A stretch of DNA of 64,000 nucleotides, from the NCBI GenBank assembly GCA_964362665.1, contig CAYIFB010000002.1:14404-78403 (forward strand). Direction: 5' to 3'. The notes below the pieces were generated by a model that made no database searches, was not told the DNA's origin, and saw only the letters and a list, made by a program, of their open reading frames with translations. Within the stretch, counting starts at the first letter, position 1. Each line of letters starts with the position of its first letter. This document shows, one piece after another, positions 1-64,000 of the stretch. The DNA comes from an uncultured Gammaproteobacteria bacterium (GTDB taxonomy: Bacteria; Patescibacteriota; Microgenomatia; 2-02-FULL-39-11). The position numbers and the translations under genes are program-made.

Positions 1-6
1 GCCAAA

Positions 7-408
7 ATGGAACAGACAATAGGAGTGGTGTCAATGGATAGATTAAGATTATTTTTGCATGATAAACTTGAGGCATTTGCATCAATTGCCAGAGCTCAAA
101 GTGCAATAAGCGAGATAAAAACTGCTCATGAAACACAAGTGACAGATAGAATGAGGAAAGATGCGGCTTTGATTAGAGAACATCAGGAGGCTATTTCAAA
201 ATGGTTGACCAGAATGTTGAAAGATACAAATAGCCCGGTTCTAACTATTAGAAGACGAGCATGGGGGCAGTTACGAAAATTAGATTTAGCCGCACGACTT
301 CCATTACCAGATGTAGCCAGAATACTAAAAGATATGGGATTTGAAGCTCCAGACATCCATCCGGATAATGGAACCGCTAAAACAGTATTTCCTGAACCCG
401 CCTCTTGA
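7..408 (+). CDS. hypothetical protein (start may lie upstream of window)
   Basis: 133-aa ORF with no motif I recognise. The ORF begins at the window edge. Confidence 0.3.
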   Translation: MEQTIGVVSMDRLRLFLHDKLEAFASIARAQSAISEIKTAHETQVTDRMRKDAALIREHQEAISKWLTRMLKDTNSPVLTIRRRAWGQLRKLDLAARLPLPDVARILKDMGFEAPDIHPDNGTAKTVFPEPAS

Positions 409-460
409 TTCTTCATTTAATATACTTTAATACTAAATACTGTATACTAAGTATTAGATT

Positions 461-1312
461 ATGGCCAAGTTCGTTCCAGACATCAAAACCCAAAGATGGA
501 TTGTAATTGCTCCTTCCCGTGTCGTCCGACCAGACGAACACCGGGATCCGACTCCAAAAAAAGTTTGCGTCTTTTGTTCGCCCAATGAAAATCTTACTCC
601 ACCGGAAGTCATGAGGATAGGGGATGGGGAAAAAGATAAACCGGGCTGGAAAGTGAGAGTTGTGCCCAATAAATTTCCAATTACCGACATCCATGAAGTT
701 ATTATTCATAGTCCAAATCACGACCAGGATGTTGCAGATTTAAGCTTGGAACAAGTGACTTTGTTAGTATCAGTCTACCGTTCACGCTTCCAATTTCACC
801 AGCAGAACGGTCAGGTGATGATTTTTTCCAATCACGGAGAACACGCCGGTGCCTCTCTTACCCATCCGCATTCCCAACTGGTAGTTATTCCGAGGCAAAT
901 TAATCTTGACGCATTGGTCCGTGAGCCGTTTATGAATATCGTCGAGGATAATAAATTTTTTGTCACCTATTGCCCTGATTTTTCCCAGTGGCCTTATGAG
1001 GTTTGGATCGCTCCCAAAAAGACAGGTACTAATTTTGGTAATATCAGTGATGAGGAGTTGAAAGATTTGGCGAGGGTCTGGCAGAATTCTCTCAAAAGAC
1101 TGGCGGTAAAATATAAAGATGCCTCGGTCAACAAAATTTATCCCGAACTGCCATTTGCTTATAATTTTTATATCCACCACGGGACTGACTGGTTTATCAG
1201 GATAATTCCCCGGTTAATTCACCGGGCCGGATTTGAGCTGGGGACAGGACTTAATGTCAACATTGTTGATCCGACAGTTGCCGCAGAAGAGTTGAAGGCA
1301 ATAAATTTATAA
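461..1312 (+). CDS. galactose-1-phosphate uridylyltransferase (GalT/HIT-like) family protein
   Basis: N-terminal C-x-F-C-x-P-N-E zinc motif, as in GalT 'CxxCPGN'. HPHSQ matches the GalT active-site HPH(G)Q. Length 283 aa. Confidence 0.55.
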   Translation: MAKFVPDIKTQRWIVIAPSRVVRPDEHRDPTPKKVCVFCSPNENLTPPEVMRIGDGEKDKPGWKVRVVPNKFPITDIHEVIIHSPNHDQDVADLSLEQVTLLVSVYRSRFQFHQQNGQVMIFSNHGEHAGASLTHPHSQLVVIPRQINLDALVREPFMNIVEDNKFFVTYCPDFSQWPYEVWIAPKKTGTNFGNISDEELKDLARVWQNSLKRLAVKYKDASVNKIYPELPFAYNFYIHHGTDWFIRIIPRLIHRAGFELGTGLNVNIVDPTVAAEELKAINL

Positions 1313-1318
1313 TTTATA

Positions 1319-1522
1319 TTAGATAGCAGTGCTTTTCTGCTGCAGTCCCAATAGCCACATGACAGCCTCTTTTTTATACCTTCTGTCACCGCGGGAATTG
1401 ATCCTGATCGCGGGAAGTTTTCCCCTTTTGCCCCATCTTTTGATGGTCAGAGGGGAGACTCTTAAAATTTTAGCAACCTCACGTACCGTGAGAAGTTCAG
1501 GCCATTCATCACCAAATGCCAT
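1319..1522 (-). CDS. small HTH DNA-binding protein (excisionase/MerR-like HTH_17 type)
   Basis: Contains 'LTVREVAKILRVSPLTIKRW' helix-turn-helix. 67 aa. Confidence 0.5.
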   Translation of the reverse strand: MAFGDEWPELLTVREVAKILRVSPLTIKRWGKRGKLPAIRINSRGDRRYKKEAVMWLLGLQQKSTAI

Positions 1523-1737
1523 ATTTTAGTATTAAGTATTATGTATTAAGTATTAAGTATGAAACTTAATGCTTGATAAAATACTTAGCCCTCGAATGTC
1601 CAAACTGTCTGTTTGCAGTTAAGTCAGGAAACTTTTATAAACTCACGGGCAGACAATGGACAGTTAATATCAATACGGTACGTAATGTAACACAAGTATT
1701 TTAACGTTGTCAATAGAGATCAAAGGAGTGCAGAGTA

Positions 1738-2127
1738 TTACTTTAATTCTACCCCTGCTCCAGCTGTAGTTAGTTTGGTTTTCGCCTCTTCCGCTGTTTT
1801 CTTATTGACTCCTGTTAATACGTCTTTAGGTGCTGACTCAACCAGTGTTTTGGCTTCCTGAAGACCGAGTGTGGGAACCAGTTCCCGTACAGCTTTAATG
1901 ACGGAAATTTTATTGGCTCCGGCATTGGTTAAAACCACATTGAAGGTGGTTTGTTCCGGGGCTTTTTCTCCTTCTTCTGCTGCACCTCCCTGTGCTGGCG
2001 CTGCAACTGCCATCGGGGCTGCTGACACGCCAAATTTTTCCTCAAGTGCTTTTACTAAATCCGCGAGTTCCAAAACGGACATTTCTTCAACTGCTTTTAA
2101 GATGTCGTCTTTGCTTAATTTTGCCAT
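1738..2127 (-). CDS. rplL: 50S ribosomal protein L7/L12
   Basis: N-terminus [34 protein letters not shown]. Ala/Pro-rich hinge and a conserved C-terminal domain. Located immediately downstream of rplJ. Confidence 0.95.
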
Positions 2128-2186
2128 AATGTAATAGTGTCACCGCCTTTCATTAGAAATTGTTAGCGAATTTATGAGCTTACAAT

Positions 2187-2261
2187 TTCTTGTGTCCTCC
2201 TAAGATCGCTCCGTGAGCCGCGCTACGAATAGTAGGTAAGGCGAACGGTAAGATCAGGAGG
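2187..2261 (-). promoter_or_regulatory. conserved structured leader element in rplJ-rplL spacer (copy 1); possible ribosomal-protein-binding RNA motif
   Basis: An ~75 nt block matches 29853..29938 (plus strand) nearly base-for-base when both are read in the sense of the downstream gene. The central core is identical and the flanking inner helix covaries. Confidence 0.4.
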
Positions 2262-2275
2262 ATTTGTTTCCTTTC

Positions 2276-2824
2276 TTACTTTTTCTTTTCTTTAATATTA
2301 TTTAGAGCAACAACCACTCTCTGCAGATTCCAATTTAAAGCATAATGCAGGCCGTAAAGAGGTGATTTCATTCTCATAGCCAAGGTTGCTAAAAGGATTT
2401 CGCGGTTTGCTAGGACCGATAATTTTTTAAAATCTTCATTTGTAGCGATTCTTTCGTCAAAAAAACCGATTTTGATTTTGGGAAGCTGAAAATTTTTAAT
2501 AAATTTTGCTACCGCTTTGACAGCATTGACAGTGTCTCCATGAATCAGAAGTGCAGCTGTAGGATTATTGAGTTCTCCTTCCAGTTGAGGGAGAGATTCT
2601 TTCGGAAGCTGTTGGATGGCCAGTTTAAGCAAAGTATTTTTCGCGACAATATATTCAGCCTCAACTTTTTTCAAAGCTTTTCGCAGTTCTTCCAGCTGTT
2701 TGTGGGTAAGCCCTCTGTAATCAGTGAAAAAAAAGGCTTTGGCTGTCTTCAATTTTTCCTGAAGTGACGAGATAGCCTCAATTTTTCTTTGTCTGTTTGG
2801 TGATGTTTTTGCTACTTTATCCAT
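2276..2824 (-). CDS. rplJ: 50S ribosomal protein L10
   Basis: L10 signature FFFTDYRGLTHKQLEELRKALK. The start is trimmed to MDKVAK (ATG at 2824) rather than the 216-aa ORF start at 2926. Located upstream of rplL. Confidence 0.85.
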   Translation of the reverse strand: MDKVAKTSPNRQRKIEAISSLQEKLKTAKAFFFTDYRGLTHKQLEELRKALKKVEAEYIVAKNTLLKLAIQQLPKESLPQLEGELNNPTAALLIHGDTVNAVKAVAKFIKNFQLPKIKIGFFDERIATNEDFKKLSVLANREILLATLAMRMKSPLYGLHYALNWNLQRVVVALNNIKEKKK

Positions 2825-2986
2825 AAAAAATGCCTCGATTAACGAGGCGAAAGGATTATATCTAATCTTCTCCTCGGCAGGTCTTAATTTTGCGCCTGCT
2901 GTCTTAGGTAGAAGAAATATTAACACACTCTTTGCGTTGGGTCAAGGGTTTGGAGAAGGGAAGGATTAATGGTAGAATAAAATTCT

Positions 2987-3376
2987 ATGGCGCCTTTAGC
3001 AGCCGATTTACAGCAGAATATTATGGTGACGGTGTACCTTCTTTTTTCCCATAACTATATTGCCTTTGCCTATTTTACCGGTCTGATTATAAGTATTATA
3101 TTATCGATTAAATGGCCGTCACGTTTTTCCACCTATTCTTTTTTAGGTTTTGCGATTCTTCTTTTCTCCTACGAATACGACAAACATATTATTGAAGGTC
3201 TTCGCCAACAGACTTTGAGGTCTCTTATCACCCTGCAGCCTCATCTTCGCTTTCAGAGACTTATCAGCGTAACGATTACTGAGATTCTGCCGATATTATT
3301 TTATATTGCAGGCTGGGCCTTTATCTACCTTGCCATTATCCACGCCGCGAGAAAACTGGGGAAGAAGGAAAAGTAA
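2987..3376 (+). CDS. hypothetical membrane protein
   Basis: 129 aa with three or more hydrophobic segments. Confidence 0.35.
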   Translation: MAPLAADLQQNIMVTVYLLFSHNYIAFAYFTGLIISIILSIKWPSRFSTYSFLGFAILLFSYEYDKHIIEGLRQQTLRSLITLQPHLRFQRLISVTITEILPILFYIAGWAFIYLAIIHAARKLGKKEK

Positions 3377-3490
3377 TACTCCAAACGATATATTCAAAAG
3401 GATAAAATTTAAACCTTCTCATCACCAATGATGTTTTGATAAATACCCTATAGCATGTTATAATCCTCCAGATTATTTGTAATAAATCCT

Positions 3491-5146
3491 ATGCCAGGAA
3501 TAGAAGTACGATCAGGTGACATACAATTAAATATGACAGATGTGGTAAATACTCCCCGATACCGTGCGGTTGGCAATAATTTGATTTTATTACCTAAAAC
3601 ACCATCAAACCCACACTGCGATCGAGTTCTGGATAGAATTGATGCCGCAAGGTTGGAAAGACCTCCGACTCCGGAAGAGTTAGATCAGTTTGGCACGCTT
3701 ATTCAGGTTGCCCCAAATCAACCAACACCCGCATCGCCTGATGAAGATCTTAGAGTCCAATCGATTTATACCGGTTCTGGATGTGGCTTAGTTGGTTTGG
3801 GTACCTTATTTCCGGAACTTCAGGCAGGTCTAAATCATTTTCAAACACTGACAGGTCTACTTTTTCCGTCCCAAGTGGCGTGGAATCATGGGTTAGTTGC
3901 AGAGGTCAATCAGGCAAACATGCTACCTGAAGGGAATCAGGACTTAATTGAAGCATGGCTTGGGGCAATCGAACCAAAAAGAGTTTGGAGTCTAACCCAT
4001 CTTCTAAGCCCGCGCAAACAGGCAAAATCATTGGAAGCTCTAATTTCACCTGAAAGTCGCACCCACAGGCTCGGAATTATTGGCCTTGGAGATATCGGGA
4101 CTTTTGTAGCTTCGATGATAAGACGAGCAGATCGAAAAGATACCCATATTAATGATATTTTTATCGGAGGATCGAGAAATTCCGAAAAAGTTAATGCCCA
4201 ATTGTTGGAATTACAACATATTAATATTGAGGGCGTACAGCAGCCCAATATTCATGCTGTCATGCCGGGGGAAGAGGATACTTTTTTCCGTGAATGCGAT
4301 ATTATTTTGATTCTTATCGCATCTGAGATACCGGCGCCAGGTTCGAGTCAGAATATAGATGTCCGATCAGTGCAATATGCCCGAAATTTGGAAATAATAT
4401 GCGAAATACTTAGTAAAGCTAAAAAACATGAATATGATGGCCAAATTTTGATGGGATCAGATCCGGTGGAGCAATTGACGATGGCGATGTACTTGAATAT
4501 GAAAAGAAACGGTTGGGATATAAACACACACCAGTTTGCCGGTTTCGGAGGAATGATTAATAGATCCAGAGCAAAAGCTGTGGCTGACGAGATGGGTTTA
4601 AATTCCTTTCAAAGAACCGGCAGAACGTACGGACCTCACGGCAAAATGGCGCTTGCTTTTCCCACTCATAATCCTGAAGAATATAATCAACGAGTCGCAG
4701 AATTACTTTCTCTTAGAACAGCACTTGGTAACTACCGGATCAGAGAACAAGGGGAAAAACCATATATCGGTCCTTCCGTGCTCATTTCTGAAGGACTTAC
4801 TAACATGCTCCACGGTGGTTTAAACCTCAGACCGTCCAGCCGCAGGGGTACGATTTACGCCAGTCCGTTTTTACCGGGAGATGATTCAGATGAATTGGGA
4901 GCATTTTTTGGCGCAAGAGTGCAGTATATTCCTGCGCCGGGTGTCTGGACTCCAAGAGTGGATCAACCGTATTTAGAGCAGGTAATGGCTGTATTACGAA
5001 GAGCCCATCAATGGACCTCAATAACCAGTCATCACCCTGATGCGCTTAAACATGATCCTTTTACGGATGGACAAAATAGCCATCCCGCATTTCATCCTTT
5101 TATGATGGAAGAATGGATGAAATTAGTAATGCAGAAAACAGAATGA
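3491..5146 (+). CDS. lactate/malate dehydrogenase family protein with ~190-aa N-terminal extension
   Basis: C-terminal 350 aa follow the LDH/MDH pattern: IGLGDIGT Rossmann motif, ILIASEIPAPGSS...R in place of TAG..RKPG..R, DPVEQLT in place of NPVD, GFGGMINRSR in place of GSGT.LDSAR, and GPHG in place of the catalytic GEHG. This alignment is by eye. Confidence 0.45.
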   Translation: MPGIEVRSGDIQLNMTDVVNTPRYRAVGNNLILLPKTPSNPHCDRVLDRIDAARLERPPTPEELDQFGTLIQVAPNQPTPASPDEDLRVQSIYTGSGCGLVGLGTLFPELQAGLNHFQTLTGLLFPSQVAWNHGLVAEVNQANMLPEGNQDLIEAWLGAIEPKRVWSLTHLLSPRKQAKSLEALISPESRTHRLGIIGLGDIGTFVASMIRRADRKDTHINDIFIGGSRNSEKVNAQLLELQHINIEGVQQPNIHAVMPGEEDTFFRECDIILILIASEIPAPGSSQNIDVRSVQYARNLEIICEILSKAKKHEYDGQILMGSDPVEQLTMAMYLNMKRNGWDINTHQFAGFGGMINRSRAKAVADEMGLNSFQRTGRTYGPHGKMALAFPTHNPEEYNQRVAELLSLRTALGNYRIREQGEKPYIGPSVLISEGLTNMLHGGLNLRPSSRRGTIYASPFLPGDDSDELGAFFGARVQYIPAPGVWTPRVDQPYLEQVMAVLRRAHQWTSITSHHPDALKHDPFTDGQNSHPAFHPFMMEEWMKLVMQKTE

Positions 5147-5168
5147 TTCGTCACTTCAGAGGTTTAGT

Positions 5169-6143
5169 ATGATTACGGAAATTACTCCTCGCATTTTCGG
5201 AAGGACTCTAATTTCTCCTTTTGAGATTATGGGTCAGCGGGAAATTGACCAACTGGATGAACTTTTATTATCCCGTCCCCGCGGTGTTATTATGCTCGAT
5301 TTGGATGGACATTTAATAAACGAAGATCAACGCATAACGGACGGAAGAATCGGGGAATCAATTCAAAAGACTAAAGACGCCGGGTTTTTGGTGTGTCTCA
5401 ATTCAGCCCGACCATCTCAGACACTACGCGAGTGGCAGAGGGTGTTTGGAACGGATGATCCTAATTTTGCTGAATTTGGAGGATTGGTTGATTTTGCAAA
5501 TTTGGGATGGCAATTAGTTTTTCAGGAGAAAGAGTATCAATTTTTTGGCGAAATGAGAAGATCAATTCCAGTTCTTTTAAAGGGTATGCAAGATAAGGGA
5601 TTTTCAAATATCGATTACAGATATTGTGAAGACGAGGAGGCTGCCACGCAACTTCAGCGCCAAACAGATGACCATTCTTGGATTTCATCTCCATATACCC
5701 ATGGAATTTACCTTAATGGCAGGCCAAGATTAAGGTTAGGGTTGCGGGCTTTTAAGATAACTCCTGATGGTCCTTCTTTTGATGAAGGATATACCCAAGC
5801 CGTTTTGGATTTACTGCGGGCTTATGAAAAAGAAAATCCTTTTTATAAACCGTTAGTCTATAATTTTAATCCGCTGGATTATTCTGTATTTATTCACTCA
5901 GGCAAACAAAATAAAACTATTATCTGGAGAATATTATTGTCATATTTAGGAAAAAATGCCTCAACTCGAGAGTTTTATCATTTAGGTGACAGCAGGGTAG
6001 ATAGAATAGAAGTGCCACAAGTAAAATTTTTGACGGTTGGTAATGCTCAGGAAGATATTAAAGGAAAAGCGCACCGTGTTTCACCGCTAGGATTCACACA
6101 AGGTGTGGTGGATAATCTGACCTGGATTAGGGATAACCATTAA
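5169..6143 (+). CDS. HAD-superfamily hydrolase-like protein
   Basis: MLDLDGHLIN matches HAD motif I (DxDG). LVCLNSARP matches motif II. HLGDSRVD matches motif IV. Confidence 0.4.
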   Translation: MITEITPRIFGRTLISPFEIMGQREIDQLDELLLSRPRGVIMLDLDGHLINEDQRITDGRIGESIQKTKDAGFLVCLNSARPSQTLREWQRVFGTDDPNFAEFGGLVDFANLGWQLVFQEKEYQFFGEMRRSIPVLLKGMQDKGFSNIDYRYCEDEEAATQLQRQTDDHSWISSPYTHGIYLNGRPRLRLGLRAFKITPDGPSFDEGYTQAVLDLLRAYEKENPFYKPLVYNFNPLDYSVFIHSGKQNKTIIWRILLSYLGKNASTREFYHLGDSRVDRIEVPQVKFLTVGNAQEDIKGKAHRVSPLGFTQGVVDNLTWIRDNH

Positions 6144-6144
6144 A

Positions 6145-7041
6145 CTAAGACGAGGGAAGAGACATTCTTTTAATATTTCTGTATGTAAGATAATTCAATA
6201 AGGAAGATAATCCGCTTTCTCGGATAATGGAGTCAGACTTTGATGATCCGGGAATTGTTACACCGGCATCTTCCAAATAAGACTTTATGGTTTGCAGTTG
6301 ATCATGAAAGGATAAATAGACTTCAACTTCTCCCCGGTGCCTGGATAAAGCCTGATCCATTTTATGGACAAGCGAAACCGCATAAGCTGTTTTAAGCCCG
6401 TCGCTACCTGGGGTTTGCATGTCGATGACGCTCATATCGGCAAGCATGAGCAATACTCTTTCTATCGTCTTAGAATCACTGTTTAAAAGATGATGTATGC
6501 TATGGGCGACAGTATTGGCGTGTTCCGGAAAACCCCAGACTGTAAGTAATGCAATAGTTTTTAAAATATGATTTCCTTCCATCCTCCTCCAGGGAGATTG
6601 GGAGGGGTATGAATTCGTGTAAGGAGTTAAATCCACTTTATCCAATTCCCATTTTGCAACATCTTCGGAGGTGATTAAATTACCTAAATCATGGGCAAAC
6701 GCAGAAGTAACGAGCAAAGGCTCATCTACAACACTTGAACCGATCGTCGATTGAGATACTTGATTTAGCTGCCTACCAACTTCCGTAGTATAATTACATA
6801 CCAGTAGCGAGTGGCTTAAAAGCGAATGCGGGCCAGCTCTTTCTGCTTCAACCATCCGCTCTACCAGCCCTGACTCTTTTAGTTTCTGGGTTAACCGCAA
6901 TGAACTTTCAAAAGATGGGAAGGCAGGTTGGCACTCTTCATTGATATATCTTTCCAAACCTGTAACAATACCTACCCCGGTTACCTGACTAAGATGGTCA
7001 ATATTTAAGCTTCTAAGAAGTCCTAATCGTTCTACAGTCAT
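6145..7041 (-). CDS. HD-domain phosphohydrolase-like protein
   Basis: H...AFAHDLG pattern in the N-terminal half resembles the metal-binding H..HD motif. Confidence 0.4.
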   Translation of the reverse strand: MTVERLGLLRSLNIDHLSQVTGVGIVTGLERYINEECQPAFPSFESSLRLTQKLKESGLVERMVEAERAGPHSLLSHSLLVCNYTTEVGRQLNQVSQSTIGSSVVDEPLLVTSAFAHDLGNLITSEDVAKWELDKVDLTPYTNSYPSQSPWRRMEGNHILKTIALLTVWGFPEHANTVAHSIHHLLNSDSKTIERVLLMLADMSVIDMQTPGSDGLKTAYAVSLVHKMDQALSRHRGEVEVYLSFHDQLQTIKSYLEDAGVTIPGSSKSDSIIRESGLSSLLNYLTYRNIKRMSLPSS

Positions 7042-7090
7042 ATTAATTAATATGGAAAGTTCATTATAATAGCATAAAGAAGCCGCAAAA

Positions 7091-7118
7091 TAAAAAAAGT
7101 TGAAGTTGTAATCAACTA
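7091..7118 (-). terminator. rho-independent terminator of rplA (overlaps stop codon)
   Basis: Minus-strand RNA forms AGUUGA-UUACAACU-UCAACU followed by seven U. Confidence 0.45.
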
Positions 7119-7984
7119 AAAAGAACTTTTATCCCCGGACTCATGGTAGATTTGAGGGTAATTTTCTGAATTTTATCCGGTATGATTGATTTTATTAAAG
7201 CTTTGAAATTGTCTTCCAGCTGTTTATCTTTGAAGGATAGTTTACCGATGACTGCATGGATGAGAGGGAATTCAGACTCGGTTTTCCAGTTGACTGATCC
7301 TCCCTGAAATTTTTTGGCTACTTCCTCAGGTTTATCGGAGATGGTACCGTTTTTGGGATTTGGCATAAGGCCTTTGGGGCCTAAAAATTTGGCAACCCTG
7401 GCGAGCTTTCCCATCACAGACGGGTGGGCGATAAGCGTATCGAAATAAATTTTGCCGTTGGTAATATCTTCGACGATTTTATCAATAGTTTTGGTATCGG
7501 CTATTGCTACTTTTACTTCTTTGCCTGTGCCATGAGGAAGCTGGACGTTGCCCCGCAGTCCTTTTTCCACCGTATTGATGTGAAGTTCGACTGTTTCGTC
7601 AAATTTCGCCAATGCTACTTCGCGCAGAAGTATTAACCCGTCGCCAAAAGGGTAAAGTTTGTTATGATCAACCTTCATCAAAGCCTGTTTGTACACTTTA
7701 CTGCGATTGCGAGCTCTGGATTTTTTGGATTTTTCTTCCTCTTTCCCGGGATGAATTCCTTCAGATTGGTCTTTTTCTACAGTCTCGGCGAGTTTGGCAA
7801 GCTTTGAGATTTCCTCTTCAGATTCTGCTCCCACAGACTTTACTCTTTGTCCGCCTTTCATGCCCGGGACATGGACTTTTTGGGAAAGTTCGCGCTTTTT
7901 CTTTTCCTCACGCTTGACGCGCTGCTTATCCTTCAAAGCTGCTTCTTCATCACTTCCTAGTGCTGCAATTTTTATTTTTCCCAT
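7112..7984 (-). CDS. rplA: 50S ribosomal protein L1 with ~75-aa Lys/Glu-rich N-terminal extension
   Basis: C-terminal ~215 aa are canonical L1 (KVDHNKLYP..., PHGTGKEVKVAIA, LGPKGLMPNPK). The start codon sits 2 nt after the rplK stop. Confidence 0.85.
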   Translation of the reverse strand: MGKIKIAALGSDEEAALKDKQRVKREEKKKRELSQKVHVPGMKGGQRVKSVGAESEEEISKLAKLAETVEKDQSEGIHPGKEEEKSKKSRARNRSKVYKQALMKVDHNKLYPFGDGLILLREVALAKFDETVELHINTVEKGLRGNVQLPHGTGKEVKVAIADTKTIDKIVEDITNGKIYFDTLIAHPSVMGKLARVAKFLGPKGLMPNPKNGTISDKPEEVAKKFQGGSVNWKTESEFPLIHAVIGKLSFKDKQLEDNFKALIKSIIPDKIQKITLKSTMSPGIKVLFS

Positions 7985-7985
7985 A

Positions 7986-8411
7986 TTATTCTACCTTTAC
8001 TCCCATCGATCTGGCTGTGCCCGCAACGATTTTCATGGCTGCCTCGACATTATCGCAATTGAGGTCTTCCATCTTATCCTTGGCAATAGTCTCGACGTCT
8101 GATTTTTTTAAAGTTCCGGCTGACTCTTTACCGGTTTTACCAGATCCTTTTTCCAATCCCAATTTTTTTTTGATAAGTTCCGCGACAGGCGGAAGCTTGG
8201 TAATGAAAGAGAAAGTCCTGTCTACATAAACTGTGATGACAGCCGGAATCACCTGTCCTTTTTTATCGGCTGTTTTTTCATTGTAGGCACGGACAAAATC
8301 CATGATAGGCAGGCCATGCTGGCCAAGTGCCGGACCAACCGGAGGAGCGGGAGTGGCTTCGCCTGCTTTTAAATTTAGCTTAATGACTGTTTTGACTTTT
8401 TTGGCTACCAT
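7986..8411 (-). CDS. rplK: 50S ribosomal protein L11
   Basis: [33 protein letters not shown] is the L11 signature. Start trimmed to the internal ATG at 8411. Confidence 0.9.
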
Positions 8412-8702
8412 TTTTGAGTATAAAGTATTTAGTATTAAGTATTTTGGGAAGGAGAATGGAGAATTGAAGAAATTAAAATAAATCACCAATTCGGCATTCC
8501 GCCTCCCTTATTCCGATCCAATCGAAACAGGTAAAAGTAGTTTAACATTTCAAAAAGCACTTGTAAAGGTATAATTCAAGGCTAATTAATTATAGGCTTA
8601 GGATAACTTATCCACATAGAAACCTATAGTAGTAGTCATAATAATAATTATAGGCTTATGAATCAGAGAAATTATACAGGAGGTGAATTTAATCTATTGA
8701 AA

Positions 8703-9299
8703 TTACCCTCTTCTGAATCCTTTGGTAGGGGAAGGATTAAGGCGGGCTTGAGTATTTGTCTGCATAGTTCGATCGTTTCGATAGCCATGCGGATTTGGTG
8801 CTGGTGGGGTTGGGAATTGAGATCTAATTTTATCTCTAGCTTTAGCGACGCTTTCTCTATCCAATTCAGCAACAGTACCGGCAAACCATCTGGGATACCA
8901 GCCTTGAGAAGCTCCTTGTTCTCCTGCATACAAGCCAGCAACTGATACTCCGCTTGGATGCGTAGCGTCATCGCTTGGTCCATCCAATTCGCCGGTCAAA
9001 GGGCTTACAGCATGCGAATTCATTTGTTTAATGCAATTTGCATCAAGCGCGGCCCGGCGGTCATCTGCTGTTTTACCATCGGGGAGTCTGAATCCGCGCG
9101 CAGCAATCATTTGTTCTGCCTGATCAGTACCATCTCCACAACCCCAAATAATGGCTTGTGTGGCAATAAAAGTTGTAGGATGCATAGTAGGAATAATGTC
9201 AGCTCGAGCCTCAGGTCCACTAAGACTACAAGCGAGATTTGCTCCTTCAAGAAATAAAATTGCGACACCTAATCTGACAGCTGCTGCTCTTTTATTCAT
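8703..9299 (-). CDS. hypothetical secreted/lipoprotein
   Basis: Signal peptide with an LAC lipobox-like motif. No domain I recognise. GC content higher than neighbouring genes. Confidence 0.35.
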   Translation of the reverse strand: MNKRAAAVRLGVAILFLEGANLACSLSGPEARADIIPTMHPTTFIATQAIIWGCGDGTDQAEQMIAARGFRLPDGKTADDRRAALDANCIKQMNSHAVSPLTGELDGPSDDATHPSGVSVAGLYAGEQGASQGWYPRWFAGTVAELDRESVAKARDKIRSQFPTPPAPNPHGYRNDRTMQTNTQARLNPSPTKGFRRG

Positions 9300-9380
9300 T
9301 ATTATAATATACTATAGGTTATAGGAATTGTCAAGTATGAAGCTGAGATCGAGAATTATTGACTTATGGAATGAGGTTAA

Positions 9381-9893
9381 TCAGTCAGATGCATTATGCT
9401 GCTTCAGCTGTTTTTCGATAATTTTTTGGATGAGTGAGACATTGGTTTGGTTCAGCATCTCTTTGAGTTCCTTATCCCGATTTACGCCTTTATTTAAGCG
9501 TTTATTGAGGATTTGCAGAGCTTTTGTCAGTTCGCGTTCGGAGATAAGAATCATCTGCAAAAGCAGTTCATTTCTGAGGGTGTTGATATAGCTTTGCCTA
9601 TTTTGGCTGATGAGAACAATCACGGTCAGAAAAATGGCACCAACTGAGGCTATCATTGTCAGTAAGATAAAAGGATAAGGATCATAAATCGGAACACCCG
9701 GAATTACCCCGACATTAAATAAAATCCAGATAATTGTGACTATCAGTAAAATGATAAAAAATCTCGCGGTGCCAAAGCGGCTGGTTAATATATCAGCTAT
9801 TTTTATGGAGATGGTTCTTTTACTTAAAGTCTGGGCCTCAAGGGTGCGGATTAATCCAACGTAGTTCTGAGGAGAGTTTATCTGTTTCATCAA
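9381..9893 (-). CDS. small two-TM membrane protein (DUF1003-like)
   Basis: Two long hydrophobic helices followed by a charged coiled tail. Family assignment is from memory only. Confidence 0.35.
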   Translation of the reverse strand: MMKQINSPQNYVGLIRTLEAQTLSKRTISIKIADILTSRFGTARFFIILLIVTIIWILFNVGVIPGVPIYDPYPFILLTMIASVGAIFLTVIVLISQNRQSYINTLRNELLLQMILISERELTKALQILNKRLNKGVNRDKELKEMLNQTNVSLIQKIIEKQLKQHNASD

Positions 9894-9895
9894 AT

Positions 9896-10498
9896 TTACA
9901 GCTTTGTTACCTGCAGGAAATCGAGCTCAACCGGTGTTTCCCGGCCGAAGATGGAGACCAAAACTTTGATCGTGCCTTTTGCTTCATCAATCGCCTCCAC
10001 ACTTCCCAGAAAATCGGCAAAAGGTCCGTCGACGATTTTGACAGCCTCGCCAACCGAAAATTTAGTCTTGAATTTCGGCGCATCCAGCCTCATGAATTTC
10101 ATGATAGCTTCAACTTCGGTGTCAGAAATGGGTGTTGGTTTATTACCCGTTCCGACAAAGGCCGTAACTCCCGGAGTCGTTCGTACAGCCAGCCAGCTTT
10201 CATCATCGAGGTTCATGCGGACCAGGATGTATCCCGGGAAAATCTTTTCTTTGGCGTCTTCTTTTTTACCGTGGCGAACCAAAACTACATTTCGCGTGGG
10301 GACGACTGACTCAAAAATCTTCTCGGTCAAATTCATTGCCTTGACGCGCTGTTTGAGTGCTTCAGCGGCTTTATTTTCATGTCCGGAATAGGTATGGATG
10401 ACAAACCATTTGCCTTTCCCAGCATTGGGATCAACTGGTGCGAGGTCTGCCACCACAGGTACTGGTTGGGTGACGCTGGTTGTTGTTTTATCTGCCAT
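9896..10498 (-). CDS. nusG: transcription termination/antitermination factor NusG
   Basis: KWFVIHTYSGHENKAAEALKQRV matches the NGN domain. C-terminal KOW (GEAVKIVDGPFADFLGSVEAID). Located downstream of secE. Confidence 0.9.
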   Translation of the reverse strand: MADKTTTSVTQPVPVVADLAPVDPNAGKGKWFVIHTYSGHENKAAEALKQRVKAMNLTEKIFESVVPTRNVVLVRHGKKEDAKEKIFPGYILVRMNLDDESWLAVRTTPGVTAFVGTGNKPTPISDTEVEAIMKFMRLDAPKFKTKFSVGEAVKIVDGPFADFLGSVEAIDEAKGTIKVLVSIFGRETPVELDFLQVTKL

Positions 10499-10501
10499 TT
10501 T

Positions 10502-10723
10502 TTATCTTTTAAATATTAAACTTGTTAGTTTGGTCAGTAATATATCCATTCCTCCGATATAAAGCCCGATGACGGTAGAAATAACTACTACTATAATAGT
10601 CAGTTTGATAACTTCCTCACGCGAGGGCCAATTTACCTTCAAAAGCTCGCTCTTTACCTCTTTTAAAAATATAACCGGACTTCCTTTGAAGTCAGGCTTC
10701 ATCGGTTTGGGTAATTCGATCAT
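10502..10723 (-). CDS. secE: preprotein translocase subunit SecE
   Basis: 73 aa with a single C-terminal TM helix. Position immediately 5' of nusG. Confidence 0.75.
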   Translation of the reverse strand: MIELPKPMKPDFKGSPVIFLKEVKSELLKVNWPSREEVIKLTIIVVVISTVIGLYIGGMDILLTKLTSLIFKR

Positions 10724-10755
10724 TTGGTGATAGGGTTTAGTTTATCATAGGCGAA

Positions 10756-10784
10756 TTGACTTGTAAAGTTAAAAAAGGTAATAT
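10756..10784 (+). promoter_or_regulatory. sigma70-like promoter for galU (TTGACT-17-TAATAT)
   Basis: TTGACT at 10756-10761 and TAATAT at 10779-10784 with a 17-nt spacer, ~37 nt upstream of the ATG at 10822. Confidence 0.4.
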
Positions 10785-10821
10785 TAAAAAATTCAAATAC
10801 TAAATTCCAAAATCCAAATTT

Positions 10822-11706
10822 ATGAAGAATAAATCACATAAAATCACCAAGGCAGTCATTCCGGCAGCGGGATTTGGTACCCGGTTTCTTCCCCAGACCA
10901 AAGCCATGCCGAAGGAGATGCTTCCAATTGTCGATAAACCCGTCATCCAGTACGTGGTGGAAGAAATAGTTGCCTCCGGTATTACGGATATCGTGATGAT
11001 TACAGGCTGGCACAAAAGAAGCATTGAAGACCATTTTGATTATCCTTTTGAACTGGAGAAGCGCCTCGAGGAAGCTGGTAAAGAGAAAGAACTGGCAGAA
11101 GTGCGCAGAATTGCCGATATGGCAAATTTCATATACGTCCGCCAGAAGGGGCCATATGGCAATGCTACCCCGGTACTTTGCGCCAAAAATGTCATAGGAA
11201 ATGAGCCTTTCGCCGTCATCTGGGGAGATGAATTCATTTATGCGAAACCTCCCCGTCTCAAACAGATGATTGATGTCTATGAGGAATACGGTTCACCTGT
11301 CATATCGGGGGTGCGAATTAGTGAAAAAAAAGACCTGGTCAGATACGGGATAGCTGATGTCAAAAAAGTGAAAGACAACGTTTATGAGGTTCTCGATATT
11401 GTGGAAAAACCGGATCCCGATAAAGCCCCGTCCAATCTGGCAGCCATCGGTGCGTATATCCTGCCTCCGGAAATTTTTCCCATTATCGAGAATTTGAATC
11501 CGGGCCGGGGTGGAGAATTATGGCTTCCTGAAGCGATAGATCAGCTTTTAAAAATCGAAAAGGTACTGATTTGTGAAATCCAGAACGGGAAATATTACGA
11601 TACGGGAAATAAATTCGAGTACCTCAAAACGGTTATCGAATTTGCTCTGCGCCATCCTGATATCAACGGAGACCTCAAAAAATACCTCAAAAATCTAAAG
11701 TACTAG
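10822..11706 (+). CDS. galU: UTP--glucose-1-phosphate uridylyltransferase
   Basis: KAVIPAAGFGTRFLP...KEMLPIVDKP...VVEE is the classic GalU N-terminus. 294 aa. Confidence 0.85.
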   Translation: MKNKSHKITKAVIPAAGFGTRFLPQTKAMPKEMLPIVDKPVIQYVVEEIVASGITDIVMITGWHKRSIEDHFDYPFELEKRLEEAGKEKELAEVRRIADMANFIYVRQKGPYGNATPVLCAKNVIGNEPFAVIWGDEFIYAKPPRLKQMIDVYEEYGSPVISGVRISEKKDLVRYGIADVKKVKDNVYEVLDIVEKPDPDKAPSNLAAIGAYILPPEIFPIIENLNPGRGGELWLPEAIDQLLKIEKVLICEIQNGKYYDTGNKFEYLKTVIEFALRHPDINGDLKKYLKNLKY

Positions 11707-11751
11707 TAGAACACATCCCATAGTTGAAATTATATGATATAATTAATCTCA

Positions 11752-12243
11752 ATGTATGAAAATCATAAAAGGTTAGAGGCTGCTTCGGCATGGCTGAAAG
11801 AACAAAAGAAAAGATTTGCCGATTGGAAAGCCTACTTACGCACTCCTGAAGGTAAGAATTTAATACCCGCGATAGCAACCGGAGCAGTTGTAACAGTTGC
11901 ACTTATAGCTGGTTTACAAATCTTAACTACCGCTACTAAACCTGATGCTTCTCAGAGTAAACCACCTATAACTTTTGTTTGTGATTCGAGAGGGGTATAT
12001 GTGATGGCTGTTGATGTGGGACCTGATATAGCATCACCATTGGATGATACAACTGTTGTAGCGGACGATATGGTAGATTTAGGCCTAACCCAAAAAGGAT
12101 TGCGCGCTCTGCAACCATTAGGTGCTACTATCTATAGCAGGAAAGCAGGACAACCCGGATTTGGTGCGTTTAATCAGGGTCCAGCGGTGCTCAGGACTAA
12201 TCAGCCAGCGTGTGCTGCTTCAATGGTTTCTTCGGCTCCTTAA
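11752..12243 (+). CDS. hypothetical membrane-anchored protein
   Basis: One TM segment. No domain I recognise. Confidence 0.3.
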   Translation: MYENHKRLEAASAWLKEQKKRFADWKAYLRTPEGKNLIPAIATGAVVTVALIAGLQILTTATKPDASQSKPPITFVCDSRGVYVMAVDVGPDIASPLDDTTVVADDMVDLGLTQKGLRALQPLGATIYSRKAGQPGFGAFNQGPAVLRTNQPACAASMVSSAP

Positions 12244-12403
12244 CCCTTCGGATATTTTTACCTAAAAATTCATGACTTTTTATCCCATTTATGATAAATA
12301 TAGGCTTTAAAATGGGCGTTTTCTCTATTCTTGGTTAATATTTCCTTTAAAGTGAAGGAATTGATCAGGTGGGAGGAAACGGCCATTATTAAAACCCCAA
12401 AAC

Positions 12404-12429
12404 TCCTCCCAGAAGCGGGAGGTTTTTTT
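12404..12429 (+). terminator. intrinsic terminator
   Basis: CCTCCC-agaagc-GGGAGG followed by seven T. Confidence 0.55.
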
Positions 12430-12465
12430 GAGGTTTTTTGCTCTTTGACATATTGCGAGGATGAA

Positions 12466-12506
12466 GAATTTCTGTCTCTAAGCTGACAGAAAATTCTTTT
12501 TTATAT
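12466..12506 (+). terminator. intrinsic terminator (second, tandem)
   Basis: gaatttctgtc / gacagaaaattc stem followed by TTTTTTATATTT. Confidence 0.55.
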
Positions 12507-12723
12507 TTAAGACCTCGTTGGCCCTTGTATGGGGCAGATTGGAGATTTTAGTCTCCAGCCTGTCCTATACAAGCCATTCTGCCAGCGAGGCAAAGCGAGA
12601 ATCGCGAGATTCAAACTTTGGGCAGATTCCACCTGATCGAGCAAAGGGCTCGGAAAGTTGAGTTTATGTAAGCGACAACTCAACCCTTCAGGGGTTAGTA
12701 CGGGACAAGTTAGGAGACCCGCG

Positions 12724-13278
12724 ATGAAAAAAAAGTTCGTACTTCCTGTGCTCGTGGGGCTGTTGCTCGCCGCCGCCGCCTGCGCTCCGACGCCGACCCC
12801 GACGCCCGCGCCGACGGTGACTCCCGGCCCCCCCCCGACCATGGCACCCACACCAGACAATCTGGATCTCAATGAACAAATCATCCTGAAAAGCGATGAT
12901 CAAAGAATCCAGAATGCCGAGTGGAAAGCCGTCCCAAACAACGCGTCCGAAGCGTCCGACCTGATACGAATCTCTTTCACAGCTCCCGATGGGGCTAACG
13001 TGAGGATGTATCAGCGGGCCGAATGGACCGTTTTCTGGGATTTGCGGCAAGCCGACGGGAGCTGGGGCTCCAACTACGGTGTTGAGCACGTCAGGGGGAC
13101 GTTGCAAGATATCAAAGTTGGAAAGGGTCAAGGAATAGGCTTCGACACGATTCAGTTGCAAATAGCTGATGACAACATCGTCATCATGCATCTCATTGGC
13201 AGATCGTGGGCAATGGCATTTCGCCGCCATGAAATCTTCCATTGGGAGTCTGCACTGATCAACTGGCCCAACCCGTAA
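12724..13278 (+). CDS. GC-rich lipoprotein of unknown function (probable horizontally acquired gene)
   Basis: MKKKFVLPVLVGLLLAAAAC signal/lipobox followed by a Pro/Thr linker. Codon usage and GC sharply different from flanking genes. AGGAGA RBS precedes the start. Confidence 0.5.
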   Translation: MKKKFVLPVLVGLLLAAAACAPTPTPTPAPTVTPGPPPTMAPTPDNLDLNEQIILKSDDQRIQNAEWKAVPNNASEASDLIRISFTAPDGANVRMYQRAEWTVFWDLRQADGSWGSNYGVEHVRGTLQDIKVGKGQGIGFDTIQLQIADDNIVIMHLIGRSWAMAFRRHEIFHWESALINWPNP

Positions 13279-13352
13279 GCCGCCCGCCCGGCCACACCCA
13301 ATACACCCCGGTCCTCGCTCCGAGGTGTAGTCATCATTGACTCCTTAAGAAG

Positions 13353-13391
13353 CAGGGTTCAACCCTGTTTGGCACATCGTGTGCTTTTTTT
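13353..13391 (+). terminator. intrinsic terminator (two hairpins then T7)
   Basis: cagggttcaaccctg hairpin, then gcacatcgtgtgc followed by seven T. Confidence 0.55.
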
Positions 13392-13504
13392 CTTGAGGAG
13401 TCTTTTTTTGGGAAAAATTAGAGGAATTTAGAGGAGATCTTTAAGTTCCTTTAGATTCCTTTAAAATCCTTTACTTTCAAAAGTTCCTGAATTAGACTGA
13501 AATC

Positions 13505-14233
13505 ATGGCTGATTTTATAGTGGACGAGCTGGTAAAAAAGACCTTCCGTGAGCTTTCAGAGAGTCCAAAACCGCAACAGTATTCAAGGGTCTGGAAGTCT
13601 CCAAACGGTTATATTTTCCTTGTCCCCTGGGCAAATGCCAATTTACTCCGGACTATTATAGTCCGATTTACAAGTTCCCTGCCAAAATCCAATTTCAGAT
13701 TTAAAAACCAGATTGATGATGCGGCAAGATCCGTGATTGCCAATATTGAAGAAGGATTTGCCCGACCAACAACCCACGAGTATTTGAAGTTTCTGGGTTT
13801 TTCGCAGGCAAGTCTAAAGGAAGTGAAAGGAGATATCCAAAGAGCCCGGCAGGACGGATTGTTGAAATCTATTCCGGGATCGAGTATTACAGTATTAGAA
13901 ATTAATCTTAAGGATTGGCATGAGAAGTTAAAGGTTTCGGTGATTTCGAGGTCTGCGGGAACTCACGGGGTTAGAGGAATTTACAGGAAGTTAGAGGAGG
14001 TTAGAGGAAAGATTGACGGGAAAAGTCCTCTAAAATCCTTTAAGTTCCTTTATGATCCTGTAGACAATCTTCGTGTTTCTGATTTGACTTATGAAATTTT
14101 CATTGAACTAATCAATAAAACCGACTGGCACCTGCGAAGACTGGTAGAATCTTTGGAAAACAAACTAGTAAGGGATAAGAAATACTACCAGATTGAACAG
14201 GCGAGAATACTGGGTAAAGCTAGAGGAGTTTAA
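13505..14233 (+). CDS. four-helix-bundle protein (TIGR02436-like, '23S rRNA intervening-sequence protein' family) with extensions
   Basis: SVIANIEEGFARPTTHEYLKFLGFSQASLKEVKGDI matches the family core. 242 aa is longer than typical. Confidence 0.5.
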   Translation: MADFIVDELVKKTFRELSESPKPQQYSRVWKSPNGYIFLVPWANANLLRTIIVRFTSSLPKSNFRFKNQIDDAARSVIANIEEGFARPTTHEYLKFLGFSQASLKEVKGDIQRARQDGLLKSIPGSSITVLEINLKDWHEKLKVSVISRSAGTHGVRGIYRKLEEVRGKIDGKSPLKSFKFLYDPVDNLRVSDLTYEIFIELINKTDWHLRRLVESLENKLVRDKKYYQIEQARILGKARGV

Positions 14234-14249
14234 AGGATTTTGGAGGAAA

Positions 14250-15020
14250 TTAGCGCGAGGTGGTGAAGTAGGAAACGGGAGTGGTGTAGGAGTTTTTCGC
14301 GTCCTTTAATGTCAGCTGGTATTGGTATGTTGTTGCGGGATTGAGATTGGTTAATAAAGTGTAATGAGTTGTGTTAAATTCCTGAGATATGGTTTGTGAG
14401 CGCAGGTCCAGAGCGGTTTGCCCGTAGGAAATAAAAGACTTTACCGGAGAAACAGTTTGAAAAGTTACAAGCACGCTTGAGGATGAAATATTTTGGACAG
14501 AGATATTTTTTACCATCTCCGCGGCCTGAGATCTGTTATTTTGAATATTGGAGAGATTAAGTATTGTTACAGCAGTAAAAACTAGAAGCAGTGCTAAAGC
14601 GATTGCCGGCGCAAAAACCATGGACAGCGCGGGGAAAGGCTTGTCTGCTATTTTATACTCTGTGATTACTTCCTCCTGATGTTTTTTAAATTCAACAAGC
14701 TCTTTCTGGGTGGCCCAGATGCCGAGGCATTTGCTGCAGCGATGAAGGGCAACTCCCGCGGGGACACTTTCGCCCCGGAAATAACTTAATTTTTTATGGT
14801 CTCTGGGGCATTGCAGAATATCCGTCTGGGGGATGGGATTTTTGGGAAGGACTGTCACTGAAGCAAGTCTCGCCACTTCATGATACGGGATTCTGTTGAT
14901 TTCATAAGGATCAAACCACGTGCCTCCGCAGCGTCCGCAATGATCCACATCAAAACGTCCGCCATTGTTGGTGGTGACTGACATTTTCTGCAAAGTATTT
15001 TTACAGGAAGGACAAAGCAT
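14250..15020 (-). CDS. zinc-ribbon domain membrane protein
   Basis: Two CxxC...CxxC zinc-ribbon modules at the N-terminus, one TM helix, and a C-terminal beta-rich domain. Confidence 0.4.
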   Translation of the reverse strand: MLCPSCKNTLQKMSVTTNNGGRFDVDHCGRCGGTWFDPYEINRIPYHEVARLASVTVLPKNPIPQTDILQCPRDHKKLSYFRGESVPAGVALHRCSKCLGIWATQKELVEFKKHQEEVITEYKIADKPFPALSMVFAPAIALALLLVFTAVTILNLSNIQNNRSQAAEMVKNISVQNISSSSVLVTFQTVSPVKSFISYGQTALDLRSQTISQEFNTTHYTLLTNLNPATTYQYQLTLKDAKNSYTTPVSYFTTSR

Positions 15021-15193
15021 TGTAATTTAATATGCAGCCGCTGAGGTCGGTTATGACTTTTTTGCGCATCCTTCGATAGACTCAGGACAAGCCTCCCCAT
15101 TAAAAAAGGTGTTTACCCTGAGCGAAAGCGAAGGGCTCAAAAAGCATAACCTCCCCGCGACTGCTTTTTCACTAACGCGTCACCCGCAAAAAA

Positions 15194-16282
15194 TTATTGA
15201 ATCAAATTATTACTTTTCATCGCCTCAACGATTTTTTGGGAAAAAAGCAGAGCGCCTTCTTTAGAGGGATGAAGATTGTCAAAACTGCTGATATATTCCA
15301 GAAGCCCGTTGCCGTCTTTATCAAGAGAAGGAGTGTACGCGTCTGCTACAGGCATATTTTGCGATTTGGCAAAACCGATCATGTTTTGGAGGTACGCACG
15401 TGTGACTTGGGCTGATTGCCACTTCAGGTCTTTGCCCCAGTTTAGTACTCCGTCGCCGTATTTCAGAGAGTTGGGGGCAATGGCGGCGGCGAAAAGGATC
15501 TTGGTCGTGGAGGATTTTTCGCGGACCGTATCGATAATTTTGGAGTAAGTCAGCCATTGGCGGTCCAGATCTGACTTTTCACCTGTCCAGTGGTTGTAGG
15601 CGAATGATTCGACCACCAGAATGTCAGGCTGGAAAGACAGGAGAGGCGGGTAATATTTATTGAGATATTTGCTCCCCTTGGTAAGACGCGCAAGTCCGCT
15701 TTCGAGGTCTGTAGAGCCAAAGCCGTAATTGAGAACGGCAAAAGAGTATTTAGGAAAGCTTTGCGCGAGAAGATTTTTCAAATCCGGCAGGTTTCGGCCC
15801 AGAGTATCGACCATCGAATCTCCAAGGATTATGAGGGAATATGTTGTCCTGACAGGATTTTTTTCCAGATTTCCCACAAGTGGTTCATTTATATTGGAAA
15901 GAGTGGAATTTGTCATATTTGATTTCACTTTATTGAGGCGATTGCTTAACTGCTCAATGGCGGTAAGAGTTGGTGTAGGAATGATTGGAAGATTCATACC
16001 GGCATTTTTATAGTTGGCAAAGTTGGTATTAGTATTAAGATCGATTTTATTGGATGTAGATTTTTGGGAAATATTATCTATTTTATCAATCAGATTTTTC
16101 ACGTCAGTCTTTTTGGTGCTTTGAGAACTTGCGGTTGGTGCGATTTTAATTCCTGCTAAAATATCGCCAAAAGAAAGTTGACCTGAATCATTATATGCTG
16201 CGTTTATAGAAACTTTTAACCACAAACCTAAAGCCATGATTATTAAACTAGTCAGTAATATTTTCAGGGCAGTTTTTGGCAT
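15194..16282 (-). CDS. secreted SGNH/GDSL-family hydrolase (esterase/lipase-like)
   Basis: Signal peptide. LIILGDSMVD (GDS block), a GFGSTD block, and a C-terminal DNLHPS block resembling DxxH. Confidence 0.55.
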   Translation of the reverse strand: MPKTALKILLTSLIIMALGLWLKVSINAAYNDSGQLSFGDILAGIKIAPTASSQSTKKTDVKNLIDKIDNISQKSTSNKIDLNTNTNFANYKNAGMNLPIIPTPTLTAIEQLSNRLNKVKSNMTNSTLSNINEPLVGNLEKNPVRTTYSLIILGDSMVDTLGRNLPDLKNLLAQSFPKYSFAVLNYGFGSTDLESGLARLTKGSKYLNKYYPPLLSFQPDILVVESFAYNHWTGEKSDLDRQWLTYSKIIDTVREKSSTTKILFAAAIAPNSLKYGDGVLNWGKDLKWQSAQVTRAYLQNMIGFAKSQNMPVADAYTPSLDKDGNGLLEYISSFDNLHPSKEGALLFSQKIVEAMKSNNLIQ

Positions 16283-16333
16283 ATGCGCGTGTTAAATCTA
16301 TTGTAGTCAGATTATGAAGCAGGTGTCAATCAA

Positions 16334-16891
16334 CTATTTGCATTCCTTCCACAAACCGCGGTTATCTTGTCGGGCTTCTTGTTGGGCTTGCTTGAAAATC
16401 GATGCGTATTTGGTGTCAGGTGGGACAAGGTCAGTTTTGGCAAAGCCCTGTGATATCAGAATTTCATTGATCAAAGTTCCATCCAGGTAGACATAACGCA
16501 AAAGCCGTCCGTATTTGTCCTTGTTGGAGATATCTTTTTCCAGAGAAACTGTTTGATTTTCAACCAGTTGCCGGTTAAAATTTTTGGCGTTTTCTGCAAA
16601 ACATTCCACCTTGCCGTTTTTCTCCATTTCCGGGGAATTGATGCCAATGTAGCGGACTTTGGAATTGTCGGAAAGAATTATTGTATCTCCGTCAATGACA
16701 TATTTTACCTTCAATTTTTCGAGTGTTAAAGTCGGAGTTATTATAGGAGTCGTGAGATTTACATTAGATGAGGGCAATTTAGGTGATGTTTTTTGCCAAA
16801 GAATCAGATCTACAACGAAAATCATGAAGAAGATTAGTATTAGTGTTTGGAGATGAATAACCGGTTTGACTGACTTTTTTGCAGTTGTCAT
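16334..16891 (-). CDS. thermonuclease (staphylococcal nuclease homologue), secreted
   Basis: VIDGDTI...YIGINSPE...GRLLRYVY matches the SNase family. N-terminal TM/signal. Confidence 0.75.
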   Translation of the reverse strand: MTTAKKSVKPVIHLQTLILIFFMIFVVDLILWQKTSPKLPSSNVNLTTPIITPTLTLEKLKVKYVIDGDTIILSDNSKVRYIGINSPEMEKNGKVECFAENAKNFNRQLVENQTVSLEKDISNKDKYGRLLRYVYLDGTLINEILISQGFAKTDLVPPDTKYASIFKQAQQEARQDNRGLWKECK

Positions 16892-16896
16892 GCGGA

Positions 16897-17541
16897 TTAC
16901 TTGGTCAAAATCCTCACTTTGGCATTATCGAGAGTTACGTCAAAGGAAAGCGTGCTTTTGAGCTGTACCCTATAAAGTTTATTGCCGTTATCAAGAGTAA
17001 TTTTATCAGAGGTGATGGTTTGAGAGGCGGGTCCGTTCATAATGATGTGGCTTCCCCAGACAGGATGATTGTCGGTGACATTATAAAGTTGTGCTTCCAC
17101 CTGGCCGTTGCGGGTGGGATTAGACAGGGAGGCTATAAAATAAGCTTCCTTTATAGTACCGTAATTTCCCGGATCTATCACCGTTTCAGTGGATGTGAGG
17201 TCTTTAAAAATATTATTATTGGTTGAGCCTGATCCCAATGGAATGTAATATTCGCGGGGTGTTGACTGCGGGGCAGAATCATTACTTATGACCGTTTGAT
17301 TTGTCCCGTCGGTATTAACACTGCTTTTTGTAGCATCACTAATTGCGTTGAGACAACCGATAGGGCATTGGGTAATATCTGTTGAAGTGGTGGAGCTGGC
17401 GGTTGGTTTAACTATAGAAACATCCGCGACTTTGACTGTAAATCTTTGATTAAAGACAAAAATATCAAGAATAAAGAGATTAATGGCCGACAAGACGACC
17501 AAAAAAACAATAACCAGATGGGTTGACCGATTATCCTGCAT
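16897..17541 (-). CDS. hypothetical secreted protein
   Basis: N-terminal TM/signal segment. No recognised domain. Confidence 0.3.
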   Translation of the reverse strand: MQDNRSTHLVIVFLVVLSAINLFILDIFVFNQRFTVKVADVSIVKPTASSTTSTDITQCPIGCLNAISDATKSSVNTDGTNQTVISNDSAPQSTPREYYIPLGSGSTNNNIFKDLTSTETVIDPGNYGTIKEAYFIASLSNPTRNGQVEAQLYNVTDNHPVWGSHIIMNGPASQTITSDKITLDNGNKLYRVQLKSTLSFDVTLDNAKVRILTK

Positions 17542-17552
17542 AAAAAATACAA

Positions 17553-18821
17553 TTATTTAAATTTATTCTTTCCTGAGTTCATACCTGAATCACTTTCTGG
17601 TGCTGATGTGTTTGGCGGTTTTTGATCTCCGCCGGATTTGGGTGAAATATTGCGATCAGGATTTTTTTGGACAGGGGATATTTTGGGAGTTACTTGTGCG
17701 TTTGGAAAGTTAGGGCACTCTGAAGGATGTTTCTGGCAATAAGCCTGACATTCTCCATTAGTTTTACAACCGGCAGGACCTAAAAATTCACCTGTCTGAT
17801 CCGCTGATTTATTGAGAGGAGATAAAGAAGTGGCGGGAAAACCGGGACACTCGTCAGGATGGCTTGAACAATAATTTTTACATTCAGCATCACCGGTGCA
17901 GGGAGTTGTATTTTGTGCTTGTGAACTTTGTTTCTTGGAGGACTTATTGTCATTTTCCGGATTATGCTTTTGGGAAATCTTTTCACATTTCGAGCGATTT
18001 TCTGTTTGGCTGCAAAAGGCGGAACAACTCTCCTGACTGTCACAACCCAATTCCTTTTCAGCCTCATCCATCATCCTGGCTTTTTTTGTTTCCAACTCTT
18101 CAATCTCTTGTTCCTGATGGGAATCCAGAAGCTGATTGTTCTTCGCAAATGCAAGGCATTTGGGGGTGTTAGCCGGATTGGCACAAAAAGATTGACACTT
18201 TGTTTGCGAGGAACAACCAAGCTGTGTCTGGGCTTTTTGCAAAATCTCTTCAGGAGGTGGACCTTTATTGTTGCTTTTTTCCGAGGGTTTGTTTAATTTA
18301 TGTTTCTCGGCAAAAGTACGGCATTTCTCGATATTTTGCGGGTTTTCACAAAGTGTTTGACAACTCTCACGCGAAGTGCACCCGAGTTCTGTTTTGGCGC
18401 TCGACACGATTTCGGAGGGAGGAGGAAGATTTTCATCTGCGGCTTTAAGAAGATTTTTTTTCTTGGCAAAAGCAAAACAGGCATCTTGGTTTTCAGGTTT
18501 ATCGCAGTAAGCAAAACACTCTTTCGGATTGGCGCAGTTACCTAGTTCCGCTATAGGGAAAGTTACTCCATGCGCCTTGGCTTCCTCTTCAGGCGAGACG
18601 GTTTGTGTTCCCAAAACATCCGGTTTTAAGACATATTCACCATACGCCCAACAGGCCGGTGTATGACTAGGGATTTGGCAGTAATAATAACATTCATTAG
18701 CATTAAGGCAGTTGCCAAGGGACGTAATAGGATAAGTCACGTATTGAGCTAAGATGGGTTTAGATTGTACAACAAAAGATGTACAAAGAACTGCAAAAAT
18801 AAAAAGATAAAATTTTTTCAT
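17553..18821 (-). CDS. secreted cysteine-rich repeat protein (about 7 four-Cys modules)
   Basis: Signal peptide followed by repeated LG(N)C-x5-(E/K)C-x3-C-x7-9-C-x-FA modules. Pro/Ser-rich linkers in the C-terminal half. Confidence 0.5.
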   Translation of the reverse strand: MKKFYLFIFAVLCTSFVVQSKPILAQYVTYPITSLGNCLNANECYYYCQIPSHTPACWAYGEYVLKPDVLGTQTVSPEEEAKAHGVTFPIAELGNCANPKECFAYCDKPENQDACFAFAKKKNLLKAADENLPPPSEIVSSAKTELGCTSRESCQTLCENPQNIEKCRTFAEKHKLNKPSEKSNNKGPPPEEILQKAQTQLGCSSQTKCQSFCANPANTPKCLAFAKNNQLLDSHQEQEIEELETKKARMMDEAEKELGCDSQESCSAFCSQTENRSKCEKISQKHNPENDNKSSKKQSSQAQNTTPCTGDAECKNYCSSHPDECPGFPATSLSPLNKSADQTGEFLGPAGCKTNGECQAYCQKHPSECPNFPNAQVTPKISPVQKNPDRNISPKSGGDQKPPNTSAPESDSGMNSGKNKFK

Positions 18822-19666
18822 TACAAGCCGGCAAAAGGATTCTGGTATCCGCTTTTACTCGCTTCGCCACTTTTGCTGGCAGAATCAAAAGGGTTTTGTG
18901 AGGAGCTGTTAAATGGATTGACAAAAGTCGGAGTCGCTGAAATAAATGGGTTGATAGCGACAGCTGAGGGAGTGGAAAAAGGATTGCCGATCGTTGGTGA
19001 GACTAAAACCACGTTAGAGGGCGATTGAGAAGGGGTGGTGATAATTGAGACAGGTGGCGTGATTCGAATAACTACATTATTCTCTTTCGACGGAACTATT
19101 TTAAAATATAAAAAAGACCCTCCGAAACCAAGTAAAACCAGAATCAGAATAATTGTAATAAACATGAAAGGAAATCTTTTCGGTTTGATGAAAGCAGTTG
19201 AAGGAGGAGGGTTTTGCGATGGAATATACACTGACTGTTGAGGCGGGTTGGTAATTACCGGAGCAGATTCGTAAACGGGCGGAGGCTCTACAGGTACAGG
19301 CGCCGGAGTTGGATTTATTGGCGTAGGTGGAGGAGTTACCGGTGTCTCAGAAATTAAAGGGGTTATTTTTGGATCTGTAGGATTATTAATACGGACAGCA
19401 GATAAATCATCCATTACAGATGCAGGCAGAGATGAAGAATTAACTGGATTGACTGACGTAGGATTAGCCAGCGAAGGGTTTGATTCTACGGGTTGGTTGG
19501 GAGGGAGAGGAATATTTTCATCAGAGATTGGAGGGATTGTTGGAGGTGTTGGAGATGGAACGGTTGGAAAAGGAGGAGAACTGGGAGGAACGGCCTGATC
19601 ATTTACCGGTTTAACAGGTACAGTTTGATCCTTGACGGGACTGACAGGATTTTGGACAGGATCCAT
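18821..19666 (-). CDS. proline/serine/threonine-rich membrane-anchored protein
   Basis: Low-complexity P/S/T/N-rich sequence with one central TM helix (FMFITIILILVLLGFGG). Confidence 0.4.
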   Translation of the reverse strand: MDPVQNPVSPVKDQTVPVKPVNDQAVPPSSPPFPTVPSPTPPTIPPISDENIPLPPNQPVESNPSLANPTSVNPVNSSSLPASVMDDLSAVRINNPTDPKITPLISETPVTPPPTPINPTPAPVPVEPPPVYESAPVITNPPQQSVYIPSQNPPPSTAFIKPKRFPFMFITIILILVLLGFGGSFLYFKIVPSKENNVVIRITPPVSIITTPSQSPSNVVLVSPTIGNPFSTPSAVAINPFISATPTFVNPFNSSSQNPFDSASKSGEASKSGYQNPFAGL

Positions 19667-19793
19667 ATTTTTAGGCTAAAGGAAAAAAAAGATTTTGTCA
19701 AGGAAAAAGATAATTATTTGAGATTAACGACCAGGAAATTACGATGTTGACTTCTTATTTACATAACGATATCGTTAATTAGATAATATAAAT

Positions 19794-21518
19794 ATGCTGG
19801 CAACCCTCAATCTCAAAAATAATCAAAATATTTCTTTCACAAGAAACCTCAATCCGCAAGCAATCAGAATAATTTTCTTACTTCTTATTTTCACAGTATT
19901 TATCTTTGGATTAGTTTTTATTGGGGTTAAGTTAAATTCTCAAAAACAGGATACTCGAAGTCTGGCTGCTTTAGATAGCGGAACTTATAATTTAATTTTG
20001 AAACTGACTAGAGACAAAGATACATCTGAGGTAAAAGTAGAAAAAGCGATAATAAATGATGGTTTTATTCCAAAACAGAATTTGACCAATTCAGATAATA
20101 GTGGTGAAGTCTTGGAACAGCTGGTCGATAATAAAATCGTCACCTCCCACAATCTTGTCTTCAATAATTATATTAACGGAGATGATTTTACAAAAAGTAA
20201 TCCGCCGGACAGCCGCCTCAAATTACCTCAACCTGGGGCCTATTTATCTATAAAATATTATCCGGCTTCACAGCTGAAGATCCGGAATAAATTGACCGGC
20301 AAGATACAGAATTTGGATAAATCCCTCATAAATCTCGCCTTTGCCCAAAAGACCGCGATTCCCAAAAAAGAAGTAATCCCGCAAGACGATACCGGCATTT
20401 CCGGTGATGGTTATCTGGATATCGTCTATATCAGCAGTCATTATACTGACTTTAACCAGTTTCACTCGGATGCAGATGCTTTGGCCAATTATCTTTTAGG
20501 TTTATACCCGTTTTCGGCATTTGCCCAAAAGATTAACATTATAAAACTCGACAATACAGAGGATCTTGGGTGCCATTATGACGGGACGATTACCGGTCTT
20601 CTAACCTGCGATTATACCTTAGTGATGAATGTAGCTTCCCAGGTCCCGTATGATACGGTGGTTGTTATTGAAAACAATAATAACTATGGCGGGTCAGGAA
20701 TACTTGGCGCAAATTTAGCCGTAACATACAGGAACGTTAATGAATTGGCCAAACAGACTGCTGCACATGAAATGGGACACTCGTTTGGTTATCTTTTTGA
20801 CGAGTATGATTATGGATATAACTATAATAGTCCCGAACCCCCACCATGGGCGAATTGTTCTTTCCAACCGTGCAAATGGTCAGGTGTTCCGGGAACGGGT
20901 TGCTTTAACGTCTGCGGATACTCTAATTTGTTCAGGCCAACATACAACGATAGTCTTATGCGCACTTTGACACCGGATCACGGGGATAAGTATGGTCCGG
21001 TGAGCGAAGAACAATTATATTCTGTCTTGCAAAGTTATATTCCAACTCTTCCTACCCCGACCAAAATGGTAAGCCCTACTCCAACTGTTAGTCCGACTCC
21101 TTTTCCAATGATTATTGACAATTTAAGTCCGCAGGCAAAAGCCGTTGGCAACTGGATTGAAAGCACCTCATCACCCGGATATTATGCAACTAATTACCAG
21201 CATGATAATAATGAGTCTAAAGGAAGCAAGTCTTTTACATTTACGCCTGTGTTTAAGAGATCCGGGCACTACGCTCTTTATTTGAGGTGGACACAAGATC
21301 CTAATAGGGCATCAAATGTTCCGGTTGATATCATATCTGATGGTGGAACACGTACTTCGACTCTCAATATTGATCAACGTGCAAATGGTGGAGTTTGGCG
21401 GTATATGGGTTATTATTCTTTTATTCCCAACAAAGGGGATCGAATTGTCATAAGGACGAATGGTACGAACGGTTATGTGATTGCTGATGCTGTTTGGACT
21501 ATCTATGTAAGGCCGTAA
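19794..21518 (+). CDS. M64-like (IgA-peptidase-type) zinc metallopeptidase with C-terminal beta domain
   Basis: N-terminal TM. AAHEMGHSFGYLFDEYDYGY fits the M64 HExGHxxGxLxDEY pattern. Confidence 0.5.
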   Translation: MLATLNLKNNQNISFTRNLNPQAIRIIFLLLIFTVFIFGLVFIGVKLNSQKQDTRSLAALDSGTYNLILKLTRDKDTSEVKVEKAIINDGFIPKQNLTNSDNSGEVLEQLVDNKIVTSHNLVFNNYINGDDFTKSNPPDSRLKLPQPGAYLSIKYYPASQLKIRNKLTGKIQNLDKSLINLAFAQKTAIPKKEVIPQDDTGISGDGYLDIVYISSHYTDFNQFHSDADALANYLLGLYPFSAFAQKINIIKLDNTEDLGCHYDGTITGLLTCDYTLVMNVASQVPYDTVVVIENNNNYGGSGILGANLAVTYRNVNELAKQTAAHEMGHSFGYLFDEYDYGYNYNSPEPPPWANCSFQPCKWSGVPGTGCFNVCGYSNLFRPTYNDSLMRTLTPDHGDKYGPVSEEQLYSVLQSYIPTLPTPTKMVSPTPTVSPTPFPMIIDNLSPQAKAVGNWIESTSSPGYYATNYQHDNNESKGSKSFTFTPVFKRSGHYALYLRWTQDPNRASNVPVDIISDGGTRTSTLNIDQRANGGVWRYMGYYSFIPNKGDRIVIRTNGTNGYVIADAVWTIYVRP

Positions 21519-21522
21519 TTAA

Positions 21523-23484
21523 CTAGCGAACTGTAATGTCATTGCACGACTTGCCAACTATTGTTCCACCCCAATCCGTGAGGACGAAACCTTTCCGTTC
21601 ATGACGGATAATATTTTTCAGAGGTTCTACTGTTAACGGACCATCCAGCCCCTCAAAAATTACGCGGGTTCTTATTACCGTATCGGGATTTACAGATAAG
21701 GACAATTTTTCTTTTTGATTAATTAAATCTTCCGGAAGGAGAGTGACAAAATAATACGGTTTTTCCTGGAGTCTAGGCTGCCAATAGGCAAGAAAATCGG
21801 AAATTTCTTTATCATTAAAACCTATTGAATTGAGAAGTATCTTAAGTTGTTTAGGTAATTCATCTTTTGCAAAAACAAACCCTTCTTTGGGAATAGTGAC
21901 GCCTGTCACATCTGCTTCATAGTAAAGGTAGGGATAAGAGTTAAATAATTGTTTAATCGTTCCGTCGGGGTAGGCTTTGACATTCCACCCACTATTCAAA
22001 TTATAGGAGGGTTTGCTCGAAGTTAATTTGCCCTCTATATTAAGTTTGACGTTAATATCTGTCGGCTTTTCAGGATAAAGATAAATTGCCGGTTTGCAAA
22101 GAGGTGTGGCCCAGGTCCAGAGATTTTCCGAGGCAAATTCCATATTTTTCAATTGCAGCGCCGGAGTCCGGGTTTGGTCGGTGGCTATGGTTTGGTTGGT
22201 GATGGTGTAGTAATAGATTACAGGGTCAGTGCCGGATGCGTCCCTGAAATAAAAAGTTTGTGGAGTATCATAGCTCGAAAAAACTTCATAGGTGACAAAA
22301 ACATTGGTGTCTTTTTGGAAATAAACCGATCCGATTGGCAGGTAACAGGTGACGGCTGATGCCTGCGCTTTGACAGATGACCAACCGGAAAGCGCGGCGG
22401 CTTTTATTCCACCCGGCGGGCAAAGATTGAGATTGGTTTGAGTCTTATTAAACTGCAGGAGATTCGTAATGAACGGGTTAATAGCCAGAGTGGAATTGAT
22501 AAAATACTGGTAACTATTCAATTCATCATCATTGCGGGGTGTAATCTTATTCACTTGAGTCACAAAAAAATCTTTGGCTACAAATGGCTTATTAAGGAAA
22601 GTCGGCGGGAAATTCAATCCCGGAACATCCACGATCGGAGTAAATGTATTTTGTTCCTGACAGTTAAGTATTGCCTGTTGATAAAAATCATAAGTATTCC
22701 AGTCGGGGTCGGAGGTGGGAACGGGAGTCTGTATTTTCTGGTAAAGGTCTTCTGCCATGTAGACATCGGTAAAGTGCGAACAGGCTTTTTCATTCATTGA
22801 TCCGGCATCCCACAAGACCAGACAGTCCTGAACATTAGACGGATCAAAGGCGTCTCTGGCTTTGACCACGTACAAAAACTCACGAAGATTGACATTACTG
22901 CGGTCTCCGGGTCCGCAGTTAGGAGTTTCCGGATTATAGTTACATCCTACATTATGAGTGAAAGGATTCCAATATATTTCCATTTTTTGGCCGTCCTGAT
23001 CTGTGGTTTCCGCAACTTTGCGAAGATCTGCATAACCATTGACATCACAAGTGCCACGCGCGGTATGAGCCCCTTCAATACTTGTCACGTAGCATTTGTC
23101 ACCAGCTATGTTGTAAGGCCCGGCCAGTTCATCTGTCTTACAGCTGCTGATTCTGACATTTTCACGAACTAAAATGTAATTGCGTGTTTCAAGCTGAGTG
23201 CCACTGGTATCTTTCAGAAGCATCTCGCGGCATGAGGAATTGCTATTGAAAAATGGTTTTTCATTGCCGAATTCGCCAGGATTCAACGTAACCCGGTTGT
23301 CTGCCAGATTGACAAAATTATCAGGCCAGGTAAGTGTAAAGCGGATATCGGGACGGGGATTATAGCAAAGGCCGGTGGCGTAGTTGACAGTAGGAGTATT
23401 GTTGGCCGGAGCATAGCTATTCATACCGCTTCCGGCTCCAAAACCAATCAAAGCACTGAACAATGCTGCAATTACCTGCCACAT
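21523..23484 (-). CDS. large secreted hypothetical protein
   Basis: 653 aa with a signal peptide. No recognised domain. Confidence 0.35.
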   Translation of the reverse strand: MWQVIAALFSALIGFGAGSGMNSYAPANNTPTVNYATGLCYNPRPDIRFTLTWPDNFVNLADNRVTLNPGEFGNEKPFFNSNSSCREMLLKDTSGTQLETRNYILVRENVRISSCKTDELAGPYNIAGDKCYVTSIEGAHTARGTCDVNGYADLRKVAETTDQDGQKMEIYWNPFTHNVGCNYNPETPNCGPGDRSNVNLREFLYVVKARDAFDPSNVQDCLVLWDAGSMNEKACSHFTDVYMAEDLYQKIQTPVPTSDPDWNTYDFYQQAILNCQEQNTFTPIVDVPGLNFPPTFLNKPFVAKDFFVTQVNKITPRNDDELNSYQYFINSTLAINPFITNLLQFNKTQTNLNLCPPGGIKAAALSGWSSVKAQASAVTCYLPIGSVYFQKDTNVFVTYEVFSSYDTPQTFYFRDASGTDPVIYYYTITNQTIATDQTRTPALQLKNMEFASENLWTWATPLCKPAIYLYPEKPTDINVKLNIEGKLTSSKPSYNLNSGWNVKAYPDGTIKQLFNSYPYLYYEADVTGVTIPKEGFVFAKDELPKQLKILLNSIGFNDKEISDFLAYWQPRLQEKPYYFVTLLPEDLINQKEKLSLSVNPDTVIRTRVIFEGLDGPLTVEPLKNIIRHERKGFVLTDWGGTIVGKSCNDITVR

Positions 23485-23506
23485 ATATTTTCAGTATACA
23501 ACATTA

Positions 23507-24127
23507 TTATAATGATTTTTCAAGTCTTGTTTTACAAAGTTCAAAAACCAGAGGGAAATCCTTATAACCTGCTTCACTATTCATATGTCCGGCAGACAGG
23601 ACCTGAATAGGTGAGCTGTCGAGTTTTTTCGCAAAATCCAGCGGGTACTTTTTGTCTACATAAGGATCGTTATCTGAATAAAGCGCATAGGATATTGGTA
23701 TTAGCCTTTTTAAGCGGGTAAAGTCAAAGTCCGTCCGGTAAAAAGTTTTATTCACCAGATGGACTTGCCAATACTTATCGTCAGGAAGACTGAGGAATGG
23801 GGAGACAAAGATGGCGCTGTCGAGTGGAATATCAAATTTTTCCAAAGCGTGCAAAATAAAAAGAGGGCCGAGCGAATGGCCGATAAAGCAGATTTTGTCA
23901 TTTTGATTAAGTTCGGTTAGAATTTTTTCAAAAGTCTTCAGCCAATGGTCAAGAGTCTGATTGTTGGAAGGAATGTTGGGGCCTTGGCTGGTAATAGTAT
24001 CCCAATCATCGACGGGAAACTGGGGGGTGAAGACTTTTTGCCCTAAAGATGATAGCTTTTCCCCAAGCTCTGGAAACCAATTTTCTTCAGGGTTCCCAAA
24101 GGCGCCGTGAATAATGACGAATTGCAT
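23507..24127 (-). CDS. alpha/beta-hydrolase-fold serine hydrolase (RBBP9/YdeN-like)
   Basis: GHSLG nucleophile elbow. ~200 aa single-domain esterase pattern. Confidence 0.5.
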   Translation of the reverse strand: MQFVIIHGAFGNPEENWFPELGEKLSSLGQKVFTPQFPVDDWDTITSQGPNIPSNNQTLDHWLKTFEKILTELNQNDKICFIGHSLGPLFILHALEKFDIPLDSAIFVSPFLSLPDDKYWQVHLVNKTFYRTDFDFTRLKRLIPISYALYSDNDPYVDKKYPLDFAKKLDSSPIQVLSAGHMNSEAGYKDFPLVFELCKTRLEKSL

Positions 24128-24190
24128 ATTGAAATTGATTATACCAAAAAATGCTTCTTAAAACCGGGGACGGTTCATTGATATAACCTG

Positions 24191-24222
24191 TTGACAAATT
24201 GTACAAAAAATTGTACACTTAG
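24191..24222 (+). promoter_or_regulatory. promoter/operator of TA pair 1 (TTGACA + two TTGTACA palindromes)
   Basis: TTGACAaattgtacaaaaaattgtacactt directly upstream of the antitoxin ATG at 24226. The repeated palindromic TGTACA is a typical autorepression site. Confidence 0.4.
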
Positions 24223-24225
24223 AAC

Positions 24226-24495
24226 ATGATTAATACTGTTCCTATTTCAGAGGCAAGAAGTATTCTTCCCAAACTCATAGAAGATGCAGACACCCTGTCG
24301 CAAAAAACCCTGATAACAGTGGGAGGAAAGGTAAAGGCGGCAATTGTAAATGCCAGAGATCTTGAACTTTTAGAGGAAACTCTGGAGATATTAAATGATC
24401 CTAAAGCGATGGAGGCCATAAAAAAGGGCAAAAAGGATATTAAAAAAGGAAGCCTTATAGATTGGGAAGAACTTCAAGACGAACTCAATCTCTAA
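24226..24495 (+). CDS. Phd/YefM-family antitoxin
   Basis: 89 aa. N-terminal INTVPISEARSILPKLIED is characteristic of Phd/YefM. Its stop abuts the toxin start. Confidence 0.75.
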   Translation: MINTVPISEARSILPKLIEDADTLSQKTLITVGGKVKAAIVNARDLELLEETLEILNDPKAMEAIKKGKKDIKKGSLIDWEELQDELNL

Positions 24496-24747
24496 ATGTA
24501 CCAAGTAAAATTCACCCAAACTGCTGTAACTGACCTCAGAAAACTGGATAGAAGATATCAATTATCAGTAAAAAAAGCAATTGACAGATTATCACAGAAT
24601 CCCAAAGTCGGAATGCCCCTGAAAGGAAAATTAAAGGGTTTATGGAAGCTTAGATTTTCCAGATACAGAATCATTTATCAAATAATAGAACAAAAATTGA
24701 TCATCGTGATTTTTGAAGTCAAACACCGAAAAAATGTATATCAATAA
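24496..24747 (+). CDS. RelE/ParE-family toxin
   Basis: 83 aa. YQVKFTQTAVTDLRKLD...RIIYQI is a RelE/ParE-like core. The ATG overlaps the antitoxin stop. Confidence 0.75.
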   Translation: MYQVKFTQTAVTDLRKLDRRYQLSVKKAIDRLSQNPKVGMPLKGKLKGLWKLRFSRYRIIYQIIEQKLIIVIFEVKHRKNVYQ

Positions 24748-24950
24748 AGAATTGTCAGCCTCTAACGTATATATCCCAAGCGTTTAACCCGAATTATATC
24801 GAAAGAAAATCGAAGGAGAGAGGGGAATCAGAACGTATTACTTATTAAAAGTGATATAATTTTTACTTAAGGTGGAGGTGAATAAAAGTAAGGTAATTTT
24901 AAGTTGTACAACTATTGACAACTTCTCAGCTATTAGTTAAACTTTATCAT

Positions 24951-25259
24951 ATGACTATTCTTAATTCCGCTGATTTGAGGAATAATCTTTCTGAAATATT
25001 AGAGCTTGTGGCGTCCAAGAAGAAACCGGTATATATTGGCCGGTTTGGACAACCGAAGGCGGTGCTTATGGATTTAGTGACATATAATTGGCAGAAACAG
25101 GTATTTCAATATCTGCAAAGACTTAATACACTCACCCCGTCTGAAATCGAGACACTCAATATTTTACTTGATGAGAAAACCCGTAATTCTCTTTTACTTG
25201 GCCTGGGTGAGATCAAGAGCGGGGAAGTGGTGAGTCTCTCTGAATTCCTGAAAGAGTAA
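24951..25259 (+). CDS. Phd/YefM-like antitoxin (second pair)
   Basis: MTILNSADLRNNLSEILELVASKKKPVYIGRFGQPKAVLMD. Start trimmed to the internal ATG after a TTGACA-17-TAAACT promoter-like sequence. Confidence 0.55.
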   Translation: MTILNSADLRNNLSEILELVASKKKPVYIGRFGQPKAVLMDLVTYNWQKQVFQYLQRLNTLTPSEIETLNILLDEKTRNSLLLGLGEIKSGEVVSLSEFLKE

Positions 25260-25307
25260 ATGCCATGTAAACCCTTCTTACTGAAGGGTTTATACTGATT
25301 CCAAATT

Positions 25308-25613
25308 ATGGTAAAAGAAGTATATCAAGTCTATCTTTCCAAATCCGCTGCAAAAACCGGTAAAAAACAAGGAAAAGCATTTGACATAAAAATAGGCACA
25401 ATTCTTAAACAACTTTCAAAAACCCCCATACCCGGACAGGCAGAAAGATTATCAGGAGAATTTAATTTTCTGTATTCGTACCATTTTACAAACAATGGCA
25501 CTGCATTTCGGCTCTGTTATCAGGTGAGTGAAGAAGCAAAAACGATTACTGTCGTTTTGATTGGGCCTCGAGAGAACTTCTATAAAATCCTCAAACAGAA
25601 GTTGTCTTTTTAA
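25308..25613 (+). CDS. RelE/ParE-superfamily toxin (second pair)
   Basis: 101 aa. The size, basic character and position immediately after a Phd-like gene fit a toxin. Confidence 0.5.
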   Translation: MVKEVYQVYLSKSAAKTGKKQGKAFDIKIGTILKQLSKTPIPGQAERLSGEFNFLYSYHFTNNGTAFRLCYQVSEEAKTITVVLIGPRENFYKILKQKLSF

Positions 25614-25689
25614 CTTATAATTCCTGATGTTTGTTTTGAGTGTTTGTTTTGAGTGTAATCGAAGGGGAGGACATTAAGAACGTCTTAAT

Positions 25690-25940
25690 TAATTGACAAT
25701 TTATAATGAAATCGCTACTATTCCGGAATGTTGGAAGCTGTAAATCTAATTTCACTGGATTTGGATGGAGTGGTTACCCTAATGTCTCTTTTTTGCTGCA
25801 GAGCCTGGTCTATCAAAAAAACCTGATTGCTTCGCAGAAGCGGCATCGTGTTCTGTGAAAAAAATCCATATTCAGACACTTCATGGCTTGGAGTAAACTC
25901 TCCGCCGATAAATACACCGATATAACATATATCCAGCCAG
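25690..25940 (+). pseudogene. chimeric duplicated fragment: 5' end of gene 29158 fused to 3' end of NUDIX gene 26777..27241
   Basis: 25695-25790 is near-identical to 29121-29215, covering the promoter and first ~20 codons. 25790-25940 is near-identical to 26785-26945. The fused reading frame stops after 32 codons. Confidence 0.65.
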
Positions 25941-26024
25941 GAGTCGGCATTTTAGATATAGACCTATAGTGTACAAATCTTCAATTTTAAGATACAATAA
26001 GGTGATTAGCTTGGGAGTAAACTT

Positions 26025-26696
26025 ATGTTTGAACGTTCTTTTGGATCGAATGATGGTTTTTCTAGGTTAAATAAATGGGGAAGGAAGACTCTGGTTGTTG
26101 GTTTAATATATTCTCTCTCACCAGTAGCTCCACTTCCCGTAGCAGAGGTTGTTGATTTAGGTGATGTTCAAATTCCTTTGAGGTATATAGCCGATTGTTC
26201 ACTAAGTCCTCCTCAAGGAGTAGTAGTAAGCTGTTCTGGGTTTCCAACAACTGATGAAAATAAATGGTGGCCAGTACAAGGCCAACCAGTTTTCATGGCC
26301 CATAATACAACTTATGCGAAACCGGGTGATAACCCGCCGAGAGGCAGATTAAACCCGGGTGCTGAGATGATGAATCATACAGGACAGTGTGTGATTTTTG
26401 GGAATCTTGGGGATTTCAAAATTGGGGAGTTTGTAGAAAAATCTAGAGCAACAGCTTGGCTAACAGATGATTACCCCAGAATAATAACTAGCGCAGGAAT
26501 AGCAGTAAAAATTCCACCCGGTGAGCCGGGTAAGGATGCGGTTACGGTCTACGAAGCCCCGCTTACTCCTTGTGAAGAATTGGATACATTAACCACGGGA
26601 GGGGATGTAATGCTCAATGTGGTCAAGACTGGTGATAATTTATCAAAAAATCGCGGGGAGGTATGGGGGGGCGCTCAAACAGTTAACAGACGCTAA
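26025..26696 (+). CDS. hypothetical secreted protein
   Basis: 223 aa with an N-terminal hydrophobic segment. No recognised domain. Confidence 0.3.
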   Translation: MFERSFGSNDGFSRLNKWGRKTLVVGLIYSLSPVAPLPVAEVVDLGDVQIPLRYIADCSLSPPQGVVVSCSGFPTTDENKWWPVQGQPVFMAHNTTYAKPGDNPPRGRLNPGAEMMNHTGQCVIFGNLGDFKIGEFVEKSRATAWLTDDYPRIITSAGIAVKIPPGEPGKDAVTVYEAPLTPCEELDTLTTGGDVMLNVVKTGDNLSKNRGEVWGGAQTVNRR

Positions 26697-26776
26697 CAAT
26701 ATAAACATTAATGTTAACGGCAGGGCAATAATTTGGCCTGGTGAGGATTTGATAATTCCGACTCCAACGCCATAAT

Positions 26777-27241
26777 CTATGATATTCGTTTTTGCTGCAG
26801 AGCCTGGTCTATCAAAAAAACCTGATTGCTTCGAAGAAGCGGCATTGCATCCTCTGAAAAAAAGCCAAACTCAGATACTTCATGGTTTGGAGTAAACTCT
26901 CCGCCGATAAATACTCCGATATAGCACATGTCGAGTCGGGAGCCGATGCGGTCAGTGCGGGTTTTGAGTGATTCATCGACACTGACCACCAGTCCTGATT
27001 CTTCTTTTATTTCCCGCTCAAGCGCCTCAGCAGGATGCTCGCCGGATTTCAAATATCCGCCCGGCAGACTCCAGGAGTGCTGTCTGTAAGTATGTTTAAA
27101 AAGCAAGACTTCGTTTTTCTCGTTAAAAATAATTCCTGTAACCCCGATCAAAAATTGAGTTTGAAAAAAACGCATGAAAAAGAGCTGTAAGCCTTTGGGA
27201 AGGTTCAATAGTTTCCAGACTTTGGCAAAAAATGATTTCAC
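26777..27241 (-). CDS. NUDIX hydrolase
   Basis: Nudix box GGYLKSGEHPAEALEREIKEESGL fits Gx5Ex7REUxEExGU. Confidence 0.8.
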   Translation of the reverse strand: MKSFFAKVWKLLNLPKGLQLFFMRFFQTQFLIGVTGIIFNEKNEVLLFKHTYRQHSWSLPGGYLKSGEHPAEALEREIKEESGLVVSVDESLKTRTDRIGSRLDMCYIGVFIGGEFTPNHEVSEFGFFSEDAMPLLRSNQVFLIDQALQQKRIS

Positions 27242-27585
27242 AAAGCGTTTTTATCAAGAGGCTCAATAACTGTGGAGTTATTTTTAAGTCTCTCGTTTTC
27301 TATTTCCAGCTGATGGATCCGCTTGGTCAAACCGACGATGTCGCTTTTACCCTTTTTGATTTTATTATCTTTCCCGTGCATGGTAAAGGCGGTAAAAATT
27401 GAATTGAAAAGGAAGATGAGATACGCCAAACCCAGTCCCGTCAAAAGAGAACCAACGATTACATAAAAGAGGGGAATATCAGATAACACGTATGATCCAA
27501 GGTGCAGTGTGACCAATGTCAAATTGTTTTGTGCCAGATACACCATGACTCCGCCGACAACTAAAAATAAGATAAGTATAAGCAT
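27238..27585 (-). CDS. LapA-like (DUF1049) small inner-membrane protein
   Basis: Two TM helices followed by a coiled tail (IHQLEIENERLKN). Confidence 0.4.
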   Translation of the reverse strand: MLILILFLVVGGVMVYLAQNNLTLVTLHLGSYVLSDIPLFYVIVGSLLTGLGLAYLIFLFNSIFTAFTMHGKDNKIKKGKSDIVGLTKRIHQLEIENERLKNNSTVIEPLDKNAL

Positions 27586-27651
27586 TGCTAAATAGTATAC
27601 AGACTTAATTGATATTTGACAAGTACTACAAATTATTGTACCTTATGAAGT

Positions 27652-27822
27652 ATGTCAACAATTAAAAAACAACGTATAACCCTCTTTCTTAACCCGTCTA
27701 TTGCTAAGCAGGCTAAAGCTCAAGCTGTGGTGGAGGAACTAAGCTTAACCGCTCTAGTAGAAAAAGCATTGATCAACTATTTACCCAAAGAAACAGTTAT
27801 TAAAAAAACTGTACTTTATTAG
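27652..27822 (+). CDS. small ribbon-helix-helix (CopG-like) protein, 56 aa (below ORF-track cutoff)
   Basis: KQRITLFLNPSIAKQAKAQAVVEELSLTALVEKALINYL follows a beta-strand-helix-helix RHH pattern. TTGACA lies 30 nt upstream. Confidence 0.3.
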   Translation: MSTIKKQRITLFLNPSIAKQAKAQAVVEELSLTALVEKALINYLPKETVIKKTVLY

Positions 27823-28730
27823 TCGATTTCTCTGCGGTTAACCGGTTTCGTACTATTAGAGGTTGGAACGACTCCACCCATCCAGAGAAGGCCCGGTTGA
27901 TTTGCCCAATCAGGAGCCCAGGCAGGTGCATCCTGCGGCCTGACTCGCTCAAAGTAAGAGCCCAAAGTCTCAGACGTAGCTGCGTCTCCTAGTTGTTTTG
28001 GACCCCTAGAATCAACGATTAATGGCTTTTTATCCGGGCTGAGACTGCCGATAATTACAAAATGAGCAACTGTCCCTTTCGTAAGACCGTACTTAAGGCC
28101 GCGGACGATTCCGAATCCGCCTTCATCAAAGACTTTCATTTTTGCGGACTCCAAGAGTGGGTTCCATTGAGATGGGGTGACAACATGGGTATTATTCAGG
28201 CCCCAGTCAGGTGTCAGAGGAACCGCCGAGAACATACCGGTTTTTTGGCCAAAGAACTCGATTGCCCACTTCATATGATTATCCTGCATGGTGGTGTTGT
28301 TCGGTTGAATAAGGTGATTGCCTTGATGTGTTACATCCATAAGTTCATTGATGACATCGGCAATGGAAATATCCGGTACATCACCGGTTTTGAAATAAGC
28401 AAAGGTTTTTAAGACAGTGGCAATAACCGCCTCACTGCATGAGTTTGCTTTGTAACTAGCGCTTTTAAGATGTGGTAAATATTGGGGTTTAAGTCTTTTA
28501 TATTGGTTCTCATCAAACTGGGCCGTGATAATTTTATTTCCGCTTGGTCCCCGAGGTTTTGTAAAAAAATCCGGATTTGCCAGGGAAATTTGCCGTTCTT
28601 CATTGTCAGGAACTTTCCAACCTTTTATAGGTTCCATAGCTGCTATTCTGTCGGCTATGCTAGGTTCAGGTAACAACCGTAACCATGGAGCAAAAACTGC
28701 AGCGCCAAATGCTGTTGCGGCATCTTTCAA
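27819..28730 (-). CDS. hypothetical secreted protein (possible papain-fold Cys/His hydrolase)
   Basis: Signal peptide. NSCSEAV...HFVIIG spacing is suggestive only. Confidence 0.3.
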   Translation of the reverse strand: MKDAATAFGAAVFAPWLRLLPEPSIADRIAAMEPIKGWKVPDNEERQISLANPDFFTKPRGPSGNKIITAQFDENQYKRLKPQYLPHLKSASYKANSCSEAVIATVLKTFAYFKTGDVPDISIADVINELMDVTHQGNHLIQPNNTTMQDNHMKWAIEFFGQKTGMFSAVPLTPDWGLNNTHVVTPSQWNPLLESAKMKVFDEGGFGIVRGLKYGLTKGTVAHFVIIGSLSPDKKPLIVDSRGPKQLGDAATSETLGSYFERVRPQDAPAWAPDWANQPGLLWMGGVVPTSNSTKPVNRREID

Positions 28731-29157
28731 AAATTTTCTTCGAGTATAAGGTTGTCCCTCGTTTGTCAGATAGGATGATTATATCATACTATAGGTTAAT
28801 GGGTATTCTGATAAACGGGAGTGACGATGGCAGACCAAAGACCGGGAATTTGAGGCATCCTTAATTGTGTTATTTTATTTGATTAATCAAAAATCGACAC
28901 AAAGCCTTAGTGGATTGCTGCGGCGATGATAATGGATAGGCCTATGGAAATTCCGGCAATCAGGATGGCAAGGGCTTTTTGGGGATGGGCGAGAAATAAG
29001 GAAGATAATATTTAAAAACTTACAAAAATAAATAGACTATGGATTTTGCGCATTTATCATATATTAGCAATTTCGGGAAACTTATTCCATTTCGGGAATA
29101 TTGAAAGGTATTACTTTATTAATTGACAATTTATAATGATGTCGCTACAATTCCGGA

Positions 29158-29820
29158 GTGTTGGAAGTTATCAATCTGGTTTCACTGGATTTGGATGGAG
29201 TGGTCACCGCTCGCGGTTTAACTCGTCAATATAACGCTGAAAGAGATTTAAGAAATTTTGGTGCTGTCATCTTTGAAGCACCTCCTTCTGTTCCGGACCA
29301 CCCGCAAACCATTTATCCCGGAGGTTTAAAAGCAGGCGAAATTTTCTCCTTTCTAGGTCATAAGCCAAGAAGAATTACTACGGAAACGAGTGCAGTTATC
29401 GGGGAGGCTCATGCTCGGGGAGTTATATTTAATGTAAATTCTGGAAGAAAAGCAACTCCACCATGGGCTGATATGACAAATAAACTACTCGAAAGGGGCG
29501 GTATTAAACGCTTTATTAAAACCGTTTATCTTCGTCCTCCGGGCTGGGAAACGGGGGTAAGCAAAATAGCAGGAATAGAAGCTATGAGAAAGCCATATAT
29601 AGATGAAGGAAGGCCAGTAAGGCTTTTTGTCTTTGAAGATAATTTTCGAGAAGGAGCGCAGATCGCCCAGTTTTTCCCCAACGCAAAGGTGGTAATCGTG
29701 AGAGATAACAGTACGGAAAAGTTGCGAACTGCTTTTGGTAGGGATTTAGAAAATATTGTATATGCGGATAGTTTTCATGAAGGAATGCGGGAGCATGTGC
29801 TTAAAGATCTATTGAGTTAA
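29158..29820 (+). CDS. HAD-like hypothetical protein (GTG start)
   Basis: LDLDGVV matches HAD motif I. A 5' fragment of this gene is duplicated at 25.7 kb. Confidence 0.35.
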   Translation: MLEVINLVSLDLDGVVTARGLTRQYNAERDLRNFGAVIFEAPPSVPDHPQTIYPGGLKAGEIFSFLGHKPRRITTETSAVIGEAHARGVIFNVNSGRKATPPWADMTNKLLERGGIKRFIKTVYLRPPGWETGVSKIAGIEAMRKPYIDEGRPVRLFVFEDNFREGAQIAQFFPNAKVVIVRDNSTEKLRTAFGRDLENIVYADSFHEGMREHVLKDLLS

Positions 29821-29852
29821 TCACTAAACATGAAGCTATAAAAATCTTCAGC

Positions 29853-29938
29853 CCTCCTTATCTTAGCATTCGCCTTACCCTACTATTCGTAGCGCGGCTC
29901 ATGCTGCGATTATCGGCGGACACAAGAATCCGTAAATA
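29853..29938 (+). promoter_or_regulatory. second copy of the rplJ-rplL spacer structured element, upstream of radical SAM gene
   Basis: Central core is near-identical to the sense strand of 2187..2261, with a compensatory inner-stem change. Confidence 0.4.
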
Positions 29939-30127
29939 CTCACAGGTTCGTTAACGGATTCTAGTGCAGGGCCAGGTGGGAGTAAAATCTCTGAAAAGGG
30001 TTTTACCTGCCTAAAAAACTTTTTCAGCCCCAAATTAAGAAAGTTCGAACCGCAAATTGATTTTAGTATAAAGTAGGATATAATTTCCGAATCTTATTTA
30101 TTATTTCTCTTAAATTAAATTTTAAAT

Positions 30128-31531
30128 ATGACAACAACAGAATACCGAGTATCATCAAAACCATTTGAAGGTTTTGTTCCTGTTGATGTATTAAAGCCAC
30201 CCACAAAAATAGCCTTCATAGCTACAAGCGAGCTTCCGTCAGGAAAAGGTATTGGAAGAGCCTTGGGTATGGAAACATTAGCGCTTTATCTCCGACAAGT
30301 GGACGCCGGACAGACCTTAGAAATGCAGTTTTTAGATATGCAATATGCTGACATAGCCGACCCTATGGCACAGGTGAGATTGCTTTCTGAGGATTCGACC
30401 CTCGATATAGCAGCGATATCCGTCCGCTATAATACGTTTGAGCAAATGTGTCAGATTGTTGAAGTTTTTAGAACATCATCTAGATTTCAACAAACACGTA
30501 AACCATATCTGGTTGTAGGTGGAGTAATGCCTTCGTTCATGGCAAAAGAGATTATAGAAAAATTCCCCGAAATTGGACTTATATCTGGTGAAGGAGAGTT
30601 GGGTCTGAGGGAATTAGTCAGGGTGATAAGAAGTGGTGGATCACTTTACGAGGTACCAGGATTGACTTTTTATGATGCTGTAAAGAGTGAAATAGTCCAA
30701 AATCCAGCTGATAATCTTCCGCTTACTGAAATATCTGTTGGGGGCATTATCAAGGAACTTGTTCCACCATTAAGAGCAAAAGGTGGGATTGTTTGGATTT
30801 CTAGCAGTCGTGGCTGTCCGTGGGATTGCAGTTTTTGTAGTGTTGATACGTTCCGCGAAATAACAGGAGCGCGTGGTAAAACTCGCCGTGAAGAGCGACC
30901 TATTGAACATGTAATAGGGGAAATGAAAGCATTGTATCTAGAGGGTCTGCGTCATTTTGTATTTGCAGATGATGAGATGCTTGTACAGAACGCACAAGAT
31001 CTCAGACGTTGGTACGAGTTTGCTGAGGGATTTAAAAGTGTTGGTGATGATATAACTGTGCAGTGTTCTGTGAGGTCCGATGTTATCTTTAACAATAAAG
31101 ATCGAGATGGTGGAGTTGCAAGGGTAACTGCATTAACAGCGCTTTACGAAGCTGGTATGACTCATGTATATATCGGTTTTGAATCCGGATCACCTGCTCA
31201 GTTAAAAAGATATAATAAATCTGAAACTGTTGAGGATCATCTTGCGGCTATTGATAGATTAAGAAAGATCGGCATATTAGCCGGAGGAGGGTTTATAATG
31301 TTTGACCCTTTGATGAGTTTGGAAGAGATATTAGAGAATATCAGTTTTTTACGCAGAGCTGATTTAATCTCTTTGAAAAGAAAAGACTATGTGGGGGATA
31401 TTTTTGATATGCTTAGAGCTCAAAAAGAATCGATGTATGTTGAACTTCTCAAAAGTGAAGGCCTATTGAGAGAACCTATTCCAAATACCCTGTTTTATAA
31501 TTATGAATTTAAAGATCCAAGGGTAAGATGA
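30128..31531 (+). CDS. B12-binding-domain radical SAM protein
   Basis: WISSSRGCPWDCSFCSV gives a Cx3Cx2C radical SAM cluster. The N-terminal ~200 aa resemble a cobalamin-binding domain, as in class B rSAM. Confidence 0.6.
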   Translation: MTTTEYRVSSKPFEGFVPVDVLKPPTKIAFIATSELPSGKGIGRALGMETLALYLRQVDAGQTLEMQFLDMQYADIADPMAQVRLLSEDSTLDIAAISVRYNTFEQMCQIVEVFRTSSRFQQTRKPYLVVGGVMPSFMAKEIIEKFPEIGLISGEGELGLRELVRVIRSGGSLYEVPGLTFYDAVKSEIVQNPADNLPLTEISVGGIIKELVPPLRAKGGIVWISSSRGCPWDCSFCSVDTFREITGARGKTRREERPIEHVIGEMKALYLEGLRHFVFADDEMLVQNAQDLRRWYEFAEGFKSVGDDITVQCSVRSDVIFNNKDRDGGVARVTALTALYEAGMTHVYIGFESGSPAQLKRYNKSETVEDHLAAIDRLRKIGILAGGGFIMFDPLMSLEEILENISFLRRADLISLKRKDYVGDIFDMLRAQKESMYVELLKSEGLLREPIPNTLFYNYEFKDPRVR

Positions 31532-31612
31532 ATTGCCCAAACCTGTATTGGACTTGCGGCAGAGATAGATGTTTTTTTTGAAACGTTAAAAAACGCAGTC
31601 TTTGCCAAGACA

Positions 31613-31948
31613 ATGCAAGATGAAAGAAGTGCTGGAGCAAGCAATGATACAAATCTTTTAAATCATATACTTATAGATATGCGATTATTGGATTTATCTT
31701 TACTCGAAGCATTGACAAATCAAACCTTAGAACGAAAGAGTACATCACCTGAGAGAGTAGGTATGACTTTTGAAGATCTAGTATATTCCTACAGACTGGA
31801 AAGAAAAAAGTTGATAATGAAACTTGCAGATGAAATAAGATCAGGAAATGTAGAAGAAGAGGCGGGTGGGGTATTGCTCTCACGTATTCTCGAATTACCG
31901 GAGTTTCAAGAGGAACGACAAAGGGGAAATGTTCAAATTGTTATATAA
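31613..31948 (+). CDS. hypothetical protein
   Basis: 111-aa acidic ORF. Confidence 0.3.
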   Translation: MQDERSAGASNDTNLLNHILIDMRLLDLSLLEALTNQTLERKSTSPERVGMTFEDLVYSYRLERKKLIMKLADEIRSGNVEEEAGGVLLSRILELPEFQEERQRGNVQIVI

Positions 31949-32090
31949 GTTTAAGACTACGTATAGTTTGATATTCCACTTTATTCTAGATCTTTTTATA
32001 TAAAATTATAATTATTAAAAAGCTTAAAATCCTACTCTATATCCAGATAAAGTTTATACGCCATCAAAGGTGGTACCAACCTGCAGAACT

Positions 32091-32198
32091 TGCAGTGATT
32101 TATGAAAAAGTTCGAACCTATTTTCTCGCTGACTCCTAGCTCGCCCCGCCTCCGGCGGGGCTCGCATGGTCGGCGCGTCGCCCCCGCCCGACGCGCCT
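32091..32198. repeat. inverted repeat A' (108 bp, GC-rich), partner of 37732..37839
   Basis: Exact reverse-complement identity read directly from the sequence. Confidence 0.9.
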
Positions 32199-32669
32199 AA
32201 GGCATTGTCTGCGCGCGCGTTTTCTCTCTCCGCTGAGCGGATCGAGCAAGGTAGGATTATAGTAGCACAAAGCCCAGTACGTTGTGATTCCGTATCAACC
32301 CACCCACCCAAAACAAATATTGATGGCGGCGACCCCGCCTTGTGCGAGAGGGCGCCCTAGGGGGCGCCTCGCCAATGTTCAGGTAATTTATTTTCTCTTT
32401 CAGTCTCTACCGAAGTTAGTTTTGATTTAGCATGTCCTGCAGTCGGCGAGATATCCGCTTTTCGCCCCCGCCGCTCATATCGTATCCCTGTCCAGCGTTC
32501 GGTTGGCTTGCGCGCCCGCTTATGGGTACGCGCTTCGCGCGAAGATAATTATTTTAGCGCCCGGCGCGCCACGTTCGGATCGTGGATAGAGCGCGCGTAT
32601 GAACGCGCGCCTTTTAGCTAGTGCTACCCGGGGAAGCGGGGGCGGCGGAGCCGCCAAAGCTATTCTGAA

Positions 32670-33314
32670 TTAGAATTTTCTTTCAAAGTTGGTAGAAAAA
32701 GAAGAAAAAAAATTTCTGTAGATATCAGAGTTCGTCTTTGCGTGCCATAATTGTGTTAGATACTTGTGGATTCCGTTTTCAAAGCAGACTAAAAGCATAC
32801 GAGTATCAACAAGCAGTCTTTTTTTCTTTCTTTCCCATTTTAGCAAGTTTGGTAACGGTTCTATCAGGACACTATGACGTAAGAGAAATTTATGTACGAG
32901 TTGATTTCTGATTCCAAAGTAAAAAATTTCTGAATACTTAACTTTCTGTTTTTTGTAAAACCATTTCTCTCGACTTCCAATCTGTGCTGGATGGTATGGC
33001 TGTTTTATTTCTTTTTTAAATTGCTTGCTTAGATAATCTTCGAGAAATAAAGGAAAATATTTATTTGGTTCGTCTTTTGCATATCTAAATCTACTTAAAA
33101 ATTCGACCCCAACGGATACCATTACTGCTAATCCAAACATTGAACCCGCCTTTTCCTTAATGCGTTTTGTGTCTTCAATAAGCCATGGGAGTATTCTTCT
33201 ATTTTCAAACCAATAAAGTTTTTCGTTATCGGCTAGCTTAGAAAAGTCAATATCACTCCACGTTGAAGGAAAGAGGTCGATCATTACTTTTCTCTTTTTC
33301 GTTGGAGTTATCAT
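32670..33314 (-). CDS. hypothetical protein (island cargo, second gene of operon)
   Basis: 214 aa. Lies 9 nt downstream of the 343-aa gene on the same strand. Confidence 0.35.
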   Translation of the reverse strand: MITPTKKRKVMIDLFPSTWSDIDFSKLADNEKLYWFENRRILPWLIEDTKRIKEKAGSMFGLAVMVSVGVEFLSRFRYAKDEPNKYFPLFLEDYLSKQFKKEIKQPYHPAQIGSREKWFYKKQKVKYSEIFYFGIRNQLVHKFLLRHSVLIEPLPNLLKWERKKKRLLVDTRMLLVCFENGIHKYLTQLWHAKTNSDIYRNFFSSFSTNFERKF

Positions 33315-33322
33315 GGCTGTAA

Positions 33323-34354
33323 TTACTTATTAGAATTTCCGCTCACAAGTTGCAGTGGCGCTATAGTGAAAGAGGGGAATTCTTCGTCCTGTGGAAGTTC
33401 TGTTCCTGTAATGATTTTTCCAATTGCACGTCTAACATTTTGTGTATTTTGGTGGATAGCGGAATAAATTTTAAGACGGTCTTCCCAATCTCTTTTATGG
33501 CTATTTACTTCCTTAATAAGTAGATTATATGCCGCTCTAACCTTTTCCAAATTATCAACCATGTTTTTCTTGAATTCTCCAGTTTGCATATATCTCAAAA
33601 TTTCTCGTCCTTTTTGGTCTGTCTGTTCCTTGGTTAGCTTCATTCGATGGATATCAATAAGTATATTTCTTAATAGAAAAGCTAGATCCAGTAAGCCTAG
33701 TGGGTCAATGACAATAACTTCATCGTCAATAAAAAATTTAGATTTATTTTCTTTCTGTGCATGCGTTACAATAACGGCATAGTCTGCGCGTGCGACATCC
33801 TGATGACCCTTTATTTCTTTAACGAACCCATTATTATATTTTTCTGTTCTTTTGCATTCATATAAAACGCTTCCAACGTTTTCGTCGTTGAATACAACAA
33901 ATTGAATGACATCGCCCATTTTTCCAGTCGATTGGATTTTATCCGTGGGGAAAGCATCGGATAGCATTTTTTGGACCTCCTTTTCATATTCAAAGCCTGC
34001 TGTTTGAGGAGTTTTTCCTTCCTTAAGTTGTTTTTCTAGTTCTTGAATTTTTTTATTATTAGCTTGCAGTGCCTTAGTCTGATTTTGAAGCATTTTTGTC
34101 ATCCTCATCCGTTCGCTTTGTTCCTTTTTAATTCCTTTGGCTACACCCGACTCTTCTGCCAGTTTTGTCGCTTTTTTTACATCTTCTTGATATTTCTTCT
34201 TTAATTCCTCCTCCTGTTTTTTGTATTTATCAATCGCCTTTTTGGCCTCTATGATAATTTTTTGCCTTTCTTCCCATTGTCCTGTTATCCTTATCCAAGT
34301 TTCTCTTGTTAAGATGCTTTCGCATAGCGGGCATTTATAGGTTTGATTATCCAT
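33323..34354 (-). CDS. zinc-finger / coiled-coil protein with C-terminal PD-(D/E)xK-like nuclease motif
   Basis: N-terminal CPLC...C zinc knuckle, ~120 aa of Lys/Glu-rich coiled coil, then GDVIQFVVF...LYECK resembling the D...ExK nuclease core. Confidence 0.4.
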   Translation of the reverse strand: MDNQTYKCPLCESILTRETWIRITGQWEERQKIIIEAKKAIDKYKKQEEELKKKYQEDVKKATKLAEESGVAKGIKKEQSERMRMTKMLQNQTKALQANNKKIQELEKQLKEGKTPQTAGFEYEKEVQKMLSDAFPTDKIQSTGKMGDVIQFVVFNDENVGSVLYECKRTEKYNNGFVKEIKGHQDVARADYAVIVTHAQKENKSKFFIDDEVIVIDPLGLLDLAFLLRNILIDIHRMKLTKEQTDQKGREILRYMQTGEFKKNMVDNLEKVRAAYNLLIKEVNSHKRDWEDRLKIYSAIHQNTQNVRRAIGKIITGTELPQDEEFPSFTIAPLQLVSGNSNK

Positions 34355-34416
34355 ATATTTTTACTTCTTGACAATAGTCATAGAAAAGTAATAAATTAAT
34401 AATAGACCAACTGCCT

Positions 34417-35019
34417 ATGAAAGTCAATGCCGCCATGACCATAACACCGAAGCAGAAGCAGGTATTGGATTTCATCAAGAGCTTCGTCAAAAATAACGGC
34501 TATTCGCCGTCGCTCCATGAGATCGCGGGACATTTCCGAAAATCCGTCAGCACCGCTCAGCATTTCGTCGAGGAGCTGGACAATAGGGGATTTCTTCAAA
34601 AAACAGACAATGTAGCCCGTGGAATCAGCACGGCAATCCAGCAATTTGGCCGCATCTTCAAGCTCGGCGTCATCGCCGCAGGCAATCCGATAGAACCGAT
34701 TGAGAATCCGGAACCGATCGATGTGCCTTTATCTATGATAAGCAGAAAAGGAGATTACTATGCGCTTGAAGTAAGGGGGACCAGCATGATGGACGATAAT
34801 ATTCTTGACGGGGATATTATTGTTGTCCGACACCAGAAAATTGTAGAGGATGGCGATCGAGTAGTTGCGGTTACGGAAAAAGGCGCCACTCTAAAAGTTT
34901 ATCGGAATAGAAATGGTAAAGTATATCTTGAGCCTCGAAATAAGTCCTTAAGCAATATTTATCCAAAAGAGCTTGAGATTCGCGGCAAGTTTTGTGGTTT
35001 AATAAGAAAAGGAGACTAA
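34417..35019 (+). CDS. LexA-like S24 autopeptidase repressor
   Basis: N-terminal winged HTH (SPSLHEIAGHF). C-terminal ALEVRGTSMMDDNILDGDIIVV matches the S24 Ser-Lys peptidase motif GxSM...GD. Confidence 0.75.
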   Translation: MKVNAAMTITPKQKQVLDFIKSFVKNNGYSPSLHEIAGHFRKSVSTAQHFVEELDNRGFLQKTDNVARGISTAIQQFGRIFKLGVIAAGNPIEPIENPEPIDVPLSMISRKGDYYALEVRGTSMMDDNILDGDIIVVRHQKIVEDGDRVVAVTEKGATLKVYRNRNGKVYLEPRNKSLSNIYPKELEIRGKFCGLIRKGD

Positions 35020-35044
35020 ATGAATCTGCCCATCAATAAAATCA

Positions 35045-35452
35045 ATGACAGATGTATTTACAAAGAAAAAGCGGAGCCTGATAATGTCGCGGATAAGTGG
35101 AAAGCATACATTGCCGGAATTAAGAGTTAGAAAAGCACTTTACAGTATAGGTATAAGATACAGATTGCACAATAAGAAGCTTTCTGGGCATCCGGATATT
35201 GTTATTAGGAGAAAGAAAGCGGCTTTATTCGTTAATGGTTGTTTTTGGCATCAGCATAAGAATTGCAAGAGAAGTACTATACCGAAAACGAATAAAAAGT
35301 ATTGGCTGCCGAAATTAAAAAGGAATATTGAAAAGCAAGTAGAGGATTTTAGGAAATTAAGAAAAGAAGGGTGGAAGACGACAGTCGTTTGGGAATGTCA
35401 AACAAAAAATCAGATTAAGCTCGAATCAAGATTAAGAAGAATATTTGTATGA
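35045..35452 (+). CDS. vsr: very-short-patch-repair endonuclease
   Basis: KRSLIMSRI...PDIV...FVNGCFWHQH aligns with Vsr (TRSKNMRAI...PDFV...FTHGCFWHHH). Overlaps the start of the downstream m5C methyltransferase. Confidence 0.8.
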   Translation: MTDVFTKKKRSLIMSRISGKHTLPELRVRKALYSIGIRYRLHNKKLSGHPDIVIRRKKAALFVNGCFWHQHKNCKRSTIPKTNKKYWLPKLKRNIEKQVEDFRKLRKEGWKTTVVWECQTKNQIKLESRLRRIFV

Positions 35453-36555
35453 AGAAAAAAGTTTTCAGAATTGCAGAATTATTTTCAGGTCCCGGCGGCT
35501 TGGCTTTTGGTGCCGTCAATACGCACGTATCTACTTCTGATTTGGAATATACGCTTGAATCAGTTTGGTCAAATGACATTGACGCGGATGCCTGCAGAAC
35601 CTATGCCCGAAATATTCATGGCGGCGATCAATCGAAAACAATCTGCAAACCTGTTCAGGAGCTTGATTTCGAAAAGCTTCCTGCATTCGATGCTTTAGCT
35701 TTCGGATTTCCATGCAATGACTTCAGCGTTGTGGGAGAACAGAAGGGGTTCAATGGAAAATATGGACCTCTTTATTCCTACGGAGTAAAAGCAATCAACG
35801 CACATAACCCAATGCTGTTTATTGCAGAAAATGTCAGCGGACTGCAGAGCGCGAACAAAGGAGATGCGTTTGCAAAGATTTTGAGCGATTTAGAGCACGC
35901 GGGCAAGGGATATCGCTTAACAACTCATCTTTATAAATTCGAAGACTACGGTGTACCGCAATATAGACACAGGGTAGTTATTATCGGAATTCGGAGTGAT
36001 CTGAATCTAAAGTTCAACGTGCCTGCTCCTACAACTTTGCAGAAATATGTTACCGCGCGGGATGCTCTTGAAAAACCGCCTATTTCTGCAGATGCGCCAA
36101 ACAACGAATTGACGCGGCAGTCTGAGGTTGTGATTGAAAGATTGAAATACATACCGCCTGGGAAGAATGCTTGGTATGAAGGCATTCCTGAACACCTGCG
36201 GCTGAACGTAAAAAAAGCACGCATGAGTCAGATATACAAGCGTCTTGATCCTAATAAGCCCGCATACACAATTACTGGTTCAGGCGGCGGCGGCACCCAT
36301 GTCTATCATTGGAAGGAAAATAGAGCGCTGACTAATAGGGAGCGTGCGCGCCTGCAATCCTTTCCTGATAAGTTTGTTTTTGAAGGATCAAAAGAGAGCG
36401 TGCGCAAACAGATCGGCATGGCTGTTCCTCCAAAAGGAGCAAGTGCAGTAATTTCGGCTGTATTGAAAACTTTCGCCGGGTTATCTTATCCATCTGTTCC
36501 GGCAAAACTTACGAACGGGTTTCCTCCGCTCAACGGAATGCTGTTTGATTTTTAG
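35449..36555 (+). CDS. DNA (cytosine-5)-methyltransferase
   Basis: Motif I FSGPGG, motif IV PCNDFS, motif VI ENV, and a C-terminal QIGMAVPP-type motif. Confidence 0.85.
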   Translation: MKKKVFRIAELFSGPGGLAFGAVNTHVSTSDLEYTLESVWSNDIDADACRTYARNIHGGDQSKTICKPVQELDFEKLPAFDALAFGFPCNDFSVVGEQKGFNGKYGPLYSYGVKAINAHNPMLFIAENVSGLQSANKGDAFAKILSDLEHAGKGYRLTTHLYKFEDYGVPQYRHRVVIIGIRSDLNLKFNVPAPTTLQKYVTARDALEKPPISADAPNNELTRQSEVVIERLKYIPPGKNAWYEGIPEHLRLNVKKARMSQIYKRLDPNKPAYTITGSGGGGTHVYHWKENRALTNRERARLQSFPDKFVFEGSKESVRKQIGMAVPPKGASAVISAVLKTFAGLSYPSVPAKLTNGFPPLNGMLFDF

Positions 36556-37391
36556 AGGATGCTGATAAGCTTCTCCCAATCTTTCCTATTTTTCTTCAGG
36601 AGACCGGATTTTTTTACAAACCTTTTTCCGTCGAATTCCTGACCCTCAATGCTCGTTACTTCTTCCAGATCATCGGCCCAACACCATCCGGATACCTCGC
36701 AGGGAATTTCGGAAAAGTCCGGAATAACGGCGCTGTATTTGCTGAAGTGAGGCATATTTTTCACAACTGACACGATTTCCTGTTTTGCAATTCTCAACAG
36801 ATGGTCGTCAGGAATTTCCGGTCTGCAGTAAATATATATGTCCGAACGCCGAGCTGGGATATTTATTTCATTTTCACCCAAAATCAAATACGCGCTTTTT
36901 GGCTTCGATGATTTTATTCCGACGCCTTTGCGTGGCTTCTGCATTTTACCGTTTCGTACAATACCGATAATGTCCTGCGGCACGATCTCTCCGTAGATAT
37001 TAAAATCAAGTTCGACTTCTGTATTGAATTCCTTTTTGAAGAATTTTTTGACGGCTACTTCGCCAAGCTGTCCTTTAACCCAATTGGTGATTTTTTGACC
37101 GAATTCGCGTTGTCTCGCGGTACCCCAATCAGAAAGCACATATCCGCGGAAATGCTGAGCAAGAGCAAAGTCGAGACATAAGGCATAATCAGCCTTTGTT
37201 AAACTGATGGTCCGCCACGCATAGCTCTTTTTCCATTCTGCAAGGGTTTCCTCCGAAAACATGAATCTGCCGTGGGAGCCGTTTCTTTCCATGCATTTGA
37301 ACTCCTCGGCGTTTTTGAAGTAGTTGTCGAAAGCCTTCGGATCAAGGCCGGTATAGGCGATTGCGTCTTTTTTGCTTAGTATCTTGCCCAT
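36552..37391 (-). CDS. putative type II restriction endonuclease
   Basis: Convergent with and overlapping the methyltransferase. Immediately downstream of a C-protein gene. No recognised family. Confidence 0.45.
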   Translation of the reverse strand: MGKILSKKDAIAYTGLDPKAFDNYFKNAEEFKCMERNGSHGRFMFSEETLAEWKKSYAWRTISLTKADYALCLDFALAQHFRGYVLSDWGTARQREFGQKITNWVKGQLGEVAVKKFFKKEFNTEVELDFNIYGEIVPQDIIGIVRNGKMQKPRKGVGIKSSKPKSAYLILGENEINIPARRSDIYIYCRPEIPDDHLLRIAKQEIVSVVKNMPHFSKYSAVIPDFSEIPCEVSGWCWADDLEEVTSIEGQEFDGKRFVKKSGLLKKNRKDWEKLISIL

Positions 37392-37392
37392 A

Positions 37393-37614
37393 TTATTTGA
37401 TAAAGTATTCGATATTCTTTCTGTAGATTTCTGCGATTTGTTTCAGTTGGACAAGATCGATTCTTCGTTGTCCAGATTCCATTTTTGAAATATATGACTG
37501 CGACTTATTCAGCAGTTTTGCCGCAGTTTTCTGATCGAGCTTGGCAGAGAGCCGGGCAGATTTCAGCTTTTCGATAAGATTTTTATGCTCTTTTGTATAG
37601 ATGTCTTTTGACAT
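37393..37614 (-). CDS. XRE-family HTH controller (C) protein
   Basis: 73 aa. QKTAAKLLNKSQSYISKMESGQRRI is an HTH_XRE motif. Its stop abuts the restriction enzyme start. Confidence 0.6.
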   Translation of the reverse strand: MSKDIYTKEHKNLIEKLKSARLSAKLDQKTAAKLLNKSQSYISKMESGQRRIDLVQLKQIAEIYRKNIEYFIK

Positions 37615-37640
37615 AAGCTGATTTGACTTATTGTATGATA

Positions 37641-37674
37641 TATTCCAAAATAGAATATGCCAAAATGGAATATA
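37641..37674. promoter_or_regulatory. candidate C-box operator: tandem 13-nt repeats CCAAAAT(A/G)GAATA
   Basis: Two direct repeats separated by 2 nt, 30-60 nt upstream of the C-protein start. Confidence 0.35.
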
Positions 37675-37731
37675 CGTACAGAAATTTCTGCGGGGTCTTT
37701 AAATTTTAAAATTTCGAGCCGATGCGTTTGC

Positions 37732-37839
37732 AGGCGCGTCGGGCGGGGGCGACGCGCCGACCATGCGAGCCCCGCCGGAGGCGGGGCGAGCTAGGAGTCA
37801 GCGAGAAAATAGGTTCGAACTTTTTCATAAATCACTGCA
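37732..37839. repeat. inverted repeat A (108 bp)
   Basis: Reverse complement of 32091..32198. Overlaps repeat B by the 5-nt CTGCA. Confidence 0.9.
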
Positions 37840-37936
37840 GAAAGAGAATTCGAGGCTCCGCCGGATGGTTGGCTCTGCGCGGGTGGGGTCGCGCAGAGTG
37901 TTTGGAAGGGCTCGCGGAAAACGGCCGAGAGCCGCC
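37835..37936. repeat. inverted repeat B (102 bp), partner of 39379..39480
   Basis: Exact reverse-complement identity. Begins with CTGCAG. Confidence 0.9.
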
Positions 37937-37982
37937 GAAGACAAAAAGAAGGAAAGACCCCGCAGAAATTTCTTTTCATTAT

Positions 37983-39503
37983 ATGAAATACATTGCGTAC
38001 TGTAGAAGATCGACTGATGAGAAAGATAGGCAAGTTCTGTCTATAGAGGCGCAAATTGCAGAAATTAAAGAATACGCAAAGCGGGAGCAGGTAGATATCG
38101 CTGAATTCATCACCGAGTCTAGAACCGCCAAGGAGCCGGGCCGTCCATTATTTGCCGATCTTATAGGTAAAATTGAACGGGGACTGGCCTCTGGCATTAT
38201 CGCATGGCATCCTGATAGACTTGCCCGTAATTCTATAGACGGCGGCCGGATTATTTACCTTATCGACATCGGCAAGCTCGGCGGGCTCAAATTTCCGACG
38301 TTTTGGTTTGAAAATACGCCGCAGGGAAAATTCATGCTCTCAATCGCCTTCGGCCAGTCCAAATATTACGTCGATAACCTCTCGGAAAATGTGAAGCGCG
38401 GCATCCGGCAGAAGCTGAGAAACGGCGTGTGGCCGCATAATGCACCGCTTGGCTATCTCAACGATCTTAAAGTGCATTCCATTCTCGTTGATCCAAAGAC
38501 CGCGCCGCTCGTGCAGAAATCATTTAAACGATTTGCGTCGCGCACTGTTTCATTTACTGATATTGCGCGCATGTTTGCTGATAGCGGAATTCGTAGGAAA
38601 AGCGGCCGCATTATTCATATCAACACAGTGCGCAACATGCTCGCCAACAGATTTTATATCGGGCAAATGATTCATCTTGGCGAATATTACGATGGTACGC
38701 ATGAACAGATTATTGATCGAAATTTATTTTATAAGGTACAGACGGAGCTAATGCGTATTGAGCGTCCGCATTTCAAGGGACATCATTTTCCGTTTGTGGG
38801 ACTTGCGCGGTGCGGAGAGTGCGGCGGGGCAATTACCGGAGAAATCCATACAAAATATTATCGCACCACCCGAGGAAAAGTTACATACACATATTACCGA
38901 TGTACGAAGAAATTTGGTCCGTGTTTTAGTAGGTATCTTACCGATTCCGAATTTGAGAAACAGATTCGAGTATTGGTTGCTTCGGTTGGATTGCCGCAGG
39001 AGTGGGAGAGTGAGTGGCGGCAGAAATTTACTATGGATTCGGAATCGGAAAAGATTGGGGCAGAGAAACGGCGGCAAGTTTTGGAATTAAAATTAGCGGA
39101 TATAAATGGAAAGCTCGATCTGTTGCTCGATGGACTTCTTGATCAGACGATTGATCAGGGTGCATATCGGAAAAAGAAAAATACGCTTTCAGAAAATAAG
39201 CGTCAAACGGATGAAGAAAAGAAAGATATTTTGTCGGGGAAAAATAAACGGCTCGAACTCATGAAGGAATTTATAGACAGCGCCTTTCAGGCGCATAAAA
39301 TCGCGCGCGCAGACAATGCCTGCGAAGATTTGGCAATCTTCGCCAAACGCATCGGCTCGAACTTCTTTTTGAAAGACCGGCGGCTCTCGGCCGTTTTCCG
39401 CGAGCCCTTCCAAACACTCTGCGCGACCCCACCCGCGCAGAGCCAACCATCCGGCGGAGCCTCGAATTCTCTTTCTGCAGGTCCGCAGCGATTCGAACGC
39501 TGA
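37983..39503 (+). CDS. large serine recombinase (resolvase/invertase-type catalytic domain + recombinase domain + zinc ribbon + coiled coil)
   Basis: MKYIAYCRRSTDEKDRQVLSIEAQ contains the catalytic Ser. The resolvase core is followed by a recombinase domain, a CGECGG...C zinc ribbon and a coiled coil. The upstream extension of the ORF (from 37722) lies inside repeats A/B and was rejected. Confidence 0.85.
   Translation: MKYIAYCRRSTDEKDRQVLSIEAQIAEIKEYAKREQVDIAEFITESRTAKEPGRPLFADLIGKIERGLASGIIAWHPDRLARNSIDGGRIIYLIDIGKLGGLKFPTFWFENTPQGKFMLSIAFGQSKYYVDNLSENVKRGIRQKLRNGVWPHNAPLGYLNDLKVHSILVDPKTAPLVQKSFKRFASRTVSFTDIARMFADSGIRRKSGRIIHINTVRNMLANRFYIGQMIHLGEYYDGTHEQIIDRNLFYKVQTELMRIERPHFKGHHFPFVGLARCGECGGAITGEIHTKYYRTTRGKVTYTYYRCTKKFGPCFSRYLTDSEFEKQIRVLVASVGLPQEWESEWRQKFTMDSESEKIGAEKRRQVLELKLADINGKLDLLLDGLLDQTIDQGAYRKKKNTLSENKRQTDEEKKDILSGKNKRLELMKEFIDSAFQAHKIARADNACEDLAIFAKRIGSNFFLKDRRLSAVFREPFQTLCATPPAQSQPSGGASNSLSAGPQRFER
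39379..39480. repeat. inverted repeat B' (102 bp)
   Basis: Reverse complement of 37835..37936. Encodes the last ~35 codons of the recombinase and ends inside the tRNA-Trp 3' end. Confidence 0.9.
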
Positions 39504-39548
39504 ATAAGGGTTTTGGAGACCCTTGTGATACCATTTCACTACGGACCT
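39478..39548 (-). tRNA. trnW: tRNA-Trp (anticodon CCA)
   Basis: Folded by hand. Acceptor AGGUCCG/CGGACCU (7 bp), U8, D-stem GUGA/UCAC, anticodon stem AGGGU/ACCCU with loop CUCCAAA, 4-nt variable loop, T-arm CAGCG-UUCGAAU-CGCUG, discriminator G. The anticodon loop is identical to E. coli tRNA-Trp. CCA is not encoded. Confidence 0.8.
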
Positions 39549-39612
39549 ATTTTTAGTTTTCCCAGAATGGATTATTAATCAGCCTCATGAGTATTATAAC
39601 AAATTTTTGCGC

Positions 39613-40197
39613 TTACTGGATGAATTTAAAGGAAGAGATGGCGTTCTGGAATGTGGTGCCGTAGCCTGCGATAATCACTTCTTCATCTCGCGAGGGATGT
39701 TTGACTATTACCTCATCGCGGGGGGAATTATCGCTATTTGTATCATGATAAAGCGTTGCCGGCTGGCCATCGACGATAATTGATTCAATTTTTTCCGCCT
39801 TCACAGGAGGGATGGGAATTTTTTCTGAGCAGGCGACAGCGATTGATATTTTATCATCATCGGGATTGGTAAAAATAATGGATTTTTCGTTTGTAGACTG
39901 TTGCCGGATGAAGTTTCCCGGATAGGAAAAGGAAACGCCGCAGGTTTTATCGGTAAAGGTGATTTTGGAGGAGGAAACAGGAGTTAAAGCTGCACTGATG
40001 GTTGATATGACCGTCGGAGAGAGAAATAAAGTTGGAGTTGGTATTTTTGATGGGGTAATTATAGAAGTCGGAGAAAGATTTGTTGATATTTTCGACTGGG
40101 TGATGCCGATTTTTTTGCCTAAATTTACTCCGACCAAAAAGACTGCGACGATACTCAGGAAAAAAATGAGAAAGATGGTGCCTTTGGCCATTTTCAA
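39613..40197 (-). CDS. hypothetical membrane-anchored protein
   Basis: N-terminal TM helix. Low-complexity Ser/Thr/Pro segment. Confidence 0.35.
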   Translation of the reverse strand: MKMAKGTIFLIFFLSIVAVFLVGVNLGKKIGITQSKISTNLSPTSIITPSKIPTPTLFLSPTVISTISAALTPVSSSKITFTDKTCGVSFSYPGNFIRQQSTNEKSIIFTNPDDDKISIAVACSEKIPIPPVKAEKIESIIVDGQPATLYHDTNSDNSPRDEVIVKHPSRDEEVIIAGYGTTFQNAISSFKFIQ

Positions 40198-40208
40198 ATA
40201 ACAGTAAT

Positions 40209-40382
40209 TTAGTCTAACTTATCCGATTCCTTGTGTTGTGTAGCTTTGCGGCAGCGCCGGCAATATTTATGCAATTCCAGCTTGTCTTTGACGTTCAGCT
40301 TATTTTTGGTCGTGACGTAATTCTGGCTTTTGCAGTCTTTACAAACTAAAGCGATAATGATTCTTTGTTCTTTTTTGGCCAT
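40209..40382 (-). CDS. rpmG: 50S ribosomal protein L33
   Basis: Not in the ORF track (57 aa). [30 protein letters not shown]...[18 protein letters not shown] matches the L33 pattern C..C..NY..KNK.N...LELKKYC..C.K.T.H.E. Confidence 0.8.
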
Positions 40383-40428
40383 ACTTCGATTCTCTCAGTA
40401 CAAGTACTTCGATTCCCTCAGTACAAGT
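40383..40428. repeat. 23-nt direct tandem repeat x2 in the rpmG 5' region
   Basis: acttcgattctctcagtacaagt / acttcgattccctcagtacaagt. Confidence 0.6.
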
Positions 40429-40577
40429 GTAGAGATTATATAAAATTATATAGTAAGTAGCAAGTATGAAGAATCGAGTATCAACTCCGGAGGACTGATG
40501 CGAGGGTATTGACAAACAGTTTTATTTTGTTTAGTCTTAATATATTGGTGGAAATTTAATCAGAATATAGCCTTAAA

Positions 40578-41297
40578 ATGAAAAAAGTTCTGCGTAAAAT
40601 AAGTTTTGCCGTACTTATCAATCTGACTCTGATGTTGGTTGTAGTTACAGGTCAGGCGAAGGCTGAGCCTTACGGATGGAGTCCTCAAACAGATTTTTCC
40701 AATCAGGGTCCGCCTCAATGTACAGATGCCAAGCCGGATAAGGCACCAATCCTTCTTCAGCCGAACCATCCTAAACTGCCAAAGAAAGCAACGAAAGCAG
40801 GAGAGGTTGTTTTATATTGGCATAAAGTTCCCGGAGCAACAGGTTATAATATCTATTACGGTTTGTCCCCGAAAAATTATATTTACACAGCTCCCGATAT
40901 TGGCGATACCGATAATTTCACTATAGGTTATCTGGCCAATAAAAACTACTATTTTGCCGTTCAGGCGAAAAAAGGCTGTGCGGCCTCGTCTATATCAAAT
41001 GAATGGATAGGCCGTCCCGGAAAAGGCGGGTATTATACTGCCGTCGCCAAGTATACTCCTATTAAAAAAACAACCGCTCCATATGTTCCAACCTCAGCAG
41101 GAACGACAGTAGTCATACCTACAACCGCTCCTCAGGTGCAGGGAATAAGCACGGAGAAACAGCCAACAACAGTAAAAAACAACTATCAAGCACCGAAGAA
41201 TACTGTATACCAACCACAACCGACTGCCGTTGTTCCAACCCAGGCACCAAAACCAAAAGGTCTATGGCAGCAATTTCTAGGTATCTTCGGTCTCTAA
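40578..41297 (+). CDS. secreted hypothetical protein (beta-sandwich-like N-domain, Thr/Pro/Gln-rich tail)
   Basis: Signal peptide. No recognised catalytic motif. Confidence 0.35.
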   Translation: MKKVLRKISFAVLINLTLMLVVVTGQAKAEPYGWSPQTDFSNQGPPQCTDAKPDKAPILLQPNHPKLPKKATKAGEVVLYWHKVPGATGYNIYYGLSPKNYIYTAPDIGDTDNFTIGYLANKNYYFAVQAKKGCAASSISNEWIGRPGKGGYYTAVAKYTPIKKTTAPYVPTSAGTTVVIPTTAPQVQGISTEKQPTTVKNNYQAPKNTVYQPQPTAVVPTQAPKPKGLWQQFLGIFGL

Positions 41298-41376
41298 AGA
41301 AAAAGCAATTAAACTAGTGCTCCAAAAGTTCACCTTCCTTATTTTCTGATGGCAGTTTATAATATTAATTATTCAT

Positions 41377-42681
41377 ATGGGTATGTTCAGACGTATCGTT
41401 AATAGCCAGATGACGCGTGGAAGCGTCATTATTTTTATCGGAACAAATATCGGAAATTTTATCAATTTGCTTTTCAATTTTTCGATGGGAAGATTACTCG
41501 GTCCGGTAAAATATGGCGAATTAGGTGCGCTGTTTTCTTCCTCAATTCTCATAGGAGTATTGCTTAGTATTCTCAGTCTTTTTACCGTAAAGGCGGTTTC
41601 TTCGTACTGGGGTAAAAAGGATCTTGGTAAAATACGCGCTTTTCATACGTTTCTGACGCCCAGACTTTTTTTATTGAGTTTTTTAATTTGCATATTATTA
41701 TTGATTATTACTCCCAAGATGAGCGGATTTCTGTATCTAGACAGTTTCACTCCTTTTATTTTAGTAGCGTTATCATTTATTTTAAGCGGACCCGCCACCT
41801 TCAATAAAGGAATACTTCAGGGAGTACTTGCTTTTTCATACGTCACCGTAAACGGAGTAGTTGAGGTAGTGCTGAAACTGATAATATCGGTTATCCTGGT
41901 GATTTTAAATTTTGGATTAATTGCTCCGGTATTAGGAGCGCTGCTTGGAGGGATGGTAGGCTATATATTAACTGTGGTGGAGTTGAAGATCATTTTCAGG
42001 GATGTGGTATATAAAAAAAACAGCCTTGTTTCATGGGATTTGCTGAAATCTTTTTTTCCGGTGACTTTAGCCAGTCTGACTTTGGCGGTATTTTTAAATA
42101 TTGATATTATTTTAGTACGGCATTTTTTTTCGGGAAGTATTGCCGGCGAGTATGTAGCTCTTTCTACAATCAGCAAAATTATTTTTTACGGAATTGGACC
42201 GGTTATTTCAGTGATGTTTCCCCTGATTTCGACTAGGTCAAGCAACGGCCTGCCTTACCTTATTCCGCTTTTAGGTACTTTGGTGATATCGCTCGGGCTT
42301 TCTGCGGTCATTATGTTTATTTTCTTTCTCTTCCCGAAGCTGGTTATCGGCCTTCTTTTTGGCGGTAGTTACCTCAGTATCACTGCGTATTTAGGTCTTT
42401 TTTCCTTTTTTATCACCATCTTCAGTCTTAATTCTATTCTGACTTACTTTCTTTTATCCGTCTCGTATTACCGGCCAATCTACCCGCTTTTTCTCATTTC
42501 CCTGTTGCAAGGGGTTTTTATTTTCATATTTCATGATAATATATGGCAGGTGATTTGGGTAAATATCGCAGTCAGCATTCTCTATTTTATGGTAATTTCT
42601 TTTTTTGTGTTGAAAAAAGAAGGAAGTTTTATTAATAAGTTTATATTTAATAAATTATCCGGTCATATTTATGCAGAATAA
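41377..42681 (+). CDS. Wzx-like polysaccharide flippase (MOP superfamily)
   Basis: 434 aa with ~12 predicted TM helices. The N-terminus resembles PF01943 polysaccharide biosynthesis proteins. Confidence 0.5.
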   Translation: MGMFRRIVNSQMTRGSVIIFIGTNIGNFINLLFNFSMGRLLGPVKYGELGALFSSSILIGVLLSILSLFTVKAVSSYWGKKDLGKIRAFHTFLTPRLFLLSFLICILLLIITPKMSGFLYLDSFTPFILVALSFILSGPATFNKGILQGVLAFSYVTVNGVVEVVLKLIISVILVILNFGLIAPVLGALLGGMVGYILTVVELKIIFRDVVYKKNSLVSWDLLKSFFPVTLASLTLAVFLNIDIILVRHFFSGSIAGEYVALSTISKIIFYGIGPVISVMFPLISTRSSNGLPYLIPLLGTLVISLGLSAVIMFIFFLFPKLVIGLLFGGSYLSITAYLGLFSFFITIFSLNSILTYFLLSVSYYRPIYPLFLISLLQGVFIFIFHDNIWQVIWVNIAVSILYFMVISFFVLKKEGSFINKFIFNKLSGHIYAE

Positions 42682-43453
42682 AACCCCGCCGCATAAACTT
42701 TCGGTCATTATCCCTGCTTATAAACAATCGAAGACCATCGTCAGAGATGTCAGACGGATTGAGAAGATACTTTCTCAAATCCGTTATCCTTATGAAATTA
42801 TTGTCGTAGTTGACGGGTATGGTGACGGTACTTATAGATCAGCTAAACAAATCAAATCTCAAAAAGTTAAAGTGATGGTTTACATGAAAAATCAAGGTAA
42901 AGGCCACGCCGTAAGACTTGGTATGTCGATGGCCACCGGAGATTATATTGCTTTTATTGATGCCGGGATGGAGATAGACCCAAACGGCATTTCCATGCTC
43001 CTCGAGCATATGGAGTGGTATAACGCGGATATTATTGTGGGTTCCAAGAGGCACCCTGCATCTGTAGTAAATTATCCATTGCAGAGGAAAATATTAAGCG
43101 TGGGGTATCAATATATAGTCTGGTTCTTGTTTCATCTGAGCGTTCGTGATACTCAGGCCGGAATAAAAATATTTAAAAGTAAAGTCCTAATTAAAATTCT
43201 GCCAAGACTTTTGGTCAAGCAATATGCGTTTGATCTGGAAATGCTGGCTGTAGCGACAAGATTGGGATTTAAAAGAATATACGAAGCTCCTATAAAATTG
43301 GGCTATAATTTCGGCGATCTGACTCATGCTGCAACCATCAATACCATCCGGCATATCCTGGTGGATACGCTGGCTATTTTTTACCGGACATACATTCTTC
43401 ATTATTATGATAATAAGGGAGGGTGGAGGAAGAGAATCAGTGAAATCCATTAA
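42671..43453 (+). CDS. GT2 glycosyltransferase (Dpm1/ArnC-like)
   Basis: LSVIIPAYKQ...VVDGYGDGT and a DAG/DxD motif. Confidence 0.7.
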   Translation: MQNKTPPHKLSVIIPAYKQSKTIVRDVRRIEKILSQIRYPYEIIVVVDGYGDGTYRSAKQIKSQKVKVMVYMKNQGKGHAVRLGMSMATGDYIAFIDAGMEIDPNGISMLLEHMEWYNADIIVGSKRHPASVVNYPLQRKILSVGYQYIVWFLFHLSVRDTQAGIKIFKSKVLIKILPRLLVKQYAFDLEMLAVATRLGFKRIYEAPIKLGYNFGDLTHAATINTIRHILVDTLAIFYRTYILHYYDNKGGWRKRISEIH

Positions 43454-44375
43454 ATTTTCTATAATTATTCCTTTCAAAAAACCCACTGTCTATCTTTACG
43501 AGTGCCTGACAAAAATAGGAAAACAATCATACCGGAATTTTGAGGTTATTCTTCTGCCGGACAAAAAAGAAAAATTCACTTACTCCAAATCGAGAGTTAT
43601 TCCTACCGGTCAAATCGGTCCTGCAGAAAAAAGAGATATAGGCGCCAAAAAATCAACAGGTGACATTCTGGCTTTTATCGATGATGATGCGTATCCGGAG
43701 AAAGACTGGTTAAAGAATATGGTGAAAAACTTCGCAGTTGCAGAAATAGCAGCAGTTGGTGGTCCAGGAGTTACTCCTGCTGATGTATCGTGGCAGGAAC
43801 AGGCATCGGGCTGGTTTGCGGCTTCTCCCTTTGGCGGGGGATCTTATTCCTATCGATTTTTGCCGGCTGTCAAGCGGTTTATTGACGATTATCCTTCAAT
43901 GAATCTGGCCGTCCGAAAATCTGATTTTTTGAAAGTTGGCGGTTTCGATTCCGGTTATTGGCCTGGAGAGGATACCAAACTTTGTCTGGATTTGACTTAT
44001 AAGTTGGGGAAGAAAATTATCTATGACCCGGACGTATTGGTTTATCATCACCGTCGGGAACTATGGGGTTCACACCTGCGGCAAAACGGAAATTATGGTC
44101 TGCACCGTGGCTATTTTGCTAAAGTATTACCCAAAACTTCCTTCCGACTGGTGTATTTTCTACCCTCATTTCTTGTACTTGGGCTGTTCCTCTTCCCAAA
44201 AGTTGTCGTGCCGGCATATGGTTTACTTTTAGTGATCAATGCATTTTGGATAGCAGCTAAATCCCGGAGTTTATTTCAAGGCTTGATTTCCATGCCGGTC
44301 GTCTTTCTGACGCACTTTTGGTACGGAGTACGATTTATACAGGGGTTTTTATTTACCAGGCGCCTCACTCATTAA
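43440..44375 (+). CDS. GT2 glycosyltransferase (GTG start after AGGGAGG RBS)
   Basis: FSIIIPFKK...FIDDDAYPE (DxD). An RBS at 43422-43430 supports the GTG start at 43440 over the ORF-track ATG at 43326, which overlaps the upstream gene by 128 nt. Confidence 0.6.
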   Translation: MKSIKFSIIIPFKKPTVYLYECLTKIGKQSYRNFEVILLPDKKEKFTYSKSRVIPTGQIGPAEKRDIGAKKSTGDILAFIDDDAYPEKDWLKNMVKNFAVAEIAAVGGPGVTPADVSWQEQASGWFAASPFGGGSYSYRFLPAVKRFIDDYPSMNLAVRKSDFLKVGGFDSGYWPGEDTKLCLDLTYKLGKKIIYDPDVLVYHHRRELWGSHLRQNGNYGLHRGYFAKVLPKTSFRLVYFLPSFLVLGLFLFPKVVVPAYGLLLVINAFWIAAKSRSLFQGLISMPVVFLTHFWYGVRFIQGFLFTRRLTH

Positions 44376-45877
44376 TTATTTTCACTATGCACCGTGAGGT
44401 TATACATGTGATTGCGGACTCTTCTGATTGCTCTCCAGCCATAGGTAAACAAAAATTGCCAGTCGCGCTTGCGGAAATTAAAAAGAAATAGAATTTGCCT
44501 TAAAATAAATTTAGGGTGATAAGCAATGCTGTACATTTTTTTCACCGCTTCATAATAACGATCGTGGGGAATGGGAGTTTTTACGATAATCTTACTCATA
44601 TCGTGGTCGTCATAATTTTTCGTCAGTAATACCTTTTTACTTATACATTCGAGATGATATGGCGTAAAATCAAGCGGGGTACAGAGTGTCACTTGAAGCG
44701 TCCGGGCAAGGCCTTTAAACATCAGTTTCTCCACAAACTTTACCGTTTTATCAAGCATCTCCTGAGTTTCCCAATAATAGCCGACCATGATAGTCAGATG
44801 CGGGTGAAGCCCGTATTTTGTCAGCCAGCGAAGGGTAGGCTCGATATACTGATTTTGGTATCCTTTATTCAGCCTTCTCAATGTTTCATCACTGGCCGAT
44901 TCCAGACCGATGAGGACAAAACGGAAATTGGCTTTGGCCAGAAGTTTTATAGTTTCTTCATCGAGATATTCAAATCTGGTATTAAAACCAAAATAACAAT
45001 TCCTTTTGTGAAGTCCGCGGTCGATAATCCCTTGGGCAAACGCTCTGGCATCCGAGCCCCGGTACCACACTCCCGAATCATCAAAAATTTCCCTGACACC
45101 ATATTTATTGATGAGCATTTCGTATTCATCCAGACTTTTTTTCACGGACATCTTGGAGAATGTAAATTCCGGTCCGTTATACCTGCAAAAGGTACATTTG
45201 CCAAACATGCAGTCCCTGATGACGCTTGTGGCGTAAGTGCCGGGAGTCTGCAAATAATTTCCGTTTTCATAGGCATAATTTTTCCAGCTCACGAGATCCC
45301 TGTCTACCAAGGGCGATTTTTCCAGAGGCTGTACCTGCCGGAAGGCCCCGGTATCCCGTATTTTATTTTTGTTTACCCTGATAGTGAAGCCTTCGATGGT
45401 GCAAGTATTTCTCCAATCAGGATTTTTCTCAATAAAGGGAATAAGGCTGACAAGCGCAAAATCAACGTGGTTGCTTTTTAAAACGACGTCTGTGGCGGAT
45501 TTTTCTAAAGTTTCCTGCGGCCGTTTCATGGAGTGATACCCTGTCATGATAAAAATTGTTTTAGGCAGTTTTTTTCGAAGATCATTTGTCGTTTTCCAGT
45601 AAAATTTCATGACCGGGGTGGTACTTTCAAATACAACAACATCGGGTTGCCACTCCACAAGTTCTTGAAACCATTGCTCTAAACTTTTCAGTTGAGAGTT
45701 CCCGTCATCCCACCTGACATCATGACCCATGTCTCTCAGCCACGTGGCCGCCTGTGCTTCGATAACCGGCAGTAAGTAGGTAGGAGTTTTGAAAAACTGC
45801 ACGTTGCGGTTCTGGGACACCATGGCTTTTTGTCCCCGTTTATTGATGATTGGAGGATAAGAAATGGCTATTTTCAT
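44372..45877 (-). CDS. B12-binding-domain radical-SAM-like protein (non-canonical Cx4Cx2C)
   Basis: N-terminal Rossmann-like B12-binding region. The RDCMFGKCTFC cluster sits in the position of the rSAM motif. Confidence 0.45.
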   Translation of the reverse strand: MKIAISYPPIINKRGQKAMVSQNRNVQFFKTPTYLLPVIEAQAATWLRDMGHDVRWDDGNSQLKSLEQWFQELVEWQPDVVVFESTTPVMKFYWKTTNDLRKKLPKTIFIMTGYHSMKRPQETLEKSATDVVLKSNHVDFALVSLIPFIEKNPDWRNTCTIEGFTIRVNKNKIRDTGAFRQVQPLEKSPLVDRDLVSWKNYAYENGNYLQTPGTYATSVIRDCMFGKCTFCRYNGPEFTFSKMSVKKSLDEYEMLINKYGVREIFDDSGVWYRGSDARAFAQGIIDRGLHKRNCYFGFNTRFEYLDEETIKLLAKANFRFVLIGLESASDETLRRLNKGYQNQYIEPTLRWLTKYGLHPHLTIMVGYYWETQEMLDKTVKFVEKLMFKGLARTLQVTLCTPLDFTPYHLECISKKVLLTKNYDDHDMSKIIVKTPIPHDRYYEAVKKMYSIAYHPKFILRQILFLFNFRKRDWQFLFTYGWRAIRRVRNHMYNLTVHSENN

Positions 45878-46021
45878 AAAATAATTGCTAATGATTTGCT
45901 CGCATATAAATTTTTCAGACTCTGCAACTCGTGCTCGGTAAACCCCTTATCTTCTGTCCATTTACATTGGTATTCTCGCACTCAAATGCAGAGATCTTCA
46001 AAATTTATATTACTGCGCAAG

Positions 46022-46672
46022 TTAGAAAAATACTTCAGTAAAGATATTGTTTCCGTTAATTCCTTTTACGCTTAATATATCATAGACGTCGTTAATCATT
46101 GCCCGATTACCACATAAATAGTAAAGAGTATCAAGAGGTAGAGGTATTTTTTTTAGATAGTCGGTTACTCTTCCTGCAAAATCGCCGCCTTTTCCTTTAG
46201 AAACACAAGCTACATACTTTCCTTTACCATAATCCTTGCGGTCATATTGTTCAGATGTCAAGCGAATTCCGTGAAGAATTTGAAAGTCGATTTTGGGATA
46301 GGATTTCACGAAGGAATGAAAAGGAGCGATTCCGGTTCCCGATCCGATAAACATATATTTTTGTTTTGCGTTTGGGTTAATAAGTGTAAATTTACCGTAC
46401 GCTCCGTCAAGCGTAACAAATTCATCAGGTTTTAACTTACTAAGTCCTTCGGATACTGCGCCGCCTTTTACTTTTCTTATCAGAAACTCAAGATAGTTAT
46501 CATAAGCGCCGGAATAGGTGGAATATTCCCGGTTTACCGCACTGCCAACAAGTCCGATGTTAACACACTGGCCGGGTATGAATTTGAAGTTGTTGCGTGC
46601 GATTCGGAGAATAAAAGTTGATTTACTGAGGTGGCGGATTTCCAGCACAAGAGCCCGCTGCATTGTATTCAT
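46022..46672 (-). CDS. ferredoxin-NADP-reductase-like FAD/NAD(P)-binding oxidoreductase
   Basis: R-E-Y-S FAD motif. GSGTGIAPF matches the NAD(P)-binding GxGxGxxP. Confidence 0.6.
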   Translation of the reverse strand: MNTMQRALVLEIRHLSKSTFILRIARNNFKFIPGQCVNIGLVGSAVNREYSTYSGAYDNYLEFLIRKVKGGAVSEGLSKLKPDEFVTLDGAYGKFTLINPNAKQKYMFIGSGTGIAPFHSFVKSYPKIDFQILHGIRLTSEQYDRKDYGKGKYVACVSKGKGGDFAGRVTDYLKKIPLPLDTLYYLCGNRAMINDVYDILSVKGINGNNIFTEVFF

Positions 46673-46807
46673 ATCTTATTTTACAAAACTTTTCTCATTT
46701 TTAAAATGGGAACGATACTTTATCTCCGATTATAAATTAGTTACAATAGATCTTACCTGCTTCAGTTTATATCATTTCATTACTCAAGGAAGAGATTTTT
46801 TATTTCT

Positions 46808-47911
46808 ATGAAAAAAATTTTAATCATTGAAACATCTCTTTTCCGCGGGGGAGGTAGAGGAGGATCCTTTCAACAAGCCAAATACTACCTGGATTTATTA
46901 AGCCAGCATGGTTATAACGCTGAGCTTTTTATAGGGGAAGCAAGGATGAACCAATATCTTCGAAGACTTAAACTAATTCGAAAGATCCGTACATCAGACT
47001 TTATTATCGGTTTCGGTACTCCTCTTCTTTGCAGTTATCTGCAGTGGTTAAGTTTTTTTCTTGGTAAAAAAGGGATTTTTTGCATAGACACTTACATTTC
47101 TTCACGTGACATCATCAAAGATCACCTCAAAAGGAATATATTTCCGGCAAAAATAATTTTTTATACGATCTTTTCTTCCTTATTGAACAAAATATTTATG
47201 TTTTTTTTGCCTCCAAAACTTAATTTAGTCACACTTTCTTCCTGCCATTATATTTTCGATAAACTGAAGTATACAAGATTAGGATGTGACGGAGACAGAT
47301 TTTTATATCCTAAAATAACATATAAAAAAAGAATAGGAGTACTAAATAAACATAAGACTGTTTTATTTTATGGAACTTTGTATCGGGGTCGGGGAGTGAT
47401 AGATTTGATTCAAGCATGCAGGATTCTTTGGAAAGAAAGCTACGACTTTAAACTAATTATACTCGGATGGCCTATAGACCCCTTTACAAAAAAGCAAATA
47501 GCGGGCGATATCATGGATATCGATAAGAGGAAAATAGTAGTAAAAGGTTATGTTACCAATATCGGGGAATATTTAAAAGAAGCAAGCGCTGTGGTTCTGC
47601 CCTTCCGCTATCCCTGTTCATTTCAGACCCCGTATACTTTACTTGAACCCATGGGTTTGGGAGTACCGGTGATTACGACTGATGTCGGGTCTCACTGCGA
47701 GTGGATTAAAGACAGGGACACGGGACTGATTTGCCAGAAGGAAAACCCCGGGGATTTAGCAGAGAAGATAGAGACTGTATTTAAGGATAAAAAACTTGTT
47801 GAGAGAATTACTACCGGAGCATATAGATTACTCAAAAAGAGATATCAAAAGAAAGATTTGCTTTTAGAAACTCTTAAAAAGTATGAAAGACAAATACTGG
47901 GCAAAAAATAA
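46808..47911 (+). CDS. GT4 glycosyltransferase
   Basis: C-terminal E-x7-E region (LEPMGLGVPVITTDVGSHCE). Confidence 0.55.
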   Translation: MKKILIIETSLFRGGGRGGSFQQAKYYLDLLSQHGYNAELFIGEARMNQYLRRLKLIRKIRTSDFIIGFGTPLLCSYLQWLSFFLGKKGIFCIDTYISSRDIIKDHLKRNIFPAKIIFYTIFSSLLNKIFMFFLPPKLNLVTLSSCHYIFDKLKYTRLGCDGDRFLYPKITYKKRIGVLNKHKTVLFYGTLYRGRGVIDLIQACRILWKESYDFKLIILGWPIDPFTKKQIAGDIMDIDKRKIVVKGYVTNIGEYLKEASAVVLPFRYPCSFQTPYTLLEPMGLGVPVITTDVGSHCEWIKDRDTGLICQKENPGDLAEKIETVFKDKKLVERITTGAYRLLKKRYQKKDLLLETLKKYERQILGKK

Positions 47912-48623
47912 GTATAGTACAGTTGATCCGCTGGACTACGAAACGGCGCGTTTCCGTACGCACGCCGGAAAACTGATAGATGAAACAGAAAAAAGAGCGG
48001 TATTAGATTTACTACTGAATTCGGGGGTAGATTATAAGAAAGAACCGAAGATACTGGATGTGGCAACTGGTCCCGGAAGGCTTGCGTTTTATCTAAAGGA
48101 TAATTTACAAGAGGCTAAAATAACAGGTGTCGATATTAACGAAAATATGTTGAGAAGGGCCCGGGAGGTTGCTAGAGGAAAAAAATTAAATATAAATTTT
48201 ATCAAGGGAGATATTTATCATCTTCCATTTCAAGAAAAACAATTTGATGCAGTGACGGGATTGAGATTTTCCATGCACTTGCCGGATATTGATAGTCTTA
48301 TCAGGGAATTAGCTAGAGTACTCAAAAAAGACGGTATTTTAATCTTTGACATCTTCAATCTGGATAGTATATTAAAGTTGAGGTCTTCCGGTAAAAATCA
48401 CAGCCGTCAATTTTCAGGATGGTACAACATCTCTGATCTGATTGACATCTCATTTCAAAACGGACTGGAGTTTGTCCAAAAAAAAGGATTATTTCTGTGT
48501 GGCGAAACTAGTCTTCGAAAATTTCCGGAAAATCTGTTATTTATGCTTTCCGCGTTTGTCAGGCCGCCCTTATTTTTGCAGAATTTTTCCACTAAAATAG
48601 TCCTATGTTTCAGAAAAATATGA
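47883..48623 (+). CDS. class I SAM-dependent methyltransferase
   Basis: ILDVATGPGRLAFYL is motif I. Confidence 0.65.
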   Translation: MKDKYWAKNKYSTVDPLDYETARFRTHAGKLIDETEKRAVLDLLLNSGVDYKKEPKILDVATGPGRLAFYLKDNLQEAKITGVDINENMLRRAREVARGKKLNINFIKGDIYHLPFQEKQFDAVTGLRFSMHLPDIDSLIRELARVLKKDGILIFDIFNLDSILKLRSSGKNHSRQFSGWYNISDLIDISFQNGLEFVQKKGLFLCGETSLRKFPENLLFMLSAFVRPPLFLQNFSTKIVLCFRKI

Positions 48624-49735
48624 ATATACTTGTTACAGGAGGCGCAGGCTTTATTGGCAGTTTTCTGGTGGACAGATTACTCAGAGAAGGACATAACGTC
48701 AGAATTATTGATAACCTTGAATCCCAAGTTCATCAAGGAAAAAAACCTAAATATCTCAATAAGGATGCGGAATTTATCAGGGCCGATATTTGTGATGAAG
48801 ACGCTTTGGATAAAGCCTTGAAATCAATTGATATAGTATTTCATGAAGCGGCGATGGTAGGGGTGGGACAGAGCATGTATGAAGTGATTAAATACACAAG
48901 GGTAAATGAGTTGGGAACGGCCACGCTTCTTGATCTTATCGTCAATAAACATAGGGATCATATTAAAAAAATGATAGTTGCCGCCTCCATGAGTGAATAC
49001 GGGGAAGGACTTTATAGTTGTAAAAAATGCGGTTTAGTGAAACCTGAATTACGGGAAGAAAATGATTTAGAAAATAAGCGATGGGAATCCGGATGTCCAA
49101 ATTGCCATAATTCATTATTACCAATACCTACAGATGAGACTACTCAATTAAATTGCCATTCAGTATATGCCATCAATAAAAGAACACAGGAGGATATGTC
49201 TTTAACTGTTGGTAAAGCATTTAAAATTCCCACAGTTGCCCTTCGGTATTTCAATGTTTATGGTCCCAGACAAAGTCTTTCAAATCCATATACTGGGGTA
49301 GCTGCAATATTTATTGGCCGTATAAAAGCGGGTAAACCCCCGGTAATATTTGAAGACGGGCTTCAAAGCCGCGATTTTGTATCAGTACATGATATTGTTG
49401 TAGCAAATATTGCCGTAATGAAAAAGAGTAGTGCTGATTATCAGATTTTTAACGTAGGATCAGGAAATAAAATTACCATACTGGATTTAGCAAAATTACT
49501 GATAAAAATATTTGGCAGTAACCTGCAAGCTGAGATTACAAATCAATTCAGAACAGGAGATATCCGCCACTGTTTTGCAGATATAACTAAAATAAAAAAA
49601 ACTCTTGGTTGGAAACCGGAAATAAGATTTGATGAAGGGATAAAGGAACTGATTGAATGGAGCTATGAAGAAAATTCAAAAGATATGTTTAATCAGGCAG
49701 AAAAGATCTTGAGGGATAAGGGGGTTATCAGATGA
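48605..49735 (+). CDS. NAD-dependent NDP-sugar epimerase/dehydratase with zinc-ribbon insertion
   Basis: VTGGAGFIGS, the YxxxK motif (YAINK), and a ~35-aa insert with CKKCG...CPNCH between the Ser and Tyr motifs. Confidence 0.7.
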   Translation: MFQKNMNILVTGGAGFIGSFLVDRLLREGHNVRIIDNLESQVHQGKKPKYLNKDAEFIRADICDEDALDKALKSIDIVFHEAAMVGVGQSMYEVIKYTRVNELGTATLLDLIVNKHRDHIKKMIVAASMSEYGEGLYSCKKCGLVKPELREENDLENKRWESGCPNCHNSLLPIPTDETTQLNCHSVYAINKRTQEDMSLTVGKAFKIPTVALRYFNVYGPRQSLSNPYTGVAAIFIGRIKAGKPPVIFEDGLQSRDFVSVHDIVVANIAVMKKSSADYQIFNVGSGNKITILDLAKLLIKIFGSNLQAEITNQFRTGDIRHCFADITKIKKTLGWKPEIRFDEGIKELIEWSYEENSKDMFNQAEKILRDKGVIR

Positions 49736-50601
49736 AAAGGCTGGTTTCAATTGTTGTACCGACATTTAATTGTCAGGATATAATTGAGGATTGTTTAAAT
49801 TCTGTTAAGAAGCAGACTTACAAGAATATCGAGATAATAATTGTTGACAGTTTCAGTACTGATAGGACTCCTCAAATAGGGAGAAGATATGGCAGAGTTT
49901 ATTCATTTGGCCGTGATCCTGAGCAAAAAAATGTTTTTGCGGTGCCTTACCAGCGTAATTACGGAGCATTAAAGGCAAAAGGGGAATATGTTTATATCAT
50001 CGATTCTGATATGAGGTTAAATCCTGAAGTTGTAGAGTCTTGTGTTGAGTTAATAGAAAAGAAAGGCGCAGCTGCAATAATTGTTCCCGAAGTTTCATAC
50101 GGAGAAAGTTTCTGGGCCAGTTGTCGGGCTCTGGAAAAAGCATGCTACAACAGGAGTTCCCGATCTTTATCCGATGCGGCCAGGTTTGTAAAAAAAGGCG
50201 TTTGGAAAAACTTAGGCGGTTTGGACGAAACGTTGGGAGGGGGAGATGATTGGGATTTTCAATTGAGATTAAACGAACGCGGGTATAAGACTTTAAAAAC
50301 AAAAGTAGCAGTAATGCATTATGAAGGCAATTTATCGCTCGGCAAGCAAATTTATAAAAAATTCAGATACGGAAAGTCGGTACTGGATTATTTCAAAAAG
50401 CACAGGGATAAAAAAACTTTATTGGTAAAACAGTATTCTTTGATAAGGCCGGATTTTATCAGTAATATTGATCTTCTGGCGAAAGATCCTATTCATGCAA
50501 TTGGTATGATATTTATGAAAATAGTTGAATACGCGGCTGCTTTTTGCGGTTTGGTTTACTCACAGCTATTTAAAGAGGAAGTGAATATAAAGAATAAATA
50601 A
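49732..50601 (+). CDS. GT2 glycosyltransferase
   Basis: VSIVVPTFN...IIVDSFSTD...IDSD. Confidence 0.6.
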   Translation: MKRLVSIVVPTFNCQDIIEDCLNSVKKQTYKNIEIIIVDSFSTDRTPQIGRRYGRVYSFGRDPEQKNVFAVPYQRNYGALKAKGEYVYIIDSDMRLNPEVVESCVELIEKKGAAAIIVPEVSYGESFWASCRALEKACYNRSSRSLSDAARFVKKGVWKNLGGLDETLGGGDDWDFQLRLNERGYKTLKTKVAVMHYEGNLSLGKQIYKKFRYGKSVLDYFKKHRDKKTLLVKQYSLIRPDFISNIDLLAKDPIHAIGMIFMKIVEYAAAFCGLVYSQLFKEEVNIKNK

Positions 50602-50604
50602 CCC

Positions 50605-51609
50605 ATGACAAATGAATATAAATTCAGTATCTGTATACCTACCTATAATGGGGCTGAGTATATAGGAGAAACGCTAAAAAGCATCTTTAAGCAAAGTTAC
50701 CGGAATTTTGAGATCATTATCAGTGATGACTGTTCAACTGATGATACCGTAAAGCGAATTAAAAGTTTTAAAGATAAAAGAATCCGGATTTATAAAACAC
50801 TTCATAATGTCGGATACGGTGATAACTTGAAAACTTTTAAAAGTAAGATTTCCGGCGACATCATGTTTATGATGGCTCAAGACGATTTGTTGACTCCTGA
50901 TGCTCTTCCGAAAATCAACCAGGCGTATCATCTGGATAAAGACATCGGAGCGGTAATCAGGCCTTACTACCAGTTTGACAGCGACCCCAGAATTCCCGTA
51001 CGTCGCGCGCCGCCGCCGGATCTGAATAACGATTTAATAGTCTCAATTTTTGCTGACAGAAAGATAATTGAAAAAGTGATCGAAGCCAGCGGTTTACTTT
51101 CGGCCATATCATACAGGGTAAAATATATGGATAGGGATTTCCACGCCCATGTTTTTCCTGCACACGCGTACCCGTTTTTTTCCATTTTTAAAAAACATAA
51201 GATAGTTTTCTTGCATGATTATATCGTTGCGGTGAGAATATTTTCCAGCCAGGCAAGGTTTAAGTCCAGCATTTATGAGCCATCACCTGTCGACACATGG
51301 GTAAAAATGTTTAACACAGTCTTGAAAGAGAAGAAGTATAACCAAGTGAGAGAAAACTGCATAGATTATGCAGCCAGAAATTATGTGGGTCTGGTGCAGA
51401 TAAGAAATTTCAGTTCATATAAAAATCTGTTGAGAGAAATATTAATTCACCTTAAATACAGATGGATCAATATCTTAAATCCCAGATTTTTGTCTTATTG
51501 TATAATATGTCTTTTGACGCCCAGGCTTTTCTTAATTAAAATAGTTGATGAATATAAAAAAAGAATTTTATCCGGAATTATAAAATCTGGCGTGGCAATA
51601 CGCTTATGA
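50605..51609 (+). CDS. GT2 glycosyltransferase
   Basis: FSICIPTYNGAEYIGETLKSIFKQSY...IISDDCSTDDT. Confidence 0.65.
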   Translation: MTNEYKFSICIPTYNGAEYIGETLKSIFKQSYRNFEIIISDDCSTDDTVKRIKSFKDKRIRIYKTLHNVGYGDNLKTFKSKISGDIMFMMAQDDLLTPDALPKINQAYHLDKDIGAVIRPYYQFDSDPRIPVRRAPPPDLNNDLIVSIFADRKIIEKVIEASGLLSAISYRVKYMDRDFHAHVFPAHAYPFFSIFKKHKIVFLHDYIVAVRIFSSQARFKSSIYEPSPVDTWVKMFNTVLKEKKYNQVRENCIDYAARNYVGLVQIRNFSSYKNLLREILIHLKYRWINILNPRFLSYCIICLLTPRLFLIKIVDEYKKRILSGIIKSGVAIRL

Positions 51610-52349
51610 AGTTAAAATCATTAATTTCCAAATACCGATTATACATTTCGCCTCTTTTTTTGGCCCGTTATTATAATTTAAATTGCGTTAAAGAAACGGT
51701 TGATAAATACAAATTCCGCGGGACTGTGTTGGATGTCGGTTGCGGAGATAAACCGTATAAATATTTATTTAAGAACAGCACGGATTATAAAGGGATTGAT
51801 TTCAAAGAGCACTCCACTAATAATTGTTTTCCTTTCAGCGAGTTTCCCGATTACTACTTTCCAAAAGATTATGCAAAAACGTTTCGTCTTCCCTTTAAAA
51901 ATAATCAATTCGACCATGCTGTAGCTTTTCAGGTGCTGGAGCACCACCAGGATCCGGAAAAAATGTTTTCAGAAATATTCAGGGTCGTCAAAAAAGGAGG
52001 GTATGTACTGATAACAGCACCCTTTATTGGAGGTATTCACGGCGAACCGGATGATTATCAACGATATACGAAATACGGATTAATGGTGAGGGCAAAAAAA
52101 TATGGCGAAGTAGTAATTATTAAAGAACAAGGTTCAGTTTTTTCGGTAATCTCAACTCTTTTTGGAGAATTACTTATCAAGTTTACAGGTAAAAGCAAGT
52201 TGCATTATATTGTAGGAATGCTTGTGTTTCCGCCCTTTTTACTCTATTCCTATCTGGTATTAGTTCTTGATAAGATAATTAAATCTGATATTATTTTCAT
52301 AAATTATTTGATATTAATAAAAAAGAGAAAGGTTCAATTTGAAGGTTAA
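51606..52349 (+). CDS. class I SAM-dependent methyltransferase
   Basis: VLDVGCGDKPY is motif I. Confidence 0.6.
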   Translation: MKLKSLISKYRLYISPLFLARYYNLNCVKETVDKYKFRGTVLDVGCGDKPYKYLFKNSTDYKGIDFKEHSTNNCFPFSEFPDYYFPKDYAKTFRLPFKNNQFDHAVAFQVLEHHQDPEKMFSEIFRVVKKGGYVLITAPFIGGIHGEPDDYQRYTKYGLMVRAKKYGEVVIIKEQGSVFSVISTLFGELLIKFTGKSKLHYIVGMLVFPPFLLYSYLVLVLDKIIKSDIIFINYLILIKKRKVQFEG

Positions 52350-52360
52350 TAATTTAAAAT

Positions 52361-53125
52361 TTGTTAAATGATATGAAATCAAACCGTTTAACCAGGAGAG
52401 AGTATTGGGACGACCATTGGAAGACGTTCAAACCGAAAATTATAACTGAAAAAAATATTCAAAACATATTTCCGAGCCTGTTTAAAAAATATTTACCTGT
52501 CAATCATAAGTTCCGTTGTTTGGAAGTAGGTTGTGTTCCGGGAGATTTATTAATCGCCTTAAATAAGATTTTTGGTTATAGGCCGGTTGGAGTTGATTAT
52601 AATAACAAGATTGATTTGATAAGAAAAAATATGAGGAAAAATGGAATTACAGACTATAAAGTCTATAAGGCGGATATTTTCAAGTTTGAGCCAAAAGAAA
52701 AATATGATGTGGTATGTTCGTTCGGACTGATAGAGCATTTTTCAGACCCAAAACCCTGTATCGGGAAAATGGCCAGTCTGGTAAGAAAAGGCGGCTATTA
52801 TATAGTTCATGTGCCAAATTTCAGATGGCTACAATATATAATCCATTATTTCAGCGATAAGGAATTGTTCGACACACACAATTTAAAATATATGGATATC
52901 GATAATCTGGAAAAAGTTATTCATGAAGTCGCGAGCGTCGAAACCATTTATGCAGGATATTTCGGCATAATTCAAGACTGGCCCAAAACGGGATTTTTAC
53001 CCATGGATATAATCCATTATTTAACTCATGGATTTAATATTATTGCCGATAAACTTGGATTAAATACGCTGCTTGCCAATCGATACACTTCAACTGATAC
53101 AGTATTTATCGGGAGAAAGTTGTAA
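52361..53125 (+). CDS. class I SAM-dependent methyltransferase
   Basis: CLEVGCVPGDLL is motif I. FGLIEHF is a post-II motif. Confidence 0.55.
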   Translation: MLNDMKSNRLTRREYWDDHWKTFKPKIITEKNIQNIFPSLFKKYLPVNHKFRCLEVGCVPGDLLIALNKIFGYRPVGVDYNNKIDLIRKNMRKNGITDYKVYKADIFKFEPKEKYDVVCSFGLIEHFSDPKPCIGKMASLVRKGGYYIVHVPNFRWLQYIIHYFSDKELFDTHNLKYMDIDNLEKVIHEVASVETIYAGYFGIIQDWPKTGFLPMDIIHYLTHGFNIIADKLGLNTLLANRYTSTDTVFIGRKL

Positions 53126-53132
53126 CTCACTT

Positions 53133-54803
53133 ATGACCATTTTAGGCCTCACCTCACCTCTATCATGGAATCAGGCTGCAGCCATAGTGAAGAACGGGAA
53201 ATTATTGGCTGTCGTTGAGGAGGAACGTTTCAATCGGATAAAGCATTCGCCCAGGATGCCCCCCTATAAATCCATTGAATTTTGTTTGCGGTTCGCCAAA
53301 GTTTTGCCCCACGATGTTGATGCCATTGCTTTGGGTTACCGGAGTCCTTTTGCTTATTATTGGAGAAGCGTTTTGGAGAATTTGAAGGAGAGGGATTTTA
53401 AGCGTCTCATTCGTGAAGGCGGCGCTTTGGCTGAATATATTGTGGGGACCGTGAGATTGATGGAGTGGTTAGAGACGAAGGGATTCAGAATCAAAGGACA
53501 AAACAAAGCTGAAATAAAATTTTATCCGCACCATGTTGTTCATGCGGCAAGTGCCTACAGGTGTTCCGGTTTTGAAAAAGCTAATGTGATAACTCTTGAC
53601 GGACAGGGTGAAGATGATTCCGGATCCATTTGGGAAGCACGTGACGGGCGTATGAAAAAGATTCATAAGATAGGTCATCATCAGAGTATAGGATGGGTTT
53701 ATCATGAAACAACGGATATTTTAGGTTTTAAGCCGCACAGTCATGAGGGTAAAGTAATGGGGCTGGCCGGTTGGGGCAAAAAAAAATTACCCGTCGGTGA
53801 AATATGGGAAGCGGGAGAATTCGATTATAAATTAAAGCATGGATGGTGTAAAAAATTCTGGAAGAAGTTTGGGCCAAGGCGCAGGAGAGAAGATTCATTA
53901 ACAGAAAGGCATAAAAATATTGCCCTAACTGTGCAAAACTTTACTGAAAAAGCAGGTATTTCGCTTGTAAATAAAGCCTATAAAAAAACAGGAATGAATA
54001 AATTTTGTTTAGCAGGGGGAGTTGCACTGAATTGCGATATGAATGCTAAAATTTGGGAGCTGCCCTTGGTTGAAAAAATCTTTATACAGCCGGCCTCAGA
54101 TGATGCAGGAACCGCGATCGGTGGCGCATTGGAATTGGCAAATGAACTTTGTGAAAACGCTGATTTCGAGATGCGGCATGCTTATTGGGGTCCAGAGTAT
54201 TCCAACAGAGAGATAGAAACCGTTTTAAAAGAAGCAAAAATCAATTACGAAAAAGTTAAAGATATCGAAAAAATCGTTGCGCAAAAGTTAGCTGAAGGTA
54301 AAATAGTGGGGTGGTTTCAAGGCAGGCTTGAAATTGGACCAAGAGCTCTGGGTAACAGAAGTATTTTAGCCCATCCCGGGCTGCCCGGGATGAAAGACAA
54401 GATAAACAGGGAAGTCAAACATAGGGAATTATGGAGACCTTTTGCTCCCTCAATTTTACATGATAGAGGTGAAGAATATTTTGAAAATTATTGTTTCAAT
54501 CCTTTTATGCTTCTGACTTTGAAATGCAAGAAAAAAGCACTCAAAGATCTTTCACAGGCTATTCATATAGACGGAACAGCCAGACACCAGAGTGTCATTG
54601 CAGAGACCAATCCCAGGTATTATAAGTTAATTTCAGAATTTGCTAAAATTTCCGGAATTCCGGCAGTACTGAATACCTCATTTAATGATGCTGAAGAACC
54701 TCTAGTCAATTCTCCCAAAGATGCGATCAGGACATTTTTTGGAACAGGTTTGGATATGTTGGCTATTGGAGATTATATTGTCAGCAAGGGAAACTTATTT
54801 TGA
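53133..54803 (+). CDS. NodU/CmcH-family carbamoyltransferase
   Basis: MTILGL...WNQAAAIVKNGKLLAVVEEERFNRIKH is the family N-terminus. Start trimmed to the ATG at 53133. Confidence 0.75.
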   Translation: MTILGLTSPLSWNQAAAIVKNGKLLAVVEEERFNRIKHSPRMPPYKSIEFCLRFAKVLPHDVDAIALGYRSPFAYYWRSVLENLKERDFKRLIREGGALAEYIVGTVRLMEWLETKGFRIKGQNKAEIKFYPHHVVHAASAYRCSGFEKANVITLDGQGEDDSGSIWEARDGRMKKIHKIGHHQSIGWVYHETTDILGFKPHSHEGKVMGLAGWGKKKLPVGEIWEAGEFDYKLKHGWCKKFWKKFGPRRRREDSLTERHKNIALTVQNFTEKAGISLVNKAYKKTGMNKFCLAGGVALNCDMNAKIWELPLVEKIFIQPASDDAGTAIGGALELANELCENADFEMRHAYWGPEYSNREIETVLKEAKINYEKVKDIEKIVAQKLAEGKIVGWFQGRLEIGPRALGNRSILAHPGLPGMKDKINREVKHRELWRPFAPSILHDRGEEYFENYCFNPFMLLTLKCKKKALKDLSQAIHIDGTARHQSVIAETNPRYYKLISEFAKISGIPAVLNTSFNDAEEPLVNSPKDAIRTFFGTGLDMLAIGDYIVSKGNLF

Positions 54804-54845
54804 AAATGAGGTGCAACCTCGTTGAAAATGAGGTGCAACCTCGTT
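54802..54845. repeat. tandem 22-nt repeat x2, each a GAGGT-GCA-ACCTC hairpin
   Basis: gaaaatgaggtgcaacctcgtt repeated twice directly after the carbamoyltransferase stop. Confidence 0.6.
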
Positions 54846-54908
54846 AAACTGCTTGACAAAAACATGCTTAATAGCTATTTTATTTAGTAATATGAAGATA
54901 GGAGTTTT

Positions 54909-55805
54909 ATGAAATATATTATTTATTCTGTTATCGCCGTGCTACTTCTGGCAGGAGGCTTCTTTTTATTCAGAAACGGCGTGCCTTTTTTTGGCAATAA
55001 AACCACAGAAGCAAATTTACCTGATATACTTTTTTTAACCAGTCCCGTGACGGAGTTTACAGGCAAAGTCGATAAAGTTTCCGGCAATACAATCTGGGTT
55101 TCCGGAAAGTATTCCATAACTCCTCCTCCCACGCTTCCCAATAATCCCACAAACCGACCGGGGCAGGTGATTACGGTTCCTCCGCTTCCTCCGACAAAGA
55201 CTTTAACTTATAAAGTAAATATTGCCTCATTTACGCAAATAACCAGGCCCGATATTACTGTTACTTATTTATTGAATAAAAATACCCCGACACCTACTCC
55301 TAAATTAACCGTTAGTGATATTAAAACGGGGCAAATGGTAACCGTTTCCGTAACCCGTGACCTGCGCAGCAACTCTTCGAAAGAAGTTGAAGCATACACC
55401 ATAAAGTTGCCGCCTTTTATGAACAAACTGACAGGAAAAATCACAAGCATTAAAAGCAATGAAGGGCTGATAATTCTTAAAGCACTGACTCCGGCGCGGG
55501 TAGTTATGAATGAACCAACAACTGCACCGGTCGAGAATGAATATGCTGTTTCAGTGACCCAGGCAACAGAAATATCACTTATGGGTACTGCTGAAACTCC
55601 AAAAACAGGAGTTTCCCCCAAACCTCCCAAACCCATCAAATATGAAATTACCGATCTAAAAGAGGGTAACCAGATCACAGTCTATGCTGATTCAGATGTG
55701 ATTGACAATCATAAAATAAAGGCCTTGCGTATCGAACCTCCGGCTGATTTTATGCCTTTGGAACTCTCCAAAACACCTACTTCTACCGTATCACCCAAGA
55801 AATAA
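54909..55805 (+). CDS. membrane-anchored Thr/Pro-rich extracellular protein
   Basis: N-terminal TM. Repeated TPTP / PPxT low-complexity tracts. Confidence 0.4.
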   Translation: MKYIIYSVIAVLLLAGGFFLFRNGVPFFGNKTTEANLPDILFLTSPVTEFTGKVDKVSGNTIWVSGKYSITPPPTLPNNPTNRPGQVITVPPLPPTKTLTYKVNIASFTQITRPDITVTYLLNKNTPTPTPKLTVSDIKTGQMVTVSVTRDLRSNSSKEVEAYTIKLPPFMNKLTGKITSIKSNEGLIILKALTPARVVMNEPTTAPVENEYAVSVTQATEISLMGTAETPKTGVSPKPPKPIKYEITDLKEGNQITVYADSDVIDNHKIKALRIEPPADFMPLELSKTPTSTVSPKK

Positions 55806-55836
55806 AAGAATACAATCTGTTGGGATAAGCGATAAT

Positions 55837-56877
55837 ATGAGACATAGCGATAAATTTATTACGAGAATAGAAGAAATGTTTCATTATTTATCCCTAGGAA
55901 AAAAAGAAGTTCAACCCTCGAAATTCTGGATTAAGCTAAATAAGCTCCATATGAAAGAATTGTCCCGTGATGGATTTGACAATATTAAACAGACAGTCGT
56001 ACGGAAATATTTCGCCAATACCCCGCTCTTTTTTATGAATAAACAAGTCCTTTTTTTAGTTCTGAATTTAAATCCTTTGTCGACGATGAAGAATCTTATC
56101 AGAAGTTTTATCATTCACAAACATTCTTTTTTTAGCCGCCTAGATTCTGCAAGTTATAATTTTCTCACGCTTATGATTTGGGATTATGTGAAATTACATG
56201 ATAAAGATAAACTACTTCAGTTGTTGGAAGAACCGTTGATTGGTAATCCTCCCAGGATTTACGATCATAAAAAACTGGTTTCCCAGGATCTGGCTAATTC
56301 TGTGATGGAATATAAATCTATGATCGAGGGAATAAAAAATAGAAAGGCATTAAAGACAATTTGTGAATTAGGGGCAGGATCCGGCAGGAATGCCTTTGTT
56401 TTTCTGTCGCTGATGCCGGGAATCAAATATATTATCATAGATATTCCTCCGGCTCTGGCTATATCAGAACGGTATTTAAGCCAGGTTTTTCCCGGGAAAA
56501 AAATATTCCGTTTCCGCTCTTTTAAAACTTTTAGTGAAATAAAAGACGAATTTAGAGAAGCTGATATCCTGTTTTTTCTCTCAAGCCAGATTGAAAAGCT
56601 TCCGAAAGGGAGTGCTGATCTTTTTATAAATATTTCCTCATTGCATGAAATGCGCATGGATCAGGTAAAATATTATTTAAAACAGATTGAAAGATTGACC
56701 AGAAAAGGAGGATATTTTTATTTTAAGCAGTGGAAAATCGCCTATGTTCCATATGAGGATATCTATATTAATCAGGTGGATTATAAGCTGAAACTTCAGT
56801 GGAAAAAAATTTTTGTGAGAGAAGCCAAGATACAGACCAAGTTTTTTGAGGCGCTCTACCGGCTTGAAAAGTATTAA
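55837..56877 (+). CDS. putative SAM-dependent (sugar O-)methyltransferase
   Basis: ICELGAGSGRNAFVF is a glycine-rich motif I. An acidic residue follows the beta2 position. Confidence 0.45.
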   Translation: MRHSDKFITRIEEMFHYLSLGKKEVQPSKFWIKLNKLHMKELSRDGFDNIKQTVVRKYFANTPLFFMNKQVLFLVLNLNPLSTMKNLIRSFIIHKHSFFSRLDSASYNFLTLMIWDYVKLHDKDKLLQLLEEPLIGNPPRIYDHKKLVSQDLANSVMEYKSMIEGIKNRKALKTICELGAGSGRNAFVFLSLMPGIKYIIIDIPPALAISERYLSQVFPGKKIFRFRSFKTFSEIKDEFREADILFFLSSQIEKLPKGSADLFINISSLHEMRMDQVKYYLKQIERLTRKGGYFYFKQWKIAYVPYEDIYINQVDYKLKLQWKKIFVREAKIQTKFFEALYRLEKY

Positions 56878-56890
56878 ATTAACCCCAATC

Positions 56891-57811
56891 TTATGTGGTA
56901 CGTTTGTAGAATAGGGAAATAAGAACCCTTTCAATATCCTTATTGATTAATTTCAATAAAAAAAGCCTTATAGCCCTGCTGGTTTTTTTCAGGAAGATTA
57001 ATATTTTAAATTTTGAGGAAATATTTTTAGCATTTTTTCTACAAATATTGTCATAATGCATATTTAAGATCCGGTACATATAGACTAAAAATTGCTTTTT
57101 GTCATTGGGGCCGAAGGACTGATTATCCGACCGGAATTTAATTACAGATTCGGACAAAAGGTATATTTTGTAATCATCAGGAAAATAATAAAAGAGTGAA
57201 GAGTGGGGAAAAGGATTAGGCTGTCCGTCAAATTGCTTCAACTTAGCTGCATGGCGATTGACGATACTTCTTTTGATAATCGTATTGGAATAAACACCAA
57301 TATACCAGTCAAACGGCAGGAAAAACTTTTTTTCAAGATATGAAAATAAATCTTTTTTCCGGGTAATGAATTTGTCATGTGATAATCTTAACAAGTTCTT
57401 GTCGATTACATGCTGTAGATCTTTAGAATAGAGATCCAAATTACATAATATAACATCAGGGTCGTATTTTTGTATTACTTGAAATACACTTTTGAGAGAG
57501 CCGTTTTTATGGATATCATCATCAGACAAAAACCAAATGTAATTTCCTGCCGCAAAACCTGCAACTTTAAGCTGATTTTTGGCAAATCCGATATTGCGGG
57601 TATTCTCAAAATACCTGATATTTTTATATTTCCGCAGATATGTCTTTACAATTTCTTTGGTGTCGTCGATGCTGTCATCATTACAAATTACTATTTCGAC
57701 CTTTTTATAAATATTTTTATCACCGAATTGATTTACAATACTGTTCAGGCCTTCAGTCAAATACTTTATCCGGTTATATGTCGGAATACAGATGGAGATG
57801 AGGGGTTTCAT
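56891..57811 (-). CDS. GT2 glycosyltransferase
   Basis: ISICIPTYNRIKYL...CNDDSIDDT. Confidence 0.65.
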   Translation of the reverse strand: MKPLISICIPTYNRIKYLTEGLNSIVNQFGDKNIYKKVEIVICNDDSIDDTKEIVKTYLRKYKNIRYFENTRNIGFAKNQLKVAGFAAGNYIWFLSDDDIHKNGSLKSVFQVIQKYDPDVILCNLDLYSKDLQHVIDKNLLRLSHDKFITRKKDLFSYLEKKFFLPFDWYIGVYSNTIIKRSIVNRHAAKLKQFDGQPNPFPHSSLFYYFPDDYKIYLLSESVIKFRSDNQSFGPNDKKQFLVYMYRILNMHYDNICRKNAKNISSKFKILIFLKKTSRAIRLFLLKLINKDIERVLISLFYKRTT

Positions 57812-57868
57812 ATAATGGTATATTATAATATAAACCTATTATAAAGGCTCAATTCACTCAAATAAATT

Positions 57869-58876
57869 ATGGCGAGAGTTAATGATAAACAACAATTGGT
57901 TTCGATTGTGATTGTTAATCATAACGGTAAAAAGTGGCTTAAAGATTGTCTGGATTCAATCGCCAAACAAACTTACCGGAATTTTGAAGTAATAATAGTA
58001 GATAATTTATCAACGGATGAGAGCGTAGATTTCATCGGAAAATATTATCCCAAAGTGAAAACAGTAGTAAGTAAAACTAATATTGGGTTTGGAAGAGCTA
58101 ATAACCTGGGGGTTGAAACCGCTCAGGGAGAAGAGATTTTTTTCCTCAACAACGATACTGTTTTGGAAAAAGATTTATTGGAAAAGTTACTTTTTTGTCA
58201 AAAACAAAAAAAATTAAATATTCTCGGACCTAAAATATTAGACTATTCCGGAAAAGAAGTCTATCAGTCAGATAAATTATCCATAGATGTCACAGGTTAT
58301 ATCGGAAATGGCAGGGAAAGTTTATATGTAGACGGTTGCGCCTTAATGATTTCAAAAAAGGATTTTATAGAACTCGGAGGGTTTGACGAAAGTTATTTTA
58401 TGTACAGTGAAGAAATAGATTTATGTTGGCGTGCGCGTCTGTATGGCATGAGGGTGGGAATTTGTGATGAATCGGCTGTGAGACACTTCGGTGGCGGTAC
58501 CGGAGGAGATACGCAATATGAAAGAAATGTGAAACGTGTGATTCCGCTGATGAGAAGATATGAGGTAGAGAAAAATAATCTGAGGAATATCCTTAAAAAT
58601 TACAAGTTAATTAATTTGTTTTGGATATTACCATTGTATATAATGCAAAGTCTGTGTGAGTCGATTTTATATTTACTAACTGGAAATGTTAAAGCAAGTA
58701 AATTGATTTGCAAAGCGTACCTCTGGAATCTGAGAAATATCAGAGATACTTTCTATCAGAGAAGAATTGTTCAAAAAAAAAGAATAGTGGGAGATATGCA
58801 GATAATATCCATGATGTCTATCGGTTTAAATAAATTCAGCGCTCTTAAAACTATCGGAATTCCAAAATATAGATAA
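57869..58876 (+). CDS. GT2 glycosyltransferase (rhamnosyltransferase-like)
   Basis: VSIVIVNHNGKKWLKDCLDSI...IIVDNLSTDES...FLNNDT. Confidence 0.7.
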   Translation: MARVNDKQQLVSIVIVNHNGKKWLKDCLDSIAKQTYRNFEVIIVDNLSTDESVDFIGKYYPKVKTVVSKTNIGFGRANNLGVETAQGEEIFFLNNDTVLEKDLLEKLLFCQKQKKLNILGPKILDYSGKEVYQSDKLSIDVTGYIGNGRESLYVDGCALMISKKDFIELGGFDESYFMYSEEIDLCWRARLYGMRVGICDESAVRHFGGGTGGDTQYERNVKRVIPLMRRYEVEKNNLRNILKNYKLINLFWILPLYIMQSLCESILYLLTGNVKASKLICKAYLWNLRNIRDTFYQRRIVQKKRIVGDMQIISMMSIGLNKFSALKTIGIPKYR

Positions 58877-58882
58877 GAACTT

Positions 58883-59503
58883 ATGTCTAAATATCTTGTC
58901 AACACTGCACAATATGGAACCCATAGATTAATTGCTTCCGAAATAGGAAAAGGTTATCTGGTTTTAGACTTGGGATGTAATAAAGGATATCTTAAGCAGT
59001 TTGCTCCAGGAAATTTTTTTTTCGGGATTGACTATAACAAAAAAGATCTACAAGAAGCCAAAAAAAACGGTTATCAGAAAGTCTACCAATTAGACCTGAA
59101 TGACTATAAAGCTTTTAAAGTCAAAGAAAAATTTGACGTTTTAATATTTGCAGATATTTTGGAACACTTATTATTTCCTGATAAAGTTTTAAGATTTTTT
59201 GTTGACCATTATTTACAAAAGGGCGGAAAAATAATTATTTCTTTGCCTAATGTAGCCCATATTACGGTAAGATCTAGACTTTTGAGGGGGAGTTTCGTTT
59301 ACAGCGAGAGTGGTATATTAGACCGTACTCATCTGCATTTATATACTTTACAAACAGCCGGAGAATTAATTACTTTATCAGGGTTAAATATTATTCAAAG
59401 AAAGTTCAGTTCCAATCGTTTAGGCCGATTAATTCAACATTTCCCGTTTCTAGGGACTTTACTGGGGTTTAACTTAATTTTCATATGCCGAAAAAAATCC
59501 TGA
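58883..59503 (+). CDS. class I SAM-dependent methyltransferase
   Basis: VLDLGCNKGYL is motif I. Confidence 0.55.
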   Translation: MSKYLVNTAQYGTHRLIASEIGKGYLVLDLGCNKGYLKQFAPGNFFFGIDYNKKDLQEAKKNGYQKVYQLDLNDYKAFKVKEKFDVLIFADILEHLLFPDKVLRFFVDHYLQKGGKIIISLPNVAHITVRSRLLRGSFVYSESGILDRTHLHLYTLQTAGELITLSGLNIIQRKFSSNRLGRLIQHFPFLGTLLGFNLIFICRKKS

Positions 59504-61776
59504 TTAATGGTATTACTTTGGAGAGCGCGAATATTGTCCCTCTGCTTCTAAAGGTAAAATACTGGCAGAAGGAAAATGTCGAGGTAACCTTTTTTGGCAA
59601 TTGCATACTCAAGAGTCAGATAGATGCACTGCAGATAATCAAAAAATATAATTTCATCGAATTGAAAAACACCGGGAGAATAAACGGCAGAATTCAATTG
59701 ATTATTGAAGGCGTTAGAAGAAATTTTTTAGCTTTATCCTACATCAAAAGATTTAAAGATAATTTTGATGTTGTCTATTCCATATCCTCGGTTTTGGACC
59801 TGATGATTTTCCCTTATATTCTCAAAAAATTTGATAAAAATTTATTACGGGTTGCCGTTTTTGATAATATCGTACCCATTACAGATCCGGGAAATAAATT
59901 TATCCGATTTCTTGCCTGGATATTTTTCCAAATAAGTTTAGTCCTTTTGAAAGACGCGGATTTTATTTTCGCCGGTTCAAATGATTTGGAAAATTTTCTG
60001 ATAAGAAAAGGAATAGATAAAGATAAAATTATAGAAAGAGGACAGGCTGTGAGGAATGACATGATAAGAAACGCCAGGGTCAACCCCAAATACCACATTG
60101 ATGCGCTATTTATCGGCAGGATCAACGAAACAAAAGGTATTTATGATATGTTGGAAGTTTTAAATATCGTCAGAATGAAATACCCCGATTTTCAATTGGC
60201 TCTTATAGGTCAAGGTGATGAGGTTACTATGGAGCAATATAAAACGAAAATAAAAAATATGGGACTTGTGAAAAATATAAAATTTTTAGGAAACGTATCG
60301 GAAAAAGATAAATTTGAAATTATTAAAAGCAGTAAAGTATTCTGGTTTTTGTCGGTCAGCGAATCAGAAAGCTGGGGGGTGGCTCTGCTTGAGGCAGTTT
60401 GCTGCGGTAAGCCTGCTTTTGTTTATAATCTGCCGGCATACAAATATTATAAAAATAACGAAGTTTTCGTTTTTAAGCTTCATGACTATCATGCTGTTGC
60501 CGATAAGGTGGTTGAGGTATTTGGCAGAAAAGAATTCAATAATGAAATTGGAAGATTGCTGATAGGTAAATACAGCTGGGAGAAAATCGCAAGTATTGAG
60601 TTTGAAAATATTTTCCCTGCTTTACTCAGTTTGCCGGCGCAAAAAAATATACTCATTAATGGTATTACACTTGAAGGCGCTAATATTATTCCTTTGCTCT
60701 CGAAGGTAAAATACTGGCAGGGAAAAGGAGTTAATATCGCTTTTTTGGGGAATAGTACCCTGAAAAAACAGATTGACTCTCTGCAGATTATAAAAAAATA
60801 TGATTTTTTTACCCTGCGAAATACCAGAAAGATAGAAGGAAAAATACAACTAATTTTTGAGGGCTTGAGAAGAAACGTTCAGGCTTTATCATTTACCCGA
60901 CGATTTAAAAATAAATTTGACGGCGTTTATTCCATCTCCACAGTTTTGGATTTACTGCTTTTTCCTTATTTTCTGAAAAAGATTGATAAACGGCTAAAGT
61001 GGACGGCGGTCTTTGATAATACCGTGCCGTTTATATATATGGGGAATATTCTTATCAGGTTTTTGGCCTGGTTTTTTTACCGGTTTAGCCTTTTGCTTCT
61101 TAAAGACGCCGATTATCTTTTTGCTGTCAGACCGGAATTGAAAGAATATCTGTTGGGAAAAGGATTTAAACACGATCGTTTGGTCGTGACCGGAAACGCA
61201 ATCGAAATCGGGTTTATAAAAAGCGCCCAAAAAGAAGACAGATATAATATTGACGCTCTATATATAGGAAGGATTAATGAGTTGAAAGGCATTTATGATA
61301 TGCTGAAAGTTTTAGAAATAGTAAAAGTTATATATCCTGATTTTCAGTTAGCCCTCATGGGAACAGGAGACAGGCAAACCATGATTAAATATAAAAAGAA
61401 AATAGAAGAGATGGGGCTTACTGCAAACATCCAGTTTTTGGGGTATAAGACGGGACTTACTAAATTTAGTATCATTAAAAGCAGTAAATGTTTTTGGTTT
61501 TTAAGCCATACGGAGAGTTTTCCGGTAGCGCCTCTTGAGGCAGTTTGCTGCGGATTGCCGGCAATCGTTTATGATCTGGAAGCATATAAAATGTACACAA
61601 ACAAAGAAATGATGATTTTAAAAAGGAAAGATTATGTTGCGGCAGCCAAAAAAGTACTGGAAATTTTTAAAGAAGGGAATTTCGACAATAGCGCCGGTAA
61701 GAAATTATTTCAGAAGATTTCCTGGAGTTGGGATAAAATAGCAGCGATAGAATATAATACGTTGTATCAAAATTAG
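59485..61776 (+). CDS. tandem-duplicated GT4-like glycosyltransferase (two ~380-aa repeats fused)
   Basis: Residues 1-380 and 381-763 align end to end: KKILINGITLESANIVPLLLKVKYWQ vs KNILINGITLEGANIIPLLSKVKYWQ, and LEAVCCGKPA vs LEAVCCGLPA. Confidence 0.6.
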   Translation: MPKKILINGITLESANIVPLLLKVKYWQKENVEVTFFGNCILKSQIDALQIIKKYNFIELKNTGRINGRIQLIIEGVRRNFLALSYIKRFKDNFDVVYSISSVLDLMIFPYILKKFDKNLLRVAVFDNIVPITDPGNKFIRFLAWIFFQISLVLLKDADFIFAGSNDLENFLIRKGIDKDKIIERGQAVRNDMIRNARVNPKYHIDALFIGRINETKGIYDMLEVLNIVRMKYPDFQLALIGQGDEVTMEQYKTKIKNMGLVKNIKFLGNVSEKDKFEIIKSSKVFWFLSVSESESWGVALLEAVCCGKPAFVYNLPAYKYYKNNEVFVFKLHDYHAVADKVVEVFGRKEFNNEIGRLLIGKYSWEKIASIEFENIFPALLSLPAQKNILINGITLEGANIIPLLSKVKYWQGKGVNIAFLGNSTLKKQIDSLQIIKKYDFFTLRNTRKIEGKIQLIFEGLRRNVQALSFTRRFKNKFDGVYSISTVLDLLLFPYFLKKIDKRLKWTAVFDNTVPFIYMGNILIRFLAWFFYRFSLLLLKDADYLFAVRPELKEYLLGKGFKHDRLVVTGNAIEIGFIKSAQKEDRYNIDALYIGRINELKGIYDMLKVLEIVKVIYPDFQLALMGTGDRQTMIKYKKKIEEMGLTANIQFLGYKTGLTKFSIIKSSKCFWFLSHTESFPVAPLEAVCCGLPAIVYDLEAYKMYTNKEMMILKRKDYVAAAKKVLEIFKEGNFDNSAGKKLFQKISWSWDKIAAIEYNTLYQN

Positions 61777-61782
61777 ACGCTT

Positions 61783-62466
61783 ATGAAAAATATATACAAG
61801 GACATGTATGAAACCAGGCAAAAACTGGACTTGATAGAGAACTGCCGGGTGAAGATTATGCTTGAGATGATCAACGAACTTCATTTGACCGGAAAAAATA
61901 TTTTGGATATAGGTTGTTTCGACGGTACCTTATTATCTCTGGTAACCAATAGAAATAATAAATTTTACGGGATTGATGCCAATGACTTTGCCGTAAGGCA
62001 GGCCCGTAAGAAAGGCATTAAGGTTAAGCAGTTTTTCTTTGACGATGTCACTAAAATACCGTTTGCGGATAAGTTTTTTCATTTAATAGCCGCAGGAGAA
62101 ATAATTGAGCATATCTATGATACTGATTTTTTCCTGCGTGAGCTGAAAAGGATTCTCAAGCCCGGCGGATATCTGCTTATTTCCACACCCAACATTGCAT
62201 CACTAGGCCGTAGGTTGCTGCTTCTAACCGGCATCAGTCCGATCATTGAAATTTCACCCAATGAAATAGACAGCCCGGGACATATCCGCTATTTTACCTT
62301 TAAGACGCTGGCGGGATTGCTCGCGAAGCATGGACTGAAAGTATTGCAGACAAGGTCTGATGTGCTCAATCTCTCCAACGACGGAAGGATAAGATCAATA
62401 CAGATCCCGAAAATTTTTCCCTCAATAGGCCAAAGTATAATTTGCCTCTGTCAAAAAAAATCATAA
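61783..62466 (+). CDS. class I SAM-dependent methyltransferase
   Basis: ILDIGCFDGTL is motif I. IAAGEIIEHI is a post-II motif. Confidence 0.6.
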   Translation: MKNIYKDMYETRQKLDLIENCRVKIMLEMINELHLTGKNILDIGCFDGTLLSLVTNRNNKFYGIDANDFAVRQARKKGIKVKQFFFDDVTKIPFADKFFHLIAAGEIIEHIYDTDFFLRELKRILKPGGYLLISTPNIASLGRRLLLLTGISPIIEISPNEIDSPGHIRYFTFKTLAGLLAKHGLKVLQTRSDVLNLSNDGRIRSIQIPKIFPSIGQSIICLCQKKS

Positions 62467-62517
62467 ATAGTAAAATAAATTAACCGAACGAAGTTAGTCC
62501 AAAAATCTCCCAACTTA

Positions 62518-64000
62518 TGAGGAAAATATTTAACCGCTATTTTATTCTGAATATTTTTTGGATTATCATTCTTTCTCTAATTCCTGTTTATTATACTTGG
62601 GGAAGGTTGGCTGTGGGAGGAGATGTGCTTATATTTTTCAGCAGCAAGGGGTTGTCTAAATATCTCTACCAATGGATTCCATACCATAACGGCCTGCCAT
62701 ACCCAATCAACTATTATCCGCTGTATTTCTTGTATAAAATTGCCGAAAATTTTCACTGGGATCCCTACCAGGTATCTGTCATAGTCCTATTTGTTTTGAG
62801 CGTTCTGGCCGGTTTGGGAATTTATAAACTGTCCAAATTAATCTGCGGGAAAGACGGTCTGTTCATGCTGGTGCCTATCACCTTTTACATACTTTCCCCC
62901 GCGCTTCTGAACGGCTGGCATTATATGTATATCTATTCTACCGCACCCTGGTTTATCTATTATGTTTTTAAAACCATAAAGTCCAAAGATATTAACTTAG
63001 GGAATATTATCTGGCTTAATGTGATTGTCTTTTTCTCCTCCATGGATTTACCCAACCCCAAGTATCTATTCCACATGTTTCTTATTATGTTTACCGCAAT
63101 AATTTGCAGTTTAATATTTCGCCTTATAAGCCTGCAGCTGATAATAAAAAGCTGGTGGAAGATTATCATACTTTTTCTGTTGTCAATTTATATCTACCTT
63201 CCGTTTGGTTATTTTTTTACTCAGTTGACCTCAGTCATACCCGTAAGAAGCGGATATAAAGATGTCGGTAGAATGCCGGATTACGGTTACGCTACGATTG
63301 ACAGAATGGTTATGTTGCACCATAAAGGAGTTAACATAAATACACCGGAAGGAGCCGCTTATTCTGCTAATCCCATTGTTACTTTTTTAAGCTATTCTTT
63401 CATTTTTATAATTCTTTTAAATCTGATTTTTAGAAAAGGCGATGATGAAACATATAAGTATGAATTGATCTTTTTTATCCTGATACTGATTTTTTTGTTT
63501 TTTGCGGCCGGCCCAAATCCGCCGTTTGGCTTTATTTATGAATTTGCTGTCACACATTATCAAGTATTTGCATTTCTTCGCACTACCGCCGGGGCAGTAT
63601 TTTTTTCTTCCATCTTTTATGCGGTTTTGATAGCGTCGTTTATCCGGAAAATAAACAAGCACCAATCTTTTTTTATTTTTTTATCGATATTAATTATCGG
63701 CATTGTTAATTATCCCTATGTGCACGGTGAATATTTCAAAAACTTCAATAATGTAAATCAGTATACGGACAGACAGGAATACGGGTTTAAAATTCCGCAA
63801 ATATACTTTGACATGGTGAGCGTCATAGAGGGTCAGAAGCTGGATGCCAAGTATCTGCATACCAGAAGCAATGTAGGTTATCTTGGGACGAGGTGGGGTT
63901 ATTTCGGCCCAAGTATTTATTTGTTTCTCTATGATAACCATAATGTAGGTTACAGTGAAATATATTCCAATCTCGCTAATCATAATATAGGATATGTTTT
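62518..64000 (+). CDS. polytopic integral membrane protein, 3' end beyond window (possible GT-C-type glycosyltransferase)
   Basis: Uninterrupted reading frame from the ATG at 62518 to the window end. More than 10 hydrophobic helices. Sits at the end of the glycan cluster. Confidence 0.4.

Follow-up and report, generated by a model that had tools for sequence, protein, structure and literature searches.

The LexA-family repressor encoded in this Patescibacteria locus probably ties a front-line restriction-modification (R-M) system to an exchangeable second-line effector, the repressor being of a kind that DNA damage would cleave; it is the regulation and the defence function that we infer here. 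The region at approximately 32.05-39.55 kb of the window (the whole stretch of 64,000 nucleotides analysed, from an uncultured genome) most likely represents one modular mobile defence island. Its conserved module, which had been overlooked in the preliminary description, is a lexA-(vsr)-methyltransferase operon of a C-protein Type II R-M system. The genes and repeats concerned are as follows:

32091-32198, no strand: left arm of a perfect 108-nt inverted repeat, 100% complementary to 37732-37839, GC-rich and with internal hairpins
32670-33314, reverse strand: 214-aa protein of a rare family, last gene of the cargo operon, with the Rx4H motif R136-N-Q-L-V-H141
33323-34354, reverse strand: DUF2130 protein of 343 aa (PF09903), presumed cargo effector of the window locus
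34417-35019, forward strand: LexA-family autocleavable repressor, leading the methyltransferase operon
35045-35452, forward strand: Vsr very-short-patch repair endonuclease (PF03852, E = 3e-29), starting 25 nt past lexA and sharing 4 nt with dcm
35449-36555, forward strand: C5-cytosine DNA methyltransferase, M subunit (PF00145, E = 1.8e-72)
36552-37391, reverse strand: candidate Type II restriction endonuclease (PADLOC REase_II, E = 3e-17), convergent with dcm
37393-37614, reverse strand: controller (C) protein, HTH_3 (PF01381, E = 7e-13), directly upstream of the endonuclease gene
37732-37937, no strand: junction of two inverted-repeat arms, 37732-37839 pairing with 32091-32198 and 37835-37937 with 39378-39480
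37983-39503, forward strand: large serine recombinase (Resolvase, Recombinase and Zn_ribbon_recom domains)
39477-39548, reverse strand: tRNA-Trp (ARAGORN; Rfam tRNA, 62.9 bits), abutting the right repeat arm

The three open reading frames of the preliminary description and the 62-bp divergent gap next to the repressor gene are present as claimed, and so is the intact Ser-Lys S24 autopeptidase. LexA contains a winged-HTH domain (PF01726, E = 3e-13) and Peptidase_S24 (PF00717, E = 3e-22) and no further domain, PADLOC giving only weak CARF-HTH matches, and it scores 145.8 bits against the TIGR00498 equivalog, for which the cutoff is 110.95. In an alignment with E. coli LexA, the cleavage site A88-G89 and the Ser/Lys dyad (S123, K160) fall opposite A84-G85, S119 and K156. 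At a threshold of at least 90% identity the protein clusters with a Gottesmanbacteria 'repressor LexA', and the clade to which it belongs comprises roughly 800 proteins.

lexA is the first gene of an operon with the order lexA-vsr-dcm. Together with the restriction endonuclease candidate, for which a Pfam scan found no match, and the C protein, the methyltransferase (MTase) makes up a complete C-protein Type II system in which the C-R genes are convergent with M; the large serine recombinase follows these genes, beside tRNA-Trp. Linkage of LexA to an MTase, either adjacent or fused in one open reading frame, is the most constant feature of the related loci and was found in 12 of the 13 independent LexA loci. 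The linked genes are Vsr-Dcm in the window and in L015, N6_Mtase plus Dcm in L013, a 923-aa MTase in L017, a D12 MTase in L012, L085 and L092, and Dcm in L087, L090 and L094, while L007 and L042 have LexA fused to an N6_N4 MTase in a single open reading frame. The catalytic and cleavage residues of LexA are intact in the fusions as well.

On the other side of the gap, the gene divergent from LexA varies and may be DUF2130, CBASS, PARIS AriAB, ThsB-TIR/PDC-M50, or PDC-M36. PADLOC identified a CBASS cyclase (E = 3e-95) with a 2TM effector, AriAB (E = 1e-58), PDC-M36A (E = 1e-48), and PDC-M50A together with ThsB. Five LexA homologues were chosen by identity and extent of available sequence only, and four of them show the cargo separated by 59-69 bp from a divergent LexA-MTase pair, with the endonuclease gene next; a C protein occurs in three of these four, and the remaining one (L094-96) has a serine recombinase instead. 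The type of cargo does not follow LexA phylogeny, DUF2130 being paired with both LexA subclades. One LexA control region is found opposite diverse known immune operons, an arrangement shared with damage-gated immune operons, and the resemblance to anti-phage systems that had been suggested is borne out by sister loci holding bona fide systems of this kind at the equivalent position.

The shared control region is compact and contains the following elements:

34355-34430, no strand: shared control region with two predicted face-to-face promoters, both listed by the promoter scan
34368-34397, forward strand: predicted lexA promoter, TTGACA at 34368-34373, a spacer of 17-18 nt and ATAAAT/TAAATT ending at 34397
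34427-34399, reverse strand: predicted cargo promoter, TTGACT at 34427-34422 within lexA codons 2-4, a spacer of 17 nt and TATTAT at 34404-34399
34376-34404, no strand: candidate LexA operator, three direct repeats spaced by 11 bp (AGTCATA, AGTAATA and AATAATA)

The scores of the promoter scan are not above chance, and the case for this region is built on its conservation. A control core of about 40 nt is kept in 10 loci with five cargo types, and its identity in nine loci is 70-97% compared with 34-62% at lexA third codon positions; the direct-repeat pattern occupies the same position in L087-L096. The predicted cargo promoter lies wholly on the lexA side, in the leader and codons 2-4, and is the sole conserved -35/-10 pair of the cargo strand, and the cargo start codon is found approximately 14-23 nt past the lexA -35 box at every locus. 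The palindromic operator that the preliminary description proposed to seek in the 62-bp gap did not emerge as a conserved element: all that was seen is a weak TGAC-N4-GTCA, which covers the -35 box in six of nine loci. A clear dyad, CTTTCGAT-N23-ATCGAAAG, occurs in the LexA::MTase fusion loci and is absent from the window. A search of the window for additional copies of the control motif, as members of an SOS regulon would carry, revealed none beyond chance.

The mechanism that these features suggest would operate as follows. LexA would bind the 11-bp-spaced direct repeats, which overlap the -10 box and the start site of each promoter, and would thereby keep expression of the two operons low. 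The start sites are predicted near 34392 on the reverse strand and near 34404 on the forward strand. Single-stranded DNA, together with RecA, would induce self-cleavage of LexA at Ala88-Gly89; such DNA would come from replicating phage, from the cutting of incoming DNA, or from restriction of the cell's own DNA at times when methylation falls behind. The methylase and Vsr would then rise, which may provide self-protection, and an otherwise dangerous second-line effector would be released. In the window, this effector would comprise DUF2130 as a DNA nuclease, possibly dimerized via its coiled coil with a shared Zn at CPLC, and the 214-aa protein as a HEPN-like RNase.

The 343-aa protein, which the preliminary description did not recognize as a member of any family, belongs to DUF2130/COG4487 (PF09903, 87.8 bits against a gathering score of 26.7, E = 9e-25), a family previously classed as PD-(D/E)xK of unknown function (PMC3424549). 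It consists of an N-terminal CPLC, a helix of 85 residues, a PD-(D/E)xK core and C-terminal helices, and the core has a restriction-endonuclease-like alpha-beta arrangement with D148 and E166-x-K168, so that the CxxC, coiled coil and D...ExK nuclease core described earlier are all present. The label 'Zn-finger' does not hold, since the N-terminal region conserves only C8 and C11 rather than four ligands in a single chain; a Zn site split between DUF2130 subunits is possible. A sequence search against the PDB returned coiled-coil noise only. The genome-collection scan yielded only seven DUF2130 loci, and the locus set was therefore drawn from a metagenome scan. Among about 32 distinct DUF2130 loci in CPR, approximately two-thirds lie next to R-M, MTase, REase, or helicase-nuclease genes, and an S24/LexA-like neighbour occurs at 11 of the 32; we found no earlier description in the literature of an association of DUF2130 with R-M and LexA.

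The 214-aa protein lies 8 nt downstream of the DUF2130 gene, and the two genes are probably co-transcribed. In this case the earlier statement that the family could not be recognized stood: scans of Pfam, NCBIfam and PADLOC, which also covered 43 distant members, gave no match, and both a sequence profile search and Foldseek against the PDB returned nothing. An Rx4-6H motif with the consensus FRNGLxH is nevertheless shared by 43 sequences of 17-64% identity, in which R136 is invariant and H141 is more than 90% conserved, and on this basis the protein is a candidate HEPN-like RNase. Its relatives follow SIR2_2, a ResIII/1128-aa/165-aa set, a T4SS-like ATPase, or M78 plus DUF4411, and elsewhere stand alone beside QatABCD or Mrr/GIY-YIG/PIN genes.

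The model of the preliminary description, put in its strict form, makes LexA, DUF2130 and the 214-aa protein a dedicated, regulated toxin or defence system in which DUF2130 always needs the 214-aa protein as its antitoxin, sensor, or co-effector; we now regard this as highly improbable. The short gap and probable co-transcription are in its favour, as are L085, where LexA-MTase is divergent from an operon of 139-aa, 331-aa and 215-aa proteins whose last gene belongs to the 214-aa family, and L001, where a distant DUF2130 homologue is found two genes upstream of a 214-aa relative, with one gene in between. However, tblastn over 82 loci and seven context look-ups ruled out a fixed partnership: the 214-aa gene is absent from all of the approximately 70 other DUF2130 loci, and L001 is the only one of the seven other distinct 214-aa loci to contain DUF2130, the rest of the family being spread over the varied contexts listed above. 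The three-gene model is largely refuted because these co-occurrence data go against it. Of the regulated defence module as first proposed, the cleavable LexA, the compact conserved promoter region, the nuclease-fold gene and the mobile island remain, and the trio as a conserved unit does not; the 214-aa protein is better seen, with reasonable confidence, as a promiscuous terminal add-on. That DUF2130 is a second REase cognate to the adjacent MTase, in an SsoII-like divergent R/M pair with LexA replacing the N-terminal HTH of the MTase, is hardly credible. M, R and C are all present in the window already, and DUF2130 proteins of 55-72% identity adjoin C5, N6/N4, D12, or Type I/ISP MTases or no MTase at all; this candidate was rejected because a sequence-specific REase would not tolerate such variation in the class of the neighbouring MTase.

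An ordinary housekeeping LexA is the unlikely alternative that deserves the fullest consideration, with DUF2130 as an SOS-induced repair or recombination nuclease having an SbcC/Rad50-like coiled coil and a CPLC hook, and with R-M genes inserted beside lexA. The TIGR00498 score exceeds its cutoff, DUF2130 has the CPLC and a long helix, it occurs widely in CPR, where its members share 55-70% identity and seven loci have a housekeeping-like setting, and an SOS network has been reported in Patescibacteria (Sanchez-Osuna 2017, as cited in PMC7739468 and PMC8565304). On the other hand, the same LexA clade and control region face CBASS, PARIS, TIR and PDC in place of DUF2130, MTases of three chemical classes share an operon or an open reading frame with LexA, the contig of L013 has a second LexA of 39% identity, and the unit moves with a serine recombinase and lies in the window between perfect repeats beside a tRNA. 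It is also very unlikely that the adjacency merely reflects the packing of defence islands, with LexA controlling only itself and the MTase and the DUF2130 promoter being unregulated. Clustering of defence genes is general and the promoter predictions do not exceed chance, but the constant distance of the cargo start from the lexA -35 box and the location of the only conserved cargo-strand promoter pair in the lexA leader and first codons are difficult to reconcile with such a view.

Among the known systems, CapW/BrxR (WYL), CapH+CapP and CapK+CapS are DNA-damage-responsive regulators of immune operons (PMC13373217, PMC9122588, PMC11662680, bioRxiv 10.1101/2022.04.27.489752), and the LexA cassette is best read from its sequence as a new variant of such damage-gated operons. 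In those systems, too, the repressor adjoins diverse and exchangeable immune operons, CBASS and Thoeris among them, and is inactivated by a DNA-damage or ssDNA signal. Approximately 20% of capK+capS pairs have an R-M operon on one side and an immune operon on the other, and the authors proposed that front-line R-M is coupled to abortive infection at a later stage (PMC13373217); the layout of R-M, damage sensor and immune operon and its logic are the same here. The differences are that the window regulator is a LexA wHTH with an S24 autopeptidase, presumably RecA*-dependent, for which domain and PADLOC scans revealed no homology to CapW, CapH/CapP, or CapK/CapS; that lexA heads the operon of the R-M methyltransferase or is fused with the methyltransferase gene; that the predicted bidirectional promoter is inside the lexA leader; and that the hosts are Patescibacteria. 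Compared to canonical LexA/SOS (TIGR00498), the domains are arranged alike, the Ala-Gly site and the Ser/Lys dyad are shared, and autoregulation via a promoter-overlapping site is plausible, whereas in the window lexA is part of a mobile R-M cassette, is transcribed together with vsr-dcm and away from the defence cargo, and has a candidate operator that is apparently not a palindrome. C-protein Type II R-M systems share the C-R operon convergent with M, and the MTases of the SsoII, EcoRII and ScrFI type, which have an N-terminal regulatory HTH (references in PMC3874152), share a regulator physically tied to the MTase gene and a divergent promoter region; unlike both, the window has an additional regulator next to M, one that stress would cleave, and its divergent gene is not a cognate REase.

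PrrC and RloC are R-M-linked latent suicide nucleases that act as back-up effectors, RloC consisting of a coiled coil, a CxxC zinc hook and a HEPN-type anticodon nuclease. The predicted CPLC coiled-coil nuclease and the Rx4H protein beside R-M in the window are reminiscent of them, but no sequence relationship is known, the control in the window would be transcriptional, the nuclease is of the PD-(D/E)xK type, and the CxxC of DUF2130 is N-terminal rather than at a coiled-coil apex.

More tentatively, and at somewhat less than even confidence, we propose a portable 'LexA cassette' of Patescibacteria, in which an autocleavable, RecA-sensing repressor forms part of the methyltransferase unit of a mobile R-M system, in some cases as a fusion. 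Its leader would offer a divergent promoter ready to place any captured gene under damage control, restriction-generated damage would license abortive-infection effectors, and DUF2130 and the Rx4H family of the 214-aa protein would count as new effectors against phage because their slot is equivalent to that of CBASS, PARIS and Thoeris-like cargo. If true, DNA-damage licensing, an emerging principle for immune operons, would also take in the classical LexA/RecA switch and reach the host-dependent and poorly understood Patescibacteria, in a plug-and-play two-tier immune architecture. It would explain in concrete genetic terms how front-line restriction is coupled to second-line effectors and how the methylase is raised upon self-restriction, and would provide context-based functional leads for the widespread DUF2130/COG4487, 'unknown' since at least 2012, and for the rare Rx4H family. 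The conserved LexA leader would also flag a slot for harvesting new defence genes.

With regard to mobility, the 108-nt inverted repeat encloses a gene module of 5.5 kb, and its left arm is probably an island end or recombination site. The junction of the two inverted-repeat arms is flanked by a 21-nt inverted repeat (37680-37700 / 37953-37973), and the final 40 or so codons of the serine recombinase lie inside the 103-nt repeat arm at 39378-39480. DNA relatives of the repeat arms were sought in the fetched loci and none was found. Recombinases of 47% identity come after the LexA-R-M cassette in L094-96 and after DUF2130 in L030, and tRNA-Trp is the probable integration site of the island. The Rfam matches across the window are this tRNA and an L10 leader, with none for the GC-rich segment at 32.05-32.67 kb or the repeat arms.

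The preliminary description paired a LexA-like repressor with two divergent genes, and all three reading frames were recovered in place, with 62 bp between lexA and the 343-aa gene; the 214-aa gene lies close behind the latter as described, starting 8 nt rather than 9 nt from its stop codon:

Window 34417..35019, plus strand, lexA
Window 33323..34354, minus strand, 343-aa DUF2130 gene
Window 32670..33314, minus strand, 214-aa gene

Downstream of lexA, vsr begins after 25 nt and overlaps a C5 cytosine methyltransferase gene, and a candidate Type II REase, with an HTH_3 controller (C) protein ahead of it, is convergent with these genes. Beyond the R-M genes are a large serine recombinase and then tRNA-Trp. 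Since inverted repeats enclose the trio with the R-M genes, and likewise the recombinase, the trio lies within a mobile R-M island of ~7.5 kb.

The repressor, whose Ser-Lys S24 motif had been noted as intact, is a full 200-aa LexA, matching LexA_DNA_bind and Peptidase_S24, exceeding the NCBIfam lexA equivalog cutoff in score and falling in a cluster of at least 90% identity with a Gottesmanbacteria LexA; the window itself belongs to a Patescibacteria (Microgenomates) genome. The residues Ala88-Gly89, Ser123 and Lys160 of the repressor align with the cleavage site and catalytic dyad of E. coli LexA.

The linkage with R-M genes was examined in metagenome loci (L numbers) carrying a homologue of at least one of the three proteins. 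Among five LexA homologues picked solely on identity and extent of contig, four showed cargo (genes divergent from lexA), a 59-69 bp gap, LexA, an optional Vsr and an MTase, with an REase next, and three of the four also had a C protein. At L094-96 no C protein was called and a serine recombinase, 47% identical to that of the window, follows instead. The cargo is diverse.

Cargo facing LexA, as called by PADLOC
L087: CBASS cyclase and 2TM effector
L092: fused AriAB (PARIS)
L090: PDC-M36A
L094: PDC-M50A and two ThsB-TIR proteins

The window, L012, L013, L015 and L017 have DUF2130 as their cargo, and a DNA MTase follows the LexA gene at every DUF2130 locus having a divergent LexA.

MTase after LexA
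L015: Vsr-Dcm
L013: N6_Mtase and Dcm
L017: 923-aa double MTase
L012: D12 MTase

LexAs facing CBASS, PDC-M36 and PARIS are 82-88% identical to the window LexA, and those of L012-15, facing DUF2130, are 83-84% identical to the LexA facing TIR genes. The cargo does not track LexA phylogeny, which implies that it has been exchanged. This comparative picture comes from about a dozen independent cases in metagenome assemblies.

The control region is conserved whatever the cargo: a 40-nt core from TTGACA shows 70-97% identity across nine loci, compared with 34-62% at lexA third codon positions. The predicted promoter of the lexA operon reads TTGACA-17/18-TAAAYT, and a predicted opposite-strand promoter, TTGACT-17-TATTAT, lies wholly within the lexA leader and codons 2-4 (MKVN), with the cargo ATG just 14-23 nt past the lexA -35 box, which argues that the cassette carries its own predicted divergent promoter. 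A candidate operator is formed by three repeats at 11-bp spacing (AGTCATA/AGTAATA/AATAATA, 34376-34404), which overlap each of the -10 boxes and each predicted start site; Patescibacteria are reported to have a LexA motif made of direct repeats (PMC7739468, citing Sanchez-Osuna 2017).

LexA is also fused in frame to an N6_N4 MTase in two independent families, divergent from a small ORF and DUF2130:

L007:6025-7569 (=L035, L036), minus strand, 514-aa ORF with LexA_DNA_bind, Peptidase_S24 and N6_N4 DNA methyltransferase
L042:5964-7556 (=L043), minus strand, 530-aa ORF with the same three domains

The AAG site, Ser and Lys are all kept, and self-cleavage would release the DNA-binding domain from the methylase. 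In the control region of the fusion loci, two TTGACA boxes pointing outward enclose a clear dyad, CTTTCGAT-N23-ATCGAAAG. L013:8370-8996 (minus strand) encodes a second LexA, at 39% identity to that of the window, on a contig with a LexA-MTase/DUF2130 cassette, hinting that cassette and separate, perhaps housekeeping, LexAs can coexist.

The families of both divergent products had gone unrecognized, which holds for the 214-aa protein; the 343-aa protein belongs to DUF2130 (PF09903), placed under PD-(D/E)xK with function unknown (PMC3424549). The CxxC knuckle and D...E-x-K pattern read from its sequence were borne out, C8-P-x-C11, D148 and E166-C-K168 being among the residues invariant across 27 homologues, whereas the proposed Zn finger is unproven because only two cysteines are conserved. 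In an AF2 monomer model (pLDDT 83), a beta-knuckle at the N terminus is followed by a single helix of 85 residues and an alpha/beta core, with long helices at the C terminus. Homologues of DUF2130 and of the partner carry the annotations Levy-, Curtiss-, Kuenen- and Berkelbacteria. In about two-thirds of the ~32 distinct CPR-type DUF2130 loci, an MTase, an REase, Type I/Type ISP subunits, Mrr or a helicase-nuclease of 1,520 aa lies at most three genes away; a LexA/S24 neighbour occurs in 11, and a holin-like divergent neighbour with housekeeping-looking genes in 7. A second, independent tie to an autocleavable regulator comes from two of these 11 neighbours, HTH and S24 proteins that have a UmuD-like Cys-Gly site and, by overlapping the start of DUF2130, are coupled to it in translation:

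L022:1238-1870, plus strand
L028:7282-7950, plus strand

The L028 pair stands behind a SNF2 helicase and a Type ISP methylase/specificity protein. Another operon (L009:2479-9002, L041:2917-9002) runs from a LexA-like protein (208-212 aa) through an HSDR_N-fused N6 methylase, DUF6119 (L009) and a Type I S subunit to DUF2130, which stands in the place expected for an HsdR-type nuclease.

The 214-aa (Rx4H) family, tentatively HEPN, is rare, with 26 close homologues and 49 representatives among 1.84 billion proteins. Its gene comes last behind SIR2_2 (L001/2), ResIII with 1128-aa and 165-aa proteins (L004), a T4SS-like ATPase beside a serine recombinase (L083), or M78, DUF4411 and a 171-aa protein (L084), and stands alone next to QatABCD (L003) or Mrr/GIY-YIG/PIN genes (L086). 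The only window-like partner locus, L085, has a D12 MTase behind a LexA (56% identical) divergent from 139-aa, 331-aa and 215-aa partner genes. L001:849-6645 is a dense defence island of T5orf172, an EcoRI-like methylase, GmrSD, a distant 395-aa DUF2130, SIR2_2 and, with a 4-nt overlap at the SIR2_2 stop, a 214-aa family member.

Gene architecture, intact catalytic motifs, a conserved control core, variable cargo and a mobile context are matters of observation; in the mechanism we propose, LexA would repress both promoters, and RecA-ssDNA, arising as phages replicate or as incoming or own DNA is restricted, would induce LexA self-cleavage, raising methylase and Vsr and releasing the cargo effector, with DUF2130 perhaps degrading DNA and the 214-aa protein acting as a putative RNase. 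The strongest rival, judged from the 64-kb window of the genome, is a housekeeping LexA of the SOS response together with a repair nuclease. An obligate three-gene module, as first proposed, is contradicted by co-occurrence, the 214-aa gene being absent from all 78 fetched DUF2130 loci (tblastn). DUF2130 could be read as a second REase, but MTase diversity beside it speaks against this: the adjacent class differs among DUF2130s 55-72% identical, so a cognate sequence-specific REase is unlikely. The promoter geometry contradicts mere adjacency in a defence island.

Immune operons gated by DNA damage are already an established type of system. CapK+CapS, often found between an R-M operon and CBASS, has a proposed logic matching that of the LexA cassette (PMC13373217), as do CapW and CapH/CapP. 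No description of the cassette was found in literature on DUF2130, LexA and R-M fusions, LexA and CBASS, or CPR/Patescibacteria and LexA. What is new is a version in Patescibacteria that is led by LexA, linked to an MTase, carried with a recombinase and equipped with its own divergent promoter, and DUF2130 and the Rx4H family are new candidate effectors.

Within the island, a perfect 108-nt inverted repeat (32091-32198/37732-37839) encloses seven genes, the 5.5-kb R-M/cargo module, and meets at a CTGCA junction a perfect 103-nt inverted repeat (37835-37937/39378-39480) that encloses the serine recombinase gene, the final ~40 codons of which lie inside the arm. The junction is flanked by a 21-nt inverted repeat (37680-37700/37953-37973), and 32200-32223 and 37710-37730 hold short remnants of the 3' part of the recombinase coding sequence. 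The arrangement could be a nested or invertible mobile structure, or possibly an assembly artefact. From the left arm to the 214-aa gene end, 32050-32670 is ~600 nt of non-coding, GC-rich sequence (~47-55% vs ~40% in the genome) with many GC hairpins, no Rfam match and no homologue among the fetched loci. Just outside this arm (30128-31948), a B12-binding radical SAM enzyme and a 111-aa ORF without family match could be a small peptide-modification pair. Duplicated promoter/5' regions of 88% identity containing TTGACAATTTATAATG (25684-25946, 26786-26945, 29114-29208) precede two genes that carry no annotation (26025-26696, 29158-29820) and look like paralogues with a common regulatory leader.

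Follow-up and report, generated by a model that had tools for sequence, protein, structure and literature searches.

A tRNA-Trp gene overlaps the end of a recombinase gene in the 64,000-nt stretch of DNA analysed here (the window), which raises the question of what the tRNA does at this place: whether it is an intact host gene at which mobile DNA has docked, and how much of the neighbouring DNA would then belong to the insertion. A sequence-only reading had described a fully canonical tRNA-Trp(CCA) lying in ancestral host DNA, and had held an inserted island responsible for the distance that now separates this gene from secE-nusG.

The tRNA-Trp gene and its neighbours

Three features make up this end of the locus:

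37983 to 39503, plus strand: large serine recombinase gene, 506 aa from MKYIAY (Pfam, N-termini of homologs, profile match to SPbeta)
39478 to 39548, minus strand: tRNA-Trp(CCA) gene, intact, the host (B-type) half-site of attL (ARAGORN, Rfam, sequence reading, half-site logos)
39613 to 40382, minus strand: host flank upstream of the tRNA, with a 194-aa gene and rpmG (Pfam L33; order as in L001 to L003)

The tRNA prediction on the minus strand gave a clear result. ARAGORN called tRNA-Trp(cca) at 39477-39548, and Rfam RF00005 matched 39478-39548 (minus) over the full model with 62.9 bits (gathering score, 29; E = 2.9e-11). In the sequence reading, the acceptor stem has 7 bp (AGGTCCG/CGGACCT, with A1-U72), followed by the D stem GTGA/TCAC, the anticodon stem AGGGT/ACCCT with the loop CTCCAAA, a variable loop of 4 nt, the T stem CAGCG/CGCTG with the loop TTCGAAT, and the discriminator G73. 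All four stems are fully paired with no mismatch, so that the cloverleaf proposed from the letters alone is confirmed. CCA is not encoded, and CAG comes after G73. The rpmG gene (40209-40382, minus; Pfam L33) lies 661 nt from the tRNA 5′ end, in agreement with the distance of about 0.7 kb given earlier. The order rpmG, 194-aa gene, tRNA-Trp is kept in three related loci (L001 to L003); furthermore, rpmG and a homolog of the 194-aa gene lie upstream of tRNA-Trp in L004, and rpmG stands beside tRNA-Trp in L061. The gene order in L001, L004 and L061 thus upholds that part of the ancestral-DNA claim which places the tRNA/rpmG side in the host, with a mobile element abutting the tRNA 3′ end; the size given to the island did not hold (see below).

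On the other side, the recombinase frame is open from 37722 and ends at a TGA (39501-39503) inside the tRNA antisense strand. The tRNA was said to share its 3′ third with an inverted repeat (B′) and with the recombinase stop region. The overlap with the stop region is real and takes in the last 26 nt (39478-39503), whereas just 3 nt (39478-39480) fall within B′. The protein carries the Pfam domains Resolvase, Recombinase and Zn_ribbon_recom. The catalytic resolvase domain PF00239 is found in its N-terminus (E = 7e-19), and R8 and S10 of the YCRxS motif are invariant in the recombinase alignment A1; PF07508 and PF13408 are also present, with C277, C280, C307 and C314 invariant in the family. 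A family profile matched the solved SPbeta integrase 9DXH over residues 4-451 (E = 8.5e-21), with region 340-440 aligned to it; the single sequence gave no match among solved structures, and the match came only with the profile. Exact-protein look-ups of the 506-aa and 593-aa versions returned no record. Taken alone, the tRNA-Trp would be an ordinary host gene serving as a docking site, and the interest lies in the system behind it.

Attachment sites and boundaries of the element

The tRNA-Trp gene is quite probably the chromosomal docking site of a 7.39-kb element, 32091-39480, integrated by its own large serine recombinase (LSR). Its extent is set by att-type junctions and by comparison with the related locus L004. 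The features, from the far end to the tRNA, are:

32040 to 32090, minus strand: X flank, AGTTCTGCAGGTTGGTACCACCTTTG... (resemblance to L001; end of homology with L004)
32091 to 32198, minus strand: A arm plus core at attR (S3), 108 nt, a 100% inverted copy of 37732-37839 (repeat search)
32199 to 32669, plus strand (tentative): GC-rich structured non-coding region (nhmmer, alignment A2, covariation)
32200 to 32219, plus strand: codons A-R-A-D-N-A of the recombinase (39302-39321) repeated in inverted form, immediately inside the A arm (repeat search)
32670 to 33314, minus strand: cargo, unknown 214-aa gene
33323 to 34354, minus strand: cargo, DUF2130 gene (Pfam)
34417 to 35019, plus strand: cargo, LexA-like S24 repressor (Pfam)
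35045 to 35452, plus strand: cargo, Vsr (Pfam)
35449 to 36555, plus strand: cargo, C-5 cytosine methyltransferase (Pfam)
36552 to 37391, minus strand: cargo, putative restriction enzyme, without a family match
37393 to 37614, minus strand: cargo, Xre-type HTH gene, divergent from the recombinase (Pfam)
37680 to 37700, plus strand: left arm of a 21-nt perfect inverted repeat that brackets S2 with its partner 37953-37973 (repeat search)
37713 to 37730, plus strand: inverted copy of the recombinase codons K-R-I-G-S-N (39344-39361), directly distal to A′ (repeat search)
37732 to 37937, plus strand: S2, internal attP-like site A′-CTGCA-B, inverted relative to attL and attR (repeats, independent assemblies)
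39378 to 39480, minus strand: B′ arm (P′ arm of attL), 103 nt, a 100% inverted copy of 37835-37937 (repeat search)
39476 to 39480, minus strand: core CTGCA at attL, tRNA positions 71-73 plus 2 nt (three-way site comparison)

The three sites with the common core are attL (tRNA-core-B′), the internal inverted attP (A′-core-B) and attR (A-core-X). The core CTGCA, which is the identity block of all three, is the presumed crossover region. Thus attL and attR are hybrid sites that have their core in common with an attP (tRNA-CTGCA-B, A-CTGCA-X and A-CTGCA-B), and the same is found in 31 other loci. At the tRNA, the T-loop motif GTTCGAA ends 11 nt before the core; the A arm at attR contains GGTTCGAACTTTTTC, a T-loop mimic with P-type spacing, 15 nt from the core. 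S2 ends 45 nt before the recombinase start codon. The left arm of the 21-nt repeat around it contains the palindrome AGAAATTTCT, and the right arm ends 9 nt ahead of the recombinase ATG; analogous brackets of S2-type sites occur in L013, L063, L066, L071, L073 and L080. The inverted copies of both recombinase codon stretches recur across the element family, and the flanks of the recombinase cassette form the imperfect palindrome GTTCGAA-N15-CTGCAG-N-TTCGAAC.

The B′ arm encodes the final 34 recombinase residues before the core and has a GC-rich hairpin inside. In 37 of 38 loci the frame of the recombinase stays open across B′, vs. 20/38 and 14/38 for the other two frames. As the P′ arm of attP lies within the 3′ coding end of the recombinase gene, the ORF crosses the crossover and ends in whatever adjoins it; in the window, the tail consists of 8 codons of tRNA antisense. 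The C-terminus reads GPQRFER in the integrated form and is predicted to read VIYEKVRTYFLADS in the circle.

The boundaries are supported by two relatives. The L004 element is 87% identical to that of the window in nucleotides, while its host rpmG is 61% identical in protein. The homology runs exactly from 32092 to the tRNA 5′ end, with the breakpoint at the outer end of the A arm, so that A arms, cargo ends and recombinase form one block common to both; the LexA-like gene is likewise common (83% identity). L001, the closest relative, has flanks about 85% identical and a tRNA-Trp that is a different allele, only 65% identical. Directly after its tRNA-Trp stands CTGCAAGTTTTGCGGG..., similar to the X flank (a manual count gave 24 identical nt out of 31). 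The breakpoints in L004 and the empty-site-like sequence of L001 together argue for the proposed element ends, and the X flank is, judged by this resemblance, probably the host DNA that lay downstream of tRNA-Trp before the insertion. The junction before insertion is predicted to read tRNA-CTGCA-AGTTCTGCAGG. The exact 24-nt pattern of tRNA 3′ end plus X gave no match in JGI metagenomes, and neither an excised circle nor a same-species empty site was found. A 22-nt pattern of tRNA 3′ end plus core matched three unrelated protein-coding contigs and L084, where an identical tRNA stands in a different genomic context with toxin-antitoxin genes after it; this locus is uninformative on excision.

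Inside the element, the cargo block covers 32670-37614. Pfam searches of the cargo recognised no recombination directionality factor, and in a promoter and terminator scan of 31.9-39.8 kb the counts were no higher than expected by chance. The GC-rich region 32199-32669, which lies just inside the A arm, is conserved in 10 loci (nhmmer). In alignment A2, it shows covariation at 18 compensatory pairs, and the observed values were reached in 0 of 500 shuffles; a search of Rfam gave no consistent match for it.

Related loci, a possible mechanism and rival explanations

The family to which the recombinase belongs is large: 7,953 of the 8,000 scored candidates had E <= 1e-10. The counts given below rest on 80 homologous loci retained from about 590 or more genome matches. 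A convergent tRNA stands at the end of the recombinase ORF in 53 of the 64 loci that continue past it, and 15 amino-acid identities are represented. The B/B′ repeat is present in 63/80 loci, and in 31 the A/A′ repeat is present additionally. S2 is found in essentially all family loci, with the A arm on its left in about 60, and an HTH gene adjoins it in at least 9 of 32. The cargo varies from 0.5 to 9 kb. In several loci, no far A arm was detected within 10 kb. The window element belongs to a widespread, apparently undescribed family of candidate-phyla-radiation (CPR) bacteria that targets tRNA 3′ ends and retains an additional attachment site of its own in inverted orientation; full-text literature searches found no description of its three-site inverted architecture.

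The family core consensus is N72-N73-CCA. Among 38 non-redundant loci, the distance from the start of GTTCGA to the core is 18 nt in the tRNA arms vs. 22 nt in the A arms. A spacing difference of the attB/attP kind is thus seen for the left half-sites only; the B (P′) arm is weakly conserved (ggAAa) and has no clear dyad symmetry to the A arm in the half-site logos, and the assignment of half-site types is therefore incomplete. Elements at tRNA-Tyr, Arg-TCG, Leu-CAG and Arg-GCG have the same A arm and core (L011, L014, L015 and L018). B and B′ are 100% identical within the window and within L004, and 87% identical between the two elements, which indicates that the arms evolve in concert. A duplex between the RNA of the 5′UTR and of the 3′ end was considered as a reason for this identity. 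Folded single-stranded DNA presenting a duplex attP was rejected, since double-strand exchange would break the chromosome into hairpin ends.

In L051, the recombinase cassette lies between tRNA-Glu(UUC) and tRNA-Glu(CUC), each joined to a B arm. This arrangement is the product expected if S2 recombines with the attB of a second tRNA, and it is this one locus that suggests S2 may be active.

In the most probable explanation, the crossover took place at tRNA positions 71-73 plus 2 nt (CTGCA), catalysed by the element-encoded LSR, and the tRNA-Trp is a functional host gene whose extreme 3′ end served as the crossover point. It remains whole because the element and the tRNA have only the core in common. 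The B′ arm with its GC-rich hairpin may provide a new 3′ trailer for the tRNA. The recombinase probably recognises the tRNA through the T-loop GTTCGAA. The A arm carries this motif 4 nt farther from the core, following the spacing logic of attP vs. attB; the shift would explain the use of many different tRNAs by relatives. S2 may be a live attP that is still available after integration, and may double as an operator or insulator of the recombinase gene. Random integration of a circle with two identical inverted attP sites should give both isomers, yet one orientation is observed: all 53 ORF-end tRNAs converge on the recombinase gene, and the cargo agrees in orientation in 35 of 35 comparisons. 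Either S2 is therefore rarely used, or the other isomer is counter-selected.

A prophage was rejected in view of the small cargo and of only 6 weak relatives in IMG/VR. Among the other explanations, a Hin-like inversion switch would have the recombinase flip its own 1.44-kb segment and the 5.5-kb cargo in phase variation, with the tRNA merely adjacent. The perfect inverted repeats around a serine recombinase gene recall the hin segment, two contiguous invertible modules have a common middle site, and the concerted evolution of the B/B′ arms (100% within, 87% between elements) would also fit. However, only one orientation was seen (53/53 tRNAs, 35/35 pairwise cargo homologies), and L051 alone has a tRNA upstream of the recombinase as well. 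An equilibrium switch is rejected on these counts, while consensus assemblies are compatible with rare inversion. Moreover, a small serine invertase would carry a C-terminal HTH; the protein here has 506 aa and the recombinase and zinc-ribbon domains of an LSR, and the hybrid attL, attP and attR sites at many different tRNAs indicate a mobile unit. We regard the switch as unlikely.

The sequence-only reading, in which the island accounts for the secE-nusG gap, would require a single island that starts right after secE (10.7 kb) and reaches the tRNA (39.5 kb), about 29 kb in all. Both secE (10502-10723, Pfam SecE) and nusG were confirmed, and in bacteria tRNA-Trp is commonly found upstream of secE; the genes of 10.8-32 kb are a miscellany that includes a 23S-IVP-like gene, an SNase, a GDSL lipase, an M64 peptidase and a radical SAM enzyme. 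Against this, the att-type junctions and the L004 breakpoints put the element edge at 32091. The 21.4 kb between 10.7 and 32.1 kb have an unremarkable GC content (10.8-32 kb) and contain no recombinase fragment, tRNA fragment, second att set or clear att remnant, a weak A-like motif near 30050 being the sole candidate remnant. In the same genome the ribosomal cluster is interrupted at two other places, by a DUF1003 gene and a hypothetical gene between nusG and rplK and by about 4 kb between rplA and rplJ. For the tRNA-Trp elements of L004 and L061, the 5 kb next to the far side contain no nusG. A 29-kb island is quite improbable, and the earlier explanation of the gap is not supported: secE and the tRNA are 28.8 kb apart, and about 21 kb of this distance lie outside the 7.39-kb element.

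The autonomous unit could also be an IS-like recombinase cassette of 1.65 kb (37835-39480) with 103-nt terminal inverted repeats. It would have inserted into a symmetric target that the T-arm of the tRNA forms together with the T-arm-like A′ arm, and the cargo between the A arms would be a separate, non-autonomous unit. The imperfect palindrome of the flanks, the cassette alone between two tRNAs in L051 and the loci with no far A arm detected within 10 kb speak for it. However, the A arm stands left of S2 in about 60 loci, the cassette is never beside plain host DNA, and in the window and L004 the A arms, cargo ends and recombinase behave as a single block. Inverted sites cannot yield excision of the cassette by serine recombination, and instead of a direct target duplication at varied sites, the flanking core copies are inverted, the window holds a single copy, and the targets are tRNA 3′ ends. 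This makes an IS-like unit very improbable.

Finally, mis-joining of integrated and circular forms across the 100-nt repeats is scarcely credible as the source of the inverted repeats and the internal attP: many public contigs do end within the arms, but over 60 independent assemblies, made by different projects with different assemblers, show the same architecture, among them entries submitted as complete genomes or chromosomes (L027, L049, L067). Independent assemblies also span S2 colinearly (L088, L089) and attL (L002).

Returning to integration of a mobile element at the tRNA, it is possible, on a tentative reading of sequence comparisons, that this is an undescribed CPR-wide class of LSR elements. 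Its zinc-ribbon domain would read the T-loop, the discriminator/CCA core would select the tRNA, an inverted attP would stay permanently inside, and a subset would carry a structured RNA (~430 nt). If this is true, the internal attP lets the element go on recombining without having to excise. Recombination of this site with other tRNA genes could, for instance, invert the chromosome or move modules, as L051 suggests, and the site could control recombinase expression; in the circle, the recombinase gene would be followed directly by the ~430-nt RNA, on the other side of the attP junction.

Significance and comparison with known systems

Serine integrases are the main tools for the insertion of large DNA, and in nature they mostly target protein-coding or intergenic sites. 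Here, a very large LSR family appears to recognise the tRNA T-loop, to our knowledge the most conserved sequence in biology, and a handful of core bases seem to decide which tRNA is chosen. The discrimination between attP and attB by serine integrases could naturally be studied in such a family, which might also supply retargetable integrases. CPR genomes, whose mobile elements are, as far as we know, poorly known, would owe to it much of their small-island traffic (restriction-modification, repressors, toxin-antitoxin pairs). We know of no explanation in current serine integrase models for a conserved internal inverted attP and the concerted evolution of 100-nt arms.

The resolvase, recombinase and zinc-ribbon domains and the short identity core are as in SPbeta SprA/YokA, Listeria A118/LI, phiC31 and Bxb1. 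For the LI integrase, Rutherford et al. 2013 (PMC3783163) found that the motif bound by the zinc-ribbon domain (ZD) lies 5 bp nearer the centre in attB sites than it does in attP; here too the motif is farther out in the element half-site, by 4 nt. The element differs from phage and ICE large serine integrases in that the target is a tRNA 3′ end reached via the T-loop, with many tRNA identities; the P′ arm lies inside the recombinase ORF, with the stop codon beyond the crossover; its arms, each about 100 nt long, remain identical, and a full inverted attP is retained after integration. No directionality factor was recognised here, and cargo of 0.5-9 kb sets these elements apart from prophages.

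With P4-like and Islander-type tyrosine islands, the element has in common the tRNA boundary, an integrase beside a functional tRNA and defence or regulatory cargo. The enzyme superfamily is different, the far end carries no duplicate of the tRNA 3′ end but only the 5-nt core, and the crossover falls at the discriminator/CCA position instead of within the T loop or the anticodon loop. Hin, Gin, Cin and Min offer the parallels of a serine recombinase gene between inverted sites (hin) and of adjacent segments that share a site (Min, shufflon-like arrays); in contrast, the enzyme here is large, the orientation is fixed family-wide, the att sites are hybrid, and the element moves between genomes.

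Prochlorococcus tycheposons, with a large serine recombinase in 27 of 937 (bioRxiv 10.1101/2020.12.28.424599), are, by their description, likewise small cargo-carrying elements at tRNA genes of streamlined genomes. They mostly encode tyrosine recombinases, and the available portions of that report mention neither a three-site inverted architecture nor a T-loop mimic. Lastly, as in SSV1-type integrases, recombination occurs within the integrase frame, so that the protein sequence is set by the integration state. The enzyme here is a serine and not a tyrosine recombinase, and its gene, unlike theirs, is not split, because only the last few codons are exchanged.

A tRNA-Trp gene on the host side of attL

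The tRNA-Trp gene of the window is real and canonical. ARAGORN called tRNA-Trp(cca) at 39477-39548 (minus strand) as the sole tRNA in the window, and the Rfam tRNA model matched 39478-39548 from end to end with 62.9 bits (gathering score 29, E = 2.9e-11). In the sequence, AGGTCCG TA GTGA AATGGTA TCAC A AGGGT CTCCAAA ACCCT TATT CAGCG TTCGAAT CGCTG CGGACCT G, all four stems pair without a mismatch, with A-U at positions 1-72 and G73 as discriminator; the gene does not encode CCA. The cloverleaf drawn by hand in the sequence-only reading was thus correct. That reading had also assigned the 3′ third of the tRNA jointly to the inverted repeat B′ and the recombinase stop region. The stop does lie inside the tRNA, since the recombinase frame runs through B′ to a TGA at 39501-39503, 26 nt into the tRNA on the opposite strand; B′ (39378-39480), however, shares merely 3 nt with the tRNA.

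As first stated, the tRNA finding is ordinary; of real interest is the element family that stands behind it.

Features of the element in the window
37722-39503, plus strand: recombinase ORF (Resolvase, Recombinase and Zn_ribbon_recom domains)
32091-32198 and 37732-37839, inverted: repeat A/A′, perfect, 108 nt
37835-37937 and 39378-39480, inverted: repeat B/B′, perfect, 103 nt
S1, minus strand: ...GCGGAC CTGCA GAAAGAGAATTC... (tRNA / core / B)
S2, plus strand: ...ATAAATCA CTGCA GAAAGAGAATTC... (A / core / B)
S3, minus strand: ...ATAAATCA CTGCA AGTTCTGCAGG... (A / core / X, the host flank)
Between S3 and S2, in this order: GC-rich non-coding stretch; unknown gene; DUF2130 gene; LexA-like S24 repressor; Vsr; C-5 cytosine methyltransferase; probable restriction enzyme; Xre-type HTH gene divergent from the recombinase

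The recombinase starts with MKYIAY at 37983, where its homologs begin, and the family profile aligned with the solved SPbeta integrase (YokA/SprA, 9DXH) over residues 4-451 (E = 8.5e-21); it is a large serine recombinase (LSR). A side-by-side comparison showed the pentamer CTGCA to be common to S1, S2 and S3, which by their sequence composition correspond to attL, attP and attR. S1 and S3 are in direct orientation and enclose 32091-39480 (7.39 kb), while S2 is a complete attP-like copy, inverted, which ends 45 nt before the start codon of the recombinase. We conclude that this is a site-specific integrative element with a bona fide LSR, and that the tRNA-Trp gene is the host side of the attL of this 7.39-kb element, not of a 29-kb island. 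No further recombinase or tRNA fragments were found in the window.

The separation of secE-nusG from the tRNA had been ascribed to the island. Both genes were confirmed (secE 10502-10723, nusG 9896-10498), and secE lies 28.8 kb from the tRNA; the element covers only 7.4 kb of this. The other 21.4 kb between secE and the element showed neither clear att remnants nor a compositional break, and the secE-nusG-rplKAJL cluster (1738-10723, minus strand) is interrupted elsewhere too, by DUF1003 and one hypothetical gene between nusG and rplK and by an oxidoreductase-like gene, a HAD hydrolase and an HD-domain gene in the ~4-kb rplA-rplJ gap (2987-7041). Therefore, the view of ancestral host DNA receiving an island holds for the tRNA and rpmG side, with an island far smaller than proposed. 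An L10 leader was detected at 2817-2926 (Rfam, 49.6 bits).

Several other repeats occur in the window. The rplL-rplJ intergenic region (2180-2236) has a 57-nt inverted match (82%) at 29879-29935, and an A-arm-like motif, GGTTCGAACTTTCTTAATTTGG, lies at ~30010-30050 (minus strand), ~100 nt from the 29.9-kb end of this match; the two may be left over from an earlier insertion, or may be due to chance. At 25684-25946, 26786-26945 and 29114-29208 lie directly repeated segments, one pair of 160 nt at a distance of 999 nt and one of 95 nt at a distance of 3.4 kb, both with 88% identity; they include apparent gene starts sharing an upstream region. Clusters with a 10-nt period (TTAGAGGAAT-like and complements) flank in inverted orientation both sides of a 23S-rRNA-IVP-like gene (13505-14233) within 13418-14247, a perfect 22-nt tandem duplication (TTGAAAATGAGGTGCAACCTCG twice) lies at 54800-54843, and rpmG is preceded by a tandem pair of 23 nt at 40382-40427.

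Boundaries and distribution of the element family

The boundaries are supported by comparison with L004, another Patescibacteria genome, where an element with a 90% identical recombinase likewise resides at tRNA-Trp. DNA homology (87%) begins exactly where A has its outer end (32092) and reaches the 5′ end of the tRNA (39549), with none beyond either point. Protein identity in the host flank is 61% for rpmG and 35% for the neighbouring gene; the flanks are far more diverged than the element, which has thus moved, or been exchanged, separately from its host. In L001, the closest relative of the window host (flanks ~85% identical in nucleotides), the element is absent and the order is rpmG, a 192-aa gene, tRNA-Trp and then directly CTGCAAGTTTTGCGGGCAGGCAAAACCTTTG. 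The core and X flank of the window, CTGCAAGTTCTGCAGGTTGGTACCACCTTTG, agree with this post-tRNA DNA at 24 of 31 positions (hand count). In assemblies from Hainich groundwater, attL was reproduced in L002 and L003, and S2 was spanned colinearly in L088 and L089; a same-species empty site had no match in the JGI metagenomes.

The tRNA-Trp of L001 (5487-5609) is itself just ~65% identical to that of the window despite its ~85% identical flanks (25 differences in 71 positions, hand alignment), with compensatory changes in all four stems and a partial tRNA-like 5′ half just upstream. L084 (135-209) has a tRNA-Trp 100% identical to that of the window in unrelated surroundings, with toxin-antitoxin genes after it. 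As the L001 allele is diverged and the L084 allele identical, the allele has apparently been replaced, or exchanged from one lineage to another.

Recombinase homologs number thousands at 50-59% identity, chiefly in CPR/Patescibacteria, and their C-terminal tails resemble translated tRNA DNA (e.g., ...GIEPGPHGPQPRILPLNYTP). We analysed by script 80 fetched loci from species-representative genomes. Of the 64 loci with sequence past the ORF, 53 have a convergent tRNA that begins at the end of the ORF or overlaps with it; the targets are Trp, Pro, Lys, Leu, Tyr, Arg, Val, Gln, Glu, Gly, Ile, Ser, Ala, Thr and His. The B/B′ inverted repeat, which connects the 3′ end of the ORF with a site before its start, is present in 63/80 loci, typically with a length of 76-145 nt, 92-100% identity and the upstream copy 40-320 nt before the start. 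In 31 of these 63, an A/A′ pair is also seen, which adjoins B and has 0.5-9 kb of cargo between its copies; where the far A copy is out of range, A-type sequence still forms the left flank of S2. An assembly artefact was rejected because the architecture is present in records deposited as complete genomes or chromosomes (B/B′ in L027, L049 and L067, A/A′ in L027 and L067), and a prophage because of the cargo sizes. IMG/VR held 6 weak relatives only.

The GC-rich region, the arms and the internal inverted site

Directly inside the A arm, 32199-32669 forms a stretch of ~430-470 nt without an ORF, with 51-62% GC (genome 40% GC), whose orientation relative to the recombinase is always the same across loci.

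The GC-rich region in relatives
L004: 5324-5783
L006: 4940-5413
L005: 575-1055
L010: 2804-3323
L023: 5702-6215
L044: 4618-5036
L032: 4663-5052
L053: 140-422
L017: 15-148

The consensus structure has 50 pairs with 91% of cells paired, vs. 45-56% in slid controls, and 18 pairs show compensatory double changes; none of 500 shuffles came up to these values. Among the conserved motifs are ACCCACCCACCCA, ACAGUCUCU and the long-range helix CGCCCCCGCC/GCGGGGGCGG, and no family of Rfam 15 matched. Tentatively, G-U counts favour the plus strand as the RNA strand.

The recombinase frame is open across B′ in 37 of 38 loci, as against 20 and 14 for the other two frames, and the stop lies beyond the crossover in 36/38 (in L055 and L082 the frame is closed earlier, by a stop upstream). 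The protein tail therefore varies with the integration state: the integrated tail in the window is ...NSLSA-GPQRFER, and in the circle it would become ...NSLSA-VIYEKVRTYFLADS, a reading also kept on the S2 minus strand. Every B arm has a strong GC-rich hairpin of element-specific sequence, which accounts for apparent conserved protein motifs such as LCAxPPAQS; in several loci a U-run follows on the tRNA-sense strand. Plausibly, the B arm would give the tRNA a new 3′ trailer or terminator in place of the old one, and its copy in S2 may insulate the recombinase gene.

S2 is a conserved feature, and the arms show concerted evolution: B and B′ are 100% identical both in the window and in L004, while B is only 87% identical between the two elements. 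An equilibrium inversion switch was rejected, as all 53 ORF-end tRNAs are convergent with the recombinase and all 35 pairwise cargo homologies have the same orientation relative to it. A tRNA also upstream of the recombinase was found among the 80 loci in L051 only (9796-11582), where the cassette lies between tRNA-Glu(UUC) (plus strand, upstream) and tRNA-Glu(CUC) (minus strand, downstream), inverted to each other and each joined, through the same core, to a B arm. This is consistent with the product expected if S2, as attP, recombined with a second tRNA attB, inverting the intervening chromosome.

S2 lies within the divergent Xre-type HTH/recombinase interval (with the HTH gene as its neighbour in at least 9 of 32 loci) and is bracketed by a perfect inverted repeat.

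Repeat bracketing S2
37680-37700 and 37953-37973: 21-nt perfect inverted repeat, both arms with the palindrome AGAAATTTCT

Its right arm ends 9 nt before the recombinase ATG; comparable brackets of 24-39 nt occur in L013, L063, L066, L071, L073 and L080, and the 21-nt bracket could be an operator or an RNA stem. Moreover, 37713-37730, just outside A′, is an exact inverted copy of the recombinase codons KRIGSN (39344-39361), and 32200-32219, just inside A, of the codons ARADNA (39302-39321). Most family loci have such copies at the same places (K-x-V/I-G-S-N and KIARAKN, respectively), each matching its own element's recombinase; the order of these blocks cannot result from one simple inverted duplication. 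Our reading, though less likely than not, is that S2 remains a functional attP, maintained in the one orientation that is stable (inverted), and that it also offers a binding platform for control of the recombinase.

Proposed target recognition and comparison with known systems

We aligned the half-sites of 38 non-redundant loci, anchored on the left core edge. In the tRNA arms the T-loop sequence GGTTCGAnTCC begins 18 nt before the core, and in the A arms GTTCGAAtTTtTtc begins 22 nt before it, a constant outward shift of 4 nt. The B arm has a weak ggAAa motif alone, ~10-14 nt from the core start, and the X flank showed no motif in this alignment. The family core consensus is N72-N73-C-C-A; the crossover therefore falls right where the mature tRNA ends, which leaves the gene whole. 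Near-identical A arms with the core GCAC(C) were found at tRNA-Tyr, Arg(TCG), Leu(CAG) and Arg(GCG) (L011, L014, L015 and L018), all terminating in ...GCACCA, and thus the choice of tRNA appears to rest on little beyond the T-loop and core. Judging from this conserved anatomy, the target would be read via these two parts.

A full-text literature search returned no description of T-loop targeting, an ORF-spanning crossover, homogenised arms or an internal inverted attP. Four features appear to be new: a serine enzyme targeting tRNA 3′ ends through a T-loop mimic, a recombinase ORF always crossing the crossover, long homogenised arms and an obligatory internal inverted attP. Among tycheposons, a minority of tRNA-targeting elements carry LSRs, and, unlike the window family, no such architecture is reported for them in the available part of the preprint (bioRxiv 10.1101/2020.12.28.424599). 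The Listeria LI integrase has its zinc-ribbon domain (ZD) motif in both sites, 5 bp nearer the centre in attB than in attP, and this difference in position is the basis of attP x attB selectivity (Rutherford et al., PMC3783163). By analogy, the family would fit the same spacing logic, with the T-loop as the shared motif and a shift of 4 nt vs. 5 bp.

Follow-up and report, generated by a model that had tools for sequence, protein, structure and literature searches.

The question raised by this locus is what decorated glycan is made by an ultra-small groundwater bacterium of the CPR (Microgenomates, Gottesmanbacteria-like), and on which acceptor it is placed. The locus, ~25 genes in ~28 kb (~27.7 kb), lies mostly inside the window, that is, the whole stretch of 64,000 nucleotides analysed here. 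It is known from sequence alone, and all loci compared with it (L numbers below) are metagenome assemblies. Its enzyme types are familiar and its layout recurs in the CPR, and our literature search found no publication describing its product.

Locus extent and setting

A preliminary description had outlined a methyltransferase-rich glycan-biosynthesis locus at 41377–64000. Its start and content were upheld but its end was not, as the locus begins at 41377 and continues ~5.1 kb past the window to a window-equivalent position of ~69120. All genes named in that description were intact ORFs at or near the coordinates given, their family assignments held in profile searches, and both the heavy methyltransferase content and the glycan-biosynthetic character of the region were borne out. 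No match was found to a characterised O-antigen or teichoic-acid cluster, which had been named as potential counter-evidence. The GC content of the locus was 0.372 in comparison to 0.416 elsewhere, and the left edge of the region is marked by a tRNA gene, with a flanking protein gene between it and the locus:

39477..39548 (−), tRNA-Trp(CCA) (Rfam, 62.9 bits; ARAGORN)
40578..41297 (+), secreted or anchored protein with N-terminal hydrophobic segment and Thr/Pro/Gln-rich tail (from translation)

A serine recombinase gene is located on the far side of the tRNA, away from the locus.

The conserved 5' block

The locus opens with the following genes:

41377..42681 (+), Wzx-like MOP-family flippase (Polysacc_synt; PF01943, E 1.5e-10; PF13440)
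42671..43453 (+), GT2a, soluble GT2 (PF00535, E 1.5e-25)
43407..44375 (+; ORF opens 43326), GT2b, membrane-integrated GT2 with C-terminal TM helices (PF00535, PF13632)
44372..45877 (−), cobalamin-binding radical SAM (B12-rSAM) enzyme, BchE/HpnJ-like (PF04055, E 6.4e-16; PF02310)
46022..46672 (−), FAD/NAD(P)-binding ferredoxin-reductase-like flavoprotein (PF00970, PF00175; BenC-like)

Profile matches confirmed both the Wzx-like flippase proposed for the locus start, for which 11 TM segments were predicted (~11–12) and which has homologs at the same position in L018–L021, and the proposed B12-rSAM enzyme. GT2a, which lacks TM helices and also adjoins Wzx in L018 and L019 (244–257 bits), had DPMS (5mlz, 3.7e-14), ArnC and GtrB as its closest PDB sequence matches. 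These matches to lipid-phosphate GT2s were weak (34–56 bits), as were those to ArnC, PpgS and AglJ in NCBIfam, and they make GT2a a candidate polyprenyl-phosphate glycosyltransferase acting as primer or donor synthase. GT2b is strongly conserved in the CPR, with >5600 homologs of which many are 55–60% identical, and its AF2 model (pLDDT 93.7) best matched the folds of Chlorella-virus hyaluronan synthase, PcManGT and BcsA. Instead of the GtrB-type lipid-phosphate sugar synthase that had been anticipated, GT2b resembles a minimal cellulose/hyaluronan-synthase GT2 in its fold.

The cluster motif of the B12-rSAM enzyme, CX4CX2C starting from residue 223, is kept in its orthologs, which occur in seven other loci, and the enzyme matched TIGR02026 (5e-29) and TIGR03471 (6e-25) far under both cut-offs. 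The product had been described as O- and C-methylated; the C-methylation part was not supported, its sole basis being this HpnJ/BchE-like enzyme, for which such a reaction is putative. Electrons for the enzyme may be supplied by the adjacent flavoprotein, whose place is taken by a small ferredoxin in other CPR loci. In L018 and L019 a Fer4 gene precedes the radical SAM gene, and the order Wzx-GT2a-GT2b-(ferredoxin)-B12-rSAM is the same in both. The flavoprotein gene was missing from the gene list of the preliminary description.

Glycosyltransferases, methyltransferases and decoration genes

The middle of the locus contains the following genes:

46808..47911 (+), GT4a glycosyltransferase (PF00534, E 4.6e-25)
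47883..48623 (+), MT1, class I SAM methyltransferase (PF13649, 2.8e-24; PF08241, 3.4e-24)
48605..49735 (+), SDR NDP-sugar epimerase/dehydratase (PF01370, 4.5e-50; PF16363, 2.2e-49)
49732..50601 (+), GT2c glycosyltransferase (PF00535, 1.7e-27)
50605..51609 (+), GT2d glycosyltransferase (PF00535, 6e-27)
51606..52349 (+), MT2, class I SAM methyltransferase (PF08241, 1.8e-14)
52361..53125 (+; public gene call from 52373), MT3, class I SAM methyltransferase (PF13847, 1.5e-15)
53133..54803 (+; ORF opens 53073), O-carbamoyltransferase, TobZ/NodU/CmcH family (PF16861, 6.1e-67; PF02543, 1.5e-51)
54909..55805 (+), N-terminally anchored Pro/Thr-rich protein (from translation)
55837..56877 (+), NanM-type sugar O-methyltransferase (TIGR04371, 5.1e-39; PF00891)
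56891..57811 (−), GT2e glycosyltransferase (PF00535, 2.7e-30)

Profile searches across the locus upheld the earlier count of 8+ glycosyltransferases, with eight GT2/GT4 genes encoding nine GT-A/GT-B domains. Six genes are GT2 (42671, 43326, 49732, 50605, 56891(−) and 57869) and two are GT4 (46808, and 59485 with two GT4 domains). The inverted orientation of GT2e is also kept in L002. The epimerase/dehydratase reported previously is an SDR enzyme resembling GalE, RmlB and LegB under equivalog cut-offs, and the NodU/CmcH-type carbamoyltransferase possesses both Carbam_trans domains and matched TobZ (3vex) at E 2.6e-90.

All six reported class I SAM methyltransferases (47883, 51606, 52361, 55837, 58883 and 61783) survived the profile searches, whose failure had been named as grounds for rejection. 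All have an acidic, Gly-rich motif I; five scored above curated Pfam cut-offs and 55837 passed as well (PF00891, 24.9 vs 22.3 bits). Their pairwise identity of only 22–30% indicates that they are not recent duplicates. As glycan modifiers they stand at the level of family, with a sugar-specific assignment for one of the six only: 55837 matched the NCBIfam model TIGR04371, 'putative sugar O-methyltransferase', at 134.5 bits (cut-off 44), while the other five have generic class I assignments under all NCBIfam equivalog cut-offs and are presumed to act on sugars. Six methyltransferases in 21 genes gave P ~3e-6 at an assumed background of 2% and 1e-4 at 4%. Recurrence is better evidence of methyltransferase richness than this enrichment: of 15 independent loci, 11 have methyltransferase genes in the 10 kb upstream of their homologous GT-C gene.

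The 3' core and terminal GT-C proteins

The remainder of the locus consists of a second conserved unit and two GT-C genes with their neighbours:

57869..58876 (+), GT2f, soluble GT2 (PF00535, 1.9e-25)
58883..59503 (+), MT5, class I SAM methyltransferase, conserved 3' core (PF13847, 2.4e-12)
59485..61776 (+), double GT4 (two PF00534 stretches)
61783..62466 (+), MT6, class I SAM methyltransferase (PF13489, 1.3e-19)
62517..64000 (+; runs past window end), GT-C-fold glycosyltransferase, N-terminal 494 aa (AF2 and Foldseek)
downstream of the 809-aa GT-C, outside the window (L001), anchored lectin-like protein, 414 aa
downstream of the 809-aa GT-C, outside the window (L001), polytopic LytR_C protein, 401 aa
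downstream of the 809-aa GT-C, outside the window (L001), MmpA-like GT-C, 574 aa (NCBIfam MmpA model, 2.5e-46)

GT2f opens the core and matched TIGR01556 at 65 bits with weak resemblance to rhamnosyl- and galactofuranosyltransferases, and 10/15 loci have an ortholog of it ahead of the GT-C gene; MT5 orthologs of at least 195 bits were found in L002, L004, L006, L010 and L017. Other CPR loci have a single GT4 ahead of the GT-C gene, and the double GT4 is a tandem fusion of this type, each half being 40–49% identical to single GT4s (the two GT4s of L003, 26–34%). In 13 of 15 loci the GT-C gene has a GT4 gene as its neighbour, and in L006 the two are fused; this fusion suggests that a cytoplasmic step is coupled to the GT-C. 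The order GT2f-MT5-GT4-GT-C was seen again in independent CPR loci.

The terminal polytopic membrane protein, earlier thought a possible GT-C transferase, is 809 aa in full length according to a same-strain contig (one mismatch in 14,516 bp) and had no Pfam or NCBIfam match in profile searches. Its AF2 model (pLDDT 88.7, pTM 0.89) predicts a GT-C fold with high confidence, closest to mycobacterial AftD: nine Foldseek PDB matches at E≤1e-3, together with ArnT at 0.045, were all GT-C, and AftD was the top match (6.5e-8), extending 563 residues into the soluble domain. The near-invariant Asp36 lies in the loop that follows TM1, where AftD has its essential D41, and the conserved residues K182 and R355 are candidate phosphate ligands. 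Relatives join the C-terminal module with CBM_4_9. This family is an unannotated AftD-like GT-C branch, found so far only in CPR/Patescibacteria-type genomes. GT-Cs of the AftD type do not normally transfer whole oligosaccharides but one sugar at a time, with polyprenyl-P-monosaccharides as donors.

The 574-aa protein belongs to an MmpA-like family, members of which reach PF11847. Alignment of the two families by hhalign (98.6%, E 8.9e-16) placed their Asp and Arg residues together, and the two GT-Cs are paralogous.

Recurrence across the CPR

Such a system had been regarded as unusual for a reduced-genome organism, a view that our gene-order comparison contradicts, as the architecture is recurrent and conserved in CPR genomes. 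Three units are found repeatedly in Microgenomates, Parcubacteria and Saccharimonadales: the Wzx-GT2-GT2-B12-rSAM block, the GT2-MT-GT4-GT-C core and the GT-C pair. The pair of 809-like and MmpA-like GT-Cs ends Wzx and glycosyltransferase clusters in Parcubacteria and Saccharimonadales too, where it adjoins dcw cell-wall genes and CsaB-type pyruvyl transferases. The decoration genes of the middle region differ between the close relatives L002 and L004, which together with the lower GC of the locus suggests surface-antigen-like behaviour.

Proposed pathway and alternative explanations

The explanation that we favour, at a probability of roughly 0.55, is that Wzx flips a lipid-linked and heavily decorated oligosaccharide, which the AftD-like GT-Cs then install on an envelope acceptor outside the membrane. 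The most economical reading is also the one given in the preliminary description, namely that the glycan is assembled on a lipid carrier and then transferred outside the cell. The cytoplasmic GT2 and GT4 enzymes would build the oligosaccharide on a polyprenyl-phosphate carrier from NDP-sugars reshaped by the SDR enzyme. Priming on a lipid monophosphate would probably fall to the DPMS/ArnC/GtrB-like GT2a because no phosphoglycosyltransferase is present, and the membrane-integrated, synthase-like GT2b may act next at the membrane face. Decoration by the six methyltransferases, the TobZ-type carbamoyltransferase and the B12-rSAM enzyme, reduced via the flavoprotein, is placed in the cytoplasm since SAM and carbamoyl phosphate are available there. 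The Wzx-like flippase would then move the glycan outward, where the two GT-Cs would transfer it to, or extend, the envelope acceptor, possibly assisted by the lectin-like and LytR_C proteins. A glycan of the cell wall or anchored in the membrane is a likelier acceptor than a protein, because relatives carry CBM_4_9 and the AftD match extends into the soluble domain. The scheme differs from classical Wzx/Wzy or O-glycosylation, as no initiating phosphoglycosyltransferase, recognisable Wzy or Wzz, or PglL-type O-oligosaccharyltransferase was found in the locus or in 28 scanned ORFs between 461 and 41297. With initiating enzyme, Wzy and chain-length regulator thus not recognised, nor any LCP ligase, carrier and end-point are guesses. 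The synthase-like fold of GT2b, the weak matches and missing TM helices of GT2a, the generic assignments of five methyltransferases and the single-sugar transfer usual for AftD-type GT-Cs also weigh against the favoured explanation.

Protein glycosylation, in which the 809-aa GT-C acts as an en bloc oligosaccharyltransferase or sugar by sugar in PMT-like fashion on Ser/Thr/Asn of surface proteins, is the alternative raised in the preliminary description and is unlikely. As a whole the gene set is similar to that of the archaeal Agl N-glycosylation pathway, in which GT2s and a methyltransferase are combined with the Wzx-like AglR and a GT-C, and weak NCBIfam matches to AglJ, AglG and Agl16 fit. 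Candidate acceptors would be pilins, an S-layer protein or the Thr/Pro-rich anchored proteins, and three anchored Ser/Thr/Pro-rich proteins occur within or beside the locus. Two of these had been proposed as acceptors embedded in it. However, the 40578 gene, whose product has one N-terminal TM segment, precedes the locus start, and 54909 is absent at the syntenic position of L002, a relative with 70% identity, although a homolog lies near the cluster, at another site, in L004. Neither protein had a Pfam match in profile searches or belongs to the conserved modules, and the acceptor role is not supported. The 809-aa GT-C also lacks a WWDYG-type motif (its sole WW motifs are WWK213 and WWI742), its closest relatives by match extent and sequence chain, AftD and MmpA, are glycan-directed, relatives bear carbohydrate-binding modules, and a PglL/Wzy_C-type O-oligosaccharyltransferase is absent.

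We consider it similarly doubtful that the locus is a composite of separable systems, namely (i) a housekeeping Wzx-GT2a-GT2b-rSAM block for a glycolipid or lipid-linked sugar that is conserved, (ii) a glycosyltransferase, methyltransferase and carbamoyltransferase set that varies between strains and yields a surface polysaccharide dependent on Wzx, with a polymerase that escaped recognition or is encoded at another site, and (iii) side-branch GT-Cs adding single sugars from polyprenyl-P-monosaccharides, as in GtrABC, ArnC/ArnT and CsbB/YfhO. GT2b is far more conserved than typical glycan-specific glycosyltransferases, the middle genes are exchanged for others from one close relative to the next, GT2a resembles DPMS, ArnC and GtrB, and in L018 and L019 the 5' block accompanies other GT-C types (PMT_2 arrays) with no 809-family gene within 10 kb. 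Single-sugar transfer is also the known activity of AftD- and YfhO-type GT-Cs (PMC8035078; bioRxiv 10.1101/2019.12.22.885152). Against this, the modules are contiguous and mostly co-oriented in the window with gene overlaps of 4–29 nt, the rSAM and GT2b genes lie within 10 kb of an 809-family gene in L006, L008, L009, L010 and L013, neither a GtrA-type small flippase nor Wzy was found, and the L006 fusion favours coupling.

Finally, a secreted or membrane glycolipid or glycosylated small molecule instead of an envelope polymer, for example an oligosaccharide lipid resembling Nod factors and carrying methyl and carbamoyl groups, is very improbable, for although NodU/TobZ carbamoyltransferases, NanM-family O-methyltransferases and B12-rSAM enzymes are typical in natural-product pathways and the rSAM aligns full-length to HpnJ, whose substrate is a lipid-linked sugar, polyketide, NRPS, aminocyclitol and acyltransferase genes are absent, a Wzx-like flippase is present, and the two GT-Cs with large extracytoplasmic domains, the LytR_C protein and the dcw neighbourhood elsewhere in the CPR point to the envelope.

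Gene content and extent of the locus

Our ORF listing and Pfam/NCBIfam scans matched, nearly gene by gene, the inventory of the glycan biosynthesis locus in the preliminary description. The stretch that begins at 41377 and reaches the end of the window contains 21 intact genes, most of them on the same strand and many overlapping by 4–29 nt, and the GC content within the locus is 0.372 in comparison to 0.416 in window positions 1–33000.

Genes of the locus by window position (GT, glycosyltransferase; MT, class I SAM methyltransferase; minus strand where stated)
41377, Wzx-like Polysacc_synt flippase
42671, GT2a
43326 (ORF; probable start 43407), GT2b
44372–45877, minus strand, B12-binding radical SAM enzyme
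46022–46672, minus strand, FAD/NAD ferredoxin-reductase-like protein
46808, GT4a
47883, MT1
48605, SDR epimerase/dehydratase
49732, GT2c
50605, GT2d
51606, MT2
52361, MT3
53073 (ORF opens; called start 53133), carbamoyltransferase
54909, Pro/Thr-rich anchored protein without family
55837, NanM-type sugar O-methyltransferase (TIGR04371, 134.5 bits; cut-off 44)
56891, minus strand, GT2e
57869, GT2f
58883, MT5
59485, double GT4 (763 aa)
61783, MT6
62517, polytopic ORF continuing beyond the window end

A Hainich groundwater contig (ENA ERZ1292641; locus L001) also encodes the double GT4, and since only 1 base in 14,516 distinguishes this contig from the window, the sequence past the window end was read from it. 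The terminal polytopic protein, of which the window share stops at residue 494, there has a full length of 809 aa. It is followed by genes for a 414-aa protein with an N-terminal anchor and a concanavalin-like C-terminus, a 401-aa polytopic protein with LytR_C as its sole Pfam match and a polytopic 574-aa protein (L001 17912–19636, about 3.4–5.1 kb past the window end), after which a 2-oxoacid dehydrogenase E1 gene lies on the opposite strand. With these three further genes the locus spans ~27.7 kb in total. For several locus proteins the closest named relatives come from Candidatus Gottesmanbacteria (809-aa protein, 74%; GT2b, 89%). The earlier attribution to a reduced-genome (CPR) organism is reasonable.

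Enzymes predicted to modify the glycan

All six methyltransferase assignments passed profile searches, matching Methyltransf_11/23/25/31 or TIGR04371, and a motif I variant is present in each, with pairwise identities of only 22–30%. Only the 55837 protein could be assigned to a sugar-specific methyltransferase family (TIGR04371), the other five matching generic models and falling below NCBIfam cut-offs. Six methyltransferases in 21 genes gave P values of 3e-6 to 1e-4 under an assumed background of 2–4%; methyltransferases beside a homologous terminal GT-C gene in 11 of 15 independent loci support this richness more convincingly.

The carbamoyltransferase has both an N-terminal ASKHA/Kae1-like domain (PF02543, 176 bits) and a C-terminal YrdC-like domain (PF16861, 225 bits), and matched the solved O-carbamoyltransferase TobZ at E 2.6e-90 and NodU at 3.4e-45. 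The radical SAM enzyme matched PF04055 (59.4 bits) and PF02310 (28.4 bits, slightly under the 32.1 cut-off) and has the class B pattern of an N-terminal B12-binding domain and a radical SAM core with a Cys triad. The CX4CX2C spacing of the triad is kept in six orthologs from comparison loci on other CPR contigs (L006, L009, L010, L013, L018 and L019), the motif reading CMFGKCTFC in the window and CWWG[KR]C[TA]FC in the orthologs; this spacing departs from the canonical CX3CX2C. The enzyme has no sequence link to any solved structure. It matched the HpnJ model TIGR03471 over its full length (E 6e-25; residues 53–462 against 46–443 of 472), and a membrane GT2 adjoins a B12-radical SAM enzyme in HpnI/HpnJ hopanoid side-chain modification as it does here, but the score is 88 bits against a cut-off of 578, GT2b has no HpnI match and there are no hopanoid genes. 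A second B12-binding radical SAM gene (467 aa) occurs at window 30128–31531; its sequence is dissimilar to that of the first, and the idea that the two are paralogs was rejected.

Flippase and candidate initiating glycosyltransferases

The Wzx (MOP/Polysacc_synt) flippase matched PF01943 at 41.5 bits (cut-off 28.2) and also PF13440. Profile scans of the locus genes, 28 other window ORFs and four downstream genes found no phosphoglycosyltransferase (Bac_transf or Glycos_transf_4), and the initiating enzyme could be encoded elsewhere in the genome. The same locus genes, window ORFs and downstream genes gave no Pfam match to Wzy/Wzz or WaaL/PglL/Wzy_C, where profiles often miss Wzy, and held no LCP catalytic domain, ABC exporter or GtrA-like flippase.

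By sequence, the best solved relatives of GT2a are the Pyrococcus dolichol-phosphate mannose synthase (DPMS; 3.7e-14), ArnC and GtrB, and for this reason we infer that priming or donor synthesis would take place on polyprenyl monophosphate, an arrangement that would also suit the GT-C enzymes. GT2a is without any TM segment and without the C-terminal TM hairpin of polyprenyl-phosphate GT2s. Two C-terminal TM helices in GT2b had raised the idea of a GtrB/DPMS-type polyprenyl-phosphate sugar synthase; this was rejected, as its predicted model (pLDDT 93.7) best matched hyaluronan synthase, PcManGT (minimal cellulose-synthase-like) and BcsA, and GT2b gave no ArnC or GtrB sequence match. More than 5600 GT2b homologs were found, many 55–60% identical, and this extreme conservation suggests a core step at the membrane face.

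The terminal GT-C pair

The 809-aa protein has no Pfam or NCBIfam match even at E ≤10, and its family profile matched no solved structure by sequence. Its AlphaFold2 model, built on a 60-sequence alignment (pLDDT 88.7, pTM 0.89), confirmed by predicted fold what had been described as a possible GT-C enzyme. All 9 Foldseek matches in the PDB at E ≤1e-3, plus ArnT at 0.045, were GT-C enzymes, in the order AftD (6.5e-8), DPY19, STT3, AftA and ArnT. About 10–11 N-terminal TM helices, forming a polytopic module that fits the fold of solved GT-C enzymes, are followed by one mixed soluble domain and a single C-terminal helix. This C-terminal part (residues about 500–809) also occurs standalone or in other architectures, in many database proteins of 346–1400 aa, one example having CBM_4_9.

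Among 60 family members, Gly35-Asp36 shows a conservation of 90% or more and lies in the first extracytoplasmic loop, directly after TM1 (helix 7–26). Residues K39 and D41 are essential in AftD (PF11847, PDB 6w98; bioRxiv 10.1101/2019.12.22.885152), and Asp36 would occupy the position of D41; in profile-profile comparison its counterpart in the MmpA-like family, to which the 574-aa protein belongs, is the invariant D34. The further conserved motifs LPNPKY (178–183) and FLRTTAG (353–359) contain K182 and R355, candidate ligands of the donor phosphate.

A word-indexed search had given a tiny family of 66 proteins, which was a sensitivity artefact, as an exhaustive HMMER search gave 6388 cluster representatives at E ≤1e-3 and 1028 at ≤1e-30. 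The 809-aa protein itself does not reach the PF11847 (GT-C_AftD/DUF3367) gathering score; some relatives of ~900 aa (E about 1e-117) exceed it, such as P0349 with 40.8 bits against 26, and others bear CBM_4_9. Fold and relatives place the protein in the AftD-like GT-C superfamily, in a branch that has no annotation. It is distinct from AftD proper, because it is half as long (about 800 aa in comparison to about 1400 aa) and lacks the ACP-binding bundle. AftD has 16 TM helices, three CBMs and a C-terminal ACP-binding helical bundle (bioRxiv 10.1101/2019.12.22.885152), whereas the 809-aa protein has a single C-terminal TM helix, no extra five-helix bundle and no three CBMs, and so does not share the AftD-type architecture.

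The 574-aa protein matched the NCBIfam MmpA model (trehalose-lipid delivery, NF053599) over residues 15–464 at E 2.5e-46. With 158.4 bits it falls under the equivalog cut-off of 210 bits, so that it is an MmpA homolog and not an equivalog. Its family is widespread across CPR; single members reach PF11847 or DUF6541 and one is annotated as YfhO family, and the protein has no sequence link to any solved structure. Alignment of the 809 and 574 families with hhalign gave 98.6% probability (E 8.9e-16, 512 columns), with the loop Asp and a conserved Arg aligned; direct BLASTP between the two proteins was not significant, and their kinship is visible only by profile-profile comparison. MmpA is a Corynebacterineae membrane protein that is required for trehalose-mycolate export, resembles the N-terminal half of AftD and was reported without homologs outside Corynebacterineae (PMC8698533). 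According to a 2026 preprint, it may be a glycosyltransferase.

Conservation across CPR loci

The window proteins were mapped onto the ORFs of 16 related loci, with counts given per 15 loci. In most loci a 3' core of GT2f-like, MT5-like and single GT4 genes lies directly upstream of the 809-family gene, with GT4 in 13/15 and GT2f in 10/15. The double GT4 of the window is a tandem fusion of this single GT4, as each half is 40–49% identical to single GT4s, in comparison to 26–34% for the two GT4s of L003. In L006 a GT4 (residues about 10–383) is fused to the GT-C N-terminus in one ORF of 1223 aa (7432–11103), a single instance that could be an assembly artefact.

At the 5' end, L018 and L019, which were found through GT2b homologs on CPR contigs of 0.68–0.95 Mb, have the block Wzx-GT2a-GT2b-small ferredoxin-B12-radical SAM in the same order as the window, except that in the window the radical SAM gene is inverted and an FNR-like flavoprotein stands in the ferredoxin's place. 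Radical SAM orthologs also lie within 10 kb of an 809-family gene in L006, L008, L009, L010 and L013. The GT-C pair, as a distant 809-type protein followed by an MmpA-like GT-C, forms the end of a Wzx+GT2+GT4 cluster in both L020 (Saccharimonadales) and L021 (Parcubacteria), where the 809-type proteins match the 809 profile at E 6.7e-12 and 1.4e-25, respectively. In these two clusters a CsaB-like PS_pyruv_trans pyruvyl transferase (L020 5195–6304; L021 6556–7596) replaces the methyltransferases, and both adjoin dcw cell-wall genes (mraZ-rsmH-PBP-mur).

The genes that lie between these conserved blocks vary among closer relatives. L002 (a 70% relative) has MT2-MT3-carbamoyltransferase-NanM-GT2e without the anchored 54909 protein, and L004 (74%) has SDR genes and unknowns in place of the MT2-to-GT2e segment. 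A lower GC, together with decoration genes that vary around a conserved machinery for assembly and export, is what surface-antigen loci look like.

Several flanking regions have features of their own. Arrays of 3–5 consecutive polytopic proteins of 450–590 aa (L018 1–5427, L019 1–4289, L005/L017 12.4–20.6 kb) flank conserved glycan blocks in other CPR genomes, some of PMT_2-type GT-C and many without a Pfam match. Branched-chain amino-acid biosynthesis genes (ilvD, AHAS, KARI, LeuA-like) flank the locus in L002 (16843–22466), and the flanking 2-oxoacid dehydrogenase E1 of L001 (20011–22292) is fused. To our knowledge, branched-chain amino-acid and 2-oxoacid dehydrogenase genes are unusual metabolic content in CPR genomes.

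Comparison with known systems

The mycobacterial mmpA-mtrP-tmaT locus is comparable in that the 574-aa paralog of the 809-aa protein matches the MmpA model, and Mycobacteriales likewise have AftD-type and MmpA-type membrane proteins, a SAM methyltransferase and a predicted GT in one locus. Unlike in mycobacterial and corynebacterial arabinan assembly, no decaprenyl-phosphoarabinose pathway genes were seen in the CPR locus, and its host is without mycolic acids. Wzx/Wzy O-antigen and capsule loci share the Wzx-like MOP flippase, many GT2/GT4 enzymes, an NDP-sugar SDR enzyme, a GC content below that of the genome around them and differences in gene content among close relatives, but the CPR locus has no WbaP/WecA-type initiator and no recognisable Wzy, Wzz or WaaL, with GT-Cs at its end instead.

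The GtrA/B/C, ArnC/ArnT and CsbB/GtcA/YfhO systems (reviewed in PMC8035078) similarly combine a DPMS/ArnC/GtrB-like GT2, here GT2a, with extracytoplasmic GT-C-fold transferases, and one 574-aa homolog carries the YfhO annotation. However, the CPR locus lacks a small GtrA/GtcA-type flippase and a C-terminal TM hairpin on GT2a, and its seven further GTs and eight modifying enzymes far exceed the need of a single-sugar system.

In the Haloferax volcanii Agl pathway, a GT2 primes a lipid monophosphate without a phosphoglycosyltransferase (PGT), further GT2s and a SAM methyltransferase act on the lipid-linked glycan, AglR is a Wzx-like flippase candidate and GT-C enzymes carry out external steps. 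The CPR locus appears to share GT2 priming without a PGT, a methyltransferase, a Wzx-like flippase and external GT-Cs, and it contains weak NCBIfam matches to AglJ, AglG and Agl16. It differs in its bacterial host and in a GT-C that is AftD-like and not STT3/AglB-like, and a protein acceptor is not indicated. The Nod factor NodS/NodU enzymes, TobZ, and mycobacterial polymethylated polysaccharides and glycopeptidolipids represent methylated or carbamoylated glycoconjugate pathways, in which sugar O-methylation and O-carbamoylation enzymes are likewise found alongside GTs. In comparison to the Nod factor, there is no NodC-type chitin oligosaccharide synthase, NodA/NodB or acyltransferase, and gene order and organism are unrelated.

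Proposed pathway and alternative explanations

We propose, with a probability of roughly 0.55 for the mechanism as a whole, that a glycan would be assembled in the cytoplasm on a polyprenyl-phosphate carrier and decorated there by O-methylation, O-carbamoylation and a radical SAM-dependent modification. Wzx would then flip the lipid-linked glycan, and the AftD/MmpA-type GT-C pair would transfer or extend it outside the membrane onto an envelope acceptor. A glycan or the cell wall is favoured as the putative acceptor because of the AftD/MmpA kinship, the CBMs that some relatives bear, the partner with a LytR_C domain and the position beside dcw genes in other lineages. Product, carrier, acceptor and radical SAM chemistry are inferred, and all sequences come from metagenome assemblies.

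Since PMT and STT3 are strong structural matches, a protein glycosylation system stays a live rival, albeit an unlikely one, as the Thr/Pro-rich proteins (40578 and 54909) that had been put forward as acceptors are not conserved partners and the GT-C has no WWDYG-like motif. It is similarly doubtful that the locus is a modular composite of separable systems, and a small-molecule or glycolipid pathway is highly improbable.

An extension of the envelope-glycan mechanism, which we offer only tentatively, is that CPR/Patescibacteria share a conserved, undescribed envelope-glycopolymer pathway. The Wzx-GT2-GT2-ferredoxin/flavoprotein-B12-radical SAM block would make an unusual lipid-linked sugar primer, lineage-specific decoration would consist of poly-O-methylation and carbamoylation here and pyruvylation elsewhere, and the AftD/MmpA-type GT-C pair, so far held to be a Mycobacteriales hallmark, would assemble or attach the polymer outside the membrane. 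If this is true, the surface of these episymbionts would be determined chiefly by the glycan, and CPR would harbour an ancient relative of the AftD/MmpA machinery known from mycobacteria.

All of the enzymes fall into known superfamilies, and assembly on a lipid followed by flipping and GT-C transfer is likewise a known scheme. Searches of the literature found no relevant paper on CPR GT-C enzymes or glycan loci, and as far as the searchable literature shows, what is new is the CPR-wide conserved architecture, the B12-radical SAM/ferredoxin block, an AftD-like GT-C branch that lacks annotation and has an MmpA homolog as its partner outside Mycobacteriales, and the exceptionally high number of methyltransferases together with a carbamoyltransferase in a CPR lineage. 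With the locus, the parts for a CPR surface glycan can be listed concretely and are seen to be conserved in more than one phylum, and a GT-C subfamily comes to light that goes entirely unrecognised in present Pfam and NCBIfam annotation. MmpA homologs and distant-lineage AftD homologs also bear on the evolution of extracytoplasmic glycan assembly in monoderm bacteria.

CPR bacteria have ultra-small cells that are mostly attached to those of a host, and for this reason attachment, host range and recognition by phages or immune systems should depend on the chemistry of their surface. CPR glycosylation has explicitly been called unexplored, and Saccharimonadales include cultivated, genetically tractable members (PMC11623550). 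As an MmpA-like GT-C and a distant 809-type relative occur in that order, the glycan hypothesis should be testable there.

Other features of the window

A large serine recombinase gene (37722–39503) overlaps the 3' end of tRNA-Trp (39477–39548, minus strand). To its left are a 279-aa unknown, a Dcm cytosine methylase (35449–36555) and a Vsr endonuclease (35045–35452), and further left a LexA-like repressor (34417–35019) and DUF2130. GC is raised across 33323–39548 (0.43 overall; 0.45–0.46 at 36–40 kb), and this region may be an integrated element or a restriction-modification island. Recombinase and tRNA-Trp gave no clear support for a mobile glycan island, as the window contains no repeat of tRNA-Trp and the tRNA separates the recombinase from the glycan locus.

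Elsewhere, a nusG/rplK/rplA...rplJ/rplL ribosomal cluster (1738–10498; L10 leader at 2817–2926) is broken by about 4 kb of non-ribosomal genes (2987–7041), among them those for a HAD hydrolase and a 551-aa protein that is Ldh_1_N-like. Positions 13505–14233 encode a homolog of the 23S rRNA intervening-sequence protein, and 19794–21518 a secreted Peptidase_M64/Golvesin_C protein.
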